From positions 537-64,536 of the forward strand of contig CAZKSJ010000002.1 of assembly GCA_964555515.1 (NCBI GenBank): 64,000 bases of DNA, read 5' to 3'. The translations under genes were made by a program, and so were the position numbers. The stretch is from an uncultured Pseudomonadales bacterium (GTDB taxonomy: Bacteria; Patescibacteriota; Microgenomatia; UBA1400; PJMF01). Within the stretch, counting starts at the first letter, position 1; each line of letters begins with the position of its first letter. The notes beneath the pieces were generated by a model. That model was not told the DNA's origin, searched no databases, and was given only the letters and a program-made list of their open reading frames with translations. Positions 1 to 64,000 of this stretch are shown here, piece after piece.

Positions 1-398
1 TTTCCAGCGCGCTTATCAATCGCAACATACAATTTCTTAACAACTCGTATTTGATCTTCTGCAGAAGATATCTTCTGTTTCACAGCCCAAGCTAACCAAC
101 TTTGGAGTACAACAAATATTGATGAATATTGCGTAAGAAGCTCTTTACTACTGAGTAATTCGGTGACCTGAATTAATCCTTGGCCAATGGCACTAAACTG
201 TACAATTTCTGAAAAATATTGTCCCTTACTATCAAGGATGCGCTGAAAGTCGAGTAGATCTTGATAAAGCTGTGGATAAGCTTGCGTTATCAGCCCGGTG
301 ATAAATTCAAATGCTTCAATATCGCGCTTCTCTAGCGCTGTTAGTTCTCCACTTGGTTCTGGTCTGATGGGATGTGAATCACCCTGTTCTGGCAACAT
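1..398 (-). CDS. Hypothetical protein; 5' part only, the ORF runs off the window start.
   Basis: Open reading frame on the minus strand from ATG at 398 (MLPEQGDSHPIRPEPSG...) with no stop before position 1. A TATAAT box lies 7 nt upstream of the ATG. Confidence 0.4.
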   Translation of the reverse strand, partial: MLPEQGDSHPIRPEPSGELTALEKRDIEAFEFITGLITQAYPQLYQDLLDFQRILDSKGQYFSEIVQFSAIGQGLIQVTELLSSKELLTQYSSIFVVLQSWLAWAVKQKISSAEDQIRVVKKLYVAIDKRAG

Positions 399-532
399 GT
401 CCTATATTATATCTAAATTTGCCTGATAGGCAACCTGTTATGATTGAACAAGTGAATCATGAAGTTCAAGATATATATTTAGAATATTTTGAAGGTAAAT
501 GGTGGGGGTATCGATTATTGACCAAACGAATC

Positions 533-949
533 TCATGCCGCCTCATCAGAGGACAGTTTTTTCTTGTTTCTAAGTCTAACCATTTGTCCAAAAAGCTCTT
601 TATTGACCTGTTTTTTCATTTGTATCCACAAGACTATCACACTTTCTAACAAAGCTTTGTCGGCACAACACTCCTTCGCCAAGTGATCTAAATTGGTCTC
701 GCCCTGAATAATCTGGCAGATTACTTGCCCAATTTGTGATTCCGCTCTCAGGTTTATTGAATAATTTACACCTGGCTCTGAATTTTGGGCAATTACTAAT
801 CTACTGAAGAACTTATGCTCTCTTCTGAGGTGAGTTAAAAATTGATGAAAACATAAAAGGGTATCGGCGTCGATAATTTTTTCCAGCTGCTTGCACTTGT
901 CCACCGATTCACCTACCGAATCTGAGGGGTAGGATTCAAGTATCCTCAT
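533..949 (-). CDS. Hypothetical protein (138 aa).
   Basis: ORF in the six-frame track with no recognisable motif. Same strand and immediately upstream of the partial ORF at 1..398. Confidence 0.35.
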   Translation of the reverse strand: MRILESYPSDSVGESVDKCKQLEKIIDADTLLCFHQFLTHLRREHKFFSRLVIAQNSEPGVNYSINLRAESQIGQVICQIIQGETNLDHLAKECCADKALLESVIVLWIQMKKQVNKELFGQMVRLRNKKKLSSDEAA

Positions 950-1046
950 CTTGAAAGTACTATAACAGCATCAACTAGACTTTGCAAATTGAAGGGTGGA
1001 TATTGAGCGAAAAGTGCTGCCTGACAGTAGTTAAGCTAAGTGCAAC

Positions 1047-1973
1047 TTACATTGCTTGCTTAGATTTATACCACTCCACTACCCGCCTCACTCCTTCGTC
1101 AAACTCCACCTTAGGCTGCCAATCAAGTACTTGTTGTGCTTTTTGGTAGGAAAGTGAGCTCGTCACTTGCTCGCCAGGTCTCTCTGACCCGTGTTGTTCG
1201 GGTATTGTTAAACCAAATTGCGTTACTACTTTATGAAAAACCTCATTGGTGCTAATTTCCTTGCCGGTGCCAATATTTAGTGCACCCACAAAACCACTAT
1301 CTACAGCGGCAACGTTGGCCTTGACTACGTCATCAATGTAAACGTAATCTCTGGTGTGGGTGCCATCGCCATTGATGATGGGCTGCTTGCCTTCGGCGAT
1401 CATTTCGCTAAAGATCGCGATCACGCCAGATTCGCCGTGCGGATTTTGGCGTGGACCATAGACGTTGGAGTAGCGAAGCACAATATGGGGAATCCCATAT
1501 TGCTCATGATAATAATTCAAGTATAACTCTCCCGCGCGTTTAGACACACCATAGGGTGAAAGTGGTTCTTCTTTCATTTCTTCTGTAAATGGAGTAGGTT
1601 TGTTACCATACATGGCGCCACCCGTGGATGCCATAATAATCTTTTGAACACTTACCTCTTTGGCGGCTTCCATGATGTGGAGCAATCCTAAAATATTGTT
1701 TATGGCGTCAAACTGGGGATCTCTGACTGAGTTGCCAACCTGAATATGAGCGGCATGGTGATTAATGAGCTGGGGGTTTTCTTCTCTGACAATTTGCTGA
1801 ATTCGCTCTTTGTCTGTGATATCGGCTTGAATAAACCGAGCTTGTCCATTGACGAACTCTTGTTTGCCAGTAGAGAGATTATCCACCACGACCACTTCGT
1901 GCCCGGCGGCACAGTAGGCATCCACCACGTGTGAACCAATAAACCCAGCGCCACCAGTTACCAATATTTTCAT
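1047..1973 (-). CDS. NAD-dependent nucleotide-sugar epimerase of the SDR family (UDP-hexose 4-epimerase-like, GalE type).
   Basis: N-terminal Rossmann motif VTGGAGFIGSH and catalytic YGVSK (YxxxK). Length and layout typical of GalE/WbpP-type epimerases. Confidence 0.8.
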   Translation of the reverse strand: MKILVTGGAGFIGSHVVDAYCAAGHEVVVVDNLSTGKQEFVNGQARFIQADITDKERIQQIVREENPQLINHHAAHIQVGNSVRDPQFDAINNILGLLHIMEAAKEVSVQKIIMASTGGAMYGNKPTPFTEEMKEEPLSPYGVSKRAGELYLNYYHEQYGIPHIVLRYSNVYGPRQNPHGESGVIAIFSEMIAEGKQPIINGDGTHTRDYVYIDDVVKANVAAVDSGFVGALNIGTGKEISTNEVFHKVVTQFGLTIPEQHGSERPGEQVTSSLSYQKAQQVLDWQPKVEFDEGVRRVVEWYKSKQAM

Positions 1974-1983
1974 AAATGCTCCT

Positions 1984-3243
1984 TTATGCTACCCATAATC
2001 CTTGAATAAATAAGACCGTATTAATCAATAATAGTATACCGGAAAATATCCAAATCCAGCGCCAGCGTGGAAATTTATCGAGTTGAATGCCTGCCCAAAC
2101 AAAGACTGGAAATGCCACCAGGAGGTATCTGGGCATGCTGGAGAGAGTGCCAGTCGTTGTGGGGAGCAAGACCGCAAGCGTCGTAAAGATAAGCCAGGAG
2201 TGTTTTATGCGTTTCTCCTGCATCCACAGCCAACCAATGATGATCAGGAAACTTATCGTCAAGAAAAACTCTTGGGCGTAGGTCAGCCATGTCAAGCTGA
2301 AAGGTACTGTCATCATAATTTTTAGACCCCGCCAAAGAGTTTGCGGCAATAAGATCAGATGCTCTTGCCTGCCTGCCCCGAACTCTGCTTGGACATGCAA
2401 GAAATAGAGAGGATCGCGGAACTCTCCCCACAAAAACAACATGTAAATGCCAATGCCAACTAAACCGAGGAGTGAAGAAATGACTTGCTTAGGATGGCTG
2501 CGTAGTTGCTGAGATAGTAGCTGCCAGAACTTATTCAATTTTTGAGTGAAACTCTGCTCATTGCTCTTAAATACTCGGCTGATTAGTGACGATACGTTCA
2601 GTGCCTCCCACAGTAAAGCTGGTACTAAAAACACGCCCACGACCCTAGTCGCAGCTGCAGCGGCAGCCAACAACCCAGCTAACCACCACCCTTGGTTGCC
2701 ACTAGCATAAAAAGTGCTTATCACAAGTAGTAAAAATAATGACTCTGAGTAGACCGCACCATGAAAGAAGCTGGTGGGAAATAATAAGAGTGTGATGAGG
2801 GCTAGCCAGGCTACATTGGTAGAGAATTGTTGGGCAGTGAACTTAAAAAATACCACTCCCCATAACAGGAGGGCAATGTTGCTGATCAACAGACCACTGA
2901 CAATCGTGTTATCGAACAATCGATTCAAAACCATCATTAGGTAAGGATATCCTGGAAAAAATGCTTGAATGAGTCCTGTACCAATGTATCCTTTTTCTGC
3001 AATGGTAATGTAGTGGACGCCATCAAAGTTTGCCCAAGAGTAAAGCCACTGCGGCAAGTTATATTTGGGTAATAATTCTGTAGCATATGGAAAACTAGGC
3101 TGATACATTATCAACCATGGGGCAATTATGCCAATTAAGATAAGCAGTGTTCGCCAGCCCAACAGTAATCCCATCACGGCAGATAATTCACTTTTTTTAT
3201 TTTTTAGCATTTTTGAAAAACTCCCATGTGATGACGACGACAA
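1984..3243 (-). CDS. Polytopic membrane glycosyltransferase, PIG-V/GPI-mannosyltransferase-like.
   Basis: Many predicted TM helices. Loop motif WANFDGVHYITIAEKGY...AFFPGYP resembles the PIG-V family signature. The true start is probably an internal Met, because the first ~40 nt overlap the upstream gene. Confidence 0.45.
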   Translation of the reverse strand: MSSSSHGSFSKMLKNKKSELSAVMGLLLGWRTLLILIGIIAPWLIMYQPSFPYATELLPKYNLPQWLYSWANFDGVHYITIAEKGYIGTGLIQAFFPGYPYLMMVLNRLFDNTIVSGLLISNIALLLWGVVFFKFTAQQFSTNVAWLALITLLLFPTSFFHGAVYSESLFLLLVISTFYASGNQGWWLAGLLAAAAAATRVVGVFLVPALLWEALNVSSLISRVFKSNEQSFTQKLNKFWQLLSQQLRSHPKQVISSLLGLVGIGIYMLFLWGEFRDPLYFLHVQAEFGAGRQEHLILLPQTLWRGLKIMMTVPFSLTWLTYAQEFFLTISFLIIIGWLWMQEKRIKHSWLIFTTLAVLLPTTTGTLSSMPRYLLVAFPVFVWAGIQLDKFPRWRWIWIFSGILLLINTVLFIQGLWVA

Positions 3244-4879
3244 GTCCGCTGATTGCTAACAGAGAAACCCAATTACCGATTTGCCGCGCCCAAGTATGTT
3301 GGGTGAAGCTAGACTCTACGGTGTAAGTTCCTGGATCTAATTCATATGCCAGCCGCCCAGCAATTTGGTCATTATTAATGTGATTTGCTTGATACTTATT
3401 CCCTTGATCATCGATCACAGTTGTCTCCCAGCCTGGGAAGGCCATCGTTGGCTCCACAATCGTCGCTTTTTCAAAGATACGAACCTGATAGCGTCGGTGT
3501 GAGCCAAACCACTCCTCTTCCGAAAACTCTCCTTGCCCACCCACCAAAACTAGCTCCTTATCCCAGTTAGGCATCTGATCAAACTGAGCTGTGACTGGTA
3601 AATTTTCATTATTGGTGGAGGTTGATTGGGTAAAAGCATCATAATCCACATTGGTTCGGTGAAAAAAGTCGGCTGGTTGAGCAGCCACAGCGGTACCAAG
3701 TTGGATAGCTAAGCCAATCACCAATAGACTCCGTGCAAATCTCCCACCTTCTGCCCAGATCCAGACCATCGGCACGAGCAAGAGCATGGGCAAATAGAGT
3801 GATAATCGCCAGGGGAATTGGATGAAGTTGGCAAGTGGGATCAGCTGCCAAATCGGTTCAGTCTGTTTGAGCTGAAATAACACAACAAGCAAAGCAAAGA
3901 ACAGCAACACCATCACGAGCTGATGATGAACTCGACAACTCTTAATAATCCTCTGCCAACCAATTAGAACCAATCCCAGGAGGATGGATACTAAAAAGGG
4001 CCAACCAATCTGAAAAGAGAGACTGTCTACAACTCCTGGATAAGAGAAACCAAACTGAACTGGTGAAAACAGTAATTGATTAAACTTAGGAAAGTGTTGA
4101 GCAAATTGATCTGCATTTTTGGCCTGATCAAGCACGATCATTGATTTTTCTGCCAAAGCCGGCAACCAAAACCATAAGCTTAATAAAATACCAAGCACCA
4201 AACTACCTAGCCAAGTCAACAACTTGCGATAATTAGATCTCATCCTAAGCAGTGCGTAAATTCCTAAGATGGGCAGAGCAAAAACCGCGCTGATATTATG
4301 ACTGAGTAAAAAAGCGGCTGTCAGAACCGACCAAACTCCAAATTGCCGCCATTGCCATTGACGATTAGCCAAAATTGATTCTATGACCCACAGCATCCAG
4401 GGAAATAGAGCATAGGCCATCACTTCACCAATATTACCGCGAAAGTTAATTAAGTTGATCAAATAGATCGAACTCACCCAACTACTGATGGCGATCACGT
4501 TTGCCCATCTAGAACTCGATTTAAAAACCAGATTTAGCCACAAATAGCCCCCCACCGCTCCAAAAATGATCGACAGACTCATCAATGCTTTAAACGTTAC
4601 TTCATAATTCAACTTGATGAATGAACCAGGCAAAGAAAGTATATTTGCCAGCGGGTAGTTATAGTTGAAAACGGGGTAGCCATACCTATTCATCAAATTA
4701 GGCGCCCAACGTGGTGGCAGCTGACCCTCGCGCAAGGCAATTTTATAATTTGCAAAACGTGCCAAGTGATTTTCACCGTCGTGGGTGTAAGGTACACCAA
4801 TCTGCATGTAATTATGCAGTAAAAACCAAATTGCCAAGATGACTAACAGCCAGGGCCAATGGTTGCGGATAAATTTCAT
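3197..4879 (-). CDS. GT-C-fold integral membrane glycosyltransferase, YfhO/PTPS-related family (paralog 1 of 3).
   Basis: N-terminal polytopic domain with the conserved motif YTHDGENHLARF...GYPVFNYNYP. C-terminal soluble domain contains FPGW and ends in a TM anchor. Same architecture as the ORFs at 10049 and 23994. Confidence 0.5.
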   Translation of the reverse strand: MKFIRNHWPWLLVILAIWFLLHNYMQIGVPYTHDGENHLARFANYKIALREGQLPPRWAPNLMNRYGYPVFNYNYPLANILSLPGSFIKLNYEVTFKALMSLSIIFGAVGGYLWLNLVFKSSSRWANVIAISSWVSSIYLINLINFRGNIGEVMAYALFPWMLWVIESILANRQWQWRQFGVWSVLTAAFLLSHNISAVFALPILGIYALLRMRSNYRKLLTWLGSLVLGILLSLWFWLPALAEKSMIVLDQAKNADQFAQHFPKFNQLLFSPVQFGFSYPGVVDSLSFQIGWPFLVSILLGLVLIGWQRIIKSCRVHHQLVMVLLFFALLVVLFQLKQTEPIWQLIPLANFIQFPWRLSLYLPMLLLVPMVWIWAEGGRFARSLLVIGLAIQLGTAVAAQPADFFHRTNVDYDAFTQSTSTNNENLPVTAQFDQMPNWDKELVLVGGQGEFSEEEWFGSHRRYQVRIFEKATIVEPTMAFPGWETTVIDDQGNKYQANHINNDQIAGRLAYELDPGTYTVESSFTQHTWARQIGNWVSLLAISGLVVVITWEFFKNAKK

Positions 4880-5910
4880 GATAACACTTGCTTGTAAACC
4901 TTAATTGTATCTTCGGCAGTTTTCTTCCAGGTGAATCCAGCCGCCCAGTGGGCAGCATCAAGCAGCCACTGCTCTCGAGATCGATTAGACCAAGATAGTA
5001 CTTCCTTGACACCCTCGGCGATAGCGTCCGACAATGGCTCGACATAGATGGCGTGTGATCCGCCAACTTCTGGCAATGAACCGCGTTTGGTGGCAACTAC
5101 AGGCGTCTGGCAATGCATCGCCTCCAATACTGGCAAGCCAAATCCTTCCGATAAAGACGGCTGCACATAACAAAGCGCGCCATTATAAATTGCTGCTAAA
5201 TCGGCGTTATCTTCTAAGCCAATGGTACTGATAAAATGCACTCTATCCGCTAGTTTATTTTTACTCATCGCCAACTTGATAGCTTGCCACTCAGGTATAG
5301 ACTGCTCCCGAAAGTTTTTGCCAATACAGACCAGCGTTATACCAGTCGGCAGATCGGCCACTGCTTTGATCAATTCTGGCAAGTTTTTATTATAATTTAT
5401 ATCCCCAACATACAGGATATATTTTTTTGGAATTTGATATTTATTGCTAATGGTCTCAATTGAAGAGGCATTTCCCAAACTAATATTTGGGTTTGCTGCC
5501 AAAGGTACGACGTGCATCTTCTCCTGCCTAATCCGCAGCAGCTCGGCTATTTGTTGCTTGGAATACTCTGAATCAGTAATCACAGCCTGCGCAAACCATA
5601 AACTGAGCTCTTGGCGTAATAAATTAAAACTGCCCCGTAAACCAGGGTGATGGGCTTTTGGAAATTCAAGTGGGATGACGTCATGAATAGTTACCACTGT
5701 TTTCTTTGACCTGTTGATGGGCAAAGTCGCTTTAAATAGATCAAAATAAGGATAGTGAACTAAGTCAGCTTGCCACCAGTTGTCATGGGGTGAAGTAAGT
5801 ATTTCTACTTTTTCCTCACGCAAAGCATCAATCAAACATTGGGTATACCTGCCAATCCCTCTGATTTGATGGCCAGTATGCAAGGGCAAGGTGTCAATAT
5901 AAATTTTCAT
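4876..5910 (-). CDS. Glycosyltransferase family 4 (GT-B fold).
   Basis: C-terminal EGFGLPVLEAMHCQTPVV matches the GT4 E-x7-E/EAMA signature. Overlaps its neighbour by 4 nt (ATGA). Confidence 0.8.
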   Translation of the reverse strand: MKIYIDTLPLHTGHQIRGIGRYTQCLIDALREEKVEILTSPHDNWWQADLVHYPYFDLFKATLPINRSKKTVVTIHDVIPLEFPKAHHPGLRGSFNLLRQELSLWFAQAVITDSEYSKQQIAELLRIRQEKMHVVPLAANPNISLGNASSIETISNKYQIPKKYILYVGDINYNKNLPELIKAVADLPTGITLVCIGKNFREQSIPEWQAIKLAMSKNKLADRVHFISTIGLEDNADLAAIYNGALCYVQPSLSEGFGLPVLEAMHCQTPVVATKRGSLPEVGGSHAIYVEPLSDAIAEGVKEVLSWSNRSREQWLLDAAHWAAGFTWKKTAEDTIKVYKQVLS

Positions 5911-6695
5911 GCCTTAGACTTTTCTCTGAGTGCCCAAACCTTAAACAAAACAAACGGATGATGCAGGCTACTCATTAAAGCAAAAATAAAGCCGCTCATG
6001 CCGTCCACATAACCACGATGGTGAAAAAACATGGAAAACAGTGTTGAGATTGGTTTGACAATCAAATACTGCCAAATGGTTGATTTTTGGATTGGCAAAA
6101 GATCAAGGCTAACTCGAGTGGCTTCAAATGAGGTATAAGTATTAAATTTTCTCATGTAGGCACTAAAATTGGGATATGGGTAATGAAGTAAGTGACCCTG
6201 AGCAACTCCAATTGCGCCATCGACCGTCATTTGCTCATGCACATTCTGCTGTGGTAATCTAGCCTTGCCCCTGATGTACAATCTGATCACTTCATCTGGA
6301 TACTGACCGCCTTTAGTCAATACGCGCCCAAAGAAATGATTGTAGCGAGCAATTTTCCAGGCCACTGGATCTTGTTTGTAGCTACCCTGCGCCAACTGAG
6401 TGGCTAGATTAGTAATGAAATCAGCCAAGATATTTTCGACCACTTCGTCGGCATCGAGTTGAAGAATTAAATCTCCCGTAGCAGCATCCATGGCCAGCTG
6501 TTTATTAATGTGAAAGTTTGGCTTGTTGGTGGTAGCTATTACCTTAGCACCAAACTTTTTAGCAATTTCTACAGTTTGATCAGTGGATTCGCCATCGGCA
6601 ATCACAATTTCATCGGCAAACCTCTTCACACTCTCCAAGCATCGTCCTAGGTTTAGTGCTTCATTGTGAGTGGCGAGGACAACAGAAATTTTCAT
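5907..6695 (-). CDS. Glycosyltransferase family 2.
   Basis: N-terminal ISVVLATHNEALNLGRCLESV...IVIADGESTD, a typical GT2 (GT-A) start. Coupled to the upstream gene by a 4-nt overlap. Confidence 0.75.
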   Translation of the reverse strand: MKISVVLATHNEALNLGRCLESVKRFADEIVIADGESTDQTVEIAKKFGAKVIATTNKPNFHINKQLAMDAATGDLILQLDADEVVENILADFITNLATQLAQGSYKQDPVAWKIARYNHFFGRVLTKGGQYPDEVIRLYIRGKARLPQQNVHEQMTVDGAIGVAQGHLLHYPYPNFSAYMRKFNTYTSFEATRVSLDLLPIQKSTIWQYLIVKPISTLFSMFFHHRGYVDGMSGFIFALMSSLHHPFVLFKVWALREKSKA

Positions 6696-6719
6696 ATTAT
6701 TTTATTAACTATATTAGAC

Positions 6720-8345
6720 TTAGAACTGACTCAATTGCCAAGTGTCACCTGTCCATTCAACTAATAACTGCTCTTCATCTCGGTCAGCTGGCTGACCAAT
6801 AAAATGATATTGGGCTACTTGTTGACCATACCTAAAACCAATTCTATCAGGTGCTTGTCTAATCACCGAGGAGAAAAACTCTTCGGGAGTGATTTTTAGA
6901 TACCAACTGAGCAGAATATACTGGTAACCGCTAGGGTCGACAATGGCGACGGCTTTATCTTGCGACTGATCATCAACGCGTTTGATAAATTCATCAAAGT
7001 CCGACTGAAAAATAGTGGTTTGGTGTGATGGATAGCGAGTAAAGTAGGCGATTAAGTAACGGCTAAAACAAATCAAGCTGACCAAAGACAACCCGACAAA
7101 TATGGATAACTCAAGTTTTCTCTTAGATATTTTCCTTATCGTGGCTATTCTTGGCAAAATATCCGCGAATACCAAGCTGATAATGATCGGTATCCAGGCA
7201 AGAAATAATAAACTACGAGTGGTATGGGGAGCGTCAGCGGTGATGGTGGCTGGTGCTAGCGCTATGATCAACACATACAACGCGATCAGCATTCGACCAA
7301 GTGATGAATTCATCCAAGGCTGGGCTATTGATTTAAAAAATGATTTGTTACCGCGAACCCGGCCAATCAGGTGAGAACTCGCTCTGTACATGATCCAAAA
7401 GATAGAAACTATCAGCAGCGCATAGACCAACCAATTGATATGACCCCAACCAGGTATAGAGTGCCATGGATGCGCCCCACCATTCACAACCAAGAAGTTG
7501 ACACCAAAGCTCGCGATCACTCTTTCAATAATTAATCGCCCATAATAAACATATTGGTTCCCAAATAAATTTAACCAGATACCCGAGAATTGAGCTCTAT
7601 AGGATGGATAAGCAGTAACAATTGTTTCATCAGCAAAGATGGTGATAGCACTTTTTTGAGTAGTTAAGGGAGCGAGGATCATCCACACAGCCATGAAGAC
7701 AATTAGTAGTCCAATTGATGTCACCACCCAGTTTCGATAACTGCGAGCGCCACGCATCACCAATATTAAGACAGCAAAAAAAGGCATGAGTAGCAGGGGT
7801 GTGTTATAAGTCAACGAGCAAATGACCAATAAAATTAGGGCTAATAAATCTCGCCACCAGATAAACTTGCTGTTCATCAATAAGATGAGCGCAGAGATGA
7901 GAATCCCAAGAGCCAGGTTGGCTTCAAAAGCCATTCTTGAGTAAAAGAAAAATACGGGCGATGAAGCTAGAATCATGGCTGCCGCTAAAGACCAGATCTG
8001 ACTCAACTTTAATCTCCTGGCTAAGATATAGATCAGCGCTGGTAGGATTGAGCCCGCCATCACCGACGGTAGCCGGACTACCCAATCTGCAGCAGGCAAC
8101 GCTTTGAAGATTATGGCAAGTAGAAATGGATATCCTGGCAACTTGTAATCGCCAAATGATTCCAAAGCCAGTGGCCAGCTTCTACCCCACTCATCTTGTC
8201 CAGTTTTTGAGAGTAGAAGTCCGTTATAGGCCAAGGCTGCTTCATCTCGATTGAGAATGTTGGGATTTTGCTCAATCTGCCAAATCCGCAGGAAAAAACT
8301 CACTACGACTACACCCAAAACTAGCCAATTATGAATTGACTTCAT
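6720..8345 (-). CDS. GT-C membrane glycosyltransferase, ArnT/PMT-like (GT39/GT83-type; family A).
   Basis: Polytopic protein. The first periplasmic loop carries NRDEAALAYNGLLLSKTGQDEWG...ESFGDYKLPGYPF, the DE...GD motif of ArnT/PMT_2 enzymes. Confidence 0.75.
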   Translation of the reverse strand: MKSIHNWLVLGVVVVSFFLRIWQIEQNPNILNRDEAALAYNGLLLSKTGQDEWGRSWPLALESFGDYKLPGYPFLLAIIFKALPAADWVVRLPSVMAGSILPALIYILARRLKLSQIWSLAAAMILASSPVFFFYSRMAFEANLALGILISALILLMNSKFIWWRDLLALILLVICSLTYNTPLLLMPFFAVLILVMRGARSYRNWVVTSIGLLIVFMAVWMILAPLTTQKSAITIFADETIVTAYPSYRAQFSGIWLNLFGNQYVYYGRLIIERVIASFGVNFLVVNGGAHPWHSIPGWGHINWLVYALLIVSIFWIMYRASSHLIGRVRGNKSFFKSIAQPWMNSSLGRMLIALYVLIIALAPATITADAPHTTRSLLFLAWIPIIISLVFADILPRIATIRKISKRKLELSIFVGLSLVSLICFSRYLIAYFTRYPSHQTTIFQSDFDEFIKRVDDQSQDKAVAIVDPSGYQYILLSWYLKITPEEFFSSVIRQAPDRIGFRYGQQVAQYHFIGQPADRDEEQLLVEWTGDTWQLSQF

Positions 8346-8459
8346 ATTACTATCTTAGCATTAATTCATTCTCAGCTGGCATAAGCTCTGTGTTTACACT
8401 CCACATAAACACGTTTCATCAATACATTCCTGGCCGCTTAAGCTATAATTTTGGGTGAA

Positions 8460-10052
8460 ATGTTACGAACTAAGACTAATAAAATATACAAATTAATCAC
8501 CCAAACAAATATTTGGATCGATAAGGCTAGCTTTTTTCAACTTAGTGTCGTATTATTTTTCTTCTCTTTTTTTGTCCACACTGTGTACGCATTAGGTCAC
8601 AATACATTTTTACAAGATTCAGCACGAGACATCCTGATTGCAGAAAACCACTTGGCTAATCAAGAGTTGATCGTTAATTATGGCCCAAAAGCGAGCGTTG
8701 GCAACTTCTACCTTCCACCATTTTACTATCAACTGCATTTAATAGTGACAGGATTGGTACCATTTTTTCCCCTTGCCATGAGATGGGTGATATTATTTGT
8801 GGAATCTTTCACTCCTGTGATGATTTTTCTACTGTTAACACTATTCATACCAAAAAGATCTGCTTTCTTCATCAGTCTATTATATGTTTTATTCCATCAA
8901 GTCTTGATTTATTCAACCCAAAGCTGGAACCCAAATATGATTCCATTTTTCACAACCAGTTTTTTGGTATGTTGGCTGTATTATATTAAAAACCATGATT
9001 ATGGATTGATTTATTTAGCTTTATTAGCTCTCGCCATCTCACTACACCTGCATTATCAGACATTCATCTTATTGCCATTTGCCTTGATAGTTTGGACTTT
9101 TTCGTTTATCAAATTTAAGACTGCAAGAAAACATTTGCTCCTCAGCCCATGGGTAGCTGCCATCCCGTTTTTGCCTTATTTGTGGGCAGAGATAACCAAT
9201 TCATTTATTAATACCCAAGCAATAATTGCTTTCTTTTCTCAAGAGCATGCGCTCTATTATGATCGGGTTTCAAAACCCGCCTATGTGTTGACATATTTTC
9301 CCTCATTTATGGAAAGATTGATATTTAGCAAAGAAATGCCTTTTCATTTCATCGGCAGCTTACTATTTTTTGGTGGCTTTTCTATTGCTTTAATTAAATC
9401 TAAGAATAATATTATTCTAAGATGGTTGTTGTTCTATTTTGGTATGGCGTTTGTGATACTAAGAGTCTTCAAAGGTGACAAATTGGATTATTACTTAATG
9501 ACTTTGTTTATATTACCCACTTTTTTATTAGCTTGCTATCGATTGATCTCAACAAGATTGACGGTTATTTTGGGTTCAATTATGCTAATTTTAATACTAT
9601 GGTATTTACCGACGCTGAAAACACATAATTTTTATCGGGACCTAAAACAAATCGTGTCGTTTATTGAAATTAAATCACCCACTCAAGATATTCAGGTCGT
9701 TTTTCACGACTTGAGTAACGCCAATTATCTTTACTACGGACTACTTAAATTTAGCAATCTCAGCATAGTGCCAGCATCAACTACTTTGGTTGATCTATGT
9801 CCTAGTTATGAAGCACAGTGCGCCTGGGACGGGATAGCCATGTGCAAACCAGGAACCCCAGATGATGAAGAAGTTTTCTGGTATGCACTCGATGCCAAGT
9901 ACCACAACGACTATAAAGTAATCAGCTACAAAAAAATTGATGATAAGTTTCAGGTAGCAATTGGTCAAGTCAACCAACCCAGATCTTTGCCAAATCACCC
10001 TCAACAGCATGACGCATCATGGTATGGTAGTGACTTCTTGATTCCTTTATGA
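8460..10052 (+). CDS. GT-C membrane glycosyltransferase, ArnT-like family B.
   Basis: Polytopic protein. Motif QDSARDILIAENHLANQELIVNYGPKASVGNFYLPPFYY aligns with the ArnT DEARY...GDW loop. Paralogous to the ORFs at 43559 and 50801. The track start at 8451 is TTG; ATG at 8460 is more likely. Confidence 0.55.
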   Translation: MLRTKTNKIYKLITQTNIWIDKASFFQLSVVLFFFSFFVHTVYALGHNTFLQDSARDILIAENHLANQELIVNYGPKASVGNFYLPPFYYQLHLIVTGLVPFFPLAMRWVILFVESFTPVMIFLLLTLFIPKRSAFFISLLYVLFHQVLIYSTQSWNPNMIPFFTTSFLVCWLYYIKNHDYGLIYLALLALAISLHLHYQTFILLPFALIVWTFSFIKFKTARKHLLLSPWVAAIPFLPYLWAEITNSFINTQAIIAFFSQEHALYYDRVSKPAYVLTYFPSFMERLIFSKEMPFHFIGSLLFFGGFSIALIKSKNNIILRWLLFYFGMAFVILRVFKGDKLDYYLMTLFILPTFLLACYRLISTRLTVILGSIMLILILWYLPTLKTHNFYRDLKQIVSFIEIKSPTQDIQVVFHDLSNANYLYYGLLKFSNLSIVPASTTLVDLCPSYEAQCAWDGIAMCKPGTPDDEEVFWYALDAKYHNDYKVISYKKIDDKFQVAIGQVNQPRSLPNHPQQHDASWYGSDFLIPL

Positions 10053-11806
10053 ACAACATTAGAAATTTCATCAATTATTTCCATTTACTACCTTTGCTAA
10101 TCCTGATTTTACTGGGCTTGTATGGTATTCAAGCCCTGTTTCACCCAGGACTTTACAGTGCGCATGACATATGGCACCAAGTAGCGCGACTCTATCATTA
10201 CTCCGCGGCGGTAAGTGATGGGGCAACCTTGCCAACTTGGATCTCTACACTCGCCAATGGCTATGGCTATCCCTTATTTTACTTTTCTTATCACTTTCCT
10301 TGGCTGATGGGACTGCCCTTCATCTGGTTAGGATTTTCAATTTTTAGTACGCTAAAAATATTATTTGGTTTAGCCTTTATGGCTGCCGGTTTCGCTATGT
10401 ATTGGTTGGCTTTTGTCATCTTTAAAAATCGAATTGCAGCTCTAGCGGTTGCTGGTCTTTACCTAATTTCTCCTTATCATTTTTTCACAATCTTTGTATC
10501 AGCTTCGATTGGCACGGTCTTTCAGTTTGCTTTGTTACCCCTGATTGTGCTGGGTATTTTTCAAACCATTCGGGAACATAAAATGAGTGGAACATTACTG
10601 TTGGCAACTACAGCTGCTGCCAGTATTTTGTCCCACTTAATGACTTTTGTCTTTTTGGTACCTTATTTAACGATTTACACGTTGGTTTTATTAATTGAGC
10701 AGAGACATCAAACAATGCTGCTGTTTAAAAGCATTAAATTACTGTTCACTGCAGCCCTAATTGCCCTTGGCCTCAGCGCCTTTTATGTCATTCCCACCCT
10801 ACTTTACTTACCGCTGGTCAGAGCCGGCGAGGGTACCGCCAATTTTCAAACTCTCTACTTGGGTGGATTCGTCACGCTTAAGCAACTACTATACTCAACC
10901 TGGGGCTTCTCACCTATATCAGAAAATGCGGCTACGAGTGACATCTCTTTTCAAATTGGAATTGCCCAGTGGTTAATCATCGCTGCAACAGCCTTTTTAC
11001 TTAGCTTCTTTGCAATTCTGCGTCTATTAAATAATTATCGTCGACGGCGTGTGGAGCAATCCAAGCCTTTTATATTCCTAAGACGCATTCTTGATTTCAA
11101 GTTTTTAAGTAAATTCTGGGCAACAGCGTTAGTGATTGGCTCGCTACTCGGCTTGTCTATTTGGCTGATGCTGTCGTCCTCCATCCTAGTGTGGGATTTG
11201 ATCGCTCGCTATTTTACCCTCGACTTTCCGTTCCGTTACTTGATCGTGGCAGTGTTTCTCGCCTCGTTGTTGGCTGGTTTTGTGATTGGTTCATTAAGCA
11301 CACAGAGCCTAAAGCTATTTGGACTATTTTGCATTATTGTGATAGCACTTTACACCAACCGAAATCATATCAAAGTGAATATGTACACCGACTACGCTTT
11401 GCAAGAATATATTGGAGCAGAGTTGACCACAACTACTTTTCATGAGTACTTACCTATTGCGGCCGATTCTGGGAATTTGCAGCTTTCACAACCACAACTC
11501 ATCAAAGACATCCCGGCTGAAATTTTGTATACCTCGCCCACTAGGTTAGTAATTGGCGTTAATATTGACGGGTTGAGAAATGCTGAGGTGAGACAATTCG
11601 ATTTTCCCGGACAAAGAGTCTACATCAATGGCAAGTTGCTTGAACGCGAAATTGATCCAGGTAAATTAATTTTGTTCAAACTGCCAAAAGGTTATCACAC
11701 CATTGAAATTAGGTACCAAAATCCGCCCATCTATTACCTAGGACTGCTCACTTCCTCTGTTACAATTATCTTTGTCCTAATAGTTTTGCTAAGAAAGCCA
11801 AAATGA
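10049..11806 (+). CDS. GT-C-fold membrane glycosyltransferase, YfhO/PTPS-related family (paralog 2 of 3).
   Basis: Motif YSAHDIWHQVARLYHY...GYGYPLFYFSYHFP. C-terminal domain contains FDFPGQRVYINGKLL and ends in a TM anchor. Overlaps both flanking genes by 4 nt. Confidence 0.5.
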   Translation: MNNIRNFINYFHLLPLLILILLGLYGIQALFHPGLYSAHDIWHQVARLYHYSAAVSDGATLPTWISTLANGYGYPLFYFSYHFPWLMGLPFIWLGFSIFSTLKILFGLAFMAAGFAMYWLAFVIFKNRIAALAVAGLYLISPYHFFTIFVSASIGTVFQFALLPLIVLGIFQTIREHKMSGTLLLATTAAASILSHLMTFVFLVPYLTIYTLVLLIEQRHQTMLLFKSIKLLFTAALIALGLSAFYVIPTLLYLPLVRAGEGTANFQTLYLGGFVTLKQLLYSTWGFSPISENAATSDISFQIGIAQWLIIAATAFLLSFFAILRLLNNYRRRRVEQSKPFIFLRRILDFKFLSKFWATALVIGSLLGLSIWLMLSSSILVWDLIARYFTLDFPFRYLIVAVFLASLLAGFVIGSLSTQSLKLFGLFCIIVIALYTNRNHIKVNMYTDYALQEYIGAELTTTTFHEYLPIAADSGNLQLSQPQLIKDIPAEILYTSPTRLVIGVNIDGLRNAEVRQFDFPGQRVYINGKLLEREIDPGKLILFKLPKGYHTIEIRYQNPPIYYLGLLTSSVTIIFVLIVLLRKPK

Positions 11807-12522
11807 AAGTGATCGCCGTCATGCCCGCATTCAATGCGGCAGAGACCCTTGAAAAAACAGTGAAAGACATCCCAAAGGGAATTGTTGACCAGATTATTTT
11901 GGTTGACGATAATAGTTCTGATCAGACAGTCAAACTTGCCCGGAAGTTAGGTCTACAAGTGATTAAGCACCCACAAAACCGTGGTTATGGTGGTAATCAA
12001 AAAACTTGCTACACCCATGCACTCTCTGAAGGCGCCGATGTCGTGGTGATGATTCATCCCGATTATCAATATGATAGTAGTTTAACTAAGGAGATGGTTT
12101 TGCCCATCATGAACGGTAGAGTGGATGTGATGCTTGGCTCAAGAATTCGCAGTCGCGAGGAAGCCTTGGCGGGGGGCATGCCACTTTACAAATATTTTGG
12201 GAATAGATTTTTGACCCTGACTGAAAACTTATTGCTTGACCGAAACTTGTCTGAGTATCACACTGGCTTCCGAGCATTTCACAAAAATATTTTGAAAAAG
12301 TTGCCCTTCCATAAATACTCAGACGACTTTGTGTTTGATTCGCAAATCTTGTTTGGCACCATTGCCTTAAAGGCTAAAATAGGCGAAATTCAAGTGCCCG
12401 TCAGGTACTTTGAGGAGGCTTCGTCAATTAATTTTATGAGGTCATCCATTTATGGTTTGTCAATTTTGAGAGACTTGGGGTTATACGTCATCACTGACGG
12501 CAAGTGGTTTTTAAATAAATAG
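11803..12522 (+). CDS. GT2 polyprenol-phosphate sugar synthase (DPM1/GtrB/CsbB-like).
   Basis: N-terminal VIAVMPAFNAAETLEKTV...IILVDDNSSDQT and a short soluble GT2 of 239 aa. Translationally coupled (ATGA) to the upstream YfhO-like gene, the same pairing as the Bacillus csbB-yfhO module. Confidence 0.65.
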   Translation: MKVIAVMPAFNAAETLEKTVKDIPKGIVDQIILVDDNSSDQTVKLARKLGLQVIKHPQNRGYGGNQKTCYTHALSEGADVVVMIHPDYQYDSSLTKEMVLPIMNGRVDVMLGSRIRSREEALAGGMPLYKYFGNRFLTLTENLLLDRNLSEYHTGFRAFHKNILKKLPFHKYSDDFVFDSQILFGTIALKAKIGEIQVPVRYFEEASSINFMRSSIYGLSILRDLGLYVITDGKWFLNK

Positions 12523-12531
12523 CAGTTGCAG

Positions 12532-14292
12532 TTAATTTCTAGAAATTGCGGCAATCACATACTCCTCATTTTCTGAATCGATATACCGAGACTCGTTAAC
12601 AATCATTATGTCATTATCGAGTGTGAGTTTTGTCCAATCATTGGCTCTCATTACCACGATCGATTTGTCCAAATCAGGCCATCTTGGTAAACCTTCATTA
12701 ACATGATAGATCCCAAATCTAGTCGTCGCAAAATCCTGATCGAAATCTGATCTGGCTGTGCTGTTTATGACGGGAAAATTGTCATAGTCAGGTTGACCAG
12801 CAATCCATAGATACATTCTTGTATTTACCCCCCAAAAAAACACTTCTGTCTGATCGGTGTTCAGGGCTTGTGATTGCTCCAACAGAAATTGGTCGCGCTC
12901 TGCCCAAGCTCCTCTACTCAAACTTTGATATGGTTTCTGATAATAGTAGGCAAACTCTACAACAGCAAAGATCAACCAAATCAACCATCCTATACCTACT
13001 ATTTTCATACCCAATTGGCCAAATCGACGCATTATGAAGAATATGAAGGAATGTAAGCCCACTCCAATAATGATACTGAGCGGCACCAATGCATTTAGTG
13101 AACGTAGCGCATGAGGAGTAGTATTGGGGACAGCAGCTGGTAATAAAGCAACCATCCACCAAATGAACAATATCAAACCCATGGCACGATGTTTGGTGGC
13201 TAACTCGTAGATCCCGCAAACAAACACTGGTAAAAATGGTAGTAAAAATAAACCATGAGCGCCAGTACCATGACGGAGGTTTTCATCACCGTTTAAAAAT
13301 AGAAAATTGAAGTCTAAAAAATCAGCATAGTTAGTTGCTAGCTGTCTCACGAATAACCAATCGCGATGAAAAATTAGCCGGTCAAAGCGACTATTACCAG
13401 CGAGTTCGCGATAGACATTCTGAGTTAGTACTAGATCACCCCGATCATTTAGAACGGAGTCTGTACTCAAGCGGTACTGTTCTGAAGCAGCTGCGAGTGG
13501 AGAGTAGGTCTGGGGTAATAAAAGCATATAAAAACCTATTAGAGGGAACAAAATCGTGAGGAAGATCTTAACGAAAATATTTGAGGTAGTTCGGTTCCTA
13601 GATGCTAGGTGCCGCGTTTGCCATAACTGATAGAACGAAATTGAAACGAATACAGCAGGGGCTACAAATCTAACTGAGTAATAAGTGTAAGTGCTGGCAG
13701 CCATTAACAATACACTTACTAATCGCCACCAACCGTTTCTGAGACTTAATAGGAGCGCATAGATAGACAAAGCCAGTAATAATTGAGCTAGATGTCCTTC
13801 AAACCCAGCTCTAGAAAAGGTCATTGACCAAGGACTGACAGCCACTACCATTGCAATAGCTACAGCCAACCAACGGTGCGTGATATACCACTCTTTGAGT
13901 GGTATATTTAAATCCCGTTTGAAGTTGCGCCAGCGCCACAACTCTAAGCCGATTAATGGCGTGATAAAGATTGTGAATAAACCAGCTAATAGGCTTGGAA
14001 CTCGAACTACCCATTGCTCATCGCCAAAGAGAGCTACCGCCACGCTGAGCAGCCAAATATAAACGGGTTGTTTATAGTCACCATATGATAAGAAGATGGG
14101 CTGTAACCAGCTTTCACCATGCATATCTTGACCTGTTGCCACCACAGATTTAGCATCAACTAACATCGCCATTTCATCGATATAGAGCGTGGCGGAATTT
14201 GATTTGAAATTGTAGATGCGTAATCCTAGTCCAATCGTCATGACCAGGAAAATTAAACAAAAAAATAAAATTGTTGAGTTATGCTTTGTCAT
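12532..14292 (-). CDS. GT-C membrane glycosyltransferase, ArnT/PMT-like (family A).
   Basis: Loop motif LYIDEMAMLVDAKSVVATGQDMHGESW...LSYGDYKQPVYIWL. N-terminal hydrophobic start MTKHNSTILFFCLIFLV. Confidence 0.75.
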   Translation of the reverse strand: MTKHNSTILFFCLIFLVMTIGLGLRIYNFKSNSATLYIDEMAMLVDAKSVVATGQDMHGESWLQPIFLSYGDYKQPVYIWLLSVAVALFGDEQWVVRVPSLLAGLFTIFITPLIGLELWRWRNFKRDLNIPLKEWYITHRWLAVAIAMVVAVSPWSMTFSRAGFEGHLAQLLLALSIYALLLSLRNGWWRLVSVLLMAASTYTYYSVRFVAPAVFVSISFYQLWQTRHLASRNRTTSNIFVKIFLTILFPLIGFYMLLLPQTYSPLAAASEQYRLSTDSVLNDRGDLVLTQNVYRELAGNSRFDRLIFHRDWLFVRQLATNYADFLDFNFLFLNGDENLRHGTGAHGLFLLPFLPVFVCGIYELATKHRAMGLILFIWWMVALLPAAVPNTTPHALRSLNALVPLSIIIGVGLHSFIFFIMRRFGQLGMKIVGIGWLIWLIFAVVEFAYYYQKPYQSLSRGAWAERDQFLLEQSQALNTDQTEVFFWGVNTRMYLWIAGQPDYDNFPVINSTARSDFDQDFATTRFGIYHVNEGLPRWPDLDKSIVVMRANDWTKLTLDNDIMIVNESRYIDSENEEYVIAAISRN

Positions 14293-14305
14293 AGGGCATG
14301 TAATT

Positions 14306-16027
14306 TCATTTTCTTAAGATATACCAAATCGGTTGGCCATCTAAGCCAACAACTTTGGTGACTGCAAAGTTCCCCAACGCTGCTTCATCCACCTTACTAG
14401 CTAGCACCACTCCTACTTCACCAACTGTCAACTGACCAAGGTCCACTTCCCGGTCAAAGATCATCTTTTTATAAGTAATTAATTCTCCTTGATCAAATTC
14501 TTCATTTGTTGCTGATGCCTGCACCAAGCTGGGGTCTTCATTGGTGTAGAACCAAACGTACATCGCTGGTCTACCCAAACTTCTCGCGAAGCGAATTGGT
14601 TTACCTGCGGCGATGTCGGCTGATAGCTCGCTAACTAGTTGTTGATAGCCATACTGCCATTCATGCTGAGATTGAACTGGATAGATGTATAAGTAATAAC
14701 GAAAAAAAGCTACCAATTCCAGTAAATAAAACCCAATAATGATAGCAACCAGCGCCAGTTTCGTCGATGATTGAAGAACTTGATAAAAAACGGACTGCTT
14801 GCTGAAATACTTGATTCCTAGTTGTTGAATTAGGTGCGTACTTTCCTTGACAAAAGAACTCAGTCCCAAGGAAATGATCAGTAAAACTGCTGGCAAGGCT
14901 GGTAAAATACGGAGAGCATGGGGATTGGGCTTGGCCATCGTAGCTGGCAACAACGCCACCAAGAGCCAACCCCAAATTAACCAATCCACAGTTCTCCTCC
15001 GCTTCATCATCAACAGAACCCCCCAAATGAGAAAAACAGTTTCGAAGTGGTAAATCAAACCCGTGAAGCTAGTACCATGACGAAGATTGACATCACCGCT
15101 TACTGCCCAAAAACTCAGCGAGGAATAACTGAATAGATTCTCTACAATTGTTCTGGCCATGATGACATAACGGTGGTAAAAAATTCTAGAACCAATTGAG
15201 TTTGCTGATGCATCGCGCAATTGATTGCTAGTGGTAATTACCTCCAAATCACTAGTGATACCAGTCTCTTTGAACCGCTGGGTAATTAAATTTGAATTGG
15301 GATTGAGCAATGTCACAAGTAGCGGCAACATTAAGACTGCAACCAATATGGCTGCCACAAATGGATAAACCAAAGCTTGATGTTGCCAAACAATCTTCTT
15401 ATTGCACCAGTCTGCGCGTCGTTCCCATAATGAGACCACCAATAAGATCATGACTAATAATGGTACCATTAGCCGGGCAGAATGATATGCATAAGGCGCT
15501 AACCCCAAACTTATCACAGCCAATAAAAATTGCCATGTCCCTCCTATTTTGACTGCTCGCCACCACCAGGCCACTCCCCAAGTTATCAACACTGTGGCTA
15601 AGTGTGCCTCCCAAGCTCCTCTAGAAAAATGAATTGCCCAGGGAGAAATTGCCGTCATAAACAGTGCCCAGGCCGCAGGAAATTTAAACTGCCGGGCTAA
15701 GAAATAAATACCCATCATCATGAAGACACCAAGCATCACTCCAGAACTTCTTACCGCCAGATCAGTTAAGCAGAGTATTTTAATAAATGGCACTAAGTAA
15801 TAAAAATACAAACTTGGTTTCCAATCACCAAAGGATTCGAAGGCAAGGATGGGCCAAGGATGACCGTGATGATCTTTACCTGTTTCTAGAATTGAAAAAG
15901 CATCATATCCCAGCGCTACTTCTTCCCAATAAAGTGCTGGTGGTGCACTAGTTACTTGATAAGCTCTCAAGAATAAGCCAAACACTAAGATCGCCAATAT
16001 TAACCAAAATATTTTATTAGTTGGCAT
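14306..16027 (-). CDS. GT-C membrane glycosyltransferase, ArnT/PMT-like (family A).
   Basis: Loop motif ALYWEEVALGYDAFSILETGKDHHGHPW...ESFGDWKPSLYFYY. Start set at Met17 (MPTNKIFWLIL) to avoid a 59-nt overlap with the upstream paralog. Confidence 0.7.
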   Translation of the reverse strand: MPTNKIFWLILAILVFGLFLRAYQVTSAPPALYWEEVALGYDAFSILETGKDHHGHPWPILAFESFGDWKPSLYFYYLVPFIKILCLTDLAVRSSGVMLGVFMMMGIYFLARQFKFPAAWALFMTAISPWAIHFSRGAWEAHLATVLITWGVAWWWRAVKIGGTWQFLLAVISLGLAPYAYHSARLMVPLLVMILLVVSLWERRADWCNKKIVWQHQALVYPFVAAILVAVLMLPLLVTLLNPNSNLITQRFKETGITSDLEVITTSNQLRDASANSIGSRIFYHRYVIMARTIVENLFSYSSLSFWAVSGDVNLRHGTSFTGLIYHFETVFLIWGVLLMMKRRRTVDWLIWGWLLVALLPATMAKPNPHALRILPALPAVLLIISLGLSSFVKESTHLIQQLGIKYFSKQSVFYQVLQSSTKLALVAIIIGFYLLELVAFFRYYLYIYPVQSQHEWQYGYQQLVSELSADIAAGKPIRFARSLGRPAMYVWFYTNEDPSLVQASATNEEFDQGELITYKKMIFDREVDLGQLTVGEVGVVLASKVDEAALGNFAVTKVVGLDGQPIWYILRK

Positions 16028-17648
16028 GTTCACCAGTGTAATAAACTTCAAACCGAACTTGACCATCACTACCATAAACTAAATGTGTGGCTTCATGCTG
16101 ATCAAGATTGAACTTGGGAGTACTGATCACCAAGGTATTGTGCCTTAATAGATCAGATCCTGACAAACTATTGGTAAACTCATATTTATAAAGTGATCCA
16201 CCTCGATAAGCAATGGGAGAAGTCTTTCGAACAAACAGAGCAAAAATGTATGGCTGACCATAGTCGTCGCTGACCAGAATTTTATCTACTGGAGCTTGTC
16301 CATATTCACCTCTTTCATAAGCCGTTGCTAGCTGCATCGCCTCAAGATAGCCATCTTGGAACTCTGCAGCACTGACTCTCGCGAAATTATTAAGATAATC
16401 GTGCCAGTAATGCATAAATATTAATGATTCGATCAAGAAAGTCATACCTACAAGCAATCGAAAACTTATATCCAGAGATATTTTTTTCGATAACCAAGTG
16501 ACCGTAGCATCGACTCCATAAATTGCTAGTAAAATAAATCCAGGCAAGGCAAATAGGGCACGATTGCTGTGTGGTACAGCTTCAGATGAAAGAGCCGCCG
16601 GAATTAGTCCGAAGATCACAAAAGCGATACCGTATCCTAACAAACTGTATTTCATCTGCTGATAATGAGCTAATCGAAATAGAATCATCAGTAACGCAAT
16701 CATGCTAAATAAGAACGTCATGGGCAGTAATACCCCCCAACTACCAGAACCATGCCGATATGAATCAGTCTGACCCAATACTAGAAATTGGGGAGATAAA
16801 TGGGCGACCAGATTTTCTGCAAAAACTTTAATAGTGGTAACGGCAGTATAACCTTGATTAGTGATGAGGACACCAGCTCTGGTCGCCCCATGTCCAAAAA
16901 CACCATCATAAATAAGTGGCAACACAAGAATTATGCCGATCATCAAGCCACATATCAGCCAACGCCACTCCCTCCTCACCCACTCGCGTTGCTGATACCC
17001 ATACCAAAATACAAACAATGGTACAAATATTTTTGCACTATGATAAGTATAGAGCGCGGCAGCCCAAGCAATTGAGCTCATCAGTAACAAACCTATTTTT
17101 TGATATTTATTTAATTGTGCAAACCTTTCAATCATCTGGGCTGCCGCTACCAATCCAACTAGAAAAAAAGCTAGCGCCATGCCTGATTCAAACCCCACCC
17201 GAGAGTAATGAACATGCCATGGCACAGTGGCGATGAGAAACAAACCAAGTAGTGTTTGCCACTTTTTGGCATGATTTTCAGCTAATATGTACGTTAGAGC
17301 TCCAAATGCAAGAACGGTGACCATGCCCGCTAGGGCAAAAGGCAGTCTTACTACCCATAACTTAAGCCCCAACAAAATGGTAAACACGCCGTTGATGTAA
17401 ATTGCTGCGGGAGCCTTGTAATCTCCAAAAGACTGAAACGAGATAGGAATTTTGTGTAACCACTCATCTCTTCTGGTGGTAATAACCGCGTGACCATTAT
17501 AACCAATGGCTGCTTCATCCCAGGTCATACCGTGAGGAATAACGCCCAATTGATAGAACCTGACTAAAACCGCCAACAAGATGATGAGGCTGCCAAGCAC
17601 AAAAAACCACTGCTGCTGAGACTTATAAAAGGGTTTAAGTAATTTCAT
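16017..17648 (-). CDS. GT-C membrane glycosyltransferase, ArnT/PMT-like (family A).
   Basis: Loop motif GMTWDEAAIGYNGHAVITTRRDEWLHKIP...QSFGDYKAPAAIYIN. Start set at Met17 (MKLLKPFYKSQQQWFFVLGSL), which matches the N-termini of the paralogs. Confidence 0.7.
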   Translation of the reverse strand: MKLLKPFYKSQQQWFFVLGSLIILLAVLVRFYQLGVIPHGMTWDEAAIGYNGHAVITTRRDEWLHKIPISFQSFGDYKAPAAIYINGVFTILLGLKLWVVRLPFALAGMVTVLAFGALTYILAENHAKKWQTLLGLFLIATVPWHVHYSRVGFESGMALAFFLVGLVAAAQMIERFAQLNKYQKIGLLLMSSIAWAAALYTYHSAKIFVPLFVFWYGYQQREWVRREWRWLICGLMIGIILVLPLIYDGVFGHGATRAGVLITNQGYTAVTTIKVFAENLVAHLSPQFLVLGQTDSYRHGSGSWGVLLPMTFLFSMIALLMILFRLAHYQQMKYSLLGYGIAFVIFGLIPAALSSEAVPHSNRALFALPGFILLAIYGVDATVTWLSKKISLDISFRLLVGMTFLIESLIFMHYWHDYLNNFARVSAAEFQDGYLEAMQLATAYERGEYGQAPVDKILVSDDYGQPYIFALFVRKTSPIAYRGGSLYKYEFTNSLSGSDLLRHNTLVISTPKFNLDQHEATHLVYGSDGQVRFEVYYTGEHAN

Positions 17649-17667
17649 GCAGCTCCATTGTAGCGGT

Positions 17668-18588
17668 CTATGATATAGCCTGTGAAGCAGTTGCACGGCT
17701 TCTGTGCCACCACCAATAAGGCCGCCAGATTAAAAATGATAACCTTTGCCAGAAATGACCATTCTTCCAAGTAAAACGATCGGCATTGCGCCAGCTAATT
17801 TTTTGCATTTCCTGAGCTGTCCATACTGATTGATGGGTGCTTTCATGTTTATGATAGATAATTGCTTTCGGCTCAAAGATTATTTGCAGTCCTCTTCGGC
17901 GAGCTCTAAATGACAAGTCAATATCTTCCCAATATGCCGGATAATATCTTTGGTCAAAGCCGCGCAGCGTCTGCCAATCATTTAGTCTAAACATGGAGCT
18001 ACCACCACTCGCCCAAGCAGTACTGCCATATTCAAAATTAGCTGCCTTGGCATGCTTAAACAAGCCCATTTCAAACCATAGTAAATTTTTACCACTCGGG
18101 TTAGATCCTGCTTGATCATCAAATTCCAAAGCCGTTACCGCAAACACTTTTGGATTTGACTCTAAAACCCGAGCCAAGTTGATAAAAGCTGCCGGATGTG
18201 GAGACGCATCATTATTCAACAACATGACCATTTCGTGACAGGCCAAAGATACTCCCAAGTTTGCGGCCCCTCCAAAACGCAGATTGCTTTCATTGGCAAC
18301 CAACATCAAATCAAGATGTTTTCCTTCAGCAGAATATGCTCCAGCATAATACCTGAGTTTGAGCAAATGTGGATCTGGAAAATAACCTTTAAGCAAATTA
18401 AATTCTGGTGATCTAGATTTTTTGAGCTTGAATTCACTACATAACCACGCAACTGTCTGATCATTGCTAGCATCATCACTAATGATTAACTGACTTCCAA
18501 ACGGTAGTGCTTTTAGCACAGCTGGCAGGTGGGTATGCAATAACTTTAATCCGTTAAAAGTCGGAATCACACAAGACACTTTAGTCAT
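17668..18588 (-). CDS. Glycosyltransferase family 2.
   Basis: CVIPTFNGLKLLHTHLPAVLKAL...IISDDASNDQT is a GT2 N-terminus. Start set at Met8 to avoid overlapping the upstream GT4 gene. Confidence 0.7.
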   Translation of the reverse strand: MTKVSCVIPTFNGLKLLHTHLPAVLKALPFGSQLIISDDASNDQTVAWLCSEFKLKKSRSPEFNLLKGYFPDPHLLKLRYYAGAYSAEGKHLDLMLVANESNLRFGGAANLGVSLACHEMVMLLNNDASPHPAAFINLARVLESNPKVFAVTALEFDDQAGSNPSGKNLLWFEMGLFKHAKAANFEYGSTAWASGGSSMFRLNDWQTLRGFDQRYYPAYWEDIDLSFRARRRGLQIIFEPKAIIYHKHESTHQSVWTAQEMQKISWRNADRFTWKNGHFWQRLSFLIWRPYWWWHRSRATASQAIS

Positions 18589-19702
18589 CAACTGGTTCCT
18601 GGTCAACATTAAACATATTATTCACCTTCTTGGCAAAAGTGCGCTCATTAAAATGACTGGCTCGCTCTCTCACCTTTACTCCCAAATCAACTACTTTAGG
18701 TGGATGTTTCATCAACTCCCAAGTATGGGAAACACATTCAGCCTGACTGTGCCATCCCAATCCAGATAAGTCTTCACCCAAGACCTCACGCTGACCCCCA
18801 GCCAAATATACAAGTGGCACACATGAAGCCGCCATCGCCTCGACAGTACTTATCCCAAAGTGTTCAACTGCTTCAGGACAAATATTCTCATCAATCCCGT
18901 AACCCGCTGCATGCCAATAAATGGTGGCGCTTTGATACAAATCAATTAGCTCTTTTCTAGATAAATTAGTTTTAAACTCTATTGGAAAACCCGTCGCCAT
19001 CTTTTTTAACTCTTTTAACCAAGTTTCATCCTCAGTTGAACCAGCTAAAACCAACTTCCATCTTTTTGTGACACTCTGATGGGTCAAACATAGCTTTTGA
19101 AACATTTCAATTAAAATATCTTGGCGTTTGGAGTGAAGCTGTTTAAAATATCTGCCTACATTCAAGATCATGGGCTCTTTATGAGGGCTACCGGTAAATT
19201 CAGCTTCATTAATCATGGGATGTAAAACTAAATTTACCTGCGCTCGCCAATTTTGCTCAATAATTGACTTGGTAAAATATGAGTTAGTATTGATGTGCCG
19301 CCAGTTTTTTAATTTCAAACGATCTATAGGAGAAGTAAGTCGATTGGAGAATGGTACCTGGACGTGTAGGTAGTTGTGATCAGCTAAACTAAAAAATAAT
19401 GAACCATCACTCACGTAATAAAGCCCATCATAACGGGCTGTCCAAAGTAGCTTAGATGCCGCAGATTGCTTTGAACCAAGAGGAGTTTCGACAAACTCAA
19501 TCGCAGCCAAATCTTGATTCATAAAGTTTTGATACTGTTTTTTAACATAACTCAATGTTTGATCCTTGGGCAGATGCTGGGATGAAACCGCCACACAAAC
19601 TTGATGGTTTGCAGCTGCCACACCCGCTACATCTAGTAAGTGCTTTTCGCCACCACCAAAATGATTAGGGAAATAGGGTGAATAAAAACAAATGTTCATC
19701 AA
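18581..19702 (-). CDS. Glycosyltransferase family 4 (GT-B fold).
   Basis: C-terminal EHFGISTVEAMAASCVPLV is a GT4 signature. The N-terminus MMNICFYSPYFPNHFGGGEKH is typical of GT4 enzymes. Confidence 0.75.
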   Translation of the reverse strand: MMNICFYSPYFPNHFGGGEKHLLDVAGVAAANHQVCVAVSSQHLPKDQTLSYVKKQYQNFMNQDLAAIEFVETPLGSKQSAASKLLWTARYDGLYYVSDGSLFFSLADHNYLHVQVPFSNRLTSPIDRLKLKNWRHINTNSYFTKSIIEQNWRAQVNLVLHPMINEAEFTGSPHKEPMILNVGRYFKQLHSKRQDILIEMFQKLCLTHQSVTKRWKLVLAGSTEDETWLKELKKMATGFPIEFKTNLSRKELIDLYQSATIYWHAAGYGIDENICPEAVEHFGISTVEAMAASCVPLVYLAGGQREVLGEDLSGLGWHSQAECVSHTWELMKHPPKVVDLGVKVRERASHFNERTFAKKVNNMFNVDQEPVDD

Positions 19703-20517
19703 TTATTTTTCCACATATCTGCCAATTCCTGCTCAAGCTTTTGGTATTTATCAGCAATGGTGGGGCTTTGTTGTCTTTCCCAAACCTGAATGTAGACCAA
19801 CATCCTATTGATTGCTTGAATGGTGGCTTCCATCAATCCCACCTGTCCATCTTTATAACCGCGATATTTAATCACTCTTCTTAAGAACTCACCAAATCCT
19901 TTTCTCAGTACCGTCAATAAGTTGACATTTGGGATACTTGAATCGGCCAGGAGCCTCGCTTCGATCGGAGTCCAGGCTGCTGATTTGATCAATCCAGATG
20001 ACACATTCCGATGGGAAAAGTGAACTAGCTGTGATTTTAGCGCCACACACTCACCCTGATATCGTGGACTTTCATGAATATCCCCAAACCATTCCACATC
20101 AGCGGATTTATGGAAGGCACGCGTCACCGTGTCTTCCGCCCAACCACCGTACATCAATTCTGTTCCAAAGAAAATATTCCTGCGAGCCATACTTAAAGCT
20201 GCAGTTTGTTTTGTTTCTATTGTTACGCCGATTTCTTTGGCCAAAGTAGGAGTGACTCTTTCATCGGCGTCAATATAAATAAACCACTCAGTGGAAACGT
20301 GTTTAACAGCCTCATTGCGTAGCTTGGCAAAAGAAGGGTGCTGAAAATGGATAACTTTTGCGCCTTGTTGTTCGGCGATTTCTGCGGTCTTATCTGTAGA
20401 ACCAGTGTCGATCAACAAAATTTCCTGGCACCAACGCAACGAATTTAGACAACCCGGCAACATTGATTCTTCGTTTTTAGCGATGATGACGGCAGTGATG
20501 GGTAGATGGTGGTTCAT
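19699..20517 (-). CDS. Glycosyltransferase family 2.
   Basis: ITAVIIAKNEESMLPGCLNSL...LLIDTGSTDKT. Overlaps both neighbours by 4 nt. Confidence 0.7.
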   Translation of the reverse strand: MNHHLPITAVIIAKNEESMLPGCLNSLRWCQEILLIDTGSTDKTAEIAEQQGAKVIHFQHPSFAKLRNEAVKHVSTEWFIYIDADERVTPTLAKEIGVTIETKQTAALSMARRNIFFGTELMYGGWAEDTVTRAFHKSADVEWFGDIHESPRYQGECVALKSQLVHFSHRNVSSGLIKSAAWTPIEARLLADSSIPNVNLLTVLRKGFGEFLRRVIKYRGYKDGQVGLMEATIQAINRMLVYIQVWERQQSPTIADKYQKLEQELADMWKNN

Positions 20518-21431
20518 ATGACTGGTTGTTTACCCCATTGATGAAGCACAAAGTGTGTGGCCGCTTTGCGATCTAATGGATTTTTAGACGAAAGCAATTG
20601 GAAAAACACGCGTCCCACATTAAATTTTGTTCGCCAATCGCCGTATCTGAAGAAAAAAATGAGCCGATTTCTGTTTTGAAAATACTGATGCAAACTTGAT
20701 CCCACCCCATCACTTGATCCAGCATTGACGTGCCAGACCTTAGCTTCATCTGAATAATGTATTTCGTAGCCTAAGTTTTTAACCCGCATTGATAAATCTG
20801 TGTCTTCAAAATATAGGAAGTAGTCATTATCTAGACTGCCAATTTTCTCCAAGATCTCTCTCTTCAATAACAAACAACACCCTGTAGCAAAATCAGATTT
20901 GGTCTGTTCTGCAAACTGTCCTTTGTCAATCTCGTCGACACCTCGATGAAAAGCAGACAGATTATCCCAATCGATGCTCCCGCCAGCATACCAGATCACT
21001 CGTCCGCGATCATCATCTTGATAGCTGTCATAGAAATATTCTCTACCAGCCTGAAAATATATTTTAGGTGAAATGATACCGCACTCAGGATGAACCTCAA
21101 GATAATTAATTAAGTGATTAAAGAGCTGTTCATGAACAACCGTATCATTATTAATTAGCATCACATAATCAACCGACTGTTTCTCGATGGCATACTCAAT
21201 ACCCATGTTGTTACCACCTGTAAAACCCAGGTTAGATTCGCTACGAATCACATCAATCCACTTCAATTTTCTCAACGCCTTCGGCAATGCATACTCAGTT
21301 GCTGAACCGTTATCTACCACAATCACTTGAACTTGATGATTGCCAATATCCGCAGCGACAATGCTTTTTAAGCACTGTGAGGTGAGCTCGTCAGAATTAA
21401 AGTTGACAATGATAATTGCGACTTCGGCCAT
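20514..21431 (-). CDS. Glycosyltransferase family 2 (rhamnosyltransferase-like GT2).
   Basis: VAIIIVNFNSDELTSQCLKSI...VIVVDNGSATE...MLINNDTVV, the pattern seen in WbbL-type GT2 enzymes. Confidence 0.7.
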   Translation of the reverse strand: MAEVAIIIVNFNSDELTSQCLKSIVAADIGNHQVQVIVVDNGSATEYALPKALRKLKWIDVIRSESNLGFTGGNNMGIEYAIEKQSVDYVMLINNDTVVHEQLFNHLINYLEVHPECGIISPKIYFQAGREYFYDSYQDDDRGRVIWYAGGSIDWDNLSAFHRGVDEIDKGQFAEQTKSDFATGCCLLLKREILEKIGSLDNDYFLYFEDTDLSMRVKNLGYEIHYSDEAKVWHVNAGSSDGVGSSLHQYFQNRNRLIFFFRYGDWRTKFNVGRVFFQLLSSKNPLDRKAATHFVLHQWGKQPVI

Positions 21432-21485
21432 TTGTTTATTATATACCTGTTATTATTATTCAATTAGGTGCTAGATATCAATCTA

Positions 21486-22394
21486 TTATTTGCTAATTCG
21501 CTTCTTAAGCTGCCACCATTTTTTGGTAACTCCTTGAGAATTTGCTACCCGTTCGGCTGCTAACCAGTAAGCCAACTCGCGCTGTAGTTGCTCCACCGCC
21601 TTCATAACATCCCCCTTTGGCTGATGAGTTAGTGGGCACCCCTGCAATTCCCAAGCCTTTAGCTCTACGACTAATTGATAAGTACTTTGTAAAAATGACA
21701 AGGCAATGCCATGCACATCTTCACTGATCCCTTCTTCGGCAAACAAGCGGCGCATTAATTCCTGCCGATAGGTATCAATCAACTGACTAGGCTGAATCGT
21801 CAATTGAGACTTACCCTCCTTAGCAGAAATAGTCGTGTATCGATCTAAGCGCTGCAGATAATCACTTACCGAGCGATAATTATGGTGCTCGATGGCTAAA
21901 TCCTCAGCAACGGGCAAGTACTCAATCTGACCCTCAATGATTGGTTGGCTGTGAATTTCATTGCGCCACTTCACTTTGCCACGCCTAAATAACCGTGGTT
22001 GGTAGTCTGGCCACCAGCCAGTTTTTTGAATCCACTTGCCGAAGATGATGTTCTTACGAGCGATAAAATAGCAGGACACATCTGGGTCTTGAGTGACCAC
22101 CGTCTCAATTTTTTTCTTTAAGCCGCTGGAAATTATTTCGTCTGCATCCACCAACAATACCCAGTCAAACTTGGCTTTGCTCAAGGCAAAGTTGCGGGCT
22201 GGCTCAACGTACGACACATCCTCTTTAAAATCATAAATTTTTTCAGTGAATTTCTTTGCAATCGCCTTACTATTATCACTGCTCAGCATATCTACCACCA
22301 CAATCTCATCAGCCCACTTCACAGACTGGAGAGTGTCTTTGAGGGTTTCCGCCGCATTTTTGGTATTGATTACTACAGAAACTTCTGCTGCCAT
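21486..22394 (-). CDS. Glycosyltransferase family 2.
   Basis: VSVVINTKNAAETLKDTLQSV...IVVVDMLSSDNS...LLVDADEI. Confidence 0.7.
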   Translation of the reverse strand: MAAEVSVVINTKNAAETLKDTLQSVKWADEIVVVDMLSSDNSKAIAKKFTEKIYDFKEDVSYVEPARNFALSKAKFDWVLLVDADEIISSGLKKKIETVVTQDPDVSCYFIARKNIIFGKWIQKTGWWPDYQPRLFRRGKVKWRNEIHSQPIIEGQIEYLPVAEDLAIEHHNYRSVSDYLQRLDRYTTISAKEGKSQLTIQPSQLIDTYRQELMRRLFAEEGISEDVHGIALSFLQSTYQLVVELKAWELQGCPLTHQPKGDVMKAVEQLQRELAYWLAAERVANSQGVTKKWWQLKKRISK

Positions 22395-22425
22395 AAAATG
22401 TCTCCATTAACATCGTACAGGGTCT

Positions 22426-23991
22426 TTACCGATGTTGCAAAAGTGAGCTAACTTCAAACTTTAATTTTTGATATCCGGTGAGCACTATCACAACTACGTA
22501 TGCTAGGCCGGTTAACACCATTCCCACAAACATCATCGGTAGGCTACTCAACCACCACGACATACCCAGAACTCCAAAGACTGCCATCACTAGACTAGCC
22601 AGGATCTGGCGCCAAACCTGATCCCATGGTTCTATAGGCACGTATTTTTTCACCAACCAAAACGGAATTACTGAAGATAAGCTGATCACCAATGCAGAGA
22701 TAGCCACGCCTTCATAACCAAATTTAATAACTAGCAATGGTGTCAGCAACCAAGTTAATGCTGTCCAAAACACCATTAGTTTTAAAGTGGTGGAAATTTT
22801 GCCAATCGCGTTGAGAGTGTTCGTTAACGGGGTGGACAAGGCGCTGCCCAAAATACTTAAGGTAAACAAAATCACGCTTAAAACAGCTGGTTGCCACTTG
22901 TTATATTGTGGAATTAAAGTGACTAGCGGATAAATAAATACTGACATACCAATTAAGATAGGAAAGATTGCCAAGGATATAAAAAATAATGACTTTTCAA
23001 TCGCTCTTTTTAGCAAATGAGTTTGGCTTTGCAGCCGCGAAAAAGTAGGAAATGTCACCGCCATCACGTTCTGGACCGTCAAATTATAGGGATACATGGA
23101 CCAGTTTTTTGACCACTGTACATAGCCAAAGTCCTTTAGAGGCAAGTACAAACCGAGTGCTAAGAAAAAGAGGTTGTCCTTGATCCGTGCCAACAAATCA
23201 TTTAACTGAAACTTAACTCCATAACCCAGTAGTTTTTTTACTGAGGAAGCATAGATACCAATCTTTGGCCACCAAGGCTTGATGGAGTACATGACTATCA
23301 CCCCCACAATCGAGCGACCAATGATGGCCGGCGCATAAGCCATCGCCCCCAAACCCTGCCATGCTAATGCTACCAACACAATATTAAACAATAGTTGTTC
23401 CACTATTTGTGGAATCACCAATTTAGAAAAGTCTAACTCCCTTTCTAACTGAATAGCTGGAATGGTTTTTAAAGAAGCCAGGGGAAATGAGAAACCTAAG
23501 GCCAGCAGAATCAGATTGGCGGCGTTTGAGCCGGTTTTTTCTAGTAAAAACCCTGATAAAACAATCAGCACACAAACAGCAAATATTAGCCATGACAAAG
23601 CCTGCTGCAAGGAAAATGCAGTTGCATAGTCATGATCAGTTGGCTCTGTTTTTGATTGAATTAAAGCAGCGGCCAGGCCGATATCTGAAAAGAAAACCAA
23701 GATACCAATGATCTGCACCACGATTCCATAAACAGCAAAGTCCTCAGGGGAGAAAAAAGAACTCAAGATAAAGATAGTCACTAAGCCAATTGCTTGCAAC
23801 AAAATTGTTCTCAAAAAAAATGAAGCTGCCCCACGCACAGACTGGCGTTTGACATGCGCCACATATTGGTCTGTGGTCATGGCGGATTGAGACGCTGCCA
23901 AAGTTGGTGAAGGTACGGTCTCATTTGAATTAGGCTCGGCCACGGTCAATAAAGGTACTCGTACTGTTGGAGTCAAATTTTTTTTGGCCAT
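22426..23991 (-). CDS. Wzx-type oligosaccharide flippase (MOP/polysaccharide biosynthesis protein family).
   Basis: About 14 predicted TM helices and a typical MOP flippase layout. Start set at MAKKNL (23991), 2 nt after the stop of the upstream gene. The track's 28-aa N-terminal extension overlaps that gene. Confidence 0.7.
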   Translation of the reverse strand: MAKKNLTPTVRVPLLTVAEPNSNETVPSPTLAASQSAMTTDQYVAHVKRQSVRGAASFFLRTILLQAIGLVTIFILSSFFSPEDFAVYGIVVQIIGILVFFSDIGLAAALIQSKTEPTDHDYATAFSLQQALSWLIFAVCVLIVLSGFLLEKTGSNAANLILLALGFSFPLASLKTIPAIQLERELDFSKLVIPQIVEQLLFNIVLVALAWQGLGAMAYAPAIIGRSIVGVIVMYSIKPWWPKIGIYASSVKKLLGYGVKFQLNDLLARIKDNLFFLALGLYLPLKDFGYVQWSKNWSMYPYNLTVQNVMAVTFPTFSRLQSQTHLLKRAIEKSLFFISLAIFPILIGMSVFIYPLVTLIPQYNKWQPAVLSVILFTLSILGSALSTPLTNTLNAIGKISTTLKLMVFWTALTWLLTPLLVIKFGYEGVAISALVISLSSVIPFWLVKKYVPIEPWDQVWRQILASLVMAVFGVLGMSWWLSSLPMMFVGMVLTGLAYVVVIVLTGYQKLKFEVSSLLQHR

Positions 23992-23993
23992 AA

Positions 23994-25805
23994 CTAATCC
24001 CTTTGTTGGCGCTGGTGGTAAAAAAAAGTCAACACCACCAGCAAAGCCACAGCAGATATTACATCCGCCCACCATCTAATCGGTGTTGATGCAAAGTTAA
24101 TCCCCACCAAGTGCTCACCCGCTGGCACCAGTACTTGGATCAAGCCATCTTTATCGATTGTTGTTGGCACGCGCTCTCCATCAACCTCTGCTACCCACCC
24201 CGGAAAGTACGCCACAGAAAAGCTAATTTGACTATCATCAGTCTGTGCCAACTCGATCAACTTCTGATGCGTTCTATTTACTAATACTTTGTCCACCAAT
24301 CTCTCACCTTCATCGAGATTGCATTCAGGATCACACTTAAATGGTTGAGTTGGAGCCTGGTCAATCAACTTAAAATCTTTGGGCATAAAGTCCGGTAAAA
24401 TGCCACTCATCTGCTTCTGAATCTTCAGCTCGTCTGCATAGTACAGTTCTTCTGGGTTATCAAGTAACGATTCTGCTTTAAAGTACCGAAAGTTGCCTAA
24501 AATTAAGAGGATGAGCACTCCTGCAACCAATAACCTACTTGGAAAGCTTTTTACTAAGCGCGTGGCATAACCAATCATAAGTCCGGAAAAAACTGCTGTC
24601 ACAGCTAAAAATCTCCACGGAAATTGCACGTATCGCAACAATTCAGTACCTTCCCAAGCAAATAAAGTTTTCTCGGTAGCCAACAGAATGCTCATGGCAA
24701 ATAATAAGCACGCCGTCCACAGCAAGCCGTGCTGCCAAAGAAATTTTTGCCTCAACTGACGCTGATGCCAGAAGAGTCTAGCCGTCAACAAGCCGGTGAT
24801 AAAAATTCCCACCAACTGTCCCCAACCTAGAAAAAAGGAGATGCCATCTTCCGGTCCCCAAACCGATCCACCATATCCCCAATATGGCGTAAATAACTGC
24901 CTTAAATAAATAAAATGAAGATGAAAATCAAAGTATCCAGAGATGATCAACTTCTCCACCATAGTGTAATGTTTCTCAGTAAATGCAGGCAATAAATAAA
25001 ATGCCGACAACGCTCCCGCCAGAACGTAGGCGGTGCTAAATTTAGGCAAATATTCTTTGACATCTTCCAGCATGATTTTGCGAAGATGAGATGAATTATT
25101 CTGGCTCACTTGATTGGCATTAACCCACATCCATTTGAATCCCAACCATAGCAACACAAACAATAAGGCAAACGGAACAAAAATAAGAGTCATTAAGTTA
25201 TGACTCAAGAAAAGAGTGCACAAACTGAGCAATAATATCCACAAGCCGTGTTTTTGTCGTTTCAATATTAGCACTGACCCATATAAAACCATGACTCCAG
25301 CCATCATCCCCCAGGCTTCACCCAAAGCACCACGGATGAATAGATTAACTGCCCGGTATGGGGCGAGCGTAATTGCTGCAGCCGTCATTAATCCACCCAG
25401 GCGCCCAAAGAGTGACTTGCCCAATAAATACGCTGCAATGGCTGTACCTAGTGTTGCTAACCAAAACAATAACTGAACACTGACGGGCAAAGAGAAACCA
25501 AATAGCCAAAATAGAGCACCCAAGTAATAAGGAAGAGGGGCATAAAACTCAAACAAAGGCATGCCGTAACCGTATCCAAGGTTTTGACTCCAGCGGACGG
25601 GAAAGTGACCATCTTGTAATGCCCTGCCCATTTCCGCAATTCTTGCGCCATGTACATAGTCGTGGGTCTTAATCATGCCTGGTTGAAGTAGTTCCCATGA
25701 CGCAGCGAACACAAGTGCAGCTAGTATCATTCCCACCAAAATCCGCTTCATAGATAGTATTGTAGCGTAATCAGTGGTTATAATGTGCACTGATGGCAGA
25801 TTCAT
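23994..25805 (-). CDS. GT-C-fold membrane glycosyltransferase, YfhO/PTPS-related family (paralog 3 of 3).
   Basis: Motif IKTHDYVHGARIAEMG...GYGYGMPLFEFYAPLP. C-terminal AYFPGWVAEVDGERV...VPAGEHLVGINFASTP followed by a TM anchor. Confidence 0.5.
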   Translation of the reverse strand: MNLPSVHIITTDYATILSMKRILVGMILAALVFAASWELLQPGMIKTHDYVHGARIAEMGRALQDGHFPVRWSQNLGYGYGMPLFEFYAPLPYYLGALFWLFGFSLPVSVQLLFWLATLGTAIAAYLLGKSLFGRLGGLMTAAAITLAPYRAVNLFIRGALGEAWGMMAGVMVLYGSVLILKRQKHGLWILLLSLCTLFLSHNLMTLIFVPFALLFVLLWLGFKWMWVNANQVSQNNSSHLRKIMLEDVKEYLPKFSTAYVLAGALSAFYLLPAFTEKHYTMVEKLIISGYFDFHLHFIYLRQLFTPYWGYGGSVWGPEDGISFFLGWGQLVGIFITGLLTARLFWHQRQLRQKFLWQHGLLWTACLLFAMSILLATEKTLFAWEGTELLRYVQFPWRFLAVTAVFSGLMIGYATRLVKSFPSRLLVAGVLILLILGNFRYFKAESLLDNPEELYYADELKIQKQMSGILPDFMPKDFKLIDQAPTQPFKCDPECNLDEGERLVDKVLVNRTHQKLIELAQTDDSQISFSVAYFPGWVAEVDGERVPTTIDKDGLIQVLVPAGEHLVGINFASTPIRWWADVISAVALLVVLTFFYHQRQQRD

Positions 25806-25873
25806 TTAAAACTAGCAACCCTGCATACTACTCTCTCGCAGAAGGCGTGCCAGAGAAAACACAGCCTGCAGAG

Positions 25874-26950
25874 ATGTTTAGTCTTCCCAAATTGCTGCTT
25901 AAAGCAACACTATTGGCAATAGGTATATTTTTTGTGATGGTCATTGCAACCGCGCTCATCGCCAGCATCTTTGCTTACCACCGCGCTAATCAATTTTTAA
26001 ATCAAGTTCCCCTTAGTTGGTCTGAGGTTTATAACTTATCAAAATTAAGTCAAGCACATCAAGTAAATAATGACCAAGGCATTTCAAACTTTTTAATCTT
26101 GGGCACCGACACTGTGCCTAACAAACCCAACGCACCAGTCCTAACAGATAGCGTCCTGCTCGTTAGTCTTAATAGTAATAATGGAGAAATCAACCTCATC
26201 TCATTACCGAGAGACTTGTGGATAGATGCCTATCAGACCAGAATAAATGCTCTCTACTACTATGGTCAAGAGCGTTATCCTACGCAACCTGAACTTTTTC
26301 CCACAGAGGTGGTTGCGGAACTAACTGGCCTACCAATTCATTACACGTTGATCATTTCTCTAGAAACACTCAGCCAGATGGTTGATGCCTTGGGAGGCAT
26401 TGAAGTTGAAGTAGCCGCAAGTTTTACCGATACGCAGTTCCCCAGAGATGAGGTAGACGTTAGAGCCGAACAAGATCCAACTAAACTTTATAAAACTATT
26501 ACTTTTACGCAAGGTATCGAGCACATGAGTGGGAGTCGTGTTTTAGAATACGCCCGCAGCCGTTATAGCAATGGAGAGACAGGCACTGATCTCAACCGAT
26601 CTGAGCGACAGCAAGCAGTCATCGCTGGCATAATGAATAAATTGTCCAAGCCCTCGGTCATGCTTGACCCCAACACCGCTGCCAAAATTTACCTAATCTA
26701 TGATCAACAACTTGCTACAGCAGTGCCACTGATTGATATAGTCGTCTTTTTAAAACAGCTCTTCCCCTTGCGAGACCAAATTGTGTTGCAGAGTCATCAC
26801 CTAGCTATCTATCCAGATGAAGAAAATGGGGTAATTGAGCACCCGCCCATGAAGACAACGCAGGGCCAGTGGATCTATCAAGTTCGCAATCCTGAGCTTT
26901 TCCAACAGGAAATCTATGATAAGCTGGCTATCAAATCTACTCAAAAGTGA
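25874..26950 (+). CDS. LytR-CpsA-Psr (LCP) family glycopolymer-to-peptidoglycan ligase.
   Basis: N-terminal TM helix, then FLILGTDTVPNK...TDSVLLVSLNS...ISLPRDLWID, the LCP signature. Start placed at the internal Met MFSLPK. The track start at 25793 would overlap the divergent upstream gene by 13 nt. Confidence 0.75.
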   Translation: MFSLPKLLLKATLLAIGIFFVMVIATALIASIFAYHRANQFLNQVPLSWSEVYNLSKLSQAHQVNNDQGISNFLILGTDTVPNKPNAPVLTDSVLLVSLNSNNGEINLISLPRDLWIDAYQTRINALYYYGQERYPTQPELFPTEVVAELTGLPIHYTLIISLETLSQMVDALGGIEVEVAASFTDTQFPRDEVDVRAEQDPTKLYKTITFTQGIEHMSGSRVLEYARSRYSNGETGTDLNRSERQQAVIAGIMNKLSKPSVMLDPNTAAKIYLIYDQQLATAVPLIDIVVFLKQLFPLRDQIVLQSHHLAIYPDEENGVIEHPPMKTTQGQWIYQVRNPELFQQEIYDKLAIKSTQK

Positions 26951-26962
26951 GTTTTTAAATAT

Positions 26963-27187
26963 ATGCCAAAAAATACTCAATTTCAGCCGCTGCCAATATT
27001 AATGGTTAACCGAATCTTAATCGTGATCGTGATCGGACTTGCTATTTTAGCGGGTTATTTTCACGCTAGAATGAGTAACGAAATTAGGATATCTGAACGC
27101 CTATTGAGCAACTACCAAACTTGCCAGCAAGCACTGGTGAATTTGGCTGATGCCGATGATCAGCCTGCTGTAGAGTCATTAGAATGA
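26963..27187 (+). CDS. Small hypothetical membrane protein (74 aa).
   Basis: Single hydrophobic helix ILIVIVIGLAILAGYF. Sits between the LCP gene and rmlB. Confidence 0.3.
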   Translation: MPKNTQFQPLPILMVNRILIVIVIGLAILAGYFHARMSNEIRISERLLSNYQTCQQALVNLADADDQPAVESLE

Positions 27188-27212
27188 TCATAATTTGGAT
27201 TTATAGGTATAA

Positions 27213-28277
27213 TTGATAGACAAAGATCTTATGACACAAGAGCAATCGCCTCGGAAATTATTAGTTACAGGTGGGGCTGGATTTATCGGCTCAAACTTCA
27301 TTCATTATTGGTTGCAGCACTACCCTCAAGACGAGATTTATAATCTGGACGCGCTCACATACGCTGGGAATTTAGAAAATTTGGCAGACATCGCTGATCT
27401 TAGTAATTATCACTTTATCAAAGGTGATATTTGTAATGCTCAGCTAGTTGATGAGATCATGGCCGGCACTAACCTCGTCGTGCACTTTGCTGCGGAGTCA
27501 CACGTTGACCGCTCCATCTCCGAACCTGATCAGTTTTTGCAAACAAATATCATTGGCACCCACAATTTGTTGCAAGCATCCTTAAAACATCGCGTGACTC
27601 GTTTCCACCACATTTCTACTGATGAAGTTTTTGGCAGTCTTGAACTTGGATCAGCTGCTAAATTCACCGAGCAAACCAATTATCATCCCAACAGCCCCTA
27701 CTCGGCAAGTAAGGCTAGTTCAGATCACTTGGTGCGCGCTTATGGTGAGACTTATGGCTTGAACTACAGTATTAGTAACTGTTCAAATAATTACGGGCCG
27801 TACCAATTTCCAGAGAAGTTCGTCAGCTTAGCGATCACCAACTTGATTGATGATCAACCTGTTCCGGTTTACGGTTCAGGAGAAAATATTCGCGACTGGT
27901 TATATGTCACCGACCATTGTGCGGCCATTGATCAAGTTATTCATCAGGCCGGTGATCAACAAACCTATTTAGTGGGTGGCTTGACCAATGATGTCAATAA
28001 CTTAGAGTTGCTGAAAATCATCGCCAATTTGATGCACAAGCCAGACTCAATGTTTGAATTTGTGACCGACCGGCCAGGTCATGATTTACGCTACGCCGTT
28101 GATTGGCAAAAAATCAACCAAGAATTGGGCTGGTCACCTCAGGTTACTCTAGAAGAAGGACTGCAAGCCACCATTACTTGGTATCAAGAACATCAAACTT
28201 GGTGGAGGCAGCTAAAAGAGAAGAATCAGGAATATTTTAAAAAACAGTACCAACAACCTGTAACTAATAAGGAGTAA
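27213..28277 (+). CDS. rfbB: dTDP-glucose 4,6-dehydratase.
   Basis: LLVTGGAGFIGSNFIHYWL, HFAAESHVDRSI and the YxxxK catalytic motif (YSASKASSDHLVRAYG). Confidence 0.85.
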   Translation: MIDKDLMTQEQSPRKLLVTGGAGFIGSNFIHYWLQHYPQDEIYNLDALTYAGNLENLADIADLSNYHFIKGDICNAQLVDEIMAGTNLVVHFAAESHVDRSISEPDQFLQTNIIGTHNLLQASLKHRVTRFHHISTDEVFGSLELGSAAKFTEQTNYHPNSPYSASKASSDHLVRAYGETYGLNYSISNCSNNYGPYQFPEKFVSLAITNLIDDQPVPVYGSGENIRDWLYVTDHCAAIDQVIHQAGDQQTYLVGGLTNDVNNLELLKIIANLMHKPDSMFEFVTDRPGHDLRYAVDWQKINQELGWSPQVTLEEGLQATITWYQEHQTWWRQLKEKNQEYFKKQYQQPVTNKE

Positions 28278-28278
28278 T

Positions 28279-28812
28279 ATGAAAGTTGATCCCAAATACC
28301 AAGCAATGCTGACAACCCAAGACTATGGTTCCTCTCCCTCCATCGATGGTGTCGAACTAATCAAGCTTAACCTACATACAGATGACGGGGGAAATTTTCT
28401 TGAAGTCTTTCGTCTCACCGACTCCCAAGTTAGCGGTTTATCCACCGCCTTTGAAGTTAGGCAAGTTAGTCTTTCTGTCATGTATCCTCAGGTTGTGAAA
28501 GCTTTTCATATACATCAGAAGCAAGATGATTTGTGGTTCGTGCCACCTTCTCACCGGTTATTAATCAACCTGCATGATGTGAGAGAGGGCAGTAGTACTT
28601 TTGATCAACACATGCGCGTAGTTTTGGGCGGAGGGCAAGCCAATTTGCTCCGAATTCCCACTGGCGTCGCGCATGGTGTTAAGAATTGTTATGATCAACC
28701 CATGTTTTTATTTTACGCCACCAATCAGCAATTCAATGCGCAAGCTCCCGATGAAAATCGGTTACCTTGGGATGTTTTTGGGTCTGATGTCTGGGAAGTT
28801 ACCAAAGGTTGA
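28279..28812 (+). CDS. rfbC: dTDP-4-dehydrorhamnose 3,5-epimerase-like cupin (RmlC).
   Basis: 177 aa. Cupin blocks KAFHIHQ, LLRIPTGVAHGV and the terminal RLPWD align with RmlC conserved regions. Sits between rmlB and rmlD. Confidence 0.65.
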   Translation: MKVDPKYQAMLTTQDYGSSPSIDGVELIKLNLHTDDGGNFLEVFRLTDSQVSGLSTAFEVRQVSLSVMYPQVVKAFHIHQKQDDLWFVPPSHRLLINLHDVREGSSTFDQHMRVVLGGGQANLLRIPTGVAHGVKNCYDQPMFLFYATNQQFNAQAPDENRLPWDVFGSDVWEVTKG

Positions 28813-28839
28813 TTATTAACTCTTTTTAAAAACAACAGA

Positions 28840-29733
28840 ATGAAATCAGAAATACTTGTCACTGGGTCTGGTGGATTAATCGGTTCTAAGTTTGTGCAAT
28901 CTTTGGCTGATCGGTATCATTTTCAGATGCTGGATATATCACATCCCACCAATCCGGTTGATATCACTAACTTTCAGCAACTTTTTAATTCAGTGCAGAA
29001 TTCTACTGCTCCTTTTTTAGTGCACTTTGCAGCTTACACCGATGTGACTGGAGCTTGGCAACAGACGGGTGATCAAACCGGCATTGCCTACCAAGTCAAC
29101 GTCGTTGGCACCCAAAATATTGTCAAGGTCTGTCAAGAAACAAACAAACACTTGATTCATATTTCTACTGCCTATGTGTTTGATGGTCAGAAAAAGGAAC
29201 AATACCTTGAAACTGATCGCGTTCATCCTATTGAGTGGTACGGAGAAACCAAAGCAAAGGCGGAAGAAGAAGTCATGAAAAGTGACAAGCCTTGGACAAT
29301 TCTTCGTATCGACCAACCATTCCGTCAAGATCCTTTCGTTAAACCAGACATTGCCCATGGCATTGCCCACCAGCTCCTGGATCACACCTTGCCTCCCCAG
29401 TTCATTGACCACTGGTTTGGCCCGACGGTAATTGAGGACTTAGTGAAAGTGATTGAGTGGGTTTTTCGCACTAATACGACCGGCTTGTATCACGCCACTA
29501 GCGGTGAGTCTTGGAACAATTTTGAATTTGCCACCAAAATTGCTGAACTGATGAATAGCTCAAATCAGGTTCAGTCTAGCAAACTGGCGGATTATCTAAA
29601 AACTTCTCAACGTCCATACCAACAAAATACCGCTCTCAATAATCAAAAGTTGGCCTCATTGCTAGATTTTAAACTTAACTCTGTCACATCAGCCTTAAAA
29701 TTAGTTAATTACTCATCGTCCGCAGCACTTTGA
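28840..29733 (+). CDS. rfbD: dTDP-4-dehydrorhamnose reductase (RmlD).
   Basis: ILVTGSGGLIGSKF Rossmann motif and catalytic YGETKAKAEE. About 297 aa, typical RmlD size, in the expected operon position. Confidence 0.65.
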   Translation: MKSEILVTGSGGLIGSKFVQSLADRYHFQMLDISHPTNPVDITNFQQLFNSVQNSTAPFLVHFAAYTDVTGAWQQTGDQTGIAYQVNVVGTQNIVKVCQETNKHLIHISTAYVFDGQKKEQYLETDRVHPIEWYGETKAKAEEEVMKSDKPWTILRIDQPFRQDPFVKPDIAHGIAHQLLDHTLPPQFIDHWFGPTVIEDLVKVIEWVFRTNTTGLYHATSGESWNNFEFATKIAELMNSSNQVQSSKLADYLKTSQRPYQQNTALNNQKLASLLDFKLNSVTSALKLVNYSSSAAL

Positions 29734-29753
29734 AACTTGGTTAATTTTGATTA

Positions 29754-30443
29754 TCAGTTAGAAAAAGATTGATTAATTGGTGCAGTAGATTGATTGTCAA
29801 GAATTTTTCGTTGCTCATGCCGCCATTTTTCTATGGCTGCGTGATCACCACTCAATAACACACTTGGCACCTGCCATGATTGAAATCTTTCTGGCCTGGT
29901 ATATTGTGGATAACCACCTAGTCCTGGCTCGGAATGGGTTTCCAAGACAGGGCTAGCCTCATTACCTAAGGCACCTGGTAATAATCGAGCGACAGCGTCA
30001 ATGATGACCGCCGCCGCTGGCTCGCCACCAGTCAAGACGTAGTCACCAATTCTCACTTCCTCATCGACGAGATGATCCCCAACCCGCTGATCAACCCCCT
30101 CATAATGACCGCAGACAATCGTTAAACTGGTGAGTTTAGAATACTCATTGGCTAATTTCTGATCAAATATCCTACCTCGGGCTGAAGTGAGAATGGTACG
30201 ACCTGGCTCACCCTCTTTGTTGAGCGCAGCCAGCGCTCCAGCAATTGGTTCCACTTTCATGACCATGCCTGGTCCCCCACCAAATGGTCGGTCATCCGTA
30301 ACGTGGTGTTTGTCTAGCGCGAAGTCGCGAATGTTAATCAATTGCACGTCAATCAGCCGCTTTGTCTTCGCCCGACCAAGGATTGAGCTGTTTAACAATC
30401 CTGAAAAGTACTCTGGAAAGAGAGTTAGGATGTGAATTTTCAT
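29754..30443 (-). CDS. trmD: tRNA (guanine37-N1)-methyltransferase.
   Basis: [13 protein letters not shown]...[11 protein letters not shown]. Start set at Met11, matching the canonical TrmD N-terminus. Confidence 0.85.
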
Positions 30444-30579
30444 AGATGAGTGCTGATATTCTAGCATTACCATAAACTGTGGGGGCTAACTGCGGTTTGC
30501 CACCAGGCCACGGCCGAACTCGACAATTATCCTGTACATTTTTTAATAATTGCGTACCCAAACTTTCCAGCGAATTTCT

Positions 30580-30599
30580 TGATTAGATATCTAATCAAA
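30580..30599. promoter_or_regulatory. Perfect 20-bp palindrome TTGATTAGATATCTAATCAA, a candidate operator.
   Basis: Exact inverted repeat read directly from the sequence. It lies in the divergent intergenic region between trmD and the gene at 30690. Confidence 0.4.
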
Positions 30600-30653
30600 T
30601 CCACGCGCTGAAGTCTTTTCAATTGCCTCTTGCTTTTAATCTCACGCAGTGTG

Positions 30654-30683
30654 GTGACAGCGGGGCGGTATGTACGCTACAAT
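30654..30683 (+). promoter_or_regulatory. Sigma70-like promoter (-35 GTGACA, 17-nt spacer, -10 TACAAT).
   Basis: The -10 box ends 6 nt before the ATG at 30690, which implies a leaderless transcript. Confidence 0.35.
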
Positions 30684-30689
30684 GAATTC

Positions 30690-31775
30690 ATGCCACAAAC
30701 TGACAACGTCGGTTTTAATTTAACCAAAGCCACCCGGATTGGCAGATTATTTGTCAAGTTCGGCATCATTGTCTTTGGCCTAATGATGGTGGGGCGTATC
30801 AGCTTGCAGGCTTTCACCGCATATTGGATCGCCACCCATCCACCGCCACCACCCCCACCAGCGATGGCATTCGGACTGCTACCAAGCATTGACTTTCCAG
30901 ATGAAGACGAGCTAACTTTGCCCAAGAGCTATCAGTTGGAAACCGAAACTGGCTCCTTACCTGAGTTTGGTGATCGCGCGTACGTTTACTTTATGCCTCA
31001 AAAGGCGGCGAGTCTGCTTGATGCTGACAATGCCATTCAAATTGCACAAAAATACGGCTTTACCAATAATCCCGAATCAATTGACCCACGCACCTATCGG
31101 TGGCGAAAACAATCACCCCTGCAGTCAGTGTTAGAGCTAAACATCGTCACCAACAACTTTGTCTACAAAACAGACTACTTATCAAGACCCGAGCTAATTC
31201 TAGACGTCGAAATTCCTGTCGAATTTGAAGCCGTCAGCCAGGTGAAAGCATTCTTAAACACCACCCAATTGCTGCCAGCCGATGTAGCAACAGCTTCCGG
31301 AAAAGTGAAGTTTCTGAAAGCAATTGCTGGCGACTTAACACCCGCTGTTTCTCCCTCAGATGCTGATTTTGTTCAAGTCGATATCAACCGCGCAGCTTTA
31401 AAAGATCAGTTTGAAGTATTCACGGCTGATGCCGAAACCGGCAGTGTTCATGCCATTCTCTCCGGACAAGGCGGCAACTCTAGCATCGTGCACTTTGAGT
31501 TTCAATACTTTCCAGTAGATTATCTGACTAGCTCAACCTATCCTTTACGGTCGGTGACAGAAGCTTGGCGTCTTCTCCAAGCCGGCGAAGGCTACGTGGC
31601 TAGGCCAGCTAGCAGAAATACTGATCTGGCAATCATCCGAAAAGTAGCGTTAGGGTATTATGAAAGTTTTGTTTATCAAGACTACTTACAACCCATTTAT
31701 GTGTTCTTTGGCGATGATGATTTTGTCGCATATGTACCCGCACTAACTGCTAACTCGACTGAGAGTGTACAATAA
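30690..31775 (+). CDS. Hypothetical membrane-anchored protein with a heptaproline tract.
   Basis: N-terminal TM helix followed by HPPPPPPPAMAFG and a roughly 300-aa extracytoplasmic domain with no known motif. Start placed at MPQTDNV, just downstream of the promoter. Confidence 0.45.
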   Translation: MPQTDNVGFNLTKATRIGRLFVKFGIIVFGLMMVGRISLQAFTAYWIATHPPPPPPPAMAFGLLPSIDFPDEDELTLPKSYQLETETGSLPEFGDRAYVYFMPQKAASLLDADNAIQIAQKYGFTNNPESIDPRTYRWRKQSPLQSVLELNIVTNNFVYKTDYLSRPELILDVEIPVEFEAVSQVKAFLNTTQLLPADVATASGKVKFLKAIAGDLTPAVSPSDADFVQVDINRAALKDQFEVFTADAETGSVHAILSGQGGNSSIVHFEFQYFPVDYLTSSTYPLRSVTEAWRLLQAGEGYVARPASRNTDLAIIRKVALGYYESFVYQDYLQPIYVFFGDDDFVAYVPALTANSTESVQ

Positions 31776-31789
31776 CCACCAACTTTAAA

Positions 31790-33238
31790 TTGAGGATGAC
31801 TGATATGACGGTTAGAACGCGGATGGCTCCCAGCCCCACTGGTGAACTTCACGCCGGAGGCATGGCGACGGTATTGAAGAATTATGCCTATGCCAAAAAA
31901 AAAGGCGGTCAATTCATTTTACGCATTGAGGATACAGACCAACAACGTCTGATTCCAGGAGCTGTAGATGAAATTTTGAAAGTTATTCATGACTACGGCT
32001 TAGATTGGGATGAAGGTCCAGATAAAGTTGGCCCATTTGGTCCTTATATTCAATCCCAACGTCTTGACCTTTATCAACAGCATGCACAACAACTAGTCAA
32101 AGCAGGTCAGGCGTATTATTGCTTCTGTTCCCCAGAACGGCTAATTTCGCTCAGACAACAACAACAAGCCAATCATCAACCTCCTAGATACGATCAACAT
32201 TGCTTGCACTTATCACCAGATGAAATTCGGTCAAAGTTAGAGAGAGGCGAAAAATATGTAATTAGGCTGAAAGTGCCAAATAATCAAGAAGTCAGTTTTA
32301 CAGATCTGATTAGAGGCAACATCACTTTTAATTCATCTCAAGTTGATGATCAAGTATTACTAAAATCAGACGGTTATCCAACCTATCATTTGGCTGTAGT
32401 GGTTGATGATCACTTGATGCAGATTAGTATGGTGATGAGAGGCGAGGAATGGATTAGTTCAACCCCCAAGCATGTTTTGTTATACCAAGCTTTTGGGTGG
32501 GACATGCCAGTTTTTGCGCATGTGCCAGTTTTTCTTAATCCCGATGGCAAAGGCAAAATGAGTAAGCGCAAAGGAACTGTATCTGCTCGCTCATTTCTCG
32601 ATCGAGGCTATCTTCCTGAAGCGATGCTAAATTTCTTTATGATCCTTGGCTGGTCCCCACAAGATCAACGCGAAATTTTAAGTCTTGAGGAATATGTGCA
32701 AGAGTTTGACCCTGCCGATCTCAACCCCAACTCTGTGGTGTTTGACTTAAAAAAGCTGGATTGGCTGAATGGGGTGTATATAAGAAACTTATCTCCCCAA
32801 GAACTCAAAAAACGATTACAGCCATACATGCCAGCGGACTTTCCTGATGAAAGGTTTGATCAAATCCTTCCGCTTATCTCAGAAAGATTGGTCACACTCG
32901 CAGACTTTGAACAACTTACCCAGTATTTTTATCGTAACCCTCAACCTAGTAAGCAACTGCTTTTAAATAAGGCGGATGAAAGCCTTGTCATTGCTCAACT
33001 CCAAGAAGCCATTGCTCAGCTTGAGCAAGTGACAGCATGGAACGAACAAACAATTGAGCTCACTTTAAGAAAGGTTCAAGAGATTCATAATTGGCAGAAA
33101 AATCAATTCTTCATGATGCTTCGCCTGGCAGTAACTGGTGAAAAGTTTACCCCACCTTTATTTGCCACGATGGCTGTCTTTGAAAAAAGTGAGCTACTCC
33201 GCCGCCTACACCAAGCAAAGCAATTAGTGTTATCCTAA
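31790..33238 (+). CDS. gltX: Glutamyl-tRNA synthetase.
   Basis: Class I motifs PSPTGELHAGG (HIGH-like) and KMSKRKG (KMSKS). Confidence 0.85.
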   Translation: MRMTDMTVRTRMAPSPTGELHAGGMATVLKNYAYAKKKGGQFILRIEDTDQQRLIPGAVDEILKVIHDYGLDWDEGPDKVGPFGPYIQSQRLDLYQQHAQQLVKAGQAYYCFCSPERLISLRQQQQANHQPPRYDQHCLHLSPDEIRSKLERGEKYVIRLKVPNNQEVSFTDLIRGNITFNSSQVDDQVLLKSDGYPTYHLAVVVDDHLMQISMVMRGEEWISSTPKHVLLYQAFGWDMPVFAHVPVFLNPDGKGKMSKRKGTVSARSFLDRGYLPEAMLNFFMILGWSPQDQREILSLEEYVQEFDPADLNPNSVVFDLKKLDWLNGVYIRNLSPQELKKRLQPYMPADFPDERFDQILPLISERLVTLADFEQLTQYFYRNPQPSKQLLLNKADESLVIAQLQEAIAQLEQVTAWNEQTIELTLRKVQEIHNWQKNQFFMMLRLAVTGEKFTPPLFATMAVFEKSELLRRLHQAKQLVLS

Positions 33239-33321
33239 TTATTTAACTCAGCCTCATTTAGCCCAATGATGAAAATTAATGTAATTTCATCAATCCACTG
33301 CTAGTCGCTACAGGTTGATGT

Positions 33322-34194
33322 TTGTATACTAACTTTATGTCACAACAGCTGCCCAATGAAACTGGAGGGACGCTAAACCTAGAAAAATTGCGTCATCAAG
33401 TGTTGACAGCGGAATCACAACTGAAGTCCGAATATCCTCAGCAATCCGATTTAATTCTGGCGGCACTTAATGAGCGGCTGTTAACTCCACCCGCACCAGT
33501 CGGCGATGACTCAATGCGCGGTGGGTTGATCATTGACAAGATTGATCAGACTGATCAAAAACTTAATTCTAATGCCGTGTCCACTGAAGAAAAGCAAGCC
33601 ATTCTTGATAAACTTGCCGTCTTAGGACGGCAACCGCTTGCCACTTCTGCTGATGAGCTTTTATACCTCGAGCAACAACTTTCCGATTGGCTCAACCTTG
33701 ATATTGATTCATCGCACCATGACATTGCCCTACCCCACAATCAGGGCATGATTGCTGCTCTACCCCATCTCAAACAATCCCCAACCGACTCGCTGACAAA
33801 GAAACCCGTGCTCAAAGAAGCGGGTCTAACTTCCAAGAGAAGTTTTTTTGGGTGGCAGCACCTGATTAACCAAACTAAACCAGATCCTCATCATGAATTC
33901 TTCATCAGCCTGCCCATTTTCCACCTAGATGCTTGGAGCACGCAGTTTCAAACCTTGAGCAAATGGTTCTTGAACCAAGCAATGTTGGTCATTAATCCCA
34001 CTGACGGTATTTTTATGATTGCCAAAGTCCACGACATTTTCTTTGAACCAAGTAATAAGTATCAGTTTGGAGGATCACCCCAATTGATCAGAGCTGGAAA
34101 ATTTTGGTCGCCTCAAAACATGGGCAAAGTCATCGTCTTTTTCGTGACAGATGAGAATCAAGCGGTGAAACCAGGGAAACTTAAATTTGCTTGA
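33322..34194 (+). CDS. Hypothetical protein (290 aa).
   Basis: Long ORF with coding-like composition and no recognisable motif. Confidence 0.4.
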   Translation: MYTNFMSQQLPNETGGTLNLEKLRHQVLTAESQLKSEYPQQSDLILAALNERLLTPPAPVGDDSMRGGLIIDKIDQTDQKLNSNAVSTEEKQAILDKLAVLGRQPLATSADELLYLEQQLSDWLNLDIDSSHHDIALPHNQGMIAALPHLKQSPTDSLTKKPVLKEAGLTSKRSFFGWQHLINQTKPDPHHEFFISLPIFHLDAWSTQFQTLSKWFLNQAMLVINPTDGIFMIAKVHDIFFEPSNKYQFGGSPQLIRAGKFWSPQNMGKVIVFFVTDENQAVKPGKLKFA

Positions 34195-34221
34195 TAGCCA
34201 ACTAACAAGTGATATGATGTT

Positions 34222-34536
34222 ATGAACACACCAAAGGTCATTAATCTACCATATCTCAGCTATCTTCAGAAAAGTTTGTCGGGCAGTCAGTTGACCGAAA
34301 TTCTTGATCACTCATCTCATGAAGAAGCTTACTACTTGATTAGATATCTCTACCTTGTCACAATACAGCGGGCGCTAGCAAACAGCAAATTTGCAGAACA
34401 AACAGAATTGCTACAGGCATTGGTCAAGTCAGATCAAGACTTTTATAATTGGGTCGAGTCACATCCTAAAACTGCCGCTGCCATGATTGAGGCTGGCCAA
34501 CGCGCCATAATGACTCTTCGGGAAAATTCGCTATGA
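34222..34536 (+). CDS. Hypothetical protein (104 aa), translationally coupled to ybeY.
   Basis: Overlaps the ybeY start by 4 nt (ATGA). No motif recognised. Confidence 0.4.
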   Translation: MNTPKVINLPYLSYLQKSLSGSQLTEILDHSSHEEAYYLIRYLYLVTIQRALANSKFAEQTELLQALVKSDQDFYNWVESHPKTAAAMIEAGQRAIMTLRENSL

Positions 34537-34928
34537 TTCAAATTAACTTATTTGTCGGTTCAAGATATCCAATTAATCGCAAATTACTCAGAAATCATGT
34601 CAAAAATTTTCTGACAGAGCATGATGTTACACACGCCCAGCTTGATATCTCTGTTGTAGGTACCAGGAAAATCAAGGAGCTTAACGAGTCAAAACTTGCT
34701 CATGAAGGCACGACCGATGTGTTGTCTTTTCCTCAACACGAAAAACACCGACTTGATGATGTCCCCCTGCCCGATACGATACCGCCACATCTTGGTGATA
34801 TTGTTCTGAGTTTTCCAGAAGCAGTGCGATCTGCAAGAAGATACGGTAAATTGGTTGACGATCAAATTTGCTTCTATGTAGAACATGGCATTATGCACCT
34901 ATTGGGCTACCACCACGATGATGCCTAA
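34533..34928 (+). CDS. ybeY: Endoribonuclease YbeY (rRNA maturation factor).
   Basis: C-terminal HGIMHLLGYHHDD is the conserved H3xH5xH metal-binding motif. Confidence 0.75.
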   Translation: MIQINLFVGSRYPINRKLLRNHVKNFLTEHDVTHAQLDISVVGTRKIKELNESKLAHEGTTDVLSFPQHEKHRLDDVPLPDTIPPHLGDIVLSFPEAVRSARRYGKLVDDQICFYVEHGIMHLLGYHHDDA

Positions 34929-34971
34929 AGAGCCTCTTTGCAGAAGAACATAACTCAAGTATGTTAGGATT

Positions 34972-36600
34972 ATGAGTTGGAATAGAGACTACCGACCACA
35001 ACGAGTTGCAGACCTTCACCTCACCAAAGTTAGAGAGTACTTGTTGCAATTGATGAGGGCGACGAGTTTTCCGCAAGTCTTTTTATTCACTGGTCCTAAG
35101 GGTACTGGTAAAACTTCTACTTCCCGAATTTTGGGGGCGATACTCAATGACGATCAAAATCAAGCTGCCGTCACCAGGCTTTTTTTTGCGCATCAAAAAC
35201 CCGCCGCTCATCTTGTCGAGCCAGATCCACGTACCGATCGTGCAAAGCGCATCTTTGCGGGTGAGTCTTATTTGGTACAAGAACTAGACGCCGCCAGCAA
35301 CAGAAGGATCGATGATGTGCGTGCGCTTAAGGATCAGGTTCAGCTGGCACCGGTTGATGGCTTGATTAAAGTTTACATCCTAGATGAAGTACACATGCTC
35401 ACCACAGAGGCTTTCAACGCATTGTTGAAAATGTTAGAAGAACCACCTCCACACGTTGTGTTCATTCTTGCCACCACCGAAATTGAAAAAGTGCCTCCCA
35501 CAGTTCGATCGCGTTGTCAGGTGTTACACTTTGCCAAAGCCACTTACGATGAGCTTGTGAGCGCACTCAAGCCAATCCTTAAGCACCAAAAATTAAAGAT
35601 TGAATCAGAGGTGATTGAGGAAGTCGTTGCTCATGCCGATGGTAGCTTCCGTGATGCCGTCAAGAACTTGGAAATGATTAGTCATCTTGATCAGATCAAT
35701 TTAGAAGCGGTGAGACAACTGTTGGGCAACGATCTCCTTCAACAAATTGAGTCTCTCGTCACCCTGGTATTAGATAAGCAAGCCTCCCAGGTGGTAGGTT
35801 TTTTCGAGAATCTTCGCGATCAAGGCGTTGCTCCAGATTTATTTTATAAGAATTTGATCACTTATCTCCATCAGCGTTTGATTAACGCAGTCATGGGTGA
35901 GGATCAAAGTTTAACTGATAATAAAAGACTGTCACAGGTTGTGCTCAGGTTTTTTCTGGATGAGCTCACCCAACCCGGAATAGATACGCCTTCACCAATT
36001 CCCTTCCTTCGCCTCGAACTAAAACTTTTACAACTGATTGATCGCGCCACTAACAAGAAATCTACACCATCAAAATCTCAAAGCTCAGACGGTCAGGAAC
36101 CAGGCATGAAAAAAGCTTCTCCAGAACAAGCGCTTGTTAAAACTAATCCAGTCAAAAACCAAGTGAAAACGGCAGCCACTTCCTCCAACGATCTTGTTGG
36201 CGATCAAGCTGATCAAGTCTTGCCCGCAGCAGCAATTACTCCCCTCTCCAGCCAGAGCGCAGATGTGCTGACCGGTAACGGTGAAAAACTCTGCCAAGAG
36301 TGGTCTAGTTTTGTGAACAAAGTGGCGGAGGATAATTTTAGCTTGGCCACCCTACTCAAATCTGCCCGCCCAATCGCCGGTGACCATGGTGAAGTTACTT
36401 TAAGTGTGTATTATCGCTTTCATCAGGAGCAACTTGCCCAACCCAGATTTCAAGCAACTTTAAACGAGCTAATTGCCAATGCTTATGGTGGGCCGCTCAA
36501 AATTAGTTGCGTCCTAGACGAGCAACCTGCCCACGCCGAACTAACCGAGCCAACTCTTCCAGATCAACTCGAAAAACTAGCAGTCGAAGCCTTGATGTAG
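34972..36600 (+). CDS. dnaX: DNA polymerase III subunit gamma/tau.
   Basis: Walker A GPKGTGKTS. Clamp-loader box LDEVHMLTTEAFNALLKMLEEPPPHVVFILATTE and sensor SRC. The usual four-Cys zinc module after Walker A is absent. Confidence 0.85.
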   Translation: MSWNRDYRPQRVADLHLTKVREYLLQLMRATSFPQVFLFTGPKGTGKTSTSRILGAILNDDQNQAAVTRLFFAHQKPAAHLVEPDPRTDRAKRIFAGESYLVQELDAASNRRIDDVRALKDQVQLAPVDGLIKVYILDEVHMLTTEAFNALLKMLEEPPPHVVFILATTEIEKVPPTVRSRCQVLHFAKATYDELVSALKPILKHQKLKIESEVIEEVVAHADGSFRDAVKNLEMISHLDQINLEAVRQLLGNDLLQQIESLVTLVLDKQASQVVGFFENLRDQGVAPDLFYKNLITYLHQRLINAVMGEDQSLTDNKRLSQVVLRFFLDELTQPGIDTPSPIPFLRLELKLLQLIDRATNKKSTPSKSQSSDGQEPGMKKASPEQALVKTNPVKNQVKTAATSSNDLVGDQADQVLPAAAITPLSSQSADVLTGNGEKLCQEWSSFVNKVAEDNFSLATLLKSARPIAGDHGEVTLSVYYRFHQEQLAQPRFQATLNELIANAYGGPLKISCVLDEQPAHAELTEPTLPDQLEKLAVEALM

Positions 36601-36653
36601 TACAATGCAGCTGGAATTTGTAACCTATTATTTCAATATATTAAAGGAGACAC

Positions 36654-36938
36654 ATGGCAAATCCATTTAAAGCCCTCGGAGATATCAATAAGTTGCGCCA
36701 GCAAGCCAAACAAATGCAGGATGAGTTGGCTAAAGAAGAAATTAGAATTGAAAAGGGTGATATCTTGGTAGTCATCACTGGTGATCAAAAGATCAAACAA
36801 TTTTCTGTGCAGGGTATTTCCAGCCAGGAAGCAATTGACGCCCTTAACGAAGGAATTAAAAAATCCCAAGAGGCAGCCGCTAAAAAGTTACAGTCAATGA
36901 GCGGTGGTCTTGGGGGCATGTTGGGCGGTGGCAATTAA
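36654..36938 (+). CDS. ybaB: Nucleoid-associated protein YbaB/EbfC.
   Basis: 94 aa; N-terminal ANPFKALGDINKLRQQAKQMQDELAKEE with a C-terminal Gly-rich tail. Conserved position downstream of dnaX. Shine-Dalgarno AAAGGAG lies 7 nt upstream. Confidence 0.8.
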   Translation: MANPFKALGDINKLRQQAKQMQDELAKEEIRIEKGDILVVITGDQKIKQFSVQGISSQEAIDALNEGIKKSQEAAAKKLQSMSGGLGGMLGGGN

Positions 36939-36960
36939 GTTGGAACCAATATTTTAAAAA

Positions 36961-37581
36961 ATGACAATCGTGCTTGCAACCAAAAATGCCGGAAAAATCC
37001 GTGAGTTGTCAGAGCTGTTGTCACCACTATTTCCTGCAGAAATCAAGTCATTAGCTGATTTTCCCGATATAGATAAGCTGGACATTGAGGAAACGGGTGA
37101 TACATACCAACAAAACGCCACTTTAAAAGCCAAAGTTATTGCCGAGAAAACTCATTTACCCACCATCGCCGACGATAGTGGATTGGAAGTTGAAGCACTA
37201 GATCACTTTCCCGGAGTGAACTCTGCCAGGTGGAAAGCTGGCAATGATCAGGAGAGAAATACTGCTTTGCTCAAAAAGCTGGCCACCTCCCAATCAAGAC
37301 ATGCAAAATTTATTGCGGTGCTGTGTTTTTTTGATCCACAGTCTGGTTTTGAGTCCTGTGTTGAGGGTGTTATGCCTGGAAAAATTGCCCACGCCCAACA
37401 GGGCAGCAATGGCTTTGGTTATGATCCAATTTTTATACCAGATGGTTTCAATAAAACTTTCGCAGAGCTGAGTTCTACAGAGAAAAACAGTGTGTCTCAT
37501 CGCGGCAAAGCTGTGCTCCAATTGGCAAAGCTTCTCACTGAAAAGTATGGTAAACTCAACCTCTCGATAGAATCTATTTAA
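36961..37581 (+). CDS. rdgB: Non-canonical purine NTP pyrophosphatase (RdgB/Ham1).
   Basis: IVLATKNAGKIRE...FGYDPIF...SHRG is the Ham1 family signature. Confidence 0.8.
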   Translation: MTIVLATKNAGKIRELSELLSPLFPAEIKSLADFPDIDKLDIEETGDTYQQNATLKAKVIAEKTHLPTIADDSGLEVEALDHFPGVNSARWKAGNDQERNTALLKKLATSQSRHAKFIAVLCFFDPQSGFESCVEGVMPGKIAHAQQGSNGFGYDPIFIPDGFNKTFAELSSTEKNSVSHRGKAVLQLAKLLTEKYGKLNLSIESI

Positions 37582-37587
37582 TCTTCA

Positions 37588-38802
37588 ATGCAACCGAATA
37601 ATGTTTATCAGCCACCTCAGGTGATATTGCAGAAATATGCTGAATTATTGGTTAATTTTGCTCTTGGCAAGCAAGAGGGCATCGCCGCGGGTGAAGTGGT
37701 GCAGTGCTTGATACCAGACGTTGCGAAACCACTTGCTCTAGAAATTCAAAATGCAATCTTGAGAGCGGGCGCGCATGTCTTATTACGCATTTTGCCAACT
37801 GGCTTTGACAAAGATTACTACACACTTGCTTCTGAGGAGCAACTGACTTTTTTTCCTGAGGATCATCTTAAGTCTAGAGCAGATTTAATTGATCATTCTA
37901 TCGGCATTATTGCGGACATTGATCCCTATGAACTGAAAGACATTGAGCCACAAAAAATTATTGCCGCTAGAGATGCCAAAAAGAAGTATCGTGATTGGCT
38001 AATTCAAAAGGAAAATCAAGGTAAGTTTACCTGGACGATTGCTCTGTGGGGTGTGAAGGCAAAAGCAGAAATTGTAGGTCTCACTCTTGAGGAGTACTGG
38101 CAACAGATTATCAATGCATGTTTCCTAGACAAGAATGATCCCATTGGCGAGTGGCGTCAAATCAAAACCAAGCAAGCAACAATCAAGGAAAAACTCAACC
38201 AACTGCGGATTGAGTGGATACATATCAAAGGTGATGATGTTGATCTGCAGATTAAGTTGGGTGCAAACCGAATTTGGAGAGGAGGCGCAGATCGTAACAT
38301 TCCTAGTTTTGAGTTATTCACTTCGCCAGATTGGCGAGGAACTTCCGGCTGGATTAAGTTCAACCAGCCTGTCTATCGTTATGGCAAGGTATTAGAAGGA
38401 GTTGAGTTGAAATTTAATGATGGTGTGGTTAGCCATGCAAAAGCTGCTCGGGGCGACGACTTTCTGCACGAAATGCTAAAAAGCGCAAATGCCAACAAGT
38501 TGGGTGAGTTTTCTCTCACTGACGGAAAAATGTCGCGGATCACTCATCCCATGGCAGAAACACTCTACGATGAAAATATTGGTGGTAAATTTGGCAATAC
38601 GCATGTGGCCATTGGCAGTGCTTATCGAGATTGTTTCAGAGGTGATGTCAAAGCAGTGACTGAAGTTGAGTGGGATGAGATGGGTTACAATAACTCGCCT
38701 GAGCATACCGATATAGTCAGTACCACCGACCGAACCGTTACCGCCACGCTAACTGATGGTACAAAAAAAGTTATTTATCAAAACGGTTCATTTGTGTTGT
38801 GA
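37588..38802 (+). CDS. Aminopeptidase of family M29 (AmpS/PepS-like).
   Basis: Blocks align with Bacillus AmpS: LQKYAELLVNFALGKQEG, ANKLGEFSLTD, DENIGGKFGNTHVAIGSAY, HTDIVS and C-terminal YQNGSFVL. Confidence 0.7.
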   Translation: MQPNNVYQPPQVILQKYAELLVNFALGKQEGIAAGEVVQCLIPDVAKPLALEIQNAILRAGAHVLLRILPTGFDKDYYTLASEEQLTFFPEDHLKSRADLIDHSIGIIADIDPYELKDIEPQKIIAARDAKKKYRDWLIQKENQGKFTWTIALWGVKAKAEIVGLTLEEYWQQIINACFLDKNDPIGEWRQIKTKQATIKEKLNQLRIEWIHIKGDDVDLQIKLGANRIWRGGADRNIPSFELFTSPDWRGTSGWIKFNQPVYRYGKVLEGVELKFNDGVVSHAKAARGDDFLHEMLKSANANKLGEFSLTDGKMSRITHPMAETLYDENIGGKFGNTHVAIGSAYRDCFRGDVKAVTEVEWDEMGYNNSPEHTDIVSTTDRTVTATLTDGTKKVIYQNGSFVL

Positions 38803-38874
38803 TTTTCCAATTTCGTTACATCTACACCACGTTTGTGAAGTATTTGGATAGTAGGAATTATTGTGGAGTTACTC

Positions 38875-39933
38875 TCAAGCTACGGTAATCTCTTTGTCTA
38901 GATAGACATCCATCACCGCCTGCATGAGCACGATACCTTCTTGCCTTGATTTCTTAAACACTTTTCTACCCATAATCAAACCTGACCCCCCACCCCGTTT
39001 ATTAATGACTGCAGTTCTGATGGCAGTACGCAGGTCGTCTTCTCCGCTCGCTTCACCACCTGAATTAATTACTGGGATGCGGCCGCTGTAGGCGTGGAGA
39101 ACTTGATATCGTAGTAGATCGATGGGATGATCGGTCAAGAGCGCATCGTACATGTCATCTGCAAATTTTGAGTAGTGTAAGGCGGGAAAACCTCGATGAG
39201 CCGTAGGGAACTTCTGCTTGATAATGTCTGCTTCCATGGTCACGCCTAGGTGAATCGCCTGCGCAGTCAGATCAATTGCTTGATTGTAATCACCATCTTC
39301 CCGATTATAAGCATCATTGCGGGGATAACACCACAATACTGTAAAAAGACCCAATTGATGAGCTTTGGTAAAAATTTTACTGACAACTTGAATTTCTGCC
39401 GTGGCCATATTTGAACCGAAGTAAACTGTTGCTCCCACACCAACTGCTCCCATCTCCTTTGCTTGCCTAGCGGTGGCAAAAGGCACTTGATGATGCTGAT
39501 TGGGATAGGTCATCATCTCATTGTGTGTCACTTTCACGATGAAGGGAATTTTATCTGCATACTTATTTGACACTAGGCCAAGCATACCAAGTGGCGCGGT
39601 AATGGCACTAGCTCCCCCCTCGATGGCCGTAATCAGTACCTGCTCAGGATCAAAGTAATCTGGATTTTGATAAAATGAATAAGCGGCAGTATGCTCAACG
39701 CCTTGATCAATTGGGAAAATGTATAAATATCCGGAATTAGCTAATCTCCCAGTTTCATACAATCTTTTCAAGTTATCTATCACGGCTGCACTGCGATCTG
39801 AGTTTCCAAAAATGTCTTGAACAGAATTGGCGTGTGGATGATAAATTTTTTCCTGAGGAATCTTCTGACACTGATAATTCAATAAATATTCGGCCTCTTC
39901 CCCAAGCAAAGAAACAATTTGATTGTGATCCAT
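38875..39933 (-). CDS. fbaB: Class I fructose-bisphosphate aldolase.
   Basis: Collinear with E. coli FbaB over the full length, for example YETGRLANSGYLYIFPIDQGVEHTAA, MGAVGVGATVYFGS, INSGGEASGEDDLRTAIRTAVINKRGGGSGLIMGRKVFKK. Confidence 0.85.
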   Translation of the reverse strand: MDHNQIVSLLGEEAEYLLNYQCQKIPQEKIYHPHANSVQDIFGNSDRSAAVIDNLKRLYETGRLANSGYLYIFPIDQGVEHTAAYSFYQNPDYFDPEQVLITAIEGGASAITAPLGMLGLVSNKYADKIPFIVKVTHNEMMTYPNQHHQVPFATARQAKEMGAVGVGATVYFGSNMATAEIQVVSKIFTKAHQLGLFTVLWCYPRNDAYNREDGDYNQAIDLTAQAIHLGVTMEADIIKQKFPTAHRGFPALHYSKFADDMYDALLTDHPIDLLRYQVLHAYSGRIPVINSGGEASGEDDLRTAIRTAVINKRGGGSGLIMGRKVFKKSRQEGIVLMQAVMDVYLDKEITVA

Positions 39934-40018
39934 AGCTTTCCAACATTACAAATCTACGATAGTATTACTACTGTAGCAAATATTTAAGTGAATTGTAAAT
40001 CTAGAGATCATAACTTTA

Positions 40019-41695
40019 GTGGTGTATTCTTTTATGATGAACCTGCCTGACAATCAATTACCCACAGTTTCTCATCAAAATCCAGTGGCCTATTTTAGTG
40101 CTGAGTTTGGGTTTGATCCCCAACTGCCTATCTATGCTGGTGGCTTGGGGGTTTTGTCTGGAGATACCATCATGCAAGCCGCTGACGACAACTTTCCCAT
40201 GGTGGGTGTCGGGTTGCTGTACCGAGGTTATGGCATGAGGCAAAGAATCGATGAGCATGGTAACCAAATTGATGAAGACTGGAATTTCGATCCCTTATCG
40301 GCTGGTTTGGAGCACGTTTACGTTGATGAGTTGCCACTTTTTGTCAAAGTTAGGCTCACAGAAACAGAGGTTTGGCTGCGTTGCTGGAAAAAAACGTTTA
40401 AAAACGGGGTGATACTCTATTTATTAGACTCAGAAACAGACCAAAATCAACTCCCCGAACGCAGTATTACGCAAATTTTGTACTCCGGCACTCAAGAATC
40501 GCAACTGAAACAAATGTTTTTGCTGGGCATCGGTGGAGTCAAGTTATTAACCGCCCTCAACATTCATCCCAGCATCTATCATCTCAATGAGGGTAGACCA
40601 GCATTTTTGCACTGGCAATTAATTAGACAATTAATGGATACACACGGTATTGACTATCATTCTGCTCAACAAATTGCCATTCAAAAAACCGTCTACACTA
40701 ACCACACGCTAGTAGCAGCTGGCAATATGGGTTACTCAATGGAGCTGCTTGGTACTTATTCAAAATACTATTCAGATAAAATGAAGATTACTTTAGAAGA
40801 ATTACTCAGTGTGGGCATTGAAACAGATCCTAATGTGTTTGCCATCACCCGTTTTGCTTTAAATGTCTCCAAAAAAGCTAATGGAGTGAGTCAACTACAT
40901 TCGAAGTTATCTGAAGATTACTGGCCACAATACCATTGGACTAACGTCACTAATGGCGTCCACTTTCCTAGTTGGCAGTCGAGCGCTGTGCCAGCTGCGG
41001 GCGATGATCCCGCTGAACTGTGGCAAGCCCACCATCAAGAAAAAGTTAATTTAGCCAACTTTGTCCATCAACAAACCGGTTTTGGATTTGATCCAAATAT
41101 GATGGTCGTCACTTGGGCAAGGAGGTTGGCAGGTTACAAACAACTACAACTGCTTTTTGAAGATATCGAAAGACTCCGCCGGATCCTAAAAGATCCAGAG
41201 CGACCAGTGCAGCTGCTCATTTCTGGCAAAGCCCACATGGGTGATACGGCTGGCAAATCAATGCTAAAGGAGATTATTCGTTATCTTTCTAGAGAATTGG
41301 CGGGAAATGCGCTCTATATTCCCAATTACAACATTGAGATTGCTCAGCACTTAGTCAAAGGCTCCGATTTATGGCTAAACACTCCTCAGCTTGGCAAAGA
41401 AGCAAGCGGTACCAGTGGTATGAAATCTGCGGCCAACGGTGGTTTGCAGTGTACGGTGCCAGACGGCTGGGCGGCAGAGGTGGATTGGACAGATTTGGGA
41501 TGGACACTCCATCAAGATCACATTGCACAACATCTTTATCAATTACTTGAAACAGAAATTGTGCCTCTCTATTACCAGTTAGAGGATGGCTTGCCTAAAA
41601 AATGGATTGAAAAAATGTTTAAAACGATCAAGATGGCCGACCGCTTCTCTGCCAAACGGATGCTGCAAGAATACGCTGATAAACTTTATAAATAA
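40019..41695 (+). CDS. Alpha-glucan phosphorylase (GT35, short form).
   Basis: N-terminal AYFSAEFGF...PIYAGGLGVLSGD...VGVGLLYRGY and the PLP-site block GKEASGTSGMKSAANGGL. Confidence 0.8.
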   Translation: MVYSFMMNLPDNQLPTVSHQNPVAYFSAEFGFDPQLPIYAGGLGVLSGDTIMQAADDNFPMVGVGLLYRGYGMRQRIDEHGNQIDEDWNFDPLSAGLEHVYVDELPLFVKVRLTETEVWLRCWKKTFKNGVILYLLDSETDQNQLPERSITQILYSGTQESQLKQMFLLGIGGVKLLTALNIHPSIYHLNEGRPAFLHWQLIRQLMDTHGIDYHSAQQIAIQKTVYTNHTLVAAGNMGYSMELLGTYSKYYSDKMKITLEELLSVGIETDPNVFAITRFALNVSKKANGVSQLHSKLSEDYWPQYHWTNVTNGVHFPSWQSSAVPAAGDDPAELWQAHHQEKVNLANFVHQQTGFGFDPNMMVVTWARRLAGYKQLQLLFEDIERLRRILKDPERPVQLLISGKAHMGDTAGKSMLKEIIRYLSRELAGNALYIPNYNIEIAQHLVKGSDLWLNTPQLGKEASGTSGMKSAANGGLQCTVPDGWAAEVDWTDLGWTLHQDHIAQHLYQLLETEIVPLYYQLEDGLPKKWIEKMFKTIKMADRFSAKRMLQEYADKLYK

Positions 41696-41715
41696 GGCGT
41701 AGACACAATATCAAC

Positions 41716-43347
41716 ATGACAATCTTCATCGAAATTACTTTGGTCATGGTCATAGTTTTGGCAGTTTCTTTGCTGATGAAACTGCTCAAACAACCCCTGG
41801 TGGTTGGATATATCTTGGCTGGCATCCTGGCTGGACCAGTGGGTTTCAACATTGTTCAAGCCCATGATACCGTTGAGCTGTTTTCCAAGTTTGGTATCAC
41901 CATCTTGTTATTCATCGTGGGACTCCACCTTAGTCCCAAAGTTATCAAGGAAGTTGGCTCGGTCTCACTCATCACTGGAGTGGGACAAGTGCTGTTTACA
42001 TCTTTTTTTGGCTTCCTGATTGCCTTACTGCTCAATATTCCCACCCTGTCGGCGCTATACGTGGCCATTGCTCTCACCTTCAGTAGCACAATTATTATCT
42101 TGAAATTATTGTCAGACAAAGGTCAGACCCAATCCTTATATGGCAAGATCGCGATCGGTTTTCTGTTAGTTCAGGACGTGATTGCTACTATCATCCTGAT
42201 CGTGGTTTCCTCATTTTCAGACCAAAGCGTCGCACTTTTACCTGCGATTTCATTATTAATTCTCAAATCTTTAGGCATCTTAGTCGGGTTGTTCTTGATG
42301 ATGTCTTGGCTTTTACCCAAGATCGCACAGTTTGTGAGTAAAAGTCAGGAGTTGTTGTTTATCTTTTCTTTGACATGGGGACTCAGCTTGGCGGCTCTTT
42401 TTCATGTGATTGGCTTATCAGTTGAAATTGGCGCTTTGCTAGCGGGTGTAGCTGCTTCTAGCTTGCCATTTGCCGATGAAATTAGTTCCAGAATGAGACC
42501 TCTCAGAGATTTTTTCATCATCTTATTCTTCATTTTCCTTGGTTCTAGTATGACGTTTGGTTCAATTGGCAGTTTGATCGCACCGGTTTTAATCCTGTCA
42601 GTTTTCGTTTTAATTGGCAACCCAGTGATTGTGATTATCATCATGAACCTCCTGGGATACCATAAAAGAACGTCTTTTATGGCCGGACTGACAGTAGCTC
42701 AAATCAGTGAGTTTTCCCTGATTTTGGCTTCCTTGGGTCTGCAACTGGGACACCTGTCTCCAGAAACATTGACCCTAGTTACTTTGGTTGGTTTAGTCAC
42801 CATTGCTGGCTCAACTTATCTAATCCTTTACGCTGACCAAATCTACCCGTTACTCAAAGATTGGCTGACCTTCTTAGAGTTGAAAAAAAATAACCACACC
42901 GACCGCAGCAACCGTGAACAATTAGACATGATGCTGTTTGGATGTGACCGAACCAGTCAAACTTTTATAGATTTTGCCAAGAAAATGGATTACTCAATTG
43001 GTTTTGTAGACTTAAACCCAGAAGTTGAAAATAATCTTCAGCCTGCCGGTGCAGAGTATTTCTTCGGAGACGCAAGTGATAAGGAATTTATTTCTGAGCT
43101 GCCGCTGGATAAAACCAAAGCGGTTGTATCTAGCATCCCCTCACTTGAAACTAATTTATTGCTAATTAAACACATTCGGAAGAATAAATACCGCAGTTTA
43201 ATAATCGTACTGGCAAATACCACAGAGGAAGCAGCTCAGCTGCGTGAAGCCGGCAGCGATGCGATTGTGCTGCCTCATGAACATGCGGCAAAATTTGTGG
43301 TGCGAAAATTGACAAGACACGGCCTAAATAAAGCCGCTTTTGTTTGA
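41716..43347 (+). CDS. CPA2 cation/proton antiporter with a C-terminal RCK/TrkA-N domain (Kef-type).
   Basis: About 12 TM helices with Na_H exchanger-like glycine motifs. The soluble tail has a Rossmann-like LFGCDRTSQ...VDLNPE segment. Confidence 0.7.
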   Translation: MTIFIEITLVMVIVLAVSLLMKLLKQPLVVGYILAGILAGPVGFNIVQAHDTVELFSKFGITILLFIVGLHLSPKVIKEVGSVSLITGVGQVLFTSFFGFLIALLLNIPTLSALYVAIALTFSSTIIILKLLSDKGQTQSLYGKIAIGFLLVQDVIATIILIVVSSFSDQSVALLPAISLLILKSLGILVGLFLMMSWLLPKIAQFVSKSQELLFIFSLTWGLSLAALFHVIGLSVEIGALLAGVAASSLPFADEISSRMRPLRDFFIILFFIFLGSSMTFGSIGSLIAPVLILSVFVLIGNPVIVIIIMNLLGYHKRTSFMAGLTVAQISEFSLILASLGLQLGHLSPETLTLVTLVGLVTIAGSTYLILYADQIYPLLKDWLTFLELKKNNHTDRSNREQLDMMLFGCDRTSQTFIDFAKKMDYSIGFVDLNPEVENNLQPAGAEYFFGDASDKEFISELPLDKTKAVVSSIPSLETNLLLIKHIRKNKYRSLIIVLANTTEEAAQLREAGSDAIVLPHEHAAKFVVRKLTRHGLNKAAFV

Positions 43348-43558
43348 ATCACACAATCCTAACCAATATGTTTTCACTCTTCAATTTTCTACTAAAACAC
43401 ACAGTGTTTCAAAATCTCTGCATAATCCATGGAACTATTCTCATCCCAAGAGATTCTAGCTCACAACTGATTTTCAACTTCATAGCAGTTTCGATTTATC
43501 AGCGCGTGAGTGATAAAATACTTTCTATCAATATCCATAATAAGAGAGATCAGCATAT

Positions 43559-45163
43559 ATGACACTCAAACGTGTCCCTAACTCTACTTTACTGAAGAAA
43601 TTTCACATCACCGATAAAACTCAAAATCTTTGGAAATATTTGTGTTATGTGGCAATCTTTATTTTATTTACTGTGGGATCTTTACACCTCCAAAAAGCTG
43701 ATTTTTATTATGATACCGACATTGCTCGAGATATGCTTTTACTCGAAGAAATGGTTAAGGAAAATAAATTAACACTGATTGGCGGCAGAACCAGCGTATC
43801 TGGCGTATTTCATGGGCCCTTATATTATTGGCTGATGTTACCATTTTTTGTTTTATCTGGCGGCAATCCAGTAGCGATTAGTTGGGTGTGGTTTGTGATA
43901 TATCTGATGTTTATTGGATCATTCTATTACGTTGGGAAAAGAGTATTCGACGATCAGACCGCTTTGATGAGTACTACCTTGCTCACAAGCGCTACTATCG
44001 CTTATTCTAGCGGCTTCACTCACAGCGTATTGGCCAACTTTCTGATTGTTCCCTTAATCTATTTAGTATATCTCTATCTTCAGTCCAACAAAGTCTGGCT
44101 GCTATTGGGAGCTGTCTTGGTGGCAGGATTGATTATTCAGTTTCAAATGGCATTTGGTGTACCAATATTGATACTAATTGGAGGTTATACGATTTATCAT
44201 ATCGTTTATCACCAGAATTATATACATTTATTGGCAGGTTTATTACTATTTGTGCCAATCAGCACATTCATTGCATTTGATTTACGACACAACTTTATTC
44301 AGCTAAATTCGGTTTGGTCAATAATCACTGGTGAAAGTGCCGGAAATTCTAGTCTTAATGGATACTGGCCAGATCGTTGGGCTTCATTTATCGATACGTT
44401 CAGATTTTGGTCAATTCCTCTCAATGAGTTGCAAGATTTTGCTAAAGTCTCCACCATTATCTTGTTAGCGTTTCTCGCGTACCAAAACTTTTTAGCCGGC
44501 AATAAATCAAATAAATTTATCACCTTGTCAACATTGATTATCTTTGGTTTTTGGATTGTGACTAGTCCATTTAAAGGCAATGTATGGCCTCAATACTATC
44601 GCACCTTATTGCCCATAGTCATACTTTGTCTGACTTATGCTGTGGTTCATTATCTACCAAAGAAGTTATTCCTAACCATATTGCTGTTGATTATTGGTAC
44701 TAATACATTTTTTGCTCTCAAGTCTGGGATTGATTATCTAAAATCTACACCCACAACTGATGAAATACATTGGAAGTTCTATCGTCAAATGGTTGAGGAT
44801 GTTTTGGTTAATAGTGGTGGTGAACCATTTGGCTACTATGTTTTCACTCCTGACCAATTTGGTTATCAAGCCAAGTACGCACTGAGATTCTTTACCAAAG
44901 CTAATAATGCCATTGCTCAACCGTACACCAAACAATCGTTGACGTATTTGATACTTGCAGGCTATTGGGATGACAATAAGTTTTTAAGTAAAGAGTATTG
45001 GCAGAATAGCCAGGTAAGAATTGACCGTGACCCCGATGAACTTTGGAATTATAAAAATTTTGAAGAGCAAGAAACTTACACTGTAATGAGATTTAATTTA
45101 ACAGATTTAGAAACTGCTATTCCCTCTGAGCCAACTCTGCTTGAAGGAATTCATTTTCGATAA
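43559..45163 (+). CDS. GT-C membrane glycosyltransferase, ArnT-like family B.
   Basis: Motif YYDTDIARDMLLLEEMVKENKLTLIGGRTSVSGVFHGPLYYWLMLPF, shared with the ORFs at 8460 and 50801. Confidence 0.55.
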   Translation: MTLKRVPNSTLLKKFHITDKTQNLWKYLCYVAIFILFTVGSLHLQKADFYYDTDIARDMLLLEEMVKENKLTLIGGRTSVSGVFHGPLYYWLMLPFFVLSGGNPVAISWVWFVIYLMFIGSFYYVGKRVFDDQTALMSTTLLTSATIAYSSGFTHSVLANFLIVPLIYLVYLYLQSNKVWLLLGAVLVAGLIIQFQMAFGVPILILIGGYTIYHIVYHQNYIHLLAGLLLFVPISTFIAFDLRHNFIQLNSVWSIITGESAGNSSLNGYWPDRWASFIDTFRFWSIPLNELQDFAKVSTIILLAFLAYQNFLAGNKSNKFITLSTLIIFGFWIVTSPFKGNVWPQYYRTLLPIVILCLTYAVVHYLPKKLFLTILLLIIGTNTFFALKSGIDYLKSTPTTDEIHWKFYRQMVEDVLVNSGGEPFGYYVFTPDQFGYQAKYALRFFTKANNAIAQPYTKQSLTYLILAGYWDDNKFLSKEYWQNSQVRIDRDPDELWNYKNFEEQETYTVMRFNLTDLETAIPSEPTLLEGIHFR

Positions 45164-45288
45164 ATCATAGCTCACTCGCATGCACTAGGAGGGCACTTCA
45201 CTTCGTTGCGTACTCTCCGTCGCGAACCATAGCTTAATCTAACAGTCCACGATCATGTTGAATTTAGGCTAAAGCCTAATTCATCATG

Positions 45289-45359
45289 ATCCCGGACTAG
45301 GATTCGAACCTAGGATAACAAGTTCAGAGCCTGTTGTGATGCCACTTCACTATCCGGGA
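45289..45359 (-). tRNA. tRNA-Gln (anticodon CUG).
   Basis: Manual fold of the minus strand: acceptor TCCCGGA/TCCGGGA (U1:A72), U8, D-arm GTGA/TCAC, anticodon stem ACAGG/CTTGT with loop CTCTGAA, 4-nt variable loop, T-arm CTAGG-TTCGAAT-CCTAG. CCA is not encoded. Confidence 0.8.
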
Positions 45360-45464
45360 CTGTATTGCTGCTGTTATCTACAAGTCTGAACAGGTTAGTA
45401 TATCAAACAAAGACACTAAAACGCCAGCTTGTTTTAAATTTTATGAATCCTAAGATATCAATCC

Positions 45465-46139
45465 ATGTCACCCCATCTTTTAATCGTCGAAGACGACCGC
45501 AACTTGCAAGACTTGCTTATTAGTCATTTCACCCAAAAATATAGTGTCACCACCACCGACTCGGTTGATAGAGCCTGCGACTTAATTGACCGCACCCAAT
45601 TTGATTTAGCCATTGTTGATCGAGTCTTGAGTGATGGTGATGGCCTCGATGTCGTCACCTATCTTAAAGATGTGCAACCACAGTCAAGAGTGATTGCCTT
45701 GAGCAAGATGGGTCGTCCCGAGCAGCGCGTATCTGGCCTTGAATCTGGTGCAGACGACTATTTAGCCAAGCCATTTTGTTTGGCGGAACTAACCATCAAA
45801 GTCAGTAAATTGCTCGCCAACATCAAGAATAATAATCGCTCATCACAAATAAAAACTAAGTACTTAAAGTTAAACAATCACACTTCAGAATTAGGTTTGC
45901 GAGACTCGGTGGTGAGACTACGTCGTCGTGAGGCACAAATTTTGAGCGTGTTGTTGCTCTATCTTAATCAAGTGGTGAGTAGGCAGATGATCATCAACAG
46001 TGTTTGGCAAAATAAAGATTTTGTACCCAACAAAACTACCCTCGATGTCTATATCCGCCGCTTAAGAATGCACTTGGGAGGAAGCGCTGGTCAGATCGTG
46101 ACAATCAAAGGCGTGGGTTATTCATATCAAGAAATCTAG
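45465..46139 (+). CDS. Response regulator, OmpR family.
   Basis: Receiver domain LLIVEDD...LAIVDRVLSDGDG...ALSKMG and a C-terminal winged-helix (trans_reg_C-like VTIKGVGYSY). Confidence 0.8.
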   Translation: MSPHLLIVEDDRNLQDLLISHFTQKYSVTTTDSVDRACDLIDRTQFDLAIVDRVLSDGDGLDVVTYLKDVQPQSRVIALSKMGRPEQRVSGLESGADDYLAKPFCLAELTIKVSKLLANIKNNNRSSQIKTKYLKLNNHTSELGLRDSVVRLRRREAQILSVLLLYLNQVVSRQMIINSVWQNKDFVPNKTTLDVYIRRLRMHLGGSAGQIVTIKGVGYSYQEI

Positions 46140-46803
46140 TTCTTGGGCTCAATATTGGTAACTTCAGCACCACCATGGTGCCCAATCCAGGTTTAGATAA
46201 TATTTCAAATTTACCATAAAATACCGATTCAACTACCCACTTCACAAACGGCAAACCAATACCCATGCCATCTTTTTTAGTAGTCAAGAATGGTTGTTTC
46301 ACCAATAATTGCTGCCATGTATTCATCCCTTGCCCAAAATCAGAAAGCACAATCTTTAATACTTTTTGGGAAGAAAAAAGATTCAGCCCAACTAGGGTTT
46401 CTTCATTTGATTCCAGACTGTTTTTTACCAAACACATCACCGCTTCAATGAGCAACAGCTGTTTACCCTGCAGGCTCACTCCATCAATCTGGCGGTGTGC
46501 AAAGTAGACTCTGTCAGAATCGGGCAATAACAACAACTGCTGAGCAATCATGACCGTGGTTTCTTTAACCGAGAATGTGTAGTGGTGATGAGGTGAGCGC
46601 AGTGCTCTCAATACTCCTCTAATTTGCTGATAAGCAGCCGATTTTACCCGATCATCATTTGTAGCCGCCAGCACTGTCAACGGCGAAGCAATGGAGTGTT
46701 CAATCAGACTACCTAACACGACTTGTTTATCAATTGAGTTACCAAAATCATCGGGTTGAATAAAACAAATGATATCCAAAAACTGCTCCCAAAGCCGTTT
46801 CAT
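46105..46803 (-). CDS. Minimal cytoplasmic sensor histidine kinase (HisKA plus HATPase_c only).
   Basis: H-box-like EHSIASPLTVL, N-box LVKNSLESN, G1 DFGQGM, G2 GMGIGL. No TM or sensor domain. Its 3' end overlaps the response-regulator gene by 35 nt (convergent). Confidence 0.6.
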   Translation of the reverse strand: MKRLWEQFLDIICFIQPDDFGNSIDKQVVLGSLIEHSIASPLTVLAATNDDRVKSAAYQQIRGVLRALRSPHHHYTFSVKETTVMIAQQLLLLPDSDRVYFAHRQIDGVSLQGKQLLLIEAVMCLVKNSLESNEETLVGLNLFSSQKVLKIVLSDFGQGMNTWQQLLVKQPFLTTKKDGMGIGLPFVKWVVESVFYGKFEILSKPGLGTMVVLKLPILSPRTRFLDMNNPRL

Positions 46804-46917
46804 ATTCTTTTTCTCTATCTCTCAAGCATTGGGCAGGCAAATTAAACTACGTTAATCTTATCAAGATAAATTTGAAAATAAATGAGTAACGGTTATGTAA
46901 AAGTTATAATGTCTATT

Positions 46918-48588
46918 TTACTTATATTGATCGCCATTTCGCACAATTTCGGTTACATCCCAAACTTGTAAGCAAGGGGCATCAAAGGGTCGGCAGTACT
47001 CAGCCACTAAGTATTCTTTGGTTATATCAAAGGTAATGCGATGCGAATTGACTAATATCCAAAGCCGATCAAACTCACTTTGCCGATCAATTAATACTTG
47101 CGGAATACTGTTGACGGGCTGACCTGCTCCCTCCACATAGATATTTTCCACTGGCGTGCGATGGAGATACATCAGTACTCCATCTGGCAATGTGCCAAAA
47201 AAGCCTTCTGTCGCCACAGCAATTTTTTGCTCGGCTGCTTGAGTTTGCAGCAAGTTTACGAACTGATAAATACCGTGACCAGACGACCACTTAGTCAGAT
47301 ACTGCTCTTTATCGGCAGGCACGTATGGATATGAAGAGACATCTGTCCAGGCATAAGTCAGTGCCACCAGAGATGGAGTAATAATCTGTTGGATTAACAT
47401 AATTGAAGTAAATACCACCACAATTTGCTTGGCAACACTGATTTTCATCATCTGGTGGCGCACTCTCTCTAGATAGAAGGAAGCCGCCAAGGCAGCGGCC
47501 ACGGTCAGATAGAGCACTGAGGGCATTAGGTATCTTGGGTAGACGACTTTGCCAAGCACCACAATCGGAAACACAAAAGAAAGACTTGCAAGAATCAACA
47601 CCAACTGCTGTCGCCGCAAGTCCCTCTCAAATAACCCAGCAATAATTAATACAACCACACCCGGAGTTAAGTACCACCAATAATAACTAAAGTACGTAGG
47701 GGCATTAATCAAAGTTTGTTGCCATGCTCCATGTAAGAGCACATCTGAGACCGGATATAAAAAGTCACTACCCCGGAAGATGAGCTGGGGAAAGGCAGCT
47801 GAGATTTTTAAAGTGAGAAAAATCAATAAGCCGATCGCGACCAACACCCCAACCCTGATTAGTCTGGAAATTAATCGGGACGCCGATTCTAGAGGTGGCA
47901 ATAAGGTTAATGCAAACAATGACGGTACTGCCAATAAGGCGGGAATTTTGGTATACAAAGCTGCTCCTAAAAATATTCCTCCCCACCACATCCACGCTCC
48001 ATTAAGAGACCATAAACGTTTGATTTCTGCATAACTTATCCGCCAAAACATTCTCACAAACTGCTGATGGCTGGCAATCAGACCGGCTTGAGTATTAAGC
48101 TTGATGACCGCTAAGGAAGCACCAGCAATCCAAACAGTCAACCAGCCATCCATTAAGGCCATGCGATGGTGGATAAACCAAAAAGGCAAAAATGTCACGA
48201 ACAACGCCCCAATTGTTTGGGTAAACCGCTTGCCGCCCAATGCTTTGAGGATCAACGTCACAAAAACTAATTGAACTGCGCCTCCCAATACAGACACAAA
48301 TCTGCCGGCAAATAATGGATCATCAAATAAATACTGAAAAGGAAATAGCATCCAGATAAAAAGGGGGGTTTTGCCATCATTTAAGGGAAAGAATAAATAC
48401 CGTGGCAAATCATCAATCATGAGTTGCGACCATCTGATGTAAATCGCTTCATCTGCAAAAACAGGCAAAGCGGTTAGGTAAATCAGGTGAGTCAAAAAAT
48501 AGATGGTCAACCAGATACCAAACCACTTTATTTCTCGGTGAAGGAGATTTGCACGAAGTCGTTTCACACTAGCATTATACGACGTCAC
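46918..48588 (-). CDS. GT-C membrane glycosyltransferase, ArnT/PMT-like (family A).
   Basis: Loop motif LPVFADEAIYIRWSQLMIDD...LNDGKTPLFIWM. Polytopic. Confidence 0.7.
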   Translation of the reverse strand: MTSYNASVKRLRANLLHREIKWFGIWLTIYFLTHLIYLTALPVFADEAIYIRWSQLMIDDLPRYLFFPLNDGKTPLFIWMLFPFQYLFDDPLFAGRFVSVLGGAVQLVFVTLILKALGGKRFTQTIGALFVTFLPFWFIHHRMALMDGWLTVWIAGASLAVIKLNTQAGLIASHQQFVRMFWRISYAEIKRLWSLNGAWMWWGGIFLGAALYTKIPALLAVPSLFALTLLPPLESASRLISRLIRVGVLVAIGLLIFLTLKISAAFPQLIFRGSDFLYPVSDVLLHGAWQQTLINAPTYFSYYWWYLTPGVVVLIIAGLFERDLRRQQLVLILASLSFVFPIVVLGKVVYPRYLMPSVLYLTVAAALAASFYLERVRHQMMKISVAKQIVVVFTSIMLIQQIITPSLVALTYAWTDVSSYPYVPADKEQYLTKWSSGHGIYQFVNLLQTQAAEQKIAVATEGFFGTLPDGVLMYLHRTPVENIYVEGAGQPVNSIPQVLIDRQSEFDRLWILVNSHRITFDITKEYLVAEYCRPFDAPCLQVWDVTEIVRNGDQYK

Positions 48589-48693
48589 TCAGATGAAACC
48601 TAGCGACTCTTCAGCGATTAATTAAATAACAATGATCATCATCCTTAGAATCGACAAACCCGCAATCGACGACTAATAAACCTTCAATTAAAC

Positions 48694-50025
48694 TCAGCTT
48701 TCAATCACCTTTAGGCGTGGTAAAGCAGAACTGATTGACTTGCGCTCTTTTTTTCGCTTGACAAAGACGTATAACAAGCAAAGTCCTGCGGGTAACCAAG
48801 TAGTTAATTGTTGGTGCCATAACACGTTCCCCTCAAACCCACCAGCCAATATCCAAGGAGCATAGCGCCAGAGTGAACTGAGCGATAAGACCAACATCAA
48901 CTGTGACCAACGTTCAAACTTGATTAAAGGTAACCAAATTAACGGCCAAATCAAATACCAAGGATGGAATTGTTGAGAACGCGTTGTTAATAAAGGTAGG
49001 AACATCAAGACAGAAGCGATTAAGGGTAGTTTTGTGAGTAGCTTGTGGTCTAACCAATCAACCATGATTGTTTGGTATTTCTGGGGAATTATGGATAAGT
49101 GCCCGATCTGCGTTCGTTTAAAAATGTTTATTAGCACCAACTTTTCTAGCAAAATCAGGGTAACCAGGGGCAACAATATTAGGGTGGCGTATTTGATGCT
49201 CACCGACAATAATAGCAAGCCAACCCCCAACATCATTGGTCGGAAAAGCTGGCTATTGATCGTCTTAATATTAGTCAACACCACTAAGCCAGCCATGGCG
49301 GGCACCATCATCCACAGATCATTGTGGGAATTGCCGATCACCTCAATCACCACTAGGGGATTTAGAAAAAATAAGGCTAGTTGCCAAACTTTTAAGCTTT
49401 GACCAGTCCATGCCTTGGCAGCCAATAACACCACCCAGAGCGCGACGAGTAAACTAAGTAAACTGAAGAATCGAAAAGCGAACCAAGAAGTAATAAATTT
49501 TCCCCCGCCAAGCAGGTATGGCAACAATGATAATGCGGTCCAACCATACCCATATGGAGCTGGTGTATGGGTATTGTGCATGAACCTCGTCCAGTCGTCT
49601 GCCACAAAATTGAGGGCCACTACCTGGTGAGGATCTGCACCATACACCAAGACCATTTTGGCATTAAATATGTAATTAAAGACATCATGAGAGAGAGCGT
49701 TATAAGCAAATAATAACGGCAAAATTAGTAAAACATAAAAACCGATCATTTTTGGCTGAAAAGTGAGGTTTACCAGCTCCTTCCTCCTGAATATCACCGC
49801 CAAAGACAAAAAAATCACAAACCAAAGTGTGGTAATCAGCAAATATCCCTGGGTGAGCAGCACACTATTATGAAAGAAAGTCTGCCACATCCAAGTTTGA
49901 AACTGCCAGTAGATGGGATGGTTAATTAAAACCAAGTTTGGATCGACCAATCCATAAGTAAGCAGCGCATACAACAAACCGCACAAAAAGTATGCGGATA
50001 ACAACATTTTTAGTGAAAGTCTCAT
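48694..50025 (-). CDS. Polytopic membrane protein; may be a GT-C/GT87-like glycosyltransferase or a Wzy-like polymerase.
   Basis: At least 10 predicted TM helices; loop region SHDVFNYIFNAKMVLVYGADPH. No firm family assignment. Confidence 0.3.
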   Translation of the reverse strand: MRLSLKMLLSAYFLCGLLYALLTYGLVDPNLVLINHPIYWQFQTWMWQTFFHNSVLLTQGYLLITTLWFVIFLSLAVIFRRKELVNLTFQPKMIGFYVLLILPLLFAYNALSHDVFNYIFNAKMVLVYGADPHQVVALNFVADDWTRFMHNTHTPAPYGYGWTALSLLPYLLGGGKFITSWFAFRFFSLLSLLVALWVVLLAAKAWTGQSLKVWQLALFFLNPLVVIEVIGNSHNDLWMMVPAMAGLVVLTNIKTINSQLFRPMMLGVGLLLLSVSIKYATLILLPLVTLILLEKLVLINIFKRTQIGHLSIIPQKYQTIMVDWLDHKLLTKLPLIASVLMFLPLLTTRSQQFHPWYLIWPLIWLPLIKFERWSQLMLVLSLSSLWRYAPWILAGGFEGNVLWHQQLTTWLPAGLCLLYVFVKRKKERKSISSALPRLKVIES

Positions 50026-50027
50026 AA

Positions 50028-50804
50028 TTAATTCGAAGCCCGATAAGCGCCTTGAAAATCCGAAATCCGAATTTTTAAAATATCCCTTAACATGCGCAGC
50101 GAATCTTTGATGGGACTGACTCGATTTGTCTCAGTGTGTTTCCAGATGATTGGCACTTCTTTAATTTTAAACTTAAACTTTCTGGCGAGGTATAGTAACT
50201 CTACGTCAAAAGCACCGGTAAACGCATCTGTTCTAAGTTTTTGCTCACCATAAACACGCAACGAGTTAAACAATTTTTCAGTCGCAGCGGCTGAAAATAA
50301 CTTAAAACCACATTGGGTATCATCAATTCCTGGCACAGCCATCAACTGCACTAACAAATTAAACCCTCGACCCATAATATGGCGGTATAATGGCTCCTTA
50401 TCTCTTCTAGCACCCTTGATTTCCCGTGAGCCAATCACTACCTCATAATCCTGCTTAGCGTATGTAAACAAATTTTCAACTTCAGAAAGCGGGGTAGACT
50501 GATCAAAATCAGTAAACAAGCGCCATACACCCCTGGCTTCAAGCATGCCTGCCTTGACGGTGGGAGCTTTGCCGGCATGAATGTTTCTCAGTAAATACAC
50601 GTTGGGATACTGACCAGCATATTTTGATAACTCTTCCAGAGTTTTATCGGTTGAACCATCGTCGCTAAAAATCACCTCCCACTCATAGTCCTGCTTCTGC
50701 AAGTATCCAAGCAGTTGTTCAATGACGCCTCTTTCAAGGTTTTTTTGCTCATTATAAGAGGGAATCACCACTGATAGAAATGGCTGCTTCATGCTCTTCA
50801 TCAT
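50028..50804 (-). CDS. GT2 polyprenol-phosphate sugar synthase (GtrB/DPM1-like).
   Basis: LSVVIPSYNEQKNLERGV...VIFSDDGSTDKT. A short soluble GT2 of 258 aa. Overlaps the upstream GT-C gene by 4 nt. Confidence 0.65.
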   Translation of the reverse strand: MMKSMKQPFLSVVIPSYNEQKNLERGVIEQLLGYLQKQDYEWEVIFSDDGSTDKTLEELSKYAGQYPNVYLLRNIHAGKAPTVKAGMLEARGVWRLFTDFDQSTPLSEVENLFTYAKQDYEVVIGSREIKGARRDKEPLYRHIMGRGFNLLVQLMAVPGIDDTQCGFKLFSAAATEKLFNSLRVYGEQKLRTDAFTGAFDVELLYLARKFKFKIKEVPIIWKHTETNRVSPIKDSLRMLRDILKIRISDFQGAYRASN

Positions 50805-52342
50805 ACCTCACCTTCTGCTGATTGACCACGTTTTTCTAAAATCATTACTTCGGTGCCGTTGGAGAGCTGAAATTTTGTCAATGACTGACTTGGACCGAAC
50901 GTGACAATCTCATAGATTGGCAGAGCTAACGGGTCTTCTGCTACTCGTTCTTCATCAATGATAACTAGTTTTTTCGCCCTAGCATGTTCTTCCGGTGAAA
51001 GAGGTGATTTATCAGGAATTGTATGTAAATAATATCGATAATTCATGCCATACAAGTCTTTAGAAGATGATAATAAAATTAAGGTGTAATTCTCGCCAGC
51101 ATCTATGCGAGCATGAATGGCAGCCGCTGCTTCCGATAATTGATTGATCGTTGGTCCAGACGGTTGAAAGCTATATTGGCCAACGTTATATCTTAAATAA
51201 AACACCAGAAAACCGACAAAGATGATCAAATTTAGTTTGTGAAGCTTGATTAGCTGATCAAATACATAACCAAATAGCAAAAACGTCGCTGGAAATAAAT
51301 AGGCGATGTAGTGATCGAAGACTGAGTGTTGATAAAAACTCAAACCCAATACACCCACCAATAACCAGACAATCACGACTATCACACCTGCTTGTGGCTG
51401 GTGTTTTTTGTGATCGCGATAAACAAATAAGCCAGTCAATAATATCGTGATGAGCAACAAAAGGGAGTTAAGCTGCCGCTGCTTGCCAATCGTGAACTCA
51501 AATAAAACGTGCATCGCCCGCCCGTGAGTCTCTCTAATCACCGTCTCCAAACCGCCCAATCTTTGCTCTGCTTGAGTAAAATTTTGGTCACTCGTGAGCA
51601 ATGATCCCAACGCCTTGAAATTAGTCCAATCATGCTTAAAATCAAACAATAGTAAAGGCACAAACGAGATCACTAAAATGGCCAGCGCACCGATGGTAGG
51701 CATGACTAATGGCTGCAGCTTTTTTGATCGAAACCTTTGCCCAAAACTAATCAACCAAATTACCACTGCCGCCGCTCCAGCCAAAATCGTCACATAATGC
51801 AGTTGCAACAATATTGCAAATAATAACCCAACCAACAACCAATATTTTGGATTTTTTTGCCAGGCTAAATATGTGGCATACATCATTGCTAGAGAAACAA
51901 AAGGTGCCAAATTAGGATTCCAACTAAATCTACTTAAGGAAATTGCCACCACCGAGAAAGTCATCAATAACCCGGCGATGAGTCCAGCTCTTTCACCCAC
52001 CAGCTTTCTGCCCCATAAGTACAATCCAAGTACCGTTGCCACCCCAAATATAGCCATAGCAAAAGCTGGACCCAACGGACTGGGATAGGAAAGCCACAAA
52101 AAAGGCAACATAAAATAATAGTAAAATGGCCCCAAATACATGTTGCCAACACTAGTGACGGGACCAATAAAAACTAGGTCACCTTCTTGAAATATCTTCG
52201 CAACAATTAAAGCATCTCTGCCCTGATCGCCCAAAAAATGTAAAGAACCAGGTAAATTCCACACCCGCAGACCAAGCGCAATCGCTGCCAAGATGACTAA
52301 GATCAATCTCTCTCTAGTAATTTTGATGGGCAAGTTTCTCAT
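50801..52342 (-). CDS. GT-C membrane glycosyltransferase, ArnT-like family B.
   Basis: Motif HFLGDQGRDALIVAKIFQEGDLVFIGPVTSVGNMYLGPFYYYFMLPF. Confidence 0.55.
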   Translation of the reverse strand: MRNLPIKITRERLILVILAAIALGLRVWNLPGSLHFLGDQGRDALIVAKIFQEGDLVFIGPVTSVGNMYLGPFYYYFMLPFLWLSYPSPLGPAFAMAIFGVATVLGLYLWGRKLVGERAGLIAGLLMTFSVVAISLSRFSWNPNLAPFVSLAMMYATYLAWQKNPKYWLLVGLLFAILLQLHYVTILAGAAAVVIWLISFGQRFRSKKLQPLVMPTIGALAILVISFVPLLLFDFKHDWTNFKALGSLLTSDQNFTQAEQRLGGLETVIRETHGRAMHVLFEFTIGKQRQLNSLLLLITILLTGLFVYRDHKKHQPQAGVIVVIVWLLVGVLGLSFYQHSVFDHYIAYLFPATFLLFGYVFDQLIKLHKLNLIIFVGFLVFYLRYNVGQYSFQPSGPTINQLSEAAAAIHARIDAGENYTLILLSSSKDLYGMNYRYYLHTIPDKSPLSPEEHARAKKLVIIDEERVAEDPLALPIYEIVTFGPSQSLTKFQLSNGTEVMILEKRGQSAEGEV

Positions 52343-52354
52343 AGCAAATGGCGT

Positions 52355-53554
52355 TCAATGCTGCTTGCCGCGTTCCTTCCAGATGAATTTGTTGTAGGCA
52401 AAAAAGTTCCAGAAGAGCCCTAAGACTATTCCGATCATGACGTATAAAGTACCGCTATCAAAAGTAAAAGCCAAAGGCCAACTGAAGTTGAAAATCGCAA
52501 ATATGCCAAAAATTCTTTCTCCGAAAAAAGCGACTAATAATTGAATGAGAATTGAACCTGCCGAGGTCACATTAAACTGCAGGAACTTAGCTGGTAACTG
52601 CGCAAGCGGTAATTTTCTGTCAGCAAAAGTCCACATGTTGTTGAGCGCAAAGTTGCTCCCAATCGCCACTTCAATGCTTAAAAATGTCGCGACTAAGTAA
52701 TTGGTGACGGCAAAGAAACTGAAGACTGGCAAAATATATCTAAACAACTGCAAACTAAGTAACTGCACCACTGTCCCAGTGCCCCCAACAACTAAAAATT
52801 TAAAGACTCGATGATTCAAGATTTCTTGAATTCTCACTCTAAAAATAAACAGTAGGGTGTTTTTGATATATTCAGGCCCCAATTTTGACTCTCCCTCTGT
52901 CCGGTCAACAAACTGAAAAGGTACTTCTCTAATATCAAAGCCTGCCTTCACGGCTGAATAGAGAAACCCAATCTGGAAAGTGTAACCAAAAAACTGAGCA
53001 GAATCCAACTTATCATGAACCGTTTGATATACTTTTTTAGAAATTGCCCGATAGCCGGTAGTCCAGTCCCGAATTGAGAAGTTTGTTAAAACCGCCATAA
53101 TGATCCAATTGCCCACCACACTTAAGAGCTTGCGATGAAAACCCCAGTTTTTGGGGATGCCTCCGCCAGGAATATAGCGAGAGCCGAGCACCATGTCGGC
53201 ACCGTTGTCGATCTCTGCTAAGAAGTCAGGAATTTTTGTGGGGTCATGTGAGAGGTCGGCATCAAACTCAAAAATCACATCTGCTTGTAGATGATTAAAA
53301 GCTTCTGCCATGCCTTTTAGGTATGCCCCACCCAAGCCAGATTTTTTTTGATTGACTAAAAGATGAACATTTTTATAACGCTTAGCTAACTCCTCAACTA
53401 GCTGATATGTTTTATCTGGCGAAGTGTCATCCACCACCAAGATACCCATTTGCCAATGATCAATTTTGGCAAATACTTCCAACAATCTTTTGATGACTCT
53501 TTCAATGTTGGCTCGTTCATTGTAGGTGGGAATAACGACAATCGCTCGTTTCAT
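52355..53554 (-). CDS. Polyprenol-phosphate mannose/hexose synthase (DPM1/GtrB-like GT2) fused to a C-terminal GtrA-like 4-TM domain.
   Basis: [12 protein letters not shown]...[10 protein letters not shown] and the DPM-synthase DxD block [10 protein letters not shown]. The C-terminal 120 aa ([16 protein letters not shown]...NNMW...YNKFIW) resemble GtrA flippases. Confidence 0.7.
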
Positions 53555-54528
53555 GCTTGCCCTTTTTGCTCTGCTGCCAGTTCAGCTTCTACCATTATTT
53601 TCACCAATTCTTCAAAGTTTGTCTTAGGTTCCCAACCCAGTTTTTGCTTAGCTTTACTAGGATCGCCAATCAGCAGATCAACTTCTGCCGGACGATCATA
53701 TTTAGGATTGTGCTGATATACCTCTTCCCAATTGGCGATACCAGCCACCTGACAAGCTTTTTCCAAAAAATCCCGCACTGAGTGAGTCTGGCCAGTCGCA
53801 ACAACGAAGTCTTCCGCCTTCTCCTGCTGCATCATTAACCACATGGCTTCCACATAATCTTTGGCATAACCCCAGTCGCGCTTTGATTCAAGGTTACCCA
53901 GCTCAACGTGTTGCTGCTTGCCAAGCTTAACTCTAGCCACACCATTAGCAATTTTTCTGGTGACAAATTCTAAGCCGCGACGGGGCGATTCGTGATTGAA
54001 CAAAATCCCAGAAACAGCGAACAAGTCATAAGATTCGCGGTAGTTGACGGTGATCCAGTGACCGTATACTTTGGCAACTCCATAGGGAGATCTGGGGTAA
54101 AAAGAAGTATTTTCGTTCTGGGGCACTTCGCGCACTTTGCCAAACATTTCACTGGAACTAGCTTGATAAAATCGAGTATGCGGTGACGCCAAACGGACTG
54201 CTTCCAACATTCTCACCACGCCGAGTGCCGTAAACTCACCTGTGAGGACGGGTTGTTCCCAACTTGTCTGCACAAATGACTGGGCGGCTAAGTTGTAGAA
54301 CTCGTCTGGTTGAATGTCTTTTAAGGCGAAAGTAACTGAGTGTTGATCAATTAAATCACCAGAAACTAGTTCAAGGTTGGGGTGATGAATAAGGTGTTCA
54401 ATTCTAGCAAAGTTTTGGGTACTCGTGCGCCGAGTTAATCCATAAACTTGGTAGCCTTTGTCGAGTAATAATTCTGCCAAATAAGAACCATCTTGACCGG
54501 TAATACCAGTGATAAAAGCTTTTTTCAT
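53551..54528 (-). CDS. gmd: GDP-mannose 4,6-dehydratase.
   Basis: Collinear with E. coli Gmd: [71 protein letters not shown]. The ATG at 54528 overlaps the rmd stop as ATGA. Confidence 0.9.
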
Positions 54529-55481
54529 TTTTCTCTCCAATACATTATTACCTGAGCCAATGTTTCTGACAAACTGAATTTTGGTTGCCAGCCGAGCTGC
54601 TTAATTTTCCGATTGTTGGCAATCACCACAGGGATATCTATAGGTCTGTCTTTACTCGGGTCATGCTCAACCTTAATTTCGTGATCTGCAAGCTTAATCA
54701 GTTGATCAAGCACGGTTTGTACAGACACTCCTTCGCCGCTACCAATGTTATAAGACTCACCAACCACACCTTTTTCCATCAACAACATATAAGCTTTGAC
54801 CACATCTCTCACATCAGAAAAATCCCTGACGGCACTCAAATTGCCCACTTTAATGCTGCTTTGCTCTCCTCGCTCTACTTTCACAATCTGCTCAGCAAAA
54901 GCTGGAATCGCAAAGGCGGTTGTTTGTCTAGGACCCAAGTGATTAAAAGGTCTGGCATGAATAATTTGTAGATCATAAGAACGCACGTAGGCAGCTGCGA
55001 GCATTTCCTGCGCTACTTTAGAAACTGCATATGGATTAACCGGCCGAAAAGGATGAGATTCATCAATCGGAATCTCTTCTTCTGTTAAACTTTCTCCATA
55101 GGCGTCTGCCGAACCAATACTCAACGTTCTGGCCTGGGGACAATGTACTTTGATGGCTTGAAGAACATTTAGCTGCAAATTTAAGTTGTTCTGCATCACT
55201 TGTGCAGCTTTCTCAAAACTATCACCGGCACTGGCAAAGGCGGCCAAGTTATAGACCTCCGTAGGTGAGAGCGCCTTCATCAGCTCTGAAGTCGCCGCAT
55301 AATCGGTTAAATCAACCTGATGAAAGCGCTCTTCAGGTAGCATGCCCTGCATGTAATTGGGCAGATCACCAAAATTGGTGGTATGAATCTCTAGCTCTGG
55401 GTCGGCTTTCAACTCTTCAATCAAGTGAGAACCCGCGAAACCGGTGCCGCCAGTGACCAGAACAACTCGTTTATTGTTCAT
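54525..55481 (-). CDS. rmd: GDP-4-keto-6-deoxy-D-mannose reductase-like SDR (Rmd; GDP-D-rhamnose synthase).
   Basis: Aligns with Pseudomonas Rmd: [58 protein letters not shown]. Sits immediately downstream of gmd. Confidence 0.65.
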
Positions 55482-56781
55482 GAACGTTGCCTCTCCCAAT
55501 ACCAATATATTTAAATCCCCACGCTTCTACCTGGTTTGCCAAAAATTGATTACGCGCATCAATAAACCATTGGTTTTTCTTGGCATCAACCACCGCACTG
55601 TAATCATAGTCCACTATTTCTGGCCACTCAATTAAAGCTAGCACCACATCTGCATGCTGACAGGCCTCGTCAATCGCCTGATGGAAACTCAAATCGGGAT
55701 GATTTGGCAGGATCGACTTAGCAGCTACCAAAGCCTTAGGATCATAACCACACACTTTCGCCTGTTGGTCTAACAAAAAGGGGATGACTTTCAAGCTTGG
55801 CGCCTCTCTTAAATCGTCGGTGTGAGGTTTGAAGGATAGTCCCAACACTGCCACCGTCTTACCAGCCCAACCCTCGATCTGTTCACCAAAATTAGCCATC
55901 AACTTGGGGATACGATGCTCATTGAGATCAGAGATTTTGTTGAATAGATTTTCCCCTTCACCAACCTGTCTAGAGTAATAAGCCAACTCCTTCACATCTT
56001 TGGGGAAACACGAACCACCATAGCCCACTCCCGGATACCAGTAGTGTTTACCAATACGCCGGTCATGACTAATGGCAGCAATGACTTCTTCGACATCTGC
56101 CCCATTTTTCTCACAAAGATCGGCAATTTGATTGATAAACGTAATTCTAGTCGCCAGATAAGCGTTGGCAGCATACTTGGCCATTTGGGCAGACTCTGGC
56201 GACACTTCAATCACCTGACATTTTAGCGGTCGGTGTAGTTCTCGCAAACGATCAAAAACTACGTTCTCTCTGGCTCCCACCACTACTCGATCAGGGTGGA
56301 TGGTATCTTCCACAGCCGAACCTTCTTTTAAGAATTCAGGCATGGCTGCCAAGTGGTACTTCACCTGAGCTGATTGGCTAATAATTTTATCTAATTTTGG
56401 TAATGTACCTGGTGGAACAGTAGATTTGACCGCGACAATGGCATCAGGTTTCAAAAATGGGGCTAATTCCTTGGCTGCACTCAATAAGTAAGTTAGGTCA
56501 GCTCCACCTTCTTGATTGGAGGGCGTACCCACTGCCAAGATGACTAACTCGCTTTGCTCAATGGCAGTTTTGTAATCGGTGGTAAAAGTTAAGTTTCCCA
56601 ACTTTTGTTGTTGTTTCAATAACTTTTCTAATCCTGGTTCGTAAAAAGGCACTTGGTTGTTTTTTAACTTCGCAATTTTGCGCTCGTCAATGTCTAAGCC
56701 AATCACTTTGTTGTCAAAAGAAGCAAAGACTGCGGCGGTTACTACCCCCACAAATCCCGTCCCAATTACCGTCATCTGCAT
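55471..56781 (-). CDS. ugd: Nucleotide-sugar 6-dehydrogenase (UDP-glucose 6-dehydrogenase-like).
   Basis: N-terminal VIGTGFVG Rossmann motif and the active-site block GGSCFPKD. Confidence 0.8.
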   Translation of the reverse strand: MQMTVIGTGFVGVVTAAVFASFDNKVIGLDIDERKIAKLKNNQVPFYEPGLEKLLKQQQKLGNLTFTTDYKTAIEQSELVILAVGTPSNQEGGADLTYLLSAAKELAPFLKPDAIVAVKSTVPPGTLPKLDKIISQSAQVKYHLAAMPEFLKEGSAVEDTIHPDRVVVGARENVVFDRLRELHRPLKCQVIEVSPESAQMAKYAANAYLATRITFINQIADLCEKNGADVEEVIAAISHDRRIGKHYWYPGVGYGGSCFPKDVKELAYYSRQVGEGENLFNKISDLNEHRIPKLMANFGEQIEGWAGKTVAVLGLSFKPHTDDLREAPSLKVIPFLLDQQAKVCGYDPKALVAAKSILPNHPDLSFHQAIDEACQHADVVLALIEWPEIVDYDYSAVVDAKKNQWFIDARNQFLANQVEAWGFKYIGIGRGNVHEQ

Positions 56782-56813
56782 GAGAAACCTTTCAACTTTT
56801 AAGACTAGAACAG

Positions 56814-57767
56814 CTAGTATACCACCGCCCCAGCCTGCAACTCTTCTATCAAATCCACTGGGTCATACCACTGGTAAGCATTCAACACCCAGTCCATTAA
56901 TTGTCTTGTATCAGCATACCGATCTTCGCTAGCTAAAACAACTATGATGAAACGCCTGCCCTGGTCATTGACCGCTGTGATCAAGACTTGACCTGCTTCT
57001 TCCGTCGTGCCGGTTTTAATACCAATTATCCGACTGTCGTCTTTAAGTAATTGATTGGTGTTGTATAAAATATGTTGCTGCTTGCCAGTCACATCACTGA
57101 TTACCGCCGACTGAGAGGCAACTAACTCACTCAAAAATTGATCTTTTAATACTTCCCTAGACAAAATTGCTAAATCACGCGCAGTTGTTTGATGAAACTG
57201 ATTGTCAAACCCACTAGGATTGTTGAAAAATGTGTCATTCATCTGTAACCTTTGGGCGGTTTCATTCATCTGCTGTACAAATGCCTCCTCACCTCCTGGA
57301 AAGTTTTCTGCGATGACGGTAGCCGCATCGTTGCCAGATTGAATGATGGCTGCACGTAATAAGTCGTCAATCGTTAGCCGCTCACCACCAGTCAATCCCA
57401 CAGTTGTGCCTTGATATTCCGTGTTGCTGGGCACTTGCAAAATCTGTCCGGGGTTAAATGCTTGCCTCGCCACTAAGGCGGTCATTAACTTGGTGGTAGA
57501 AGCCGGCGCAAACAGCGTACTGGCATTCTTTTCAAATAGCTTCGCGCCTGAACGTTCGTCTGTGATATAAACTGCTTGGGCCGAAGTGACTGGATCCGGC
57601 ACTGAAGATGATCTAATCGCTACTGGCGCCACTTCCACTTGTGAAATTGTCACTTCAGATTCAACCAACTCATCTAAGCCTTTAGTTGGCTCAATTGATC
57701 GGTACAAAACTAGCAACAACAAAATCACTCCAATTGTAAACAACTGGCGCTTCTTTAAGTTTGGCAC
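56814..57767 (-). CDS. D-alanyl-D-alanine carboxypeptidase (PBP5-type; S11 peptidase).
   Basis: All three penicillin-binding motifs are present: SxxK (ASTTK), SxN (SGN) and KTG (KTGTT). N-terminal TM/signal segment. Confidence 0.8.
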   Translation of the reverse strand: MPNLKKRQLFTIGVILLLLVLYRSIEPTKGLDELVESEVTISQVEVAPVAIRSSSVPDPVTSAQAVYITDERSGAKLFEKNASTLFAPASTTKLMTALVARQAFNPGQILQVPSNTEYQGTTVGLTGGERLTIDDLLRAAIIQSGNDAATVIAENFPGGEEAFVQQMNETAQRLQMNDTFFNNPSGFDNQFHQTTARDLAILSREVLKDQFLSELVASQSAVISDVTGKQQHILYNTNQLLKDDSRIIGIKTGTTEEAGQVLITAVNDQGRRFIIVVLASEDRYADTRQLMDWVLNAYQWYDPVDLIEELQAGAVVY

Positions 57768-57816
57768 GTATTTATTGTATAGAAAATTAGACCAGATATA
57801 TAGTCCACTCCTGGTT

Positions 57817-59247
57817 TTACTTTTCTATATGTTTAAGGTGTAACTCTGTCAACTGATCTGCTGATAACAAAGCTGGCGCATCCATCACCGCCGTTTTACC
57901 ACTAGAGGACATGGGGAAAGCAATCGCTTCTTTAAGCGAGGTTTCTCCCGCCAACAACATCACGATTCTGTCCACTCCCAAGGCAATACCGCCGTGAGGT
58001 GGCGTCCCCAACTCAAATGCCCTCAACATGTGACCCACGCTCGCTTCAATTTCTTCATCTGAATAACCCATGATGCGATAGGTAGCTTTGAGAAGCTCGG
58101 GTTGATGAGCTCTAATGCTGCCGCCACCTACTTCATATCCGTTGCAGATCAAATCGTACTGGCTGGTCAATATTTGCTCAATATTTTCTCCTTTGAGATG
58201 TTGTTCCACGTGCTCTGATAGAGGCATGCTAAAAGGGTTATGAGTAAATGTCCAACCTGATTTGCCATCGGCTACCTCCGCTCGATCTGCCTTATCTACC
58301 TTTTTGAAAAAAGGAAACTTAATCACCCAAGCAAAAGCAAGCAACCCGCTGTCTTTTTCAGATTCACTTCTCAAATCAAACTTATCCTGACCAAACTGCT
58401 CCATCGCTTGTTGATAGGTGAAAATGGGAAATGGTGTCTCCTTAATTTTTCCGCCAACAGCCTGGATAGATTCGATCATCATCTCTTCAACCGTGTTCAT
58501 CACTTGTTTTTGATCCACAAAACTCATCTCTAAATCAATTTGGGTATGCTCAAAACCACGGTCTGCCCGCAAATCTTCGTCCCGGACACATTTGGCCAAC
58601 TGAAAGTATCTTTCCACGCCAGCGGTCATTAATAACTGCTTATACTGCTGCGGGCTTTGAGGGAGGGCATAGAATTTTCCAGGCTGTAATCTGGCGGGCA
58701 CGACAAAGTCACGTGAGCCTTCTTTGGTCGACTTCGTCAAGATGGGTGTCTCCACCTCCACAAAATCTCTCTTATGGAGCGCCTCCCGAACTGCTCTTGA
58801 ATAATCCGATCGGAGGACTAACGTTTGGTGCATCCTAGCTCGCCTGAGATCAAGATAGCGGTACTGCAGTCGCACCTCTTCACTAATCTCATGGCCATCG
58901 GTATCCACCGGTATCGGCAGTTCACGCGCTGTATTTAGCACTTTGTACTCAACCACATCCACTTCAATGGTGCCTGTTGGTAAATCTGGATTGACCATTC
59001 GTTCCGGCCTTTTTTTGACTTCACCAATAATCTCCACCACCGATTCTGTGGTTAACTCACCCATCTTTTGATATCCCACCACCTGCACTTTACCTGTCCG
59101 GTCTCTTAAGTCAACAAAAGTGAGCTTACCATGATCACGCTTGGTATCCACCCAGCCAGCTAACTTCACCACTTGACCCACCATCTCTAAGGTGTCATCC
59201 ACCATGGTTCTCACTAATTCTTTTTTTTCTGACACATTTTCAGACAT
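57817..59247 (-). CDS. aspS: Aspartyl-tRNA synthetase, compact form lacking the GAD insertion.
   Basis: Class II motif 2 RDEDLRADRGFEHTQIDLEMSF matches the bacterial AspRS consensus. N-terminal OB fold. 476 aa instead of about 590. Confidence 0.85.
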   Translation of the reverse strand: MSENVSEKKELVRTMVDDTLEMVGQVVKLAGWVDTKRDHGKLTFVDLRDRTGKVQVVGYQKMGELTTESVVEIIGEVKKRPERMVNPDLPTGTIEVDVVEYKVLNTARELPIPVDTDGHEISEEVRLQYRYLDLRRARMHQTLVLRSDYSRAVREALHKRDFVEVETPILTKSTKEGSRDFVVPARLQPGKFYALPQSPQQYKQLLMTAGVERYFQLAKCVRDEDLRADRGFEHTQIDLEMSFVDQKQVMNTVEEMMIESIQAVGGKIKETPFPIFTYQQAMEQFGQDKFDLRSESEKDSGLLAFAWVIKFPFFKKVDKADRAEVADGKSGWTFTHNPFSMPLSEHVEQHLKGENIEQILTSQYDLICNGYEVGGGSIRAHQPELLKATYRIMGYSDEEIEASVGHMLRAFELGTPPHGGIALGVDRIVMLLAGETSLKEAIAFPMSSSGKTAVMDAPALLSADQLTELHLKHIEK

Positions 59248-59273
59248 TTGTACTTTCTTTTGGAGGAATCACT

Positions 59274-59600
59274 ACAAAAACACCCTCCAGTAGCTAATTA
59301 CTAAATTTGCTTCCGGAGGGTCTCTTAAACTCTAAAAGACGGTACCACCTCTTGATTAACTTGACCAGCAATGACGGGCTTACCCGGATTGGTTGCGACC
59401 CCAACCACCTCAAACTTAAAAAATTAAGTTTTCCCACAGCGTTACCCATGGTCACAAGGGTTTTTTAAATTGTATCCGTCATTCTACAGCCAACAAGGTT
59501 GTTTGGCAAACAACCCTCATGTCAGATCTGTTTCATCTGACGAACTATATTGCCGACTTCTCATCATGGTTTCTGTACAACTCGCAGTATTGAATTACCG
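59274..59600 (-). promoter_or_regulatory. T-box riboswitch leader upstream of aspS.
   Basis: On the minus strand, AUCAAGAGGUGGUACCGUC (59338..59356) matches the T-box core GGUGGNACCG. A terminator ACCCUCC...GGAGGGU (59282..59321) with U-tract UGUUUUUG follows. The 5' terminator strand can instead pair with the T-box to form an antiterminator. A possible Asp specifier is GAC within AAUGACGGA (plus-strand 59478..59480). The 5' boundary is approximate. Confidence 0.6.
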
Positions 59601-59609
59601 ACTTACTGC

Positions 59610-59637
59610 TTGCTTCTACCCACTGAAGCGGTATAAT
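59610..59637 (+). promoter_or_regulatory. Sigma70-like promoter (TTGCTT, 16-nt spacer, TATAAT).
   Basis: Near-consensus hexamers with 16-nt spacing, read directly from the sequence. Predicted TSS is about 59644. Confidence 0.4.
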
Positions 59638-59643
59638 TCTGCT

Positions 59644-59773
59644 TTGGTATGTCATCACTACACATCTCTGCCACTGTTCAAATTAACCTTTTTAAGGTGT
59701 TTGGGGTTGTGGATTAAGTAATGTAATAAATAGCAAACAACAACCCCGCACCCAACAAACATGCGGGGTTTTT
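59644..59773 (+). ncRNA. Candidate small RNA or cis-acting leader of about 130 nt.
   Basis: Bounded by the promoter at 59610..59637 and an intrinsic terminator at 59743..59773. The only overlapping ORF (83 aa) starts upstream of the promoter. GGGGUUGU (59702..) could alternatively pair with ACAACCCC (59740..), which overlaps the 5' terminator strand. Confidence 0.3.
59743..59773. terminator. Rho-independent terminator hairpin CCCCGCA-N11-TGCGGGG followed by T7.
   Basis: 7-bp GC-rich stem with TTTTTT on the plus strand. On the minus strand it is followed by UUGUUGUUUG, so it could also terminate recJ read-through. Confidence 0.6.
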
Positions 59774-59774
59774 T

Positions 59775-60311
59775 ATGACTAAAAGCTCCACTTGTGGAGC
59801 AAGTAGAAACAATTTTATTAATAGGTCTAATTTATTTATGTCAAAACGATCATCCGAAATCCCAGCTCAAATCGATCCTAAAGTGGTACAAGATTACATG
59901 GAAATTGTTAGTCAACTTAAGTCTGGTTTTCTCAGCCCTCCTTGCATGTTATCTTTACTCTATTTTCAAACAGTCCATCAATACGGCAATGGAACTGATG
60001 AACTCTCGAGTGAGCTGGAATCAATCGAGAGTGGGGACATCGCCCCGGGTCTTGATGATCACACTAGATACATTATTTCTCAAATTGGATATGCATATCT
60101 TATTGTTGGACAAGAATTGCACGATGCTTACATTTCTGAATTTTATCAATTATCAAATAATGGCACTCATCTCAATGGTGGCGGCGAATCACTGCGCCAA
60201 AAATATATTCAAGAAGGAAGAAGATTACTTGGGAATATCTTATCTGACGATGAAAGAAGGTTTTTATTCACCGCTTATCAAGCATTATGTATATCTTTGA
60301 GCACAACCTGA
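59775..60311 (+). CDS. Hypothetical acidic protein (178 aa; real start may be Met22 at 59838).
   Basis: Protein-like composition in this frame. The overlapping alternative frame (59794..60300) is low-complexity and L/I/K/N-rich. The 3' end overlaps the recJ 3' end by 34 nt (convergent). Confidence 0.35.
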   Translation: MTKSSTCGASRNNFINRSNLFMSKRSSEIPAQIDPKVVQDYMEIVSQLKSGFLSPPCMLSLLYFQTVHQYGNGTDELSSELESIESGDIAPGLDDHTRYIISQIGYAYLIVGQELHDAYISEFYQLSNNGTHLNGGGESLRQKYIQEGRRLLGNILSDDERRFLFTAYQALCISLSTT

Positions 60312-61930
60312 ACCTGCCTCCGACCCCGCCACTCGTTGAGTTCCAACTTGCCAGCGATGGCTATATCCATATTTGGAACTAGGTGTTCAGCCAAACCACC
60401 ATTGCCCCAATACAAAGCAGTAAAAGTGCGTGGATTAACTTCATTTCCATCAGACAAAAGTAATTTTAGATGCTTCTGATCTTGACCAATCGTTTGAAAA
60501 TTACTTAACTTCAGATTTGCTATACCAAAGATCGGCTCTGAATTACCCGCTCCAAAGGGAGCAAATTTTTGGATTAACTCACAAGTGTCCACATTGATTA
60601 GTGCAGGATCCAAGGCACACTCCAGGCTCAATTTTCGTTCCAGCAAGCTCCGGTCAATCTGTTCTTTAGCTAACGAAAATAACCGATTTTTGATATCTTC
60701 AATGCGATTTAAGTCCACGCCAAAGCCCGCTGCCATGGGATGTCCACCCACATCCAACAAATCCTCCCGCACTTGTCTTAATAACTCCACAATATTGACG
60801 CCCATCACCGAGCGGGCGGAGCCTTTTGCTTGACCACTACTGATGCTAACTGCAATCGCAGGTTTGGCAAATCTCTCTGTTAATCTACCCGCAATCAGAC
60901 CAACCACTCCTTCGTGAAACTGCTCTGATACCACAAAGATGATCGATTCAGATTTTTGTGCAGTAGCTTGTTCCATAGCCAATTGATACTGCTCTAAAGT
61001 CATGTCTTGTCTATCCAAATTGGTTGAAGCCAACAGTGCTGCGAGTTTTTGGGCTGTCTTTTTCTGATCTGTACACAATAATCGTAGCGCATCTATGCCG
61101 TGTGCCAATCTGCCCATCGCATTAATTCTGGGTGCCAAAGTATAGCCAACCGTACTACTATCGGCAGTTTTGAGATCAATTTGGGCAATCTCGGCGAGCG
61201 CTTGTAGACCCACATTGGATGATTTTCTCAAGGCAATGAGGCCATGATAGGCAAAACTACGATTTTCTTGGCGCAACGGCACTTGATCGGCAATGGTGGC
61301 CAATCCTGCTAACTCTAAAGTCTGGCGGGCTGAACCTGGGGCGATGGCGGCAGCAATCAACCAAGATACGCTGGCCCCACACAGCTGACTACTATGTACA
61401 AACGCATCGGCAGGTGGAAATATTGGCTCGCCAACATTGCTAAATTCTGGTTGATGATGATCGGTGACAATGACGTCTAGACCTTGCTGCTTGGCATATC
61501 CAACTGCTTGATGCGCAACAATGCCATTGTCAACCGTGATGATTAAACTGGGCTTAATGGTAGTCTGAAGCTCTGCAATTGCTGCGACAGATAGACCATA
61601 ACCATGTTTGTCTCGCAACGGAATAAAGGGTTGACACACCAACCCAGCCGATTTGAGCGCCCGCCACAGGATCGCGGTCGCACATATGCCATCCGCATCA
61701 TAATCACCAAAAATCACGACTTTTTCTTGGGTTTGAATAGCCAGCCTAATTCTAGCCAGTGCCTTCTCAAACTGCTCGTTATCAAACAAATCGTTGCTCC
61801 CCAACAAACTTTCTGGCTTGCGTGGGGTAAAAAACTGTTTGGTGTCTTTGATTTGACGATTGCCTAGCAAAATTTGTTTCAACTGCTTCGTTGTCTGGGG
61901 AATTTCTGTACTCGCGAGCTGCCAATGCAT
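60278..61930 (-). CDS. recJ: Single-stranded-DNA-specific exonuclease RecJ.
   Basis: DHH motifs VVIFGDYDADG and DVIVTDHHQP, plus DHHA1 GGHPMAAG. Collinear with E. coli RecJ to the C-terminal NEWRGRRQVQVV. Start set at Met26 to avoid a divergent overlap with cca. Confidence 0.8.
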   Translation of the reverse strand: MHWQLASTEIPQTTKQLKQILLGNRQIKDTKQFFTPRKPESLLGSNDLFDNEQFEKALARIRLAIQTQEKVVIFGDYDADGICATAILWRALKSAGLVCQPFIPLRDKHGYGLSVAAIAELQTTIKPSLIITVDNGIVAHQAVGYAKQQGLDVIVTDHHQPEFSNVGEPIFPPADAFVHSSQLCGASVSWLIAAAIAPGSARQTLELAGLATIADQVPLRQENRSFAYHGLIALRKSSNVGLQALAEIAQIDLKTADSSTVGYTLAPRINAMGRLAHGIDALRLLCTDQKKTAQKLAALLASTNLDRQDMTLEQYQLAMEQATAQKSESIIFVVSEQFHEGVVGLIAGRLTERFAKPAIAVSISSGQAKGSARSVMGVNIVELLRQVREDLLDVGGHPMAAGFGVDLNRIEDIKNRLFSLAKEQIDRSLLERKLSLECALDPALINVDTCELIQKFAPFGAGNSEPIFGIANLKLSNFQTIGQDQKHLKLLLSDGNEVNPRTFTALYWGNGGLAEHLVPNMDIAIAGKLELNEWRGRRQVQVVLKDIHNA

Positions 61931-61994
61931 ACTGGCCACTATAACAAGATAATTTGTACTGCACAACACACCGTTTGCACCTATAATATGGAGC

Positions 61995-63581
61995 ATGACC
62001 CTCAACTTACCGATCGAGCCTCTATATATTCTATATTCCCTCCGGCGAGCTGGTTTTGAGGCCTACCTGGTGGGAGGCGCAGTCAGAGATTTACTAAGCA
62101 ATCACGAAACTGAAGTTCCAACCAGAGTCACTGACTATGACATTACTACAAGTGCTAAACCAGATGAAGTTATGAGGGTCTTTCCAGAAGCTTATTATGA
62201 AAATAAGTTCGGAACTGTGAGTGTGACAGTTGAGGATGTGCAAACTCAATTGGCTTTTCCACCTGAACAATCATACTTTTACACAGCCGAATCAAGCCAA
62301 AACGAACAATTAAATTTGCATGACTCATCTAAAGTTCATGTTTCTTTACTAGCAGCCTTTGAAAATAATCACACCGCTAGCAAACAACCCCCACCTTTTG
62401 AGATTACAACTTTTCGGAGTGATGGCAATTATCTTGATCATCGCCGGCCAGAGTCGGTAAATTGGGGAAAAGATCTACGAAGTGACTTAGATCGGCGTGA
62501 CTTTACGATTAATGCGATGGCGATTGAAGTGTCCTTGTCCGCACTAGAGAAGGTATTTGAAACCGATGTGGAGTATTTGCCTCAAACAATTGAGTTGCAG
62601 ACCAACCAGTTTGAGTTGATTGATCCCCATCATGGTTTTCAAGATTTGACCGATGAGATTATCAGGACAGTCGGCGACCCAACGGCCAGATTCGAAGAAG
62701 ATGCGTTAAGAATTTTACGCGCCATCCGCTTGTCAGCACAGTTGAACATGAAAATTGAGACCACAACCTATCAAGCCCTCCGCGATAACGCCGACTTAGT
62801 TCGTCACGTGAGTCAGGAAAGAATTAGAGATGAGTTTCTAAAGATGCTGGTGACTGATTTTTCTAAACAAGCGATTGAGATGATGGATGAAAGTGGCTTA
62901 CTGCAATACGTGTTGCCCGAATTATTAGCCACCAAGGGAGTGCAGCAAGGTGGGCATCACACCACCGATGTCTGGACCCACTCACTTGATTCTTTAGCGG
63001 AGTGTCCTTCCCGTGACCCCATCGTCAAGTTGGCCACTTTGCTGCACGATATTTCCAAGCCCCAAACATATCAAGCACAAAAAGGCACCATTACTTTCTA
63101 CAACCATGAAATTATCGGAGCGAGAGTTGCCAAACAAATTGCCTACAGACTCAAACTCTCACGCTCAGACCAAGATAGAATCTTCACCCTAGTTCGTTAC
63201 CATATGTTTCATTATCAAGCTCATCAAACCGATGCAGCCATCCGCCGCTTTATGAGAAAAGTTGGCATCAGCAATCTCAATGATATTCTTGACTTACGCG
63301 AAGGCGATCGGTTGGGGAGTGGAGCGCGCAAAACTAGCTGGCGCTTGGAAGAAATGAAGGAGCGAATGATGGCGCAACTAAACCAGCCGCTAGCTGTTAC
63401 AGATCTTGCCATCAATGGTCATGATTTAATTAGCCAACTTGGTATGCAGCCTGGGCCAGAGATTGGTCACGTCTTAGACCAATTATTTGAAGAAGTGCTA
63501 GAAAATCCTGATCTCAACACCGCAGATAAGCTCATCAAGCGCGCGCAAGAGTTGCTGACAACAACCAACGATCACTCCTAG
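61995..63581 (+). CDS. cca: CCA-adding tRNA nucleotidyltransferase with a C-terminal HD domain.
   Basis: Head domain GFEAYLVGGAVRDLL and RRDFTINAMA. HD domain motifs HDISKP and GHHTTDVWTHS. About 55 extra residues are inserted in the head domain relative to B. subtilis CCA. Confidence 0.7.
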   Translation: MTLNLPIEPLYILYSLRRAGFEAYLVGGAVRDLLSNHETEVPTRVTDYDITTSAKPDEVMRVFPEAYYENKFGTVSVTVEDVQTQLAFPPEQSYFYTAESSQNEQLNLHDSSKVHVSLLAAFENNHTASKQPPPFEITTFRSDGNYLDHRRPESVNWGKDLRSDLDRRDFTINAMAIEVSLSALEKVFETDVEYLPQTIELQTNQFELIDPHHGFQDLTDEIIRTVGDPTARFEEDALRILRAIRLSAQLNMKIETTTYQALRDNADLVRHVSQERIRDEFLKMLVTDFSKQAIEMMDESGLLQYVLPELLATKGVQQGGHHTTDVWTHSLDSLAECPSRDPIVKLATLLHDISKPQTYQAQKGTITFYNHEIIGARVAKQIAYRLKLSRSDQDRIFTLVRYHMFHYQAHQTDAAIRRFMRKVGISNLNDILDLREGDRLGSGARKTSWRLEEMKERMMAQLNQPLAVTDLAINGHDLISQLGMQPGPEIGHVLDQLFEEVLENPDLNTADKLIKRAQELLTTTNDHS

Positions 63582-63668
63582 AATGATTGGCTCAACAGCA
63601 CAGATTTACTCAACGACCGGAAAATCTGACCACATCCGTTTACATTTGGAATCCACATCATCCACTTC

Positions 63669-64000
63669 TTACTTTCTTCGCCTGAGATCAATCAAGTGCC
63701 ATGCCCATAAAATTGGCACTGAAGTAAAAGGCGAAGAATAGGTACCAGCAACTGCTCCAATTAGTAAGGCAATAGCAAACCAGCGAATAGTCTCACCGCC
63801 CAATAAAGATAGCGCCAGCAACATCAAGATAATCGTCACCGAGTTATTGACTGACCGCGTCATCGTTTCGGTGATGGCAGTGTTATAAATATTGCGCACT
63901 GATGCTCGGGGATGCATTCGCTGCAACTCCCTCACTCGGTCATAAACTACGATCGTGTCATGAACTGAGAATGAGAGAGTTGTTAACAAAGCGGTCACAA
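63669..64000 (-). CDS. secF: Protein-export membrane protein SecF (or SecDF), C-terminal part only; continues beyond the window end.
   Basis: SVHDTIVVYDRVRE...SVNNSVTIILMLLALSLLGGETIRWFAIALLIGAVAGTYSS aligns with the SecF C-terminal TM region. The ORF is open through position 64000. Confidence 0.6.
   Translation of the reverse strand, partial: VTALLTTLSFSVHDTIVVYDRVRELQRMHPRASVRNIYNTAITETMTRSVNNSVTIILMLLALSLLGGETIRWFAIALLIGAVAGTYSSPFTSVPILWAWHLIDLRRRK
63695..63720. terminator. Hairpin AGTGCCA-N12-TGGCACT between the convergent genes cca and secF.
   Basis: 7-bp inverted repeat read from the sequence with a weak U-tract on the minus strand. Candidate bidirectional terminator. Confidence 0.25.

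Follow-up and report, generated by a model that had tools for sequence, protein, structure and literature searches.

A 29-kb Sugar-Polymer Assembly Locus With Nine Predicted GT-C-Type Membrane Glycosyltransferases in a Patescibacterial Genome

Gene Content of the Island

An ORF map, together with Pfam and NCBIfam scans, placed 23 contiguous genes with glycan-related functions at positions 1047-29733 of the window, the 64-kb stretch of DNA that was analysed as a whole. The island contains nine polytopic membrane ORFs (419-603 aa, 6-11 predicted TM segments), two GT4 and six GT2 glycosyltransferases, a Wzx/MOP flippase, an LCP protein, a GalE-like SDR epimerase and RmlB/C/D. An earlier note on this DNA had described such an island, with about 22 genes and tight junctions; both points were borne out, and its count of seven GT2 genes is corrected to six. 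Five junctions are 4-nt overlaps and most of the remaining gaps measure 1-54 nt; four longer apparent overlaps between ORFs are probably start-codon artefacts, and the gap 5' of RmlB is 262 nt. The genes form four transcription blocks, 1047-8345 and 12532-25805 on the minus strand, and 8451-12522 and 25793-29733 on the plus strand. Because homologues of each gene number in the hundreds (at E<1e-100) and the order is kept in about 50 genomes, the ORFs are real genes and not chance reading frames. What these 29 kb encode is a genuine assembly line for sugar polymers, with nine extracytoplasmic membrane glycosyltransferases.

Soluble Glycosyltransferases, Flippase and Nucleotide-Sugar Genes

Seven GT4 and GT2 genes lie on the minus strand. 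GT4a (4876..5910), a cytoplasmic enzyme of GT-B fold, matched Glycos_transf_1 with 92.1 bits and keeps its position in 32 of 49 related loci; GT4b (18581..19702) matched the same model with 70.2 bits and keeps it in 44 of 49. Glycos_transf_2 was matched by GT2a (5907..6695, 69.5 bits) and GT2b (17668..18609, 42.2 bits), both conserved in position, and by GT2c (19699..20517, 64.2 bits, 44/49 loci) and GT2e (21486..22394, 61.8 bits, 39/49 loci). The rhamnosyltransferase-like GT2d (20514..21431, 43/49 loci) matched Glyco_tranf_2_3 with 77.6 bits and the NCBIfam rhamnosyltransferase TIGR01556 with 85.4 bits, under the cut-off of 200. The sixth GT2 (11803..12522, plus strand; Glycos_transf_2 76.6 bits) is small and soluble and of the polyprenyl-phosphate-sugar synthase type (PpgS/AglJ/DPM-like). 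Its best NCBIfam matches are AglJ (76.8 bits), PpgS (68.6), Dol-P-hexose transferase (53.4) and PgfS, every such synthase assignment being under its cut-off; equivalents in related loci lie 3' of GalE and score 94-104 bits with PpgS.

The Wzx/MOP-family flippase (22426..24075, minus strand) matched Polysacc_synt_3 with 159.3 bits and Polysacc_synt with 77.7 bits, and orthologues in the same position scored 420-595 bits. Twelve TM segments are predicted, the first at residue 86, and the true start probably lies downstream of the one listed for the ORF. By analogy with GacK, this protein could flip a polyprenyl-P-monosaccharide instead of an oligosaccharide.

The LCP (LytR-CpsA-Psr) glycopolymer transferase (25793..26950, plus strand) matched PF03816 with 97.5 bits and passed TIGR00350 (82.5 bits, cut-off 62.3). 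Its gene is divergent from the long operon, an arrangement found in 13/13 related loci that include at least 500 bp upstream. Next to it on the plus strand, RmlB (27213-28277) passed the equivalog TIGR01181 (470.8 bits, cut-off 365.1), and RmlC-like (28279-28812) and RmlD-like (28840-29733) genes passed Pfam (55.6 and 157.9) and scored 46.7 and 151.5 in NCBIfam, under the equivalog cut-offs, so that the 6-deoxyhexose may not be L-rhamnose. By family assignment, the three genes (27213..29733) make up a dTDP-6-deoxyhexose pathway without RmlA; neither RmlA nor a priming phosphoglycosyltransferase was found in the 64-kb window or within the conserved operon. At the opposite end, the last gene of that operon encodes a GalE-like NAD-dependent sugar 4-epimerase (1047..1973, minus strand; Pfam Epimerase 206.6 bits, NCBIfam galE 196 bits, under the cut-off of 262); in 25 of 49 loci a positional orthologue of it comes next after the PIG-V-like gene.

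The Membrane Proteins as GT-C-Type Glycosyltransferases

BLAST sorted the membrane proteins into paralog groups A (6720/12532/14306/16017), B (3197/10049/23994) and C (8451/43559/50801), and hhalign joined group A to group C with a probability of 96%. Group A lies on the minus strand. Its member a4 (6720..8345; PMT_2/GT39-like) passed PMT_2 with 30.3 bits (cut-off 26.1) and matched a1-a3 at E values of 1e-19 to 1e-30, while a3 (12532..14292) reached 19.9 bits with PMT_2, below threshold, and matched a2 at 7e-42. The positional orthologue of a1 (16017..17696; 1e-17 to 1e-25 against a2-a4) leads the a1-a4 series. For a2 (14306..16075, true start probably M17), an AF2 model with a pLDDT of 92.5 was searched with Foldseek against the PDB, and the best 44 matches were all GT-C enzymes, including STT3 (3e-8), PglB, ArnT (TM 0.50-0.53), ALG12, Emb and Pmt4. 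A D-E motif is present in 61/61 orthologues of a1, 40/40 of a3 and 42/42 of a4, and an E-E motif in 80/80 of a2.

In group B, b3 (3197..4879, minus strand; PTPS_related/YfhO-like) passed PF10131 with 51.6 bits (cut-off 26.4), is a paralog of 10049 and 23994, and has an HD motif in 30-31 of 31 orthologues. The first gene of the long operon, b1 (23994..25805, minus strand), matched 10049 at 4e-28 and carries the HD motif in 20/20 complete orthologues; its C-terminal part weakly matched YfhO (19.2 bits, threshold 28.5) and PgfM1 (23 bits). The third paralog, b2 (10049..11806), belongs with c1 (8451..10052) to an accessory inverted module on the plus strand. Without a Pfam match of its own, c1 matched 50801, which passes PMT_2, at 2e-14, and D56/R59/D60 are common to the three group C paralogs.

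The remaining protein, PIGV (1984..3243, minus strand; PIG-V/PMT_2-like), probably starts near 3210, and the database copy has 408 aa. It scored 22.5 bits with PMT_2, below threshold, and its 48 orthologues matched only Pfam families of the GT-C clan (PMT_2 19, PIG-V 18, GT87 4). The first-loop motif F73-D74-G75-x-H77-Y78 is invariant, and source names of homologues include 'Gpi18-like mannosyltransferase'.

The Pfam models suggested earlier thus gave above-threshold matches for two of the nine membrane ORFs (3197 and 6720) and none for the other seven, with a1-a3 and b1-b2 below thresholds. PDB sequence and profile searches with the membrane proteins returned no match, and the family they form is a large one by itself (5,369 clusters at 50% identity, E<=1e-30). 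The missing Pfam and PDB matches are what would be expected if the proteins were transporters or other non-glycosyltransferases and the GT-C call an artefact of hydrophobic similarity. This reading was in effect tested and is not supported, and it can hardly be correct: fold searches with two AF2 models (pLDDT 92.5 and 93.1) returned almost exclusively GT-C enzymes, with MFS transporters at a probability of at most 0.16 and a TM of about 0.1; D/E-E or H-D motifs in the first loop are conserved in 20-80 orthologues per gene; and the genes sit amid GT2, GT4, Wzx and LCP genes. The fold searches and the invariant acidic motifs support the prediction that all nine are GT-C-type glycosyltransferases. 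Placement in non-glycosyltransferase families and unconserved loop acids, which the earlier note had named as grounds against its GT-C call, were both looked for and neither was found.

Conservation Across Patescibacteria

In 49 related loci of at least 18 kb each, taken from species-level genomes, the recurring order is LCP | b1-Wzx-GT2e-GT2d-GT2c-GT4b-GT2b-a1-a2-a3-a4-GT2a-GT4a-b3-PIGV-GalE, at protein identities of 33-43%. Source names of these relatives are Pacebacteria, Woesebacteria and Microgenomates (Patescibacteria). The genes a1-a4, b1 and b3 have one-to-one positional orthologues with margins of 150-400 bits, and since each GT-C of the operon has its own counterpart in the same position, the island is this organism's copy of a core cluster conserved across the lineage, not a one-off. 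The number of GT-C genes, previously called exceptional, is the norm for the lineage, as related 21-kb loci hold 3-8 (median about 6) in the same order. Mycobacteriales also have more than 10 GT-Cs.

Such conservation bears on whether the island is a Wzx/Wzy capsule or O-antigen-type locus of the ordinary kind that varies between strains, with some GT-C-like proteins acting as polymerase or ligase. Wzx does adjoin many GT2/GT4 and nucleotide-sugar genes, as expected for such loci. However, content and order are kept with one-to-one orthologues across about 50 species-level genomes, the opposite of serotype loci, GC content matches that of the flanks, and no Wzy or Wzz family match was seen, which makes this explanation very improbable. 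The same gene order in dozens of ultra-small uncultured genomes points to a major cell-envelope glycan of Patescibacteria/Microgenomates-type bacteria.

A Linked Second Locus

The earlier note had also mentioned three more GT-C genes 14 kb away, and 43559 (c2, 43559-45163, plus strand; PMT_2), 46918 (PMT-like, 46918-48588; PMT) and 50801 (c3, 50801-52342; PMT_2) indeed pass Pfam. The weakly MptA-like 48694 (48694-50025) may be a fourth. From 46918 onwards all genes are on the minus strand, and Pfam/NCBIfam scans further assigned a GT2 (50028-50804), a GT2-GtrA fusion (52355-53554), GMD (53551-54540), an SDR epimerase/reductase (Epim2, 54525-55505) and UDP-glucose dehydrogenase (UGDH, 55471-56781). 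Contiguity elsewhere argues for a tie between this locus (43559..56781) and the island: orthologues of UGDH and Epim2 directly adjoin TrmD-RmlD-RmlB-LCP|Wzx in six genomes (L043, L060, L061, L073, L079, L082), and GMD and GT2-GtrA are also there in L060, L073, L079 and L082, where the locus sequence extends far enough. A tRNA-Gln and a response regulator/truncated kinase pair (45288-46803) lie within the span and outside the system.

A Wall-Attached Heteropolysaccharide as the Preferred Product

A locus with nine GT-Cs implies that extensive glycosylation takes place outside the cytoplasm, by a pathway not yet characterised, as had been proposed before. We give about an even chance to the reading that the cluster builds a rhamnose-containing heteropolysaccharide covalently bound to the cell wall. 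A wall-linked polymer is favoured by the conserved divergent LCP gene and by the dTDP-rhamnose genes that adjoin it. Gene families, GT-C fold, conservation of catalytic-loop motifs and synteny with one-to-one orthology are observed; we infer in what order the steps run, which donors and which acceptor are used, and that the polymer is attached to the wall. Nucleotide sugars would be supplied by RmlB/C/D, the GalE-like epimerase and, from the second locus, GMD, the SDR epimerase/reductase and UDP-glucose dehydrogenase. On the cytoplasmic side of the membrane, five GT2 and two GT4 enzymes would lengthen a polyprenyl-phosphate primer whose synthase is encoded elsewhere, and Wzx would then flip the lipid-linked oligosaccharide. 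Polyprenyl-phosphate monosaccharides would come from the PpgS/DPM1-like GT2s (11803, 50028 and the 52355 GT2-GtrA fusion); likeness of the GT2s to PpgS, AglJ and Dol-P-hexose transferase, together with the fusion, argues for such lipid-phosphate-sugar donors. On the outer face, the seven core GT-Cs (b1, a1-a4, b3 and the PIG-V-like protein) and the two accessory ones (c1, b2) would each add one defined sugar or linkage, and the LCP enzyme would transfer the finished polymer to peptidoglycan. To our knowledge, donor and acceptor specificity of GT-Cs is not readable from sequence.

Protein O-glycosylation of PMT type, preferred in the earlier note, found no specific support. Here the GT-Cs would be PMT/Pgf-type transferases acting on S-layer, pilin or other secreted proteins, with polyprenyl-P-sugars or a Wzx-flipped oligosaccharide as donors. 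A PMT-style D-E motif occurs in groups A and C and in ORF 46918, some of which pass PMT_2/PMT; GT2s are weakly like PgfS and AglJ, the b1 tail is weakly like PgfM1, and the operon tail (GT-C, GT-C, epimerase, GT2) is like the S. mutans pgf operon. Against this stand a strictly conserved LCP gene next to the operon, seven distinct conserved GT-Cs, more than in any known system of this kind, and a likeness to the PMT/STT3 fold that is at superfamily level only (9-13% identity). Neither MIR domains nor a WWD-type peptide-binding motif was seen, and the window holds no Ser/Thr-rich target protein; ORF 30630 has a poly-Pro linker and ordinary S/T content. LCP enzymes may occasionally act on proteins. 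Overall, a protein acceptor is considered unlikely.

The product is quite unlikely to be a lipoglycan anchored in the membrane, whether of the lipomannan/LAM type or like glycolipid-anchored LTA. Such a lipoglycan would start from a GT4-made glycolipid anchor that is flipped and extended outside by GT-Cs, and GT4a does show weak similarity to MshA, GlcNAc-phosphatidylglycerol synthase and LTA-anchor glycosyltransferases, but all these GT4 matches are far under cut-offs. PIG-V-like and MptA-like GT-Cs are present, and the GT-C-heavy design matches mycobacterial LM/LAM synthesis; the locus showed neither an acyltransferase gene nor one related to phosphatidylinositol, and the conserved adjacency of LCP and Rml genes argues for transfer to the wall.

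Comparison With Known Systems

The wall-attached heteropolysaccharide has its closest parallels in mycobacterial and corynebacterial arabinogalactan and LM/LAM assembly (WecA, WbbL, GlfT1/2; Emb/Aft/Mpt GT-Cs; PpgS/Rv3779; Lcp1). As in arabinogalactan, a cytoplasmic lipid-linked primer with a rhamnose step would be extended outside by many polyprenyl-phosphate-sugar GT-Cs, the island has genes for a predicted PpgS-like synthase and for an LCP ligase that would attach the polymer to peptidoglycan, and GT-C genes stand in tandem as in embCAB. Unlike in mycobacteria, orthology to Emb/Aft/Mpt is lacking at sequence level (fold-level identity 9-13%), DPA pathway and galactofuranose genes were not detected here, a Wzx flippase is present, and the host belongs to the ultra-small CPR bacteria, its genome measuring about 1 Mb. 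ArnT and PMT (GT83/GT39) differ likewise, with identities of 9-15%, no MIR domains in the island proteins and no PDB sequence or profile match.

Streptococcal and lactococcal rhamnose-rich polysaccharides (RGP/GAC with GacI-J-K-L; L. lactis rhamnan and PSP with GT-Cs) are core wall polymers that replace teichoic acid. Features in common with the island, on the preferred reading, are genes for dTDP-rhamnose, rhamnosyl- and other glycosyltransferases of the GT2/GT4 families, a primer enzyme encoded outside the locus, an Und-P-sugar synthase with flippase and GT-C side-chain addition, and LCP attachment. In those polysaccharide systems an ABC transporter exports the rhamnan and 1-3 GT-Cs are present, whereas the island has no ABC exporter, Wzx is its sole flippase and 7-9 GT-Cs dominate.

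Gtr-type three-component glycosylation, including YfhO/CsbB and S. mutans Pgf, combines a GtrA flippase, a GtrB polyprenyl-P-sugar synthase and a GtrC/GT-C. Here YfhO stays under its Pfam threshold (19.2 vs 28.5), GT-Cs far exceed one per module, and the modules lie inside one 16-17-gene operon. Similar components are nevertheless found in the GT2 synthase-like genes (11803, 50028), the GT2-GtrA fusion (52355) and their GT-C partners, and the tail module of GT-C, GT-C, epimerase and GT2 mirrors pgfS-pgfM1-pgfE-pgfM2.

Organization of the island

The region from 1047 to 29733 comprises 23 long ORFs, which are contiguous and arranged in four transcription blocks; this ORF map bears out the tight gene junctions described in the earlier note. 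Pfam and NCBIfam scans were employed to identify a GalE-like epimerase (1047; ORFs are named by start coordinate), two GT4 enzymes (4876 and 18581), a Wzx/MOP flippase (22426), an LCP transferase (25793), RmlB (27213), and RmlC-like (28279) and RmlD-like (28840) proteins. The same scans found six GT2 enzymes (5907, 11803, 17668, 19699, 20514 and 21486), one fewer than the seven counted previously. The other nine ORFs encode polytopic proteins of 419-603 aa with 6-11 hydrophobic segments each. The window alone holds 12-13 GT-C genes, in a genome type of about 1 Mb.

Scanning of 900-20000 returned 42 promoter-like sites versus 44 in shuffles and 20 terminator-like sites versus 17 in shuffles, with no enrichment of either; the operon calls were made without these scans. 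GC content is even over the island and its flanks (0.37-0.47), and on this ground, together with lineage-wide conservation, horizontal acquisition of the island was rejected.

Several neighboring ORFs overlap at length. The Wzx ORF (22426-24075) overlaps the 3' end of the GT-C gene b1 (23994-25805) by 82 nt, and about 75 residues precede its first TM segment. Between the b1 and LCP (25793-26950) ORFs there is a 13-nt head-to-head overlap, and more long overlaps of this sort occur at 16017/16075, 17668/17696 and 18581/18609. The real starts probably lie inside the listed ORFs, at positions such as M19 in b1 and M17 in the GT-C protein a2; residues 1-18 of a2 have a pLDDT below 50 in its structural model.

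The membrane proteins are GT-C enzymes

All-against-all BLAST divides the membrane ORFs into three paralog groups. Group A consists of 16017 (a1), 14306 (a2), 12532 (a3) and 6720 (a4), and group B of 23994 (b1), 10049 (b2) and 3197 (b3), which are mutual paralogs with E-values of 1e-16 to 1e-28. Group C consists of 8451 (c1) and, outside the island, 43559 (c2) and 50801 (c3). Comparison of profiles by hhalign links groups A and C with 96% probability, and finds no profile-level link of group A to group B (13%), to 1984 (3%) or to the 1984 family (10%). The group A profile recovers 5,369 clusters at 50% identity from public data at E<=1e-30, so the family is large.

Assignment of these proteins to named families was limited. 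In b3, PTPS_related (PF10131) scored 51.6 bits against a gathering threshold of 26.4, and in a4 PMT_2 scored 30.3 bits against 26.1. The PMT_2/PMT threshold (PF13231/PF02366; GT39/GT83-like) was also passed by c2, c3 and the PMT-like protein 46918. PMT_2 stayed below threshold in 1984 (22.5 bits) and a3 (19.9 bits), b1 gave a sub-threshold Pfam match only, and c1, b2, a2 and a1 gave no Pfam match at all. Across group A, 13 of 53 members match PMT_2 at E<=0.01. PF10131 is absent from b2 and b1 themselves and is carried by many homologues of b2. At E<=0.01, no PIG-V/Mannosyl_trans2 (PF04188) match was found in 1984 itself; its 48 orthologues match PMT_2 (19), PIG-V (18), GT87 (4), PTPS_related (1) and ALG10 (1), and no Pfam family outside the GT-C clan. 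For YfhO (PF09586), a 52-residue match at the C-terminus of b1 reached 19.2 bits versus the required 28.5, and b3 and b2 have no match of any kind. Pfam finds no MIR domain in any window ORF, which sets these proteins apart from PMT-proper, the eukaryote/actinobacterial protein O-mannosyltransferases, and NCBIfam gave nothing above cut-off for any membrane ORF. At family level, the labels PMT, YfhO and PIG-V were not upheld. Sequence and profile searches of the PDB with five alignments returned no meaningful match, so that the GT-C call is based on the fold and not on the sequence.

AlphaFold2 models of a2 and b2 were built from 50-53-sequence alignments, with pLDDT values of 92.5 and 93.1, respectively. 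In Foldseek searches against the PDB, the best 44 matches of a2 were all GT-C enzymes, among them STT3/PglB/AglB, ArnT (TM 0.50-0.53), ALG12/9/3, Emb, Pmt, DPY19 and AftA/D; the best 30 matches of b2 were likewise GT-C. Matches to transporters did not exceed a probability of 0.16. The modeled proteins thus have the GT-C transmembrane core fold.

An acidic motif lies just after TM1 in each group and is invariant across orthologues from other genomes: a D-E motif in a1 (61/61 orthologues), a3 (40/40) and a4 (42/42), an E-E motif in a2 (80/80), an H-D motif in b1 (20/20 complete sequences) and a single D in b3 (31/31). D74 is invariant among orthologues in the 1984 family, and D56/D60 are conserved in group C. 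Judged from its position, this first loop after TM1 would face outward. Conservation of the acidic loop motifs was the second of two tests that the earlier note had named as able to refute the GT-C reading, and the motifs held in 20/20 to 80/80 orthologues. The idea that these are membrane proteins other than glycosyltransferases is contradicted by both the fold matches and the invariant loop motifs, and the GT-C assignment stands for all nine island membrane proteins.

The group B enzymes carry a C-terminal beta-sandwich domain followed by the last TM helix (residues 490-582 in b2, 10049-11806, + strand). In the b2 model, this sandwich gives weak fold matches to all-beta domains of GH13 neopullulanase/TreS, GH30 XynC and GH31, which hints at a carbohydrate-binding module and therefore at a glycan acceptor.

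Conservation across the lineage

The window proteins were found on the metagenome assemblies SRR10812145-7, and their homologues come nearly all from Patescibacteria (CPR) MAGs named Pacebacteria, Woesebacteria, Daviesbacteria or Microgenomates. When the group A alignment was run against a single genome from each GTDB species, 80 loci were recovered, the closest being from UBA1388 at 64% identity. A 21-kb stretch around the a2 orthologue contains between 3 and 8 GT-C genes in these loci (median about 6).

The common order is a divergent LCP gene followed by b1-Wzx-GT2e-GT2d-GT2c-GT4b-GT2b-a1-a2-a3-a4-GT2a-GT4a-b3-PIGV-GalE, where PIGV denotes the 1984 family, often with a small GT2 gene after GalE. 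Of the 49 loci with a length of 18 kb or more, most show this order, at just 33-43% protein identity. When six representative loci were compared gene by gene, a few unassigned ORFs at most interrupted the operon, and none did so in three of them (L078, L020 and L044). The divergent LCP gene lies immediately upstream in 13/13 loci holding at least 500 bp of upstream sequence. Such deep synteny contradicts a variable Wzx/Wzy serotype locus.

Each locus ORF was also scored against every window paralog. It was found that a1, a2, a3, a4, b1 and b3 have one-to-one positional orthologues, and for a1-a4 the best paralog beats the runner-up by 150-400 bits. The commonest pattern is a1-a2-a3-a4, which occurs 16 times in exact form and another 8 times with an additional a1-like copy. 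These data indicate that the tandem GT-Cs are ancient paralogs, each retained for its own role. That a 16-17-gene operon keeps its order at only about 35-40% protein identity, over dozens of species-level genomes, implies strong selection on a glycan of defined structure.

The locus is hence a lineage-wide feature of Microgenomates-type CPR bacteria and no freak of a single genome. The earlier note had called the number of GT-C genes exceptional, which is true against typical model bacteria and fails within the lineage, where 3-8 GT-Cs occur in the same order. Mycobacteriales have more than 10 GT-C enzymes, the tandem embCAB included. Taken as a whole, what that note observed was confirmed and its interpretation partly supported: the GT-C identity survives, and the exceptional status within the lineage does not.

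The Patescibacteria-type operon, in the same order, also occurs in dozens of MAG records for GTDB species that bear the title 'uncultured Pseudomonadales bacterium' (L012-L016, L029, L030 and L033 among them). Other titles include 'Methylococcaceae' and 'Limisphaerales', along with a 'Vitreimonas sp.' protein name, and the NCBI organism labels of these records look wrong.

A candidate pathway for a wall-linked glycopolymer

The flippase is assigned to the Wzx/MOP family by PF13440 (159.3 bits), PF01943 (77.7 bits) and 12 predicted TM segments, with NCBIfam equivalogs under their cut-offs. The LCP protein matches PF03816 (97.5 bits) and TIGR00350 (82.5 versus 62.3) and has a TM segment at residues 41-59. 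RmlB passes its equivalog cut-off (470.8 versus 365.1); RmlC (46.7 versus 155.75) and RmlD (151.5 versus 224) pass Pfam only. The RmlABCD equivalog set is incomplete in the window, from which RmlA is absent. The RmlC-like cupin (28279-28812, + strand, 177 aa) also scores 29.2 versus 28.7 bits, barely over threshold, with PF14667 (Polysacc_synt_C), a C-terminal membrane domain of flippases. This match covers the same residues as dTDP_sugar_isom in a protein with no predicted TM segment, and is probably spurious or due to a contaminated model.

GT-C enzymes require lipid-phosphate-linked donors. The GT2 enzyme at 11803 (239 aa) is nearest to AglJ, the mycobacterial polyprenyl-phospho-GalNAc synthase PpgS, Dol-P-hexose transferases and PgfS, all under cut-offs. 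The small GT2 after GalE in related loci resembles the same set of profiles, the full-length PpgS match reaching 94-104 bits. In the second locus (43559-56781), the 52355 product combines a GT2 with a GtrA domain, and the 50028 product is PgfS/ArnC-like. Use of polyprenyl-phosphate(-diphosphate)-linked donors by the GT-Cs themselves is thus supported indirectly, through the PpgS/AglJ/DPM-like GT2 genes and the GtrA domain encoded close by. Within the island, 20514 is rhamnosyltransferase-like (85 bits, under cut-off).

Our best model starts from what the gene families, fold, motifs and synteny show, and the order of steps, donors, acceptor and wall linkage are inferred as follows. Nucleotide sugars would be supplied by RmlB/C/D, GalE, GMD, an SDR epimerase/reductase and UGDH. 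A transferase encoded elsewhere would make a primer for five GT2 and two GT4 enzymes to lengthen in the cytoplasm, and the lipid-linked intermediate would be flipped by Wzx. Polyprenyl-phosphate sugars made by the PpgS/DPM-like GT2 enzymes would then serve seven core and two accessory GT-Cs, each adding a defined residue outside the membrane, before LCP moves the polymer onto peptidoglycan. Neither a priming enzyme nor RmlA was found in the window or the conserved operon, which leaves a gap in this pathway model. The primers of streptococcal RGP and mycobacterial AG are likewise encoded elsewhere.

Two other products of such a pathway have to be considered. Protein O-glycosylation draws on the resemblance of the GT-Cs to PMT, STT3 and Pgf, which is at superfamily level only; the conserved LCP gene and the absence of MIR or peptide-binding motifs make it improbable, as does a search of the window for a Ser/Thr-rich target, which yielded no candidate. 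A LAM-like lipoglycan may be the product instead, as PIG-V-like and MptA-like GT-Cs are present and the GT4 enzymes resemble those of glycolipid anchors, although the adjacency of LCP and Rml genes points to wall attachment. A bolder reading, at rather less than even chances, is a wall glycopolymer that defines the Microgenomates-type CPR lineage and has gone unrecognized. A fixed series of at least seven GT-Cs of ancient divergence would carry out most of its assembly outside the membrane, and it would be a functional analogue of mycobacterial arabinogalactan with an independent origin in ultra-small bacteria. Such a glycopolymer may correspond to the envelope layer or host-contact surface observed on CPR cells.

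Comparison with known systems

The proposed pathway works like mycobacterial arabinogalactan/LAM assembly, with island proteins that lack orthology to Emb, Aft and Mpt, and like streptococcal/lactococcal rhamnose wall polysaccharides with Gtr-type side-chain modules. Streptococcal Rha-CWPS (RGP/GAC) exports its polyrhamnose backbone through RgpC/D, whereas neither the island nor the conserved operon contains an ABC transporter. In contrast to Wzx/Wzy-dependent polysaccharide systems, no window ORF has a family match to Wzy, Wzz, WbaP or WecA, and the proteins fall outside YfhO and PMT-proper. The locus thus belongs to none of the compared systems, while every component is of a known kind. The novelty lies in the conserved seven-GT-C operon, which is lineage-wide in Microgenomates-type CPR bacteria.

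Much of bacterial diversity belongs to the CPR/Patescibacteria, whose envelope chemistry is almost unknown. No description of the GT-C operon was found in the searchable literature, in which the sole related remark credits one Microgenomates genome with 29 glycosyltransferase genes (PMC7143001). The rhamnose polysaccharide discussed in a Saccharibacteria paper is the host's and not the epibiont's. The locus provides a well-defined handle on the envelope chemistry of a major uncultured lineage, and a testable target in the form of a gene set, conserved catalytic motifs and a predicted LCP linkage to peptidoglycan. It may guide glycan chemistry, cryo-ET interpretation, studies of phage/host recognition and marker-based surveys of uncultured bacteria. 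It also widens the range of organisms relying on large GT-C batteries, hitherto chiefly Mycobacteriales.

Accessory module, second locus and neighboring genes

An inverted module of c1, b2 and the GT2 gene 11803 (8451-12522) is accessory, and it turns up again in much the same place in four related loci (L021, L023, L027 and L033). Following GalE, most related loci have the PpgS-like small GT2 gene, where the window has a 138-aa ORF (533-949, - strand) that matches no family and has no homologue among the related loci compared. The location of the PpgS-like gene at 11803-12522, in the inverted module, suggests a local rearrangement.

In six genomes, orthologues of UGDH and the epimerase Epim2 from the second locus (part 52355-56781) abut TrmD-RmlD-RmlB-LCP|Wzx, and four of these six loci reach further and include GMD and the GT2-GtrA gene. 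It follows that the window's two loci belong together.

Downstream of the island, 30630-31775 (+ strand) encodes a 381-aa protein with no Pfam match, in which a TM segment at the N-terminus is accompanied by eight consecutive prolines and an unassigned extracellular domain. In three loci (L008, L014 and L015), orthologues scoring 347-369 bits adjoin an S11 D-Ala-D-Ala carboxypeptidase gene just upstream of the GT-C cluster, and the product may be an envelope protein tied to the glycan system.

Between two GT-C genes (within 45288-46803) lies a response regulator/kinase-like pair. An OmpR-type response regulator (45465-46139, + strand) is convergent, with a 35-nt overlap, with a 232-aa ORF that has HATPase_c only and looks like a histidine kinase without the sensor and DHp parts. 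A tRNA-Gln (CTG) is located at 45288-45359 (- strand). GC skew is negative in 29/32 of the 2-kb windows of 1-64000, and the cumulative skew falls steadily to -2.29 regardless of gene orientation; a complete Microgenomates genome is reported to show a strong disparity in strand composition (PMC7143001).

Follow-up and report, generated by a model that had tools for sequence, protein, structure and literature searches.

A trio of predicted GT-C-fold membrane glycosyltransferases from a Microgenomates glycan-building cluster

Introduction

The members of the YfhO family (YfhO of Bacillus subtilis and Staphylococcus aureus, Lmo1079 of Listeria and the streptococcal PgtC2, PgfM1 and PgfM2) have the GT-C fold in common, with a transmembrane (TM) core and then an extracellular domain that sits between the two final TM helices, and a GT2 partner makes their lipid-linked sugar. 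The extracellular loop of B. subtilis YfhO is 389 aa long (PMC5836110), and we found no definition of the catalytic residues in the YfhO literature consulted here. A second family of the GT-C clan (CL0111), PF10131, has no assigned function; some orthologues of the proteins described here carry the NCBI name "6-pyruvoyl-tetrahydropterin synthase-related protein".

In the PpgS/Rv3779 pair the GT2 makes a polyprenyl-phosphate-linked sugar, and the GT-C enzyme then uses this sugar outside the membrane. The CPR/Patescibacteria are mostly uncultured episymbionts whose surface chemistry is, to our knowledge, essentially unknown. We describe here three related proteins, A, B and C, encoded in a 64-kb stretch of DNA (the window) from a tiny, uncultured CPR/Microgenomates bacterium, and predict with confidence that they are a trio of glycosyltransferases within a glycan-building cluster, acting at the outer face of the membrane.

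Results

Relationship and family assignment of the three proteins

An earlier note on this DNA had proposed that the three ORFs are related, and we find all of them in place (Table 1) and homologous well beyond chance. A aligns with C at E=1e-18 (28% identity over 383 aa) and with B at E=9e-16, whereas B and C are similar over their full length (E=1e-27). The start of C was set at M19 (position 25751) according to the public gene call and orthologue spacing, giving a protein of 585 rather than 603 aa. Twelve GT-C-type membrane glycosyltransferases take up 31% of the window, and BLASTP of A, B and C against the other nine GT-C-like ORFs there gave no match. ORF 8451-10052 gave an insignificant hhalign result against the family profile and is, by BLASTP, a paralogue of the PMT_2-type ORFs at 50801 and 43559.

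Table 1. Coordinates of the three proteins, their parts and their neighbours in the window
Feature	Position	Strand	Remarks
PMT_2/PIG-V-like GT-C, directly downstream of A	1984..3243	-	Pfam and NCBIfam matches; 47-nt overlap with A
Paralogue A	3197..4879	-	560 aa; GT-C-fold membrane glycosyltransferase (PF10131)
A, C-terminal TM anchor, then K-rich cytoplasmic tail	3203..3292	-	helix 530-559 in model; sequence checked
A, extracytoplasmic beta-sandwich	3293..3682	-	FPGW at 3428-3439
A, motif HDGENHLAR (H33-R41)	4757..4783	-	start of extracytoplasmic loop 1; translation checked
Paralogue B	10049..11806	+	585 aa; same family; without Pfam/NCBIfam match of its own
B, motif HDIWHQVAR	10163..10189	+	translation checked
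B, ectodomain and terminal TM	11360..11800	+	FPGQ 11603-11614; TM 11723-11800; alignment with C; coordinates checked
GT2, candidate polyprenyl-phosphate sugar synthase	11803..12522	+	4-nt overlap (ATGA) with end of B
Wzx-type MOP flippase, next gene downstream of C	22426..24075	-	Polysacc_synt_3 at 1.6e-46
Paralogue C	23994..25751	-	585 aa from M19; ORF open to 25805
C, beta-sandwich ectodomain and terminal TM	24000..24482	-	FPGW 24195-24206; TM 24000-24083; model DSSP; coordinates checked
C, motif HDYVHGAR	25641..25664	-	translation checked
LCP glycopolymer transferase with rmlB/C/D, oriented divergently from C	25793..29733	+	Pfam and NCBIfam matches
GT2-GtrA fusion	52355-53554		within window

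The HMM comparison that the earlier note had suggested assigns A to PF10131 (51.6 bits on the TM core against a gathering cut-off of 26.4), with no match for B and C at E<=0.1, and leaves all three below the cut-off of the YfhO family, PF09586. For the latter, C reached 19.2 bits against a gathering cut-off of 28.5, over model positions 773-824 only, and A and B had no match; a few orthologues exceed this cut-off (e.g. P0024 at 48.6 bits). Among 84 sampled homologues, 42 matched PF10131 at E<=1e-3, and for B, for which a search of Pfam and NCBIfam gave nothing, 266 homologues were found. Since the PF10131 model starts approximately 65-90 residues into these proteins, beyond the HD..H..R block, their most conserved motif lies outside the family definition. 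A PDB sequence search with protein C and the family profile found no relative, the sole match being a PEGA-like stretch at chance level (E 0.95). It is very likely that A, B and C are paralogues that separated long ago within a single family of GT-C-fold integral membrane glycosyltransferases, belonging to the PF10131 "PTPS_related" lineage and being short relatives of YfhO.

Several other assignments were rejected. A 6-pyruvoyl-tetrahydropterin synthase or other pterin role is ruled out, as the Pfam search gave no PTPS domain and the family name is historical. No Wzy_C or O-antigen polymerase match was obtained in Pfam at E<=0.1, which speaks against a Wzy or O-antigen ligase assignment, and the "HD" of the motif does not denote an HD-phosphohydrolase, given the GT-C fold.

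Fold and topology

Structure models of A and C were used, and the roles of residues were read from sequence position. The core has 11 TM helices in the models, not the 12-13 that had been claimed, and a single C-terminal anchor brings the total to 12. As noted earlier, each of A, B and C has a soluble C-terminal domain with the FPG(W/Q) motif and then a final TM helix, and the ectodomain is a single beta-sandwich of about 121-133 aa. The polytopic core is superposable on solved GT-C structures (AglB/PglB/STT3, ArnT, Pmt1/2/4, AftD, AftA and ALG12), at 7-14% sequence identity and with global TM-scores of only 0.31-0.43; these low scores we count against our preferred explanation. Whereas the solved enzymes have DxD or DE in loop 1, A, B and C have HD..H..R, and they lack the WWDYG motif and the MIR and TPR domains; the missing WWDYG and an ectodomain that is a 130-aa beta-sandwich speak against an oligosaccharyltransferase of the STT3/AglB/PglB type.

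An acidic residue is conserved in the first extracytoplasmic loop just past TM1, as expected of a GT-C enzyme. In the model, the motif Asp lies 8 residues past TM1, and the K+R bias puts this loop outside, in agreement with the predicted position of HD..H..R at the start of loop 1.

Conservation of the HD..H..R motif

The N-terminal block that was said to be common to the three proteins is real, although its spacing is not uniform and varies by subfamily (HD-x3-H-x2-R in A, HD-x2-H-x3-R in B and HD-x2-H-x2-R in C). The proposed conservation check across 363 sequences found H, D and R of the motif 95-100% conserved (99-100% at the positions of the A motif) and the Asp, which is D34 in A, D40 in B and D31 in C (M19 numbering), 100% conserved. 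Equally high values (95-100%) were found for G and P in the GYGxP that comes after the motif, as well as for K97, H194, P240, Q268, G292, W344, P356, R358 and Y413 (A numbering), and D-I-W-H-x-V-x-R is invariant across 27 B-type sequences. A distant relative from Aeromonas keeps HD..H and has Ser where Arg is expected, which we count against the preferred explanation.

Gene partners

Each paralogue has a different neighbour. The PIG-V-like gene follows A in 7 of 10 loci, and in other genomes the two are fused: among the 120 best orthologues of A, 15 have a length of 917-951 aa, and residues 549-946 of one fusion (P0138) are 45% identical to ORF 1984..3243 (E=4e-95). A co-directional GT2 gene directly follows B in 39 of 60 loci, being of the same type as that in the window in 25 of the 39, and the GT2 genes near A and C are of another type. 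The best NCBIfam models for the GT2 next to B are AglJ, PpgS, haloarchaeal dolichyl-P hexose transferase and PgfS, but it stays below the equivalog cut-offs of all of them, far below in the case of AglJ and PpgS, and no GtrA/GtcA-type flippase adjoins A, B or C; both observations count against our explanation. Of the components of a GT-A/flippase/GT-C transmembrane glycosylation system, the window has a candidate donor-making GT2 next to B and, at 52355-53554, a GT2-GtrA fusion. Mycobacterial PpgS (Rv3631), which works with Rv3779, and haloarchaeal AglJ are likewise GT2 enzymes of ~240 aa without TM helices, although their partner GT-Cs come from other families. The pairing of C with the Wzx gene is kept in orthologous loci, and its arrangement with LCP and rmlB/C/D recurs in L072, L073 and L074.

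Discussion

From fold, topology, conservation and gene partners we judge it highly probable that A, B and C are non-redundant GT-C transferases for a surface glycan, each perhaps catalysing a different extracytoplasmic step. Judged by position, the active site would lie at the outer face of the membrane, around the loop-1 H-D-(x2-3)-H-(x2-3)-R cluster, with K97 (outer end of TM2), H194 (TM5/6 turn), Q268, R358 (start of TM10) and Y413 as putative contributors. The invariant Asp may act as the catalytic base, as an analogy to the loop-1 Asp/Glu in ArnT, PMT, PglB and ALG6 suggests. The basic and His residues could bind the phosphate group in a polyprenyl-phosphate-linked sugar donor, and the beta-sandwich may help to bind the glycan acceptor. 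B would work with the AglJ/PpgS-type soluble GT2, which by the logic of CsbB/YfhO and PpgS/Rv3779 may make its polyprenyl-phosphate-linked monosaccharide donor; A would act in series with the PIG-V-like GT-C, and C directly with the Wzx flippase. The product may be a cell-wall glycopolymer that contains rhamnose, is exported by Wzx and is attached by LCP, with surface glycoproteins as another possibility; sugar identities and acceptors are beyond what the sequence can tell.

The earlier note had likened the three proteins to YfhO, and the plan is indeed of the same type: the YfhO model matches co-linearly at positions ~54-397 and ~760-829, the C-terminal part of C has sub-threshold matches to YfhO positions 773-824 and to the C-terminus of PgfM1, sandwich and terminal TM correspond to the ends of these models, and the GT2 partner of B recalls the CsbB of YfhO. 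That they are true YfhO orthologues, transferring GlcNAc from C55-P-GlcNAc to lipoteichoic acid (LTA), is nevertheless very improbable, because all three fall below the YfhO threshold, A fitting PF10131 instead, and the large ectodomain of YfhO (~360 residues, positions ~400-760) has no counterpart in them. Moreover, the different conserved partner of each paralogue argues for three reactions, we saw no LTA synthesis genes in the window, and even true YfhO members vary in donor and acceptor (LTA, WTA and Ser/Thr-rich protein regions). We find it harder still to believe that the proteins are non-catalytic, serving as scaffold, lipid-carrier binder or flippase as PIG-U/GAB1 does in the GPI transamidase, since their top matches are active transferases throughout and an invariant Asp at the canonical loop-1 position, with invariant His and basic residues around it at the outer face, is what marks a catalytic site.

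A different chemistry deserves more weight, although we think it unlikely: C, and possibly A and B, might transfer or polymerise en bloc a Wzx-flipped undecaprenyl-PP-linked oligosaccharide rather than add polyprenyl-phosphate-linked monosaccharides, as an OST-like enzyme or a GT-C-type polymerase/ligase replacing Wzy or WaaL, such as has been proposed for lactococcal WpsI/WpsJ. These polytopic GT-C-type proteins (DUF2142, GT-C clan) are encoded, like C, beside a Wzx-type flippase in a locus for a rhamnose-containing cell-wall polysaccharide; the likeness is one of gene context to proteins of another Pfam family, whose own functions are only proposed. More speculative, and rather doubtful, is the idea that the loop-1 His-Asp-His-Arg cluster and the TM5/6-turn His form a metal/pyrophosphate centre defining a distinct GT-C subclass, with the C-type, always accompanied by Wzx and LCP, as the missing Wzy-independent polymerase/ligase in a Wzx-dependent pathway for cell-wall polysaccharide in Microgenomates; if so, these ultra-small bacteria would build most of their surface glycan extracellularly with a dozen GT-C enzymes.

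Under the preferred explanation of three separate transferases, the trio is a real yet fairly ordinary finding in a family already known and uncharacterised, and no system of a new kind comes to light. It is, however, a conserved set from a very large uncharacterised family, and the residues that are invariant at the outer face (H-D-H-R, K, H, Q, R and Y), together with the fixed gene partners, offer concrete and testable handles on PF10131 and on the related YfhO enzymes. A tblastn search of plasmids gave only 7 weak matches, two of them useful distant relatives. Clustered at 50% identity, the family as a whole has ~36,600 representatives.

Three paralogues in a glycan locus

The three membrane-protein ORFs that the earlier note had singled out as related, here called A, B and C, are real and related: their coordinates were confirmed, and BLASTP gave E values of 9e-16 for A against B, 1e-18 for A against C (28% identity across 383 aa) and 1e-27, over the full length, for B against C. 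They are clear paralogues, and none gave a BLASTP match to the other nine GT-C-like ORFs in the window. Identity is 40–50% within each orthologue group and 20–28% between groups, and the three groups are found together in the same loci and contigs; the triplication is therefore old and maintained. The start of C was taken as 25751, because the public gene call begins at Met-19 of the ORF (585 aa) and the divergent gap of ~40–60 bp to the LCP gene is the same in orthologous loci.

Coordinates of the features discussed (positions in the window unless a locus is named)
Feature	Position	Strand	Details
A	3197-4879	-	ORF, 560 aa; block HDGENHLAR
B	10049-11806	+	ORF, 585 aa; block HDIWHQVAR
C	23994-25805	-	ORF, 603 aa; block HDxxHGAR
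PMT_2/PIG-V-like GT-C	1984-3243	-	partner of A
GT-C-like ORFs	1984-52342		starts 1984, 3197, 6720, 8451, 10049, 12532, 14306, 16017, 23994, 43559, 46918, 50801
C block	17668-29733		trmD, rmlD, rmlC, rmlB, LCP // divergent C, Wzx, GT2, GT2, GT2, GT4, GT2
GT2	50028-50804		near GT2-GtrA fusion
PMT_2 GT-C	50801-52342		near GT2-GtrA fusion
GT2 fused to GtrA/DPMS transmembrane domain	52355-53554	-	
GDP-mannose 4,6-dehydratase	53551-54540		near GT2-GtrA fusion
UDP-glucose dehydrogenase	55471-56781		near GT2-GtrA fusion
Unmatched ORF	48694-50025	-	443 aa
Unmatched ORF	30630-31775	+	
Unmatched ORF	33322-34194	+	
Unmatched ORF	533-949	-	
Monoglobus pectinilyticus (Clostridia) relative	L069 5533-7668		711 aa; GHDLNFHLYR, YYPGY; directly after GT2
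Aeromonas caviae relative	L070 5845-7593		582 aa; HDLFHH, HD..H kept, Ser at Arg position

The window amounts to a glycan factory, in which twelve GT-C-like polytopic membrane ORFs take up 19.7 kb, or 31% of the 64 kb. This is a remarkable outlay for a small CPR genome. The ORFs fall into four groups: A, B and C with the HD motif, five PMT/PMT_2-like proteins with [DE]E after TM1, three PMT_2-like proteins with D..(A/G)RD (8451, 43559 and 50801) and one PIG-V-like protein. Accompanying the twelve are GT2 and GT4 genes, a Wzx flippase, an LCP transferase, rmlBCD, a GT2-GtrA fusion, a GDP-mannose dehydratase and a UDP-glucose dehydrogenase. The fusion suggests a polyprenyl-P-sugar synthase joined to a putative flippase, and with the adjacent PMT_2 GT-C, GT2, dehydratase and dehydrogenase it forms a second glycosylation module. 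Four ORFs of the window matched no Pfam or NCBIfam model whatsoever; the 443-aa one stands at the head of the second module and is a possible candidate for a membrane polymerase or ligase.

Fold, topology and conserved residues

AlphaFold2 models built with family alignments were very confident for both C (pLDDT 94.9, pTM 0.94) and A (pLDDT 93.2, pTM 0.93). In their common plan TM1 is followed by a loop of ~65 residues with two short helices, ten further TM helices with longer loops behind TM7 and TM9, a β-sandwich of ~130 residues and a last TM helix, giving 11+1 helices rather than the 12–13+1 counted earlier. Against solved structures the A model matched AftD (16.2), ArnT (15.8), ALG12 (15.7) and AglB (15.2), and its first 20 matches were all GT-C proteins, which establishes the GT-C fold that had been proposed; Foldseek was in agreement, with TM-scores of only 0.31–0.43. 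Neither sequence nor profile searches against the PDB returned a relative, and therefore no solved structure represents the family.

Topology was assessed from the model helix boundaries and from Lys + Arg counts over 84 homologues. Loops and termini assigned to the cytoplasm carried 0.19–0.43 K+R per residue and the long loops and ectodomain assigned to the outside 0.055–0.08, a bias that supports a predicted N-in, C-in topology with 12 TM helices. Given this topology, the HD..H..R block falls at the start of the first extracytoplasmic loop, as the earlier note had predicted, and all other invariant polar residues lie in outside loops or at outer helix ends, so that the entire set sits on the outer face.

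In an alignment of A, B and C with 360 homologues (120 per paralogue), three residues of the N-terminal block (H33, D34, R41), two of the GYGxP after it (G67, P69), and K97, H194, P240, Q268, G292, W344, P356, R358 and Y413 (A numbering) were 95–100% conserved in each of the three subfamilies. Conservation extends to the block's second His, whose spacing depends on the subfamily, and to the C-terminal FPG(W/Q)...G block. Because of this conservation the N-terminal block is a genuine feature, well outside what chance would give, although the single regular expression first written for it masks a one-residue shift among subfamilies. In the sequences, HD occupies exactly the same place as the motifs directly after TM1 in the PMT_2-type GT-C paralogues of the window (the classical RDEAAL, IDEMAM, WEEVAL, WDEAAI or ADEAIY, or else D..RD), and the invariant Asp is at the canonical loop-1 position.

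Relationship to YfhO

A scores 51.6 bits on the Pfam model PF10131 ('PTPS_related'), above the cut-off of 26.4, the match running from residue 91 on. B matched no Pfam or NCBIfam model. C reached only 19.2 bits on the YfhO model (PF09586), confined to its last ~50 positions, together with 23 bits on the PgfM1 C terminus. Among the 84 homologues, PF10131 was matched by 42, YfhO by 14, PMT_2 by 8 and the AftD GT-C domain by 5. Those matching YfhO are co-linear with it (model positions ~54–397 as the TM core, ~760–829 as the sandwich and terminal helix) but have no counterpart to ~360 model positions of the YfhO ectodomain. Because of these scores and the absent ectodomain, A, B and C are short PF10131-type relatives of YfhO and not members by the YfhO family's own criteria. 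The fold, the outside-facing loop-1 motif and the YfhO-like plan of the earlier interpretation hold, but YfhO membership and its specific reaction are not supported. Catalytic residues of YfhO itself were not identified in PMC5836110, and PF10131 is listed within the GT-C clan as a family of unknown function (PMC7801869); A, B and C are new, uncharacterised members of this lineage.

Conserved gene partners

Each of the maintained paralogues has a distinct partner. A is followed, with a 47-nt overlap, by the PMT_2/PIG-V-like GT-C, an order kept in 7 of 10 loci. Of the 120 best A orthologues, 15 (P0127, P0128, P0130, P0138 and others) carry the two as a single protein of 917–951 aa; residues 549–946 of P0138 are 45% identical to the partner ORF. 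Judged from sequence, this fusion is a Rosetta-stone link between two putative GT-C enzymes. The GT2 next to B, of 239 aa, overlaps it by 4 nt, and a co-directional GT2 stands directly behind B in 39 of 60 loci. The best NCBIfam matches of the 239-aa GT2 are to the polyprenyl-phosphate sugar synthases AglJ, PpgS, haloarchaeal dolichyl-P hexose transferase and PgfS, at scores far below the equivalog cut-offs. C precedes Wzx and a run of GT2 and GT4 genes and diverges from LCP, rmlB/C/D and trmD; this order recurs with C orthologues only 42–44% identical (L072, L073, L074), and C-C-Wzx occurs in other loci. Neither an initiating phosphoglycosyltransferase nor a Wzy-like gene was recognised in the 64-kb window.

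Proposed function

By analogy with ArnT, PMT, PglB and ALG6, the loop-1 Asp would act as catalytic base, the donor phosphate would be held by the Lys, Arg and His residues, and the β-sandwich may aid acceptor-glycan binding. Probably A, B and C transfer sugars outside the cytoplasm from polyprenyl-phosphate-linked donors, each at a different step; the acceptor would be either surface proteins or a wall glycopolymer that contains rhamnose, is exported by Wzx and is attached by LCP. For B, the three-component logic of CsbB/YfhO (or PpgS/Rv3779) would be the best fit. A literal transfer of GlcNAc onto LTA, YfhO's own reaction, is unlikely, since even bona fide YfhO-family enzymes vary in donor and acceptor (LTA, WTA, Ser/Thr-rich protein regions).

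For C a serious rival, improbable in our judgement, is that it serves as polymerase or ligase on the Wzx-flipped undecaprenyl-PP-oligosaccharide. PP-linked donors need metal, which the His-Asp-His cluster could bind, and the 64-kb window showed no domain of the Wzy or WaaL type; a model is offered by WpsI and WpsJ, lactococcal proteins of the GT-C clan, for which a polymerase/ligase role has been proposed (PMC12599335). C, however, has neither an OST-type domain nor a WWDYG motif, and we prefer transfer from polyprenyl-phosphate-linked sugars for C as well. GT-C enzymes in a CPR glycan locus will not surprise a specialist; what is new here is the invariant residue set, which the Pfam model does not cover, together with the conserved partnership of each paralogue. 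These residues and partners make a huge and unstudied PF10131-type family directly testable.

Distribution

Among representatives of clusters drawn at 50% identity, the family profile matched 36,603 at E≤1e-3 and 9,723 at the stricter E≤1e-30. Nearly every named match came from Microgenomates-group Patescibacteria (Pacebacteria, Woesebacteria, Daviesbacteria, Gottesmanbacteria, Amesbacteria, Blackburnbacteria and Levybacteria). Many contigs with this Microgenomates-type locus (L004–L068) are titled, for example, 'uncultured Pseudomonadales', 'uncultured Gammaproteobacteria', 'Vitreimonas sp.' or 'Limisphaerales', which look like placeholder or wrong taxonomic labels; the window's closest relative among them is Patescibacteria bacterium UBA1388 (L035; 88% over the first 165 aa of B). 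Distant relatives with the loop-1 block also occur outside the CPR. The Monoglobus protein has an N-terminal extension of ~150 aa and matched no Pfam model, and the Aeromonas protein falls narrowly below the PF10131 cut-off (25.6 bits). Two, four or six profile matches were seen inside one predicted protein (P0361, 1116 aa; P0362, 1093 aa; P0365, 1670 aa; P0363, 3329 aa), and these could be tandem paralogue fusions or merged gene calls.

Follow-up and report, generated by a model that had tools for sequence, protein, structure and literature searches.

An ancient co-linear array of predicted GT-C glycosyltransferase paralogues in a putative cell-wall glycopolymer cluster of Patescibacteria

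Introduction

Patescibacteria (CPR) are abundant, have very small genomes and are for the most part uncultured, and the cultivated ones are attached to other microbes. To our knowledge, their surface chemistry is essentially unknown. The stretch of DNA analysed here (64 kb, referred to as the window) carries several genes for similar large membrane proteins, which raises the question of whether these are recent copies of one another or long-separated enzymes, and of what such a set would do at the cell surface. An initial annotation had gathered five ORFs in a "Family A" of ArnT/PMT-like GT-C enzymes, made up of a tandem triplication and two further copies. No paper describing family A or its gene cluster in CPR bacteria was found in the literature.

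Four family-A genes and a separate GT-C-like protein

All five ORFs are real, located on the minus strand and each provided with its own start and stop. As described, three of them are adjacent over 12532..17648, co-directional and similar in length, namely the core array member A16 (16017..17648, minus strand, 543 aa), A14 (14306..16075, minus strand, 589 aa) and A12 (12532..14292, minus strand, 586 aa). The 543 aa of A16 are counted from the ATG of the initial annotation, GTG 17696 being the start of the longest ORF. A16 and A14 overlap, the gap between A14 and A12 is 13 nt, and the true start of A14 may be ATG 16027, because its residues 1-17 are unconserved and modelled at pLDDT <50. The ORF at 6720 (A67; 6720..8345, minus strand, 541 aa) had been regarded as an extra copy outside the triplet. 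It is a true paralogue, yet it belongs to the conserved array as its fourth gene: in L005 and L006, as in many further loci, its orthologue immediately follows that of A12. In all-vs-all BLASTP, the four copies share 24-27% pairwise identity over 400-545 residues (E 1e-16 to 2e-41). Fragmentation of one frameshifted gene was ruled out: start and stop are separate for each ORF, and every ORF encodes a complete GT-C with the N-terminal motif and a C-terminal domain. A scan of positions 6000-18800 for promoters and terminators gave chance levels, with 30 promoter-like hits for 33 expected and 12 terminator-like hits for 10 expected.

On the contrary, the inclusion of the ORF at 46918 (46918..48588, minus strand, 556 aa) in the family was not borne out. 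This separate GT-C-like protein had no BLASTP match to the four copies at E<1e-3, and hhalign aligned it to the family-A profile with a probability of 42% over 188 columns, against 96% over 418 columns for the ORF at 50801, a member of a second PMT_2-like family that was not among the five ORFs. It scores 28.4 bits with the PF02366 PMT model (cut-off 22.7) and found no match in a PDB sequence search. About 13 large GT-C-like membrane proteins, which would serve the glycosylation of the envelope, are encoded in the 64 kb window, four of them belonging to family A.

Conserved residues of the first loop

Translating the 64 kb window in six frames yields exactly four occurrences of the strict motif S[FY]GD[YW]K, each at the equivalent position of a family-A ORF and within a longer first-loop motif. 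The latter is found at nt 8142-8246 in A67, 14071-14178 in A12, 15818-15925 in A14 and 17415-17519 in A16, where it reads DEAAIGYNGHAVITTRRDEWLHKIPISFQSFGDYK. Family membership was defined by (D/E)E..A...T(G/R).D...S(F/Y)GD(Y/W)K and by similarity along the full length in pairwise comparison, and both are present in the ORFs at 6720, 12532, 14306 and 16017. The motif had been attributed to all five ORFs; the loop of 46918 reads ADEAIY...DDLP...LNDGK, with neither TG.D nor SFGD(Y/W)K. Residues E52, D68, S81, G83, D84 and K86 (numbering of the ORF at 14306) are invariant in 105 homologues drawn from the four groups. This invariance, along with the count and position of the motif, rules out a compositional artefact.

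The predicted model places E52 (of the D/E-E motif), D68 and D84 between the helix 19-38 (TM1) and the helix 89-101. These proteins thus have, in the extracytoplasmic loop that follows TM1, the conserved acidic residues by which GT-C enzymes are recognized. Twenty-two residues are universally conserved and present in all four copies, and every copy retains all the conserved polar ones; E52, D68 and D84 with K86, R152, E156, H333, H386 and R389 are among the 22 and are predicted to form the active and phosphate-binding site. The variable parts behave differently within and between orthologue groups. In the first extracytoplasmic loop (EL1), members of one group share 71% identity and those of different groups 40%; for the C-terminal domain the values are 41% and 16%, respectively, a pattern of specificity-type divergence.

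Age of the paralogues

The three tandem genes had been taken for the product of recent tandem duplication and divergence. Their adjacency, common direction and similar length would fit a triplication in the lineage of the window, after which the copies would still be diverging and might in part be redundant. Their sequences tell otherwise, as paralogue identity is only 24-27%. Homologues from other Patescibacteria, distant genomes included, match one particular window copy at 38-49% identity and the other copies at only about 24-28%. Identity amounts to 36-51% within orthologue groups and 21-28% between groups; it ranges from 41 to 49% in the A16 group (200/200 bootstrap), from 35 to 45% in the A12 group and from 32 to 47% in the A67 group (50%-identity representatives, most full length). 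For the three tandem copies (120 homologues per search), each retrieved homologue was nearest its own query copy by 131 bits or more.

In a neighbour-joining tree built without very distant outgroups, the four groups form separate clades, each in 200/200 bootstraps, and every window copy falls into its own orthologue group and never pairs with another; two clades were broken when 46918 and the 8451/43559/50801 family were included as very distant outgroups. Gene order was compared in 80 species-representative loci retrieved with an A16 profile, from genomes mostly labelled Patescibacteria. Family A is widespread in Patescibacteria, its records carrying the labels Pacebacteria, Woesebacteria or Microgenomates. 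The order A16-A14-A12-A67 recurs in 31 of the 53 evaluable loci, and A14, A12 and A67 never occur in another order. As the copies have their own orthologue clades and their order recurs, the duplications are older than the divergence of these lineages, and a recent triplication is extremely improbable.

Compared with a relative that is 82-94% identical, dN/dS across the four copies is 0.19-0.26 (0.19 for A16 against L001, 0.23 for A12 and 0.19 for A67). These ratios indicate that all four copies are functional and under purifying selection.

Enzyme class and comparison with known systems

The multi-pass membrane core of family A, as modelled, superposes structurally on solved GT-C enzymes, and the four copies are accordingly assigned a GT-C fold at the level of the predicted structure. 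Fold matches include the solved Pmt1-Pmt2 and EmbA-EmbB complexes, and AglB and STT3B are as close as ArnT. Of the designation "ArnT/PMT-like GT-C", the GT-C part thus stands, while specific membership in ArnT (GT83) or PMT (GT39) is not supported. A PDB sequence search with a 105-sequence family-A profile finds no solved structure. ArnT itself was hit with a 5-sequence profile (E=0.0095, 18 bits) and lost with the 105-sequence one, and the NCBIfam ArnT model did not match the family-A copies. ArnT is the undecaprenyl-phosphate-L-Ara4N:lipid A transferase, from which family A differs by an identity of 10% and by the lack of arnA/B/D genes, no ArnA/B/D-like ORF being found in the window. A monoderm envelope with a rhamnose wall polysaccharide has been inferred for Patescibacteria (PMC11809585), and for this reason lipid A is not expected. 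With the PMT_2 model (PF13231, gathering score 26.1 bits), A67 passes at 30.3 bits, A12 stays below at 19.9 and A14 and A16 have no match; many family-A orthologues bear a precomputed PF13231 match. Family A is made up of subfamilies that are uncharacterised within an already known enzyme class.

Protein O-mannosyltransferases (GT39, PF02366) are 12-14% identical to family A, whose four copies have no PF02366 match and no MIR domain. That each paralogue would be a PMT-like O-glycosyltransferase for a different class of secreted or surface proteins, such as pilins, S-layer proteins or sortase substrates, is for this reason unlikely. In addition, the cluster with its LCP ligase, Wzx, many GT2/GT4 enzymes and rml genes is that of a typical wall polysaccharide pathway, and the PMT_2-type enzymes of monoderms GacL, CsdD/F and GtlB target glycopolymers (PMC8035078).

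GT-C enzymes of multi-component systems take lipid-linked donors outside the membrane (PMC11127046, PMC8035078). The PMT_2-type enzymes GacL, CsdB/D/F, GtlB, GtsC and YkcB (PMC8035078) resemble family A in size, GT-C fold, monoderm host and marginal PMT_2 similarity, although no significant sequence similarity was found between the characterised members and family A. Like family A, they are encoded within or close to a cluster for wall polysaccharide that comprises rml genes, a Wzx-type flippase and LCP, and the window also has DPMS/CsbB-like GT2s and a GtrA domain. Such systems likewise involve several GT-A/GT-C pairs in a genome, and the pairs differ in their targets (PMC8035078). However, these are isolated pairs whereas family A consists of four co-linear paralogues, and the GT2 adjacent to family A is not CsbB/GtrB-like and is in some genomes fused to the GT-C. 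In the same way, the mycobacterial emb operon contains three homologous GT-Cs that differ in acceptor. In the emb/Aft systems (EmbC/A/B, AftA-D; PMC7341804), an operon carries several GT-C homologues, distinct from one another in acceptor or linkage. Working outside the membrane, they assemble a wall heteropolysaccharide on a backbone that is made in the cytoplasm and attached by LCP, and WbbL/GlfT-like GT2s take part in the pathway. Finally, Gtr-type O-antigen glucosylation and GT136 three-component systems (PMC11127046) follow the same logic, in that a synthase of the polyprenyl-phosphate sugar and a flippase are combined with a GT-C that is serotype-specific and acts once export has taken place. 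They are accessory, often phage-borne, single GT-C modules of diderms, whereas the family-A array is chromosomal, ancient and conserved in the 80 related genomes that were compared.

Gene cluster, fusions and insertion

The array lies in a surface-glycan cluster of about 17 genes (1047..26950, no strand assigned), delimited by Pfam content and by gene order as in L001, L004, L005 and L006 and across the 80 loci. In window order it consists of an epimerase, a 419-aa PMT_2-like protein (1984), a YfhO/PTPS-like protein (3197), GT4, GT2, A67, an insertion, A12, A14, A16, GT2, GT4, three GT2s, a Wzx-type flippase (22426), a YfhO-like protein (23994) and an LCP ligase, and rmlBCD adjoin it. The canonical order is LCP, YfhO-like, Wzx, three GT2s, GT4, GT2, A16, A14, A12, A67, GT2 and GT4. 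One of the window's GT2s, at 20514, reached 85 bits with a rhamnosyltransferase model, which is under threshold.

Directly upstream of A16 lie a GT2 glycosyltransferase matching Pfam GT2 families (g176; 17668..18609, minus strand), for which a PDB sequence search gave no match, and then a GT4 matching Pfam Glycos_transf_1 (18581..19702, minus strand). A g176-type GT2 is adjacent or fused to A16 in 61 of 69 evaluable loci. GT2-A16 fusions are present in 12 of the 80 loci, for instance in P0268 (821 aa), which joins a g176-type GT2 (44% over 307 aa) to A16 (46% over 540 aa). GT2-GT4 fusions occur in 5 of the 80, as in L004 where the fused protein has 639 aa. Judged from these gene fusions, g176 is a Rosetta-stone partner of A16 and the two would be functionally coupled.

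A16 is present in all 80 loci, while A14, A12 and A67 are all found in 31 of the 53 evaluable loci, all missing in 15 and partially present in 7. This distribution could suit a model in which at least A16 acts as a polymerase or en-bloc transferase on a Wzx-flipped polyprenyl-diphosphate oligosaccharide, in the role of Wzy or a ligase, and A14, A12 and A67 form an optional decorating cassette. Within the cluster, no protein was recognised as a Wzy-type polymerase, the GT2 fused to A16 is of a cytoplasmic chain-elongating type and the fold is no nearer to ArnT than to the oligosaccharyltransferases AglB and STT3B. Yet the 22 residues shared by all four groups suggest a common chemistry, and the polymerase could just as well be found among the YfhO/PTPS-like proteins or in the 419-aa protein at 1984. 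As an A16 profile served to retrieve the loci, the universality of A16 reflects the way they were selected. A polymerase role for A16 seems as unlikely as protein O-glycosylation.

The same distribution, with A14, A12 and A67 mostly found or missing as a set, together with the strictly conserved order and tight spacing, would also be expected from an obligate hetero-oligomeric complex of the co-linear paralogues, and known GT-C paralogues do heterodimerise, as in the solved Pmt1-Pmt2 and EmbA-EmbB. Since A16 stands alone in 15 loci, such an obligate complex is still less probable than a polymerase role; it is compatible with the explanation favoured below and the two are not mutually exclusive.

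In the window, the array is interrupted between A12 and A67 by a three-gene block on the opposite strand (8451..12522, plus strand), which the canonical layout does not have between these orthologues. It encodes a PMT_2-like membrane protein (8451..10052, plus strand), a YfhO/PTPS-related membrane protein (10049..11806, plus strand) and a DPMS/AglJ/PpgS-like GT2 (11803..12522, plus strand; PDB 5MLZ, E 9e-7). The pair of YfhO-like protein and GT2 is placed elsewhere in L038, L052, L055, L057 and L068, and the GT2 at 11803 accompanies the YfhO-like gene, not the A genes. Other PgfS/ArnC-like GT2s are encoded at 50028 and at 52355, the latter fused to GtrA (PF04138), and both match the ArnC model weakly (about 50 bits for a cut-off of 529). 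None of these three GT2s, nor the Wzx at 22426, is specifically tied to any family-A copy.

Proposed function

Taken together, the four genes are ancient, non-redundant paralogues of an uncharacterised GT-C family and form a fixed co-linear array in a conserved glycopolymer cluster. They probably act in the way outlined here, and their likely role is to carry out different glycosylation steps on a cell-wall glycopolymer outside the cytoplasm. In the cytoplasm, GT2 and GT4 enzymes would assemble a polyprenyl-linked glycan, probably containing rhamnose because rmlBCD adjoin the cluster, and a Wzx-type flippase would move it outward. As their fold suggests, the family-A enzymes would use lipid-phosphate-linked donors on the non-cytoplasmic face, each adding at the outer face of the membrane one sugar or linkage from a polyprenyl-phosphate-linked donor, for which the DPMS/ArnC/PgfS-like GT2s at 11803, 50028 and 52355 are candidate synthases. 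Acceptor specificity would be set by the poorly conserved C-terminal extracytoplasmic domain and the long loops. An LCP enzyme would act last and join the polymer to peptidoglycan.

By analogy, a broader proposal can be put forward tentatively: the array may be the external half of a Patescibacteria-wide production line, analogous to the synthesis of mycobacterial arabinogalactan, for an undescribed wall heteropolysaccharide. Four dedicated GT-Cs (6-7 in some genomes) from one new family at the CAZy level would then act in a fixed sequence, and GT4-GT2-GT-C fusions would couple the last cytoplasmic to the first external steps.

Significance

The earlier picture of three tandem copies plus two is corrected, in that the array is ancient and has four members, and the fifth ORF belongs to a different family. 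The conservation of gene order despite genome reduction suggests that the product is important to the cell, and the cluster offers a concrete target for studies of glycan chemistry and host attachment. If the broader proposal is true, this glycan could serve as the principal structure on the cell surface for the contact between episymbiont and host.

Membership of the family and its shared residues

Four large open reading frames of the minus strand, 6720..8345 (541 aa), 12532..14292 (586 aa), 14306..16075 (589 aa) and 16017..17696/17648 (alternative starts, 559/543 aa), here named A6720, A12532, A14306 and A16017 (family A), encode mutually similar proteins. When the 49 large ORFs of the window were compared all against all by BLASTP, these four shared 24-27% identity over 400-545 residues (E 1e-16 to 2e-41). 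The initial annotation had credited these four and a fifth ORF, 46918..48588 (-, 556 aa), with a common first-loop motif. This holds for the four, as translating the window in all six frames yields exactly four instances of the strict core S[FY]GD[YW]K, one per ORF, each within a longer (D/E)E.A...T(G/R).D...S(F/Y)GD(Y/W)K in the N-terminal region. The 46918 protein has to be removed from the family: it reads ADEAIY...DDLP...LNDGK at the motif position, matched none of the four copies at E<1e-3 in the same BLASTP, and reached 42% hhalign probability over 188 columns against a profile of 105 family members. The 50801 ORF, absent from the original list, reached 96% over 418 columns against this profile and forms, with 8451 and 43559, a second PMT_2-like family.

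Pfam PMT_2 matches of family A are marginal, with 30.3 bits for A6720, 19.9 bits (below threshold) for A12532 and no match for A14306 and A16017. The 46918 ORF was the only one of the five to match PF02366 (PMT), and NCBIfam models gave nothing useful for the proteins. The earlier assignment of the four to the GT-C fold was right. The conserved acidic residues of family A fall in the loop that follows transmembrane helix 1, the usual site of catalytic acidic residues in GT-C enzymes. Altogether, 22 residues are at least 85% conserved in all four orthologue groups and present in all four window copies (R37, E52, A54, D68, S81, G83, D84, K86, R109, P111, P145, S151, R152, E156, Y197, P205, H333, P377, P385, H386, R389 and L391, A14306 numbering). 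Within groups, the first external loop (71%) and the 380-390 loop (77%) are best conserved; the C-terminal extracytoplasmic domain is the least conserved part between groups (16% identity vs 41% within). Such a pattern would be expected for common chemistry with differing acceptor recognition. Moreover, since dN/dS against a close relative (locus L001) is 0.19-0.26, at dS 0.16-0.47, all four copies are kept by selection.

The annotated start of A14306 overlaps the end of A16017 by 59 nt (16017..16075), and L001 is called with the same overlap. The first 17 residues are unconserved and modelled at pLDDT <50; ATG 16027 is a plausible true start, leaving an 11-nt overlap like that of the equivalent junction in the distant locus L005.

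Age of the duplications

Used as queries, the family profile, A12532 and A16017 each drew hundreds of homologues from metagenome-assembled Patescibacteria genomes (Candidatus Pacebacteria, Woesebacteria, Microgenomates), under names including 'glycosyltransferase family 39 protein', 'ArnT family glycosyltransferase' and 'hypothetical protein'. With A6720 as the query of a full HMMER scan, 5,289 cluster representatives passed E<=1e-3, of which 267 also passed E<=1e-30. The three adjacent copies had been regarded as products of recent tandem duplication, a view contradicted by these homologues. In the three word-indexed searches, the query copy itself was the closest for all 360 matches listed (median 344-437 bits vs 127-169 to the next copy, margin at least 131 bits). 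A neighbour-joining tree (166 sequences, 509 columns) resolved the four groups as clades (bootstrap 200/200 each) holding one window copy apiece, and no two window copies are sisters. Identity averages 36-51% within groups and 21-28% between groups. In addition, L006 and L004 hold extra family-A-like genes outside all four groups, so that old branches of the family number more than four.

A conserved array with alternative fusions

Eighty loci were collected by scanning one genome per species, and their ORFs were labelled by comparison with the window. The canonical layout runs from an LCP ligase (opposite strand) through YfhO-like 23994, a Wzx flippase, GT2-21486, GT2-20514, GT2-19699, GT4-18581, GT2-17668, A16017, A14306, A12532, A6720, GT2-5907, GT4-4876, YfhO/PTPS-like 3197 and the 1984 protein to epimerase 1047. 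The window is its exact reverse, save for a three-gene insert, 8451..12522 (opposite strand), between A12532 and A6720. Gene order is as in the window both in L001 (82-94% amino-acid identity) and in the distant L004, L005 and L006 (37-55%). Fifty-three loci extend 6.5 kb or more beyond the A16017 orthologue on its downstream side; of these, 31 carry all three further paralogues, in the order A14306-A12532-A6720 without exception, 15 carry none and 7 carry one or two.

In 61/69 evaluable loci, GT2-17668 is either the immediate upstream neighbour of the A16017 orthologue or fused to it; 12 loci have a fusion with A16017 and 5 a fusion with the upstream GT4. For instance, the 821-aa protein P0268 corresponds end-to-end to GT2-17668 (44% identity) followed by A16017 (46%), L005 has an 829-aa GT2-17668 fusion to the downstream GT-C (10001..12490), and L004 has a 639-aa GT4 fusion to GT2-17668 (6401..8320). 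Alternative fusions thus link three consecutive genes, GT4, GT2 and GT-C. In type, the A16017-fused GT2 resembles chain-elongating enzymes rather than lipid-phosphate-sugar synthases.

Cluster records (L010-L086) are often titled 'uncultured Pseudomonadales bacterium', 'Methylococcaceae bacterium' or 'Vitreimonas sp.', and L085 'candidate division TM6 bacterium GW2011_GWF2_28_16, complete genome'. Because gene order is identical in all those records, taxonomic mislabelling of the metagenome-assembled genomes is suggested.

Other glycan genes and a mosaic insert

About nine further large polytopic proteins with GT-C-type matches (1984..3243, 3197..4879, 8451..10052, 10049..11806, 23994..25805, 43559..45163, 46918..48588, 48694..50025, 50801..52342) are encoded besides family A, so that 64 kb of a small genome hold about 13 in all. 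They comprise three YfhO/PTPS-related proteins, three of the second PMT_2-like family, a 419-aa protein with a weak PMT_2 match, the PF02366 PMT-like protein and one weakly matching mycobacterial alpha-1,6-mannosyltransferase MptA. A second glycan locus, 46918..56781 (-), encodes the PMT-like GT-C, the MptA-like membrane protein, an ArnC/PgfS-like GT2, a PMT_2-like GT-C, a GT2-GtrA fusion, GDP-mannose 4,6-dehydratase, an epimerase/reductase and UDP-glucose dehydrogenase. In L050, L058 and L067, the main cluster has a 46918-type gene as its immediate upstream neighbour.

In the insert (+), the gene for a YfhO/PTPS-related membrane protein precedes that for a DPMS/CsbB-like GT2, making a classic GT-C/GT-A pair. 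The GT2-11803/10049 pair recurs at other array positions in five loci (L038, L052, L055, L057, L068), as if it were a movable module. Against L001, divergence over 8451..14292 is mosaic: flanking genes share 95-99.8% nt identity (8451 gene 99.6%, 23994 gene 99.8%), the YfhO-like gene 10049..11806 just 67% nt and 63% aa (dS 1.2), with its neighbours GT2-11803 (dS 0.50) and A12532 (85% nt) in between. The pattern resembles that of a serotype-like hotspot where recombination has replaced alleles. The DPMS-like GT2 11803..12522 (+) is 74% identical to its L004 orthologue (18655..19380), whereas other L004 cluster proteins share merely 40-51% with the window, reflecting either far stronger constraint than on its neighbours or recent exchange.

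Proposed role

Further products of the cluster are a Wzx-type flippase, an LCP ligase joining glycopolymer to peptidoglycan, seven GT2s and two GT4s, and rmlB/C/D-like genes adjoin it; neither an initiating transferase nor a Wzy-type polymerase was recognised. Three window GT2s resemble polyprenyl-phosphate-sugar synthases, all model matches being below equivalog cut-offs: 11803 (dolichol-phosphate-mannose synthase 5MLZ, AglJ, PpgS), 50028 (PgfS, ArnC) and 52355 (PgfS, AglJ, ArnC; fused to a GtrA domain). Such lipid donors supply the sugars that GT-C enzymes of characterised systems transfer at the external face of the membrane (PMC11127046, PMC8035078), and Patescibacteria are inferred to be monoderm and to make a rhamnose wall polysaccharide (PMC11809585). 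From this context and these precedents, we propose that synthesis of a wall glycopolymer would begin in the cytoplasm, and that the polymer would be flipped by Wzx, modified by the four family-A enzymes in four different extracytoplasmic glycosylation steps, and anchored by LCP. Protein glycosylation, a polymerase or en-bloc transferase role of A16017, and hetero-oligomer formation by the paralogues are less likely possibilities.

The closest working analogies are the mycobacterial emb/aft arabinosyltransferases, with emb comprising three homologous GT-C genes of one operon that differ in their acceptors (PMC7341804), and, in Gram-positive bacteria, the GacL/Csd/Gtl enzymes. The array is not a new kind of system; within a strongly conserved surface-glycan cluster, the four genes represent uncharacterised subfamilies, spread across Patescibacteria, of an enzyme class already known, and are of use to those working on the CPR cell envelope.

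Follow-up and report, generated by a model that had tools for sequence, protein, structure and literature searches.

Overlapping genes for a GT-C protein and a TM-less HxDxQY glycosyltransferase form a putative lipid-phosphate sugar module in a Microgenomatia cell-wall glycan locus

CsbB/YfhO of Bacillus subtilis and GtrB/GtrC (YfdH/YfdI) of enterobacterial prophages share one logic. A GT-A enzyme makes a lipid-phosphate-linked sugar donor inside the cell, and a GT-C enzyme whose gene belongs to the same operon uses this donor outside. Two TM helices at the C-terminus, a DxD motif and an RxxGxSK loop are features of CsbB and GtrB. YfhO of B. subtilis has about 13 TM helices and a 389-aa outer loop between the last two of them. 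A second type is represented by GacI/GacJ/GacK/GacL of S. pyogenes, a 'type b' multi-component transmembrane glycosylation system that adds the GlcNAc side chain to the rhamnose polysaccharide of group A, and PpgS (Rv3631)/Rv3632/Rv3779 of Mycobacterium tuberculosis provides polyprenyl-P-GalNAc for arabinogalactan. GacI and PpgS are natural synthases without TM helices, and the DPMS of Pyrococcus furiosus (5mlz), with which human DPM1 is grouped, retains membrane targeting and wild-type activity when its TM domain is removed (deletion 230-352). A TM anchor can thus be dispensable.

The DNA analyzed here (the window, 64,000 nucleotides) comes from a bacterium of the Microgenomatia (candidate phyla radiation) and contains, at about 1..29,700 (~30 kb), a cell-wall glycan locus of the rhamnose type. 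This locus holds RmlBCD (27213..29733), a Wzx-type flippase (22426..24075), many further GT2 and GT4 genes and an LCP ligase. Embedded in it, as the initial annotation had recognized, are three genes on the forward strand. The first (8460..10052) encodes a polytopic GT-C-like protein of 530 aa; its ORF opens at a TTG at 8451, the first ATG being at 8460. The second (10049..11806) encodes a PF10131-like membrane glycosyltransferase of 585 aa with a GT-C fold, and the third (11803..12522) a TM-less GT2 of 239 aa that belongs to the HxDxQY subfamily and is a putative polyprenyl-phosphate sugar synthase. Both junctions read ATGA (10049..10052 and 11803..11806, forward strand), so that consecutive genes share 4 nt at their stop and start. 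The ORF list and the sequence itself thereby confirmed the annotated coordinates and couplings. Both overlaps are also present in an orthologue locus that is 62% identical (L004). A 4-nt overlap is the commonest operon junction in bacteria; it shows that the genes are co-transcribed and probably coupled in translation, but nothing beyond this. A perfect TATAAT hexamer (8444..8449, forward strand), located 10 nt before the ATG at 8460 in a 106-bp divergent intergenic region, is a possible -10 element of the operon. This assignment is weak because promoter-like or terminator-like sites were not enriched in a consensus scan of the intergenic region.

The upstream 530-aa protein had no Pfam match. 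In hhalign comparisons its family profile matched PMT_2-type GT-C families from related loci with probabilities of 99.4%, 98.2% and 97.9%, and the family of the 585-aa protein with 95%, in agreement with its earlier description as a GT-C homologue. The gene lies near the GT-C/GT2 pair in only seven related loci.

For the 585-aa protein, structure prediction revealed about 12 TM helices, the last at residues 560-582, and an extracytoplasmic beta-sandwich at residues 490-556. The outer region before the last helix comprises about 120 aa (437-556), which corresponds to a YfhO-type topology in reduced form. It thus combines a polytopic GT-C fold with an acidic residue that is conserved in the first outer loop. 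This loop, A38-H-D40-I-W-H43 (codons at 10160..10177, forward strand), is predicted to follow directly after TM1 (residues 13-31) on the outer face. All 36 homologues retain D40, I41, W42 and H43, and H39-D40 is invariant in three paralogues within the window that are only 23-26% identical. By analogy to GT-C enzymes in general, the loop may be catalytic. On the other hand, the designation of the protein as YfhO-like could not be maintained at the family level. The query obtained no Pfam hit and did not match the YfhO family (PF09586) even at E<=10, and only two of the 36 homologues matched its profile weakly (best 1.5e-4), while 19 of them matched PF10131 at E<=0.01 (best 9.4e-11) as their best family. 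Many of the homologues carry a precomputed PF10131 annotation, and a paralogue at 3197..4879 in the window matches PF10131 at 7.4e-14. The 585-aa query itself reached E = 1.2 with this profile (8 bits; gathering cut-off 26.4). PF10131 (PTPS_related) is listed in the GT-C clan as a family of unknown function and, as no member has been characterized, membership does not reveal what the protein does.

The GT2 matched PF00535 at 2.8e-21. Its three best NCBIfam matches, AglJ (1.8e-21), PpgS (5.1e-19) and Dol-P-hexose transferase (1.7e-14), are all families of lipid-phosphate sugar synthases, with every score far below the respective cut-off (e.g., 77 bits versus 325, and 69 bits versus the equivalog cut-off of 370 for PpgS). 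The alignment spans 200 of the 226 positions of the TM-less PpgS model. P. furiosus DPMS was the sole PDB sequence match at E<=0.001 (9e-7) and hence the closest solved structure by sequence. Only DPMS and ArnC matched over the whole catalytic domain (about residues 3-170 of the query), the remaining PDB matches shown covering about 60-110 residues each. Foldseek ranked three solved polyprenyl-phosphate glycosyltransferases at the top: ArnC (1.8e-12), DPMS (7.8e-12) and GtrB (2.8e-11). The GT-A fold catalytic domain is thus nearest to this group of enzymes, at scores below the family cut-offs.

A HMMER alignment to 5mlz identified H85-P-D87-Y-Q89-Y90 (codons at 12055..12072, forward strand) as the counterpart of DADLQH/DADLQD in DPMS/GtrB. 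It is found only once in the whole window, and none of 25 orthologues deviates from it. The metal ligands D91 and Q93 of DPMS have D87 and Q89 as their equivalents; of these, D87 is likewise unchanged in ArnC, GtrB/YfdH and the two other PPGT-like GT2s. By contrast, where the known enzymes read D-x-D, H-P-D is found, the first Asp being replaced by H85. In DPMS this Asp (D89) and H94 contact mannose; as H85 and Y90 stand in their place, the sugar is probably a different one. R114 in the GSR motif (codon at 12142..12144, forward strand) aligns with DPMS R117 and GtrB R122 and is invariant in the 25 orthologues as well as across ArnC, YfdH and the two other PPGT-like GT2s. The Arg at this position (R147 in DPM1) binds the acceptor phosphate (PMC5526996, PMC4728340) and was described as 'universally conserved' among lipid-phosphate GTs. 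E151, invariant in the GT2 family, occupies the position of GtrB D157 as a conservative acidic exchange and aligns with D154 of DPMS and the Asp of ArnC and of the GacI-like GT2, while R131 and S135 of DPMS are matched by K130 and N134. The acceptor-loop motif RxxGxSK (GtrB R200, DPMS R202) is absent from the GT2 family, which has VPVRYFxEASSINF instead; MAFFT placed the RxxGxSK of ArnC, YfdH and the protein encoded at 52355 in the window into a gap relative to the GT2. R201 is a candidate replacement for the acceptor-loop Arg, in a region modelled with low confidence. Hence, of the DxD and acceptor residues on which the initial annotation had made its proposal depend, D87, Q89, R114 and E151 are kept, but the first Asp and the RxxGxSK loop are not. 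The same holds for the label DPM1/GtrB-like: DPMS, ArnC, GtrB and PpgS are indeed the nearest relatives in sequence or fold, but TM helices, D-x-D and RxxGxSK are lacking. The TM-less synthases DPM1, GacI and PpgS are better analogues than CsbB and GtrB.

No TM helix was found in the GT2. Putative interface helices were predicted at residues 128-145 and 211-231, the positions expected from polyprenyl-phosphate glycosyltransferases; both show no more than moderate amphipathicity (hydrophobic moment 0.33-0.34, mean hydrophobicity 0.18-0.30).

Co-occurrence of the two genes in relatives, a check suggested at the outset, was clearly observed. Among 62 usable GTDB loci from species-representative genomes, the genes adjoin in 48, the GT2 gene lying directly downstream in 28, directly upstream in 15 and convergent in five. 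One gene intervenes in four further loci, and ten have no GT2 within 6 kb. When the membrane gene precedes the GT2 gene, the overlap is kept in 24 of the 28 loci: the nearest in-frame start gives the -4 overlap in 15 and other overlaps (-8 to -17) in nine, whereas gaps of 7-19 nt occur in four. The overlap is therefore no local accident. A search from the GT2 side yielded 80 metagenome loci, in 66 of which a GT2 had been called together with one or more neighbouring genes; in 32 of these a protein with at least five TM helices is encoded next to the GT2. In loci with the gene order of the window the GT2 is 69-80% identical and the GT-C only 35-41%, a difference that would fit universal substrates of the first enzyme and variable acceptors of the second. 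Between the candidate phyla radiation and Planctomycetes, the GT2 is still about 62% identical.

Relatives of the GT2 (46-58% identity) include a protein fused to a GtrA/DPMS TM domain (P0367, 5.7e-23) and two fused to GT87 (GT-C) domains (P0382, P0390); further ones are fused to other domains with 6-10 TM helices. The commonest fusion partner in the family is, however, a soluble SAM methyltransferase, which a synthase/GT-C pairing does not predict. Soluble extensions were seen in about 18 of 30 long relatives inspected, two being SAM methyltransferases confirmed by Pfam and others a HAD phosphatase or nucleotidyl transferase.

Computation shows how the genes are arranged, which folds the two proteins have, that key residues are retained, that adjacency and overlap are conserved and that domain fusions occur in relatives, while we infer the lipid acceptor of the GT2, its membrane attachment and the use of its donor by the GT-C. 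We put a probability of about 0.65 on the reading that the genes at 8460..12522 form one operon in which the cytoplasmic GT2 loads a sugar onto a lipid phosphate and the 585-aa GT-C uses it outside. The GT2 would sit at the cytoplasmic face of the membrane, held probably by the hydrophobic helices 128-145 and 211-231 and perhaps by its GT-C neighbour, and load undecaprenyl (polyprenyl) phosphate with one sugar taken from a nucleotide sugar. After the lipid-linked sugar has been flipped by a flippase, the GT-C would use it outside the membrane as donor for a polymer or protein of the surface, with the invariant His39-Asp40 loop as its presumed catalytic site and the outer beta-sandwich domain possibly helping to bind the acceptor. 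The donor/user logic of GtrB/GtrC and CsbB/YfhO, as initially proposed, is supported, as far as computation reaches, by the kept residues, the synteny together with the GT-C homology, and the GtrA and GT87 fusions; the family labels have to be corrected.

Other readings have to be weighed against it. The GT2 might be an ordinary cytoplasmic-face transferase that extends a growing undecaprenyl-diphosphate-linked oligosaccharide by a sugar or acts on another membrane acceptor, the adjacency reflecting a shared pathway and not a pair of donor maker and user. The many GT2/GT4 genes, the Wzx-type flippase and the LCP ligase fit such a lipid-PP-linked repeat-unit pathway, and the GT2 departs from the canonical DxD and acceptor-loop motifs. 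The GT-C could then obtain its donor from another synthase, e.g., the canonical GT2-GtrA fusion at 52355..53554, a further candidate in the window, where the 239-aa GT2 is not the only one. Moreover, relatives possess a canonical GacI/PpgS-like GT2 (motif DADGQH) followed by a DUF2304 gene, which also means that the HxDxQY enzyme is something distinct. Nevertheless, this explanation is unlikely, as transferases of variable glycans would not be expected to be 62% identical across phyla so far apart, the nearest sequence and fold neighbours and the long PpgS alignment point to lipid-monophosphate synthases, and GtrA and GT87 fusions are typical of synthases and users of lipid-P-sugars.

It is also conceivable that the 585-aa protein mainly serves the TM-less GT2 as anchor, activator or flippase, which would partly overlap with the main reading. 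Ppm2 plays such a role for Ppm1, as GacJ and Rv3632 do for GacI and PpgS, and the GT2 has neither a TM helix nor a DUF2304 partner nearby. Genes coupled in translation often code for the subunits of a single complex, and in the YfhO study a role of the GT-C in flipping the lipid intermediate had already been considered possible. Yet a complete GT-C architecture with an invariant outer His-Asp loop and a beta-sandwich would be excessive for an anchor, which TM-less DPMS does not even need for activity, and we regard this role as quite improbable. Slightly more remote still is the idea that the acceptor of the GT2 is a small, soluble, phosphorylated compound, as with glucosyl- or mannosyl-3-phosphoglycerate synthases (GpgS, MpgS), and that the enzyme starts a methylated oligosaccharide or compatible-solute pathway, the membrane neighbour being unrelated or acting later. 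Soluble GpgS scored almost as high in Foldseek (5.7e-11, TM-score 0.70) as ArnC, DPMS and GtrB, weak N-terminal profile matches to GpgS and MpgS were obtained, and the soluble extensions of the relatives point in this direction. However, the GpgS matches are confined to the nucleotide-binding half (residues 2-104), and neither the conserved overlap with the GT-C gene, the three gene orders and the membrane-domain fusions nor the location in a cell-wall glycan locus would be explained.

Within the preferred reading of a donor-making GT2 and a donor-using GT-C, a more specific picture can be sketched tentatively, and we consider it doubtful. The HxDxQY GT2s could be a large, very strongly conserved and hitherto uncharacterized clade of TM-less lipid-phosphate sugar synthases that do without GacJ/DUF2304 and dock on their cognate GT-C, the complex making and consuming one donor. 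Docking is suggested by the near-universal start/stop overlap and the natural GT2-GT87 fusions. If this were true, the frequent fusions to methyltransferases might mean that the sugar of the donor is unusual or methylated.

Compared with CsbB/YfhO and GtrB/GtrC, the module likewise has a GT-A and a GT-C enzyme in one operon, and 4-nt overlaps are also found in gtrA-gtrB-gtrC of E. coli. By contrast, the order of the genes is the reverse, as the GT-C gene comes first, no GtrA-type flippase gene adjoins the pair, and the outer region of the 585-aa protein is smaller than that of YfhO. The putative interface helices of the GT2 are predicted at positions equivalent to those in DPMS, while the context of the acceptor-loop R202 of DPMS is not kept. 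With PpgS the GT2 shares the short length (about 230-240 aa), the absence of TM helices and the predicted role of feeding a GT-C, but the motif differs and an Rv3632/DUF2304 partner is missing; to our knowledge, the GT-C gene of M. tuberculosis is not adjacent to that of PpgS. The Gac system differs in having GacJ, whereas tblastn revealed no DUF2304 homologue in the window, where the GT2 motif is HPDYQY and the GT-C is PF10131-like. What the Gac system and the module have in common, as judged here from sequences and models, is a TM-less cytoplasmic GT-A enzyme for a C55-P-sugar and a polytopic GT-C acting outside (both roles being putative for the module), as well as a locus for rhamnose polysaccharide that includes a Wzx-type flippase. 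Most likely, the module is a known type of system built from two uncharacterized enzyme subfamilies.

The three genes of the operon lie on the forward strand: an upstream GT-C-like gene (open frame from 8451, first ATG at 8460, end at 10052), the gene of the 585-aa GT-C protein (10049..11806) and that of the 239-aa GT2 protein (11803..12522). ATGA is read at 10049-10052 and at 11803-11806, so that the start codon of each downstream gene overlaps the previous stop; the ORF table and the sequence agree with the initial annotation in these coordinates and overlaps. A 106-bp divergent gap containing a perfect TATAAT (8444-8449) precedes the operon, and its end is separated by 9 nt from the stop of the convergent gene that lies at 12532. 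Consensus scans for promoter-like and terminator-like sites gave no enrichment over shuffles. Due to the position of the TATAAT motif, 10 nt 5' of the ATG at 8460 and 1 nt 5' of an alternative TTG at 8451, the first gene may be translated from an mRNA with little or no leader. Pfam did not reveal any match for its product, the family profile of which aligns with PMT_2-type GT-C families of related loci (98-99% probability) and with the 585-aa family (95%). Since a homologue was found together with the GT-C/GT2 pair in only a few relatives, this gene lies outside the conserved core.

The pair itself was followed by scanning one genome per species, which yielded 66 loci with a relative of the membrane protein, 62 of them with enough flank. 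A GT2 orthologue borders directly on the membrane gene downstream on the same strand in 28 of the 62 loci, upstream on the same strand in 15 (Gottesmanbacteria type) and downstream in convergent orientation in five (Daviesbacteria type). In four loci it is one gene away and in ten there is none within 6 kb, six of these ten containing the most distant membrane homologues (<=28% identity). Where the order is the same, the two genes overlap in 24 of 28 loci, in 15 by exactly 4 nt. The supposed synteny in relatives was thus recovered, and because adjacency persists through three rearrangements, it is strong evidence for a functional link between GT2 and GT-C. A metagenome search from the GT2 side gave 80 loci, in 66 of which the GT2 was called together with one or more neighbouring genes; 32 of the 66 encode a protein of five or more TM helices right beside the GT2, in 29 cases on the same strand. 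Many such loci fall outside the candidate phyla radiation. A 722-aa GT2 "fusion" in one metagenome locus, L108, was rejected as a spurious long open frame on a high-GC contig. In the same-order loci the GT2 proteins are 69-80% identical, compared to 35-41% for the GT-C proteins, and the GT2 still shares 62% identity with its homologue in L108, whose closest named relatives stem from Gemmataceae (Planctomycetes) and are annotated only as 'glycosyltransferase family 2'. Such a conservation, far exceeding that of the GT-C, would fit an enzyme with two universal substrates.

It is likely, at a probability of roughly 0.65, that the pair constitutes a two-enzyme transmembrane glycosylation module, in which the GT2 would make a polyprenyl-phosphate sugar on the inner face of the membrane and the GT-C would attach it to a wall polymer or protein on the outer side. 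The 585-aa protein had been described as YfhO-like. It has no Pfam or NCBIfam match at E<=0.01; its only weak Pfam match is PF10131 (E = 1.2), a family of the GT-C clan with no known function, and YfhO is not matched. Among 36 aligned homologues, Pfam detected PF10131 in 19 (best 9.4e-11), YfhO in two (best 1.5e-4) and DUF6541 in two. As PDB sequence searches with the protein and its profile gave chance matches only, the fold was taken from a predicted model, whose comparison returned Pmt4 (22.3), STT3B (19.3), Pmt2 (19.0), AglB (18.3), AftD (17.5), AftA (17.4), PglB (16.9) and ArnT (16.3). Nine residues beyond TM1 there is an A-H-D-I-W-H segment. D40 of this segment is invariant among the 36 homologues, and H39-D40 is invariant in the window paralogues 3197..4879, 10049..11806 and 23994..25805, which are only 23-26% identical. 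GT-C enzymes usually possess a catalytic acidic residue in the first outer loop and, by analogy, we infer a catalytic role for the D40 loop. The C-terminal part consists of an outer region with a beta-sandwich (490-556) and the last TM helix (560-582), a reduced form of the layout of YfhO, which has a large loop between its last two helices. Fold, HD loop and C-terminal arrangement argue for a GT-C protein with a YfhO-like layout as far as the predicted model goes, but membership in the YfhO family is rejected by Pfam for the query and the 36 homologues.

The GT2 matches PF00535 along its whole length (2.8e-21). Its best curated-family match is AglJ (1.8e-21); TM-less PpgS (5.1e-19, 200 of 226 profile positions) and Dol-P-hexose transferase (1.7e-14) are matched as well, all three far below the equivalog cut-off. 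The P. furiosus Dol-P-Man synthase (DPMS) is the only PDB sequence match at E<=0.001 (9e-7), and with the family profile the matches to DPMS and ArnC span the catalytic domain, while the other matches listed cover about 60-110 residues. DPMS as well as ArnC and YfdH/GtrB of E. coli served as references for an alignment of individual positions, with residue functions assigned from the DPMS and GtrB structure papers (PMC5526996, PMC4728340). According to this alignment, the DPMS metal ligands D91 and Q93 are retained as D87 and Q89, the acceptor-phosphate residue (DPMS R117, GtrB R122) is retained as R114, E151 occupies the position of GtrB D157, and DPMS R131 and S135 have K130 and N134 as their counterparts. 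Two mannose-contacting residues of DPMS are exchanged, the first Asp of DxD for H85 and H94 for Y90, which suggests a sugar other than mannose. The acceptor-loop motif RxxGxSK is absent from the family alignment, which has VPVRYFxEASSINF instead. Hence, the DxD and acceptor residues expected of a polyprenol-phosphate glycosyltransferase, as which the GT2 had been annotated, are retained only in part. The GT2 does not contain any TM helix, and in a hydrophobic-moment test its two helices located where interface helices are expected came out as only moderately amphipathic. The missing TM domain is no strong objection, since truncated DPMS lacking this domain still goes to the membrane and retains full activity, and since GacI and PpgS are natural TM-less synthases.

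The predicted GT2 structure (pLDDT 84) is closest to ArnC (1.8e-12), DPMS (7.8e-12) and GtrB (2.8e-11), with the soluble glucosyl-3-phosphoglycerate synthase close behind (5.7e-11), so that the fold alone does not settle the acceptor. The small distance to the latter enzyme is in line with a GpgS-like soluble acceptor, an explanation less well supported than the proposed module, as are the assumptions that the GT2 acts on a lipid-PP-glycan and that the GT-C serves mainly as an anchor. When 1.84 billion representatives were scanned in full with HMMER, 656 GT2 relatives were found at E<=1e-30, and all 30 long relatives that were read possess the H-x-D-x-Q-Y/F motif. Fusions were found to a GtrA/DPMS TM domain (P0367, 5.7e-23), to GT87 GT-C domains (P0382, P0390 and, probably, the partial sequence P0405) and to other domains with 6-10 TM helices (P0378, with PA14, P0384 and P0397). 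Such membrane-domain fusions are what is expected for a lipid-phosphate sugar synthase and its user. Instead, the extension is soluble in about 18 of the 30. Pfam confirmed Methyltransf_23 (SAM methyltransferase) in P0365 and P0368, the two that were scanned; several others look alike, and two more long relatives have a HAD phosphatase or nucleotidyl transferase domain. Methyltransferase fusions are not predicted by the lipid-phosphate sugar synthase model. The methyltransferase-like part is located at either end of the protein (P0365, P0368, P0380, P0385, P0387, P0392, P0395, P0425 and others) and resembles soluble SAM methyltransferases of class I, with a Cys motif of the zinc-ribbon type.

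As originally proposed, the pair is embedded in a much larger locus, a cell-wall glycan locus that takes up the first ~30 kb of the window. It encodes GT4 and several GT2 enzymes, a member of the NAD-dependent epimerase/dehydratase family, a Wzx/MOP flippase (22426..24075), an LCP ligase (25793..26950), dTDP-rhamnose enzymes (27213..29733) and nine GT-C-like membrane proteins. Three further GT-C genes lie beyond it in the window, and a close relative (L004) has an identical gene order throughout. About twelve GT-C-like genes in 64 kb (1984..52342, with starts at 1984, 3197, 6720, 8460, 10049, 12532, 14306, 16017, 23994, 43559, 46918 and 50801) represent a very high density; the 585-aa family accounts for three paralogues among them and a single PMT_2-like family for four. 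A second glycosylation module is located on the minus strand (50028..56781). It comprises a fusion of a canonical GT2 with a GtrA/DPMS TM domain (52355..53554), an adjoining PMT_2 GT-C (50801..52342) and a 258-aa TM-less GT2 (50028..50804), the latter two overlapping by 4 nt (50801/50804), and upstream genes for GDP-mannose 4,6-dehydratase, an epimerase/reductase and UDP-glucose dehydrogenase. Due to this canonical GT2-GtrA synthase, the 239-aa GT2 is not the only enzyme that supplies donors to the genome's many GT-Cs; on the basis of this synthase and of the GT-C/GT2 pair at 50801/50804, the idea that one synthase feeds all GT-Cs of the locus was rejected. Homologues of both proteins of the 585-aa/239-aa pair belong to Patescibacteria (Pacebacteria, Microgenomates, Daviesbacteria, Woesebacteria, Gottesmanbacteria and related groups). 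Several loci (L007, L009-L014, L020, L024, L026 and others) have a typical Microgenomatia gene content despite the labels 'uncultured Pseudomonadales', 'uncultured Gammaproteobacteria', 'Vitreimonas sp.' or 'Limisphaerales', which look like wrong taxonomy on metagenome-assembled genomes.

Relatives also possess a three-gene unit composed, in this order, of a 389-aa GT-C, a canonical DADGQH GacI/PpgS-like GT2 and a DUF2304 (GacJ/Rv3632-like) protein (L010, L014, L039, L041, L047, L049-L051, L054, L057-L061 and L070; e.g. L050 9481..11684). Its synthase is TM-less and matches the PpgS model at 5.7e-41. The occurrence of this enzyme in relatives indicates that the HxDxQY enzyme represents a separate subfamily and is not simply the local GacI. 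A homologue of the 389-aa GT-C exists in the window (1984..3243), without the DADGQH GT2 and DUF2304 genes of the unit, and a search of the window for a GacJ-type (DUF2304) partner of the GT2 did not find any. In Gottesmanbacteria-type loci (L039-L063 and L070; e.g. L050 ~2800..7600), a fixed four-gene unit encodes an NAD-dependent epimerase, a 491-aa FAD amine-oxidase-like oxidoreductase, an HxDxQY GT2 and a GT-C, in this order; a search of the window for the FAD gene was negative. An oxidase and a reductase beside a lipid-sugar synthase are reminiscent of DprE1/DprE2, which epimerise a lipid-linked sugar; in view of the missing FAD gene, such an epimerisation was dropped as a reading for the window.

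To our knowledge, bacteria of the candidate phyla radiation are uncultured and their envelopes almost unknown; matching a donor synthase to its GT-C is a first step in reading their glycan machinery. The main value of the finding is that two uncharacterised subfamilies suited to simple biochemistry are flagged, the PF10131-like GT-Cs and the HxDxQY GT2s, the latter being widespread well beyond the candidate phyla radiation. Systems in which a GT-A synthase works together with a flippase and a GT-C are already well established, with examples from Firmicutes, mycobacteria, enterobacterial phages and eukaryotes, and the principle will therefore not surprise the specialist. The closest characterised analogues of the module are GacI/GacL, PpgS/Rv3779 and CsbB/YfhO. 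What separates it from all three is the HxDxQY motif of its GT2 and its PF10131-like GT-C. Moreover, it is devoid of the GacJ partner of GacI/GacL and, contrary to CsbB/YfhO, its GT2 has no TM helices and the gene order is reversed.
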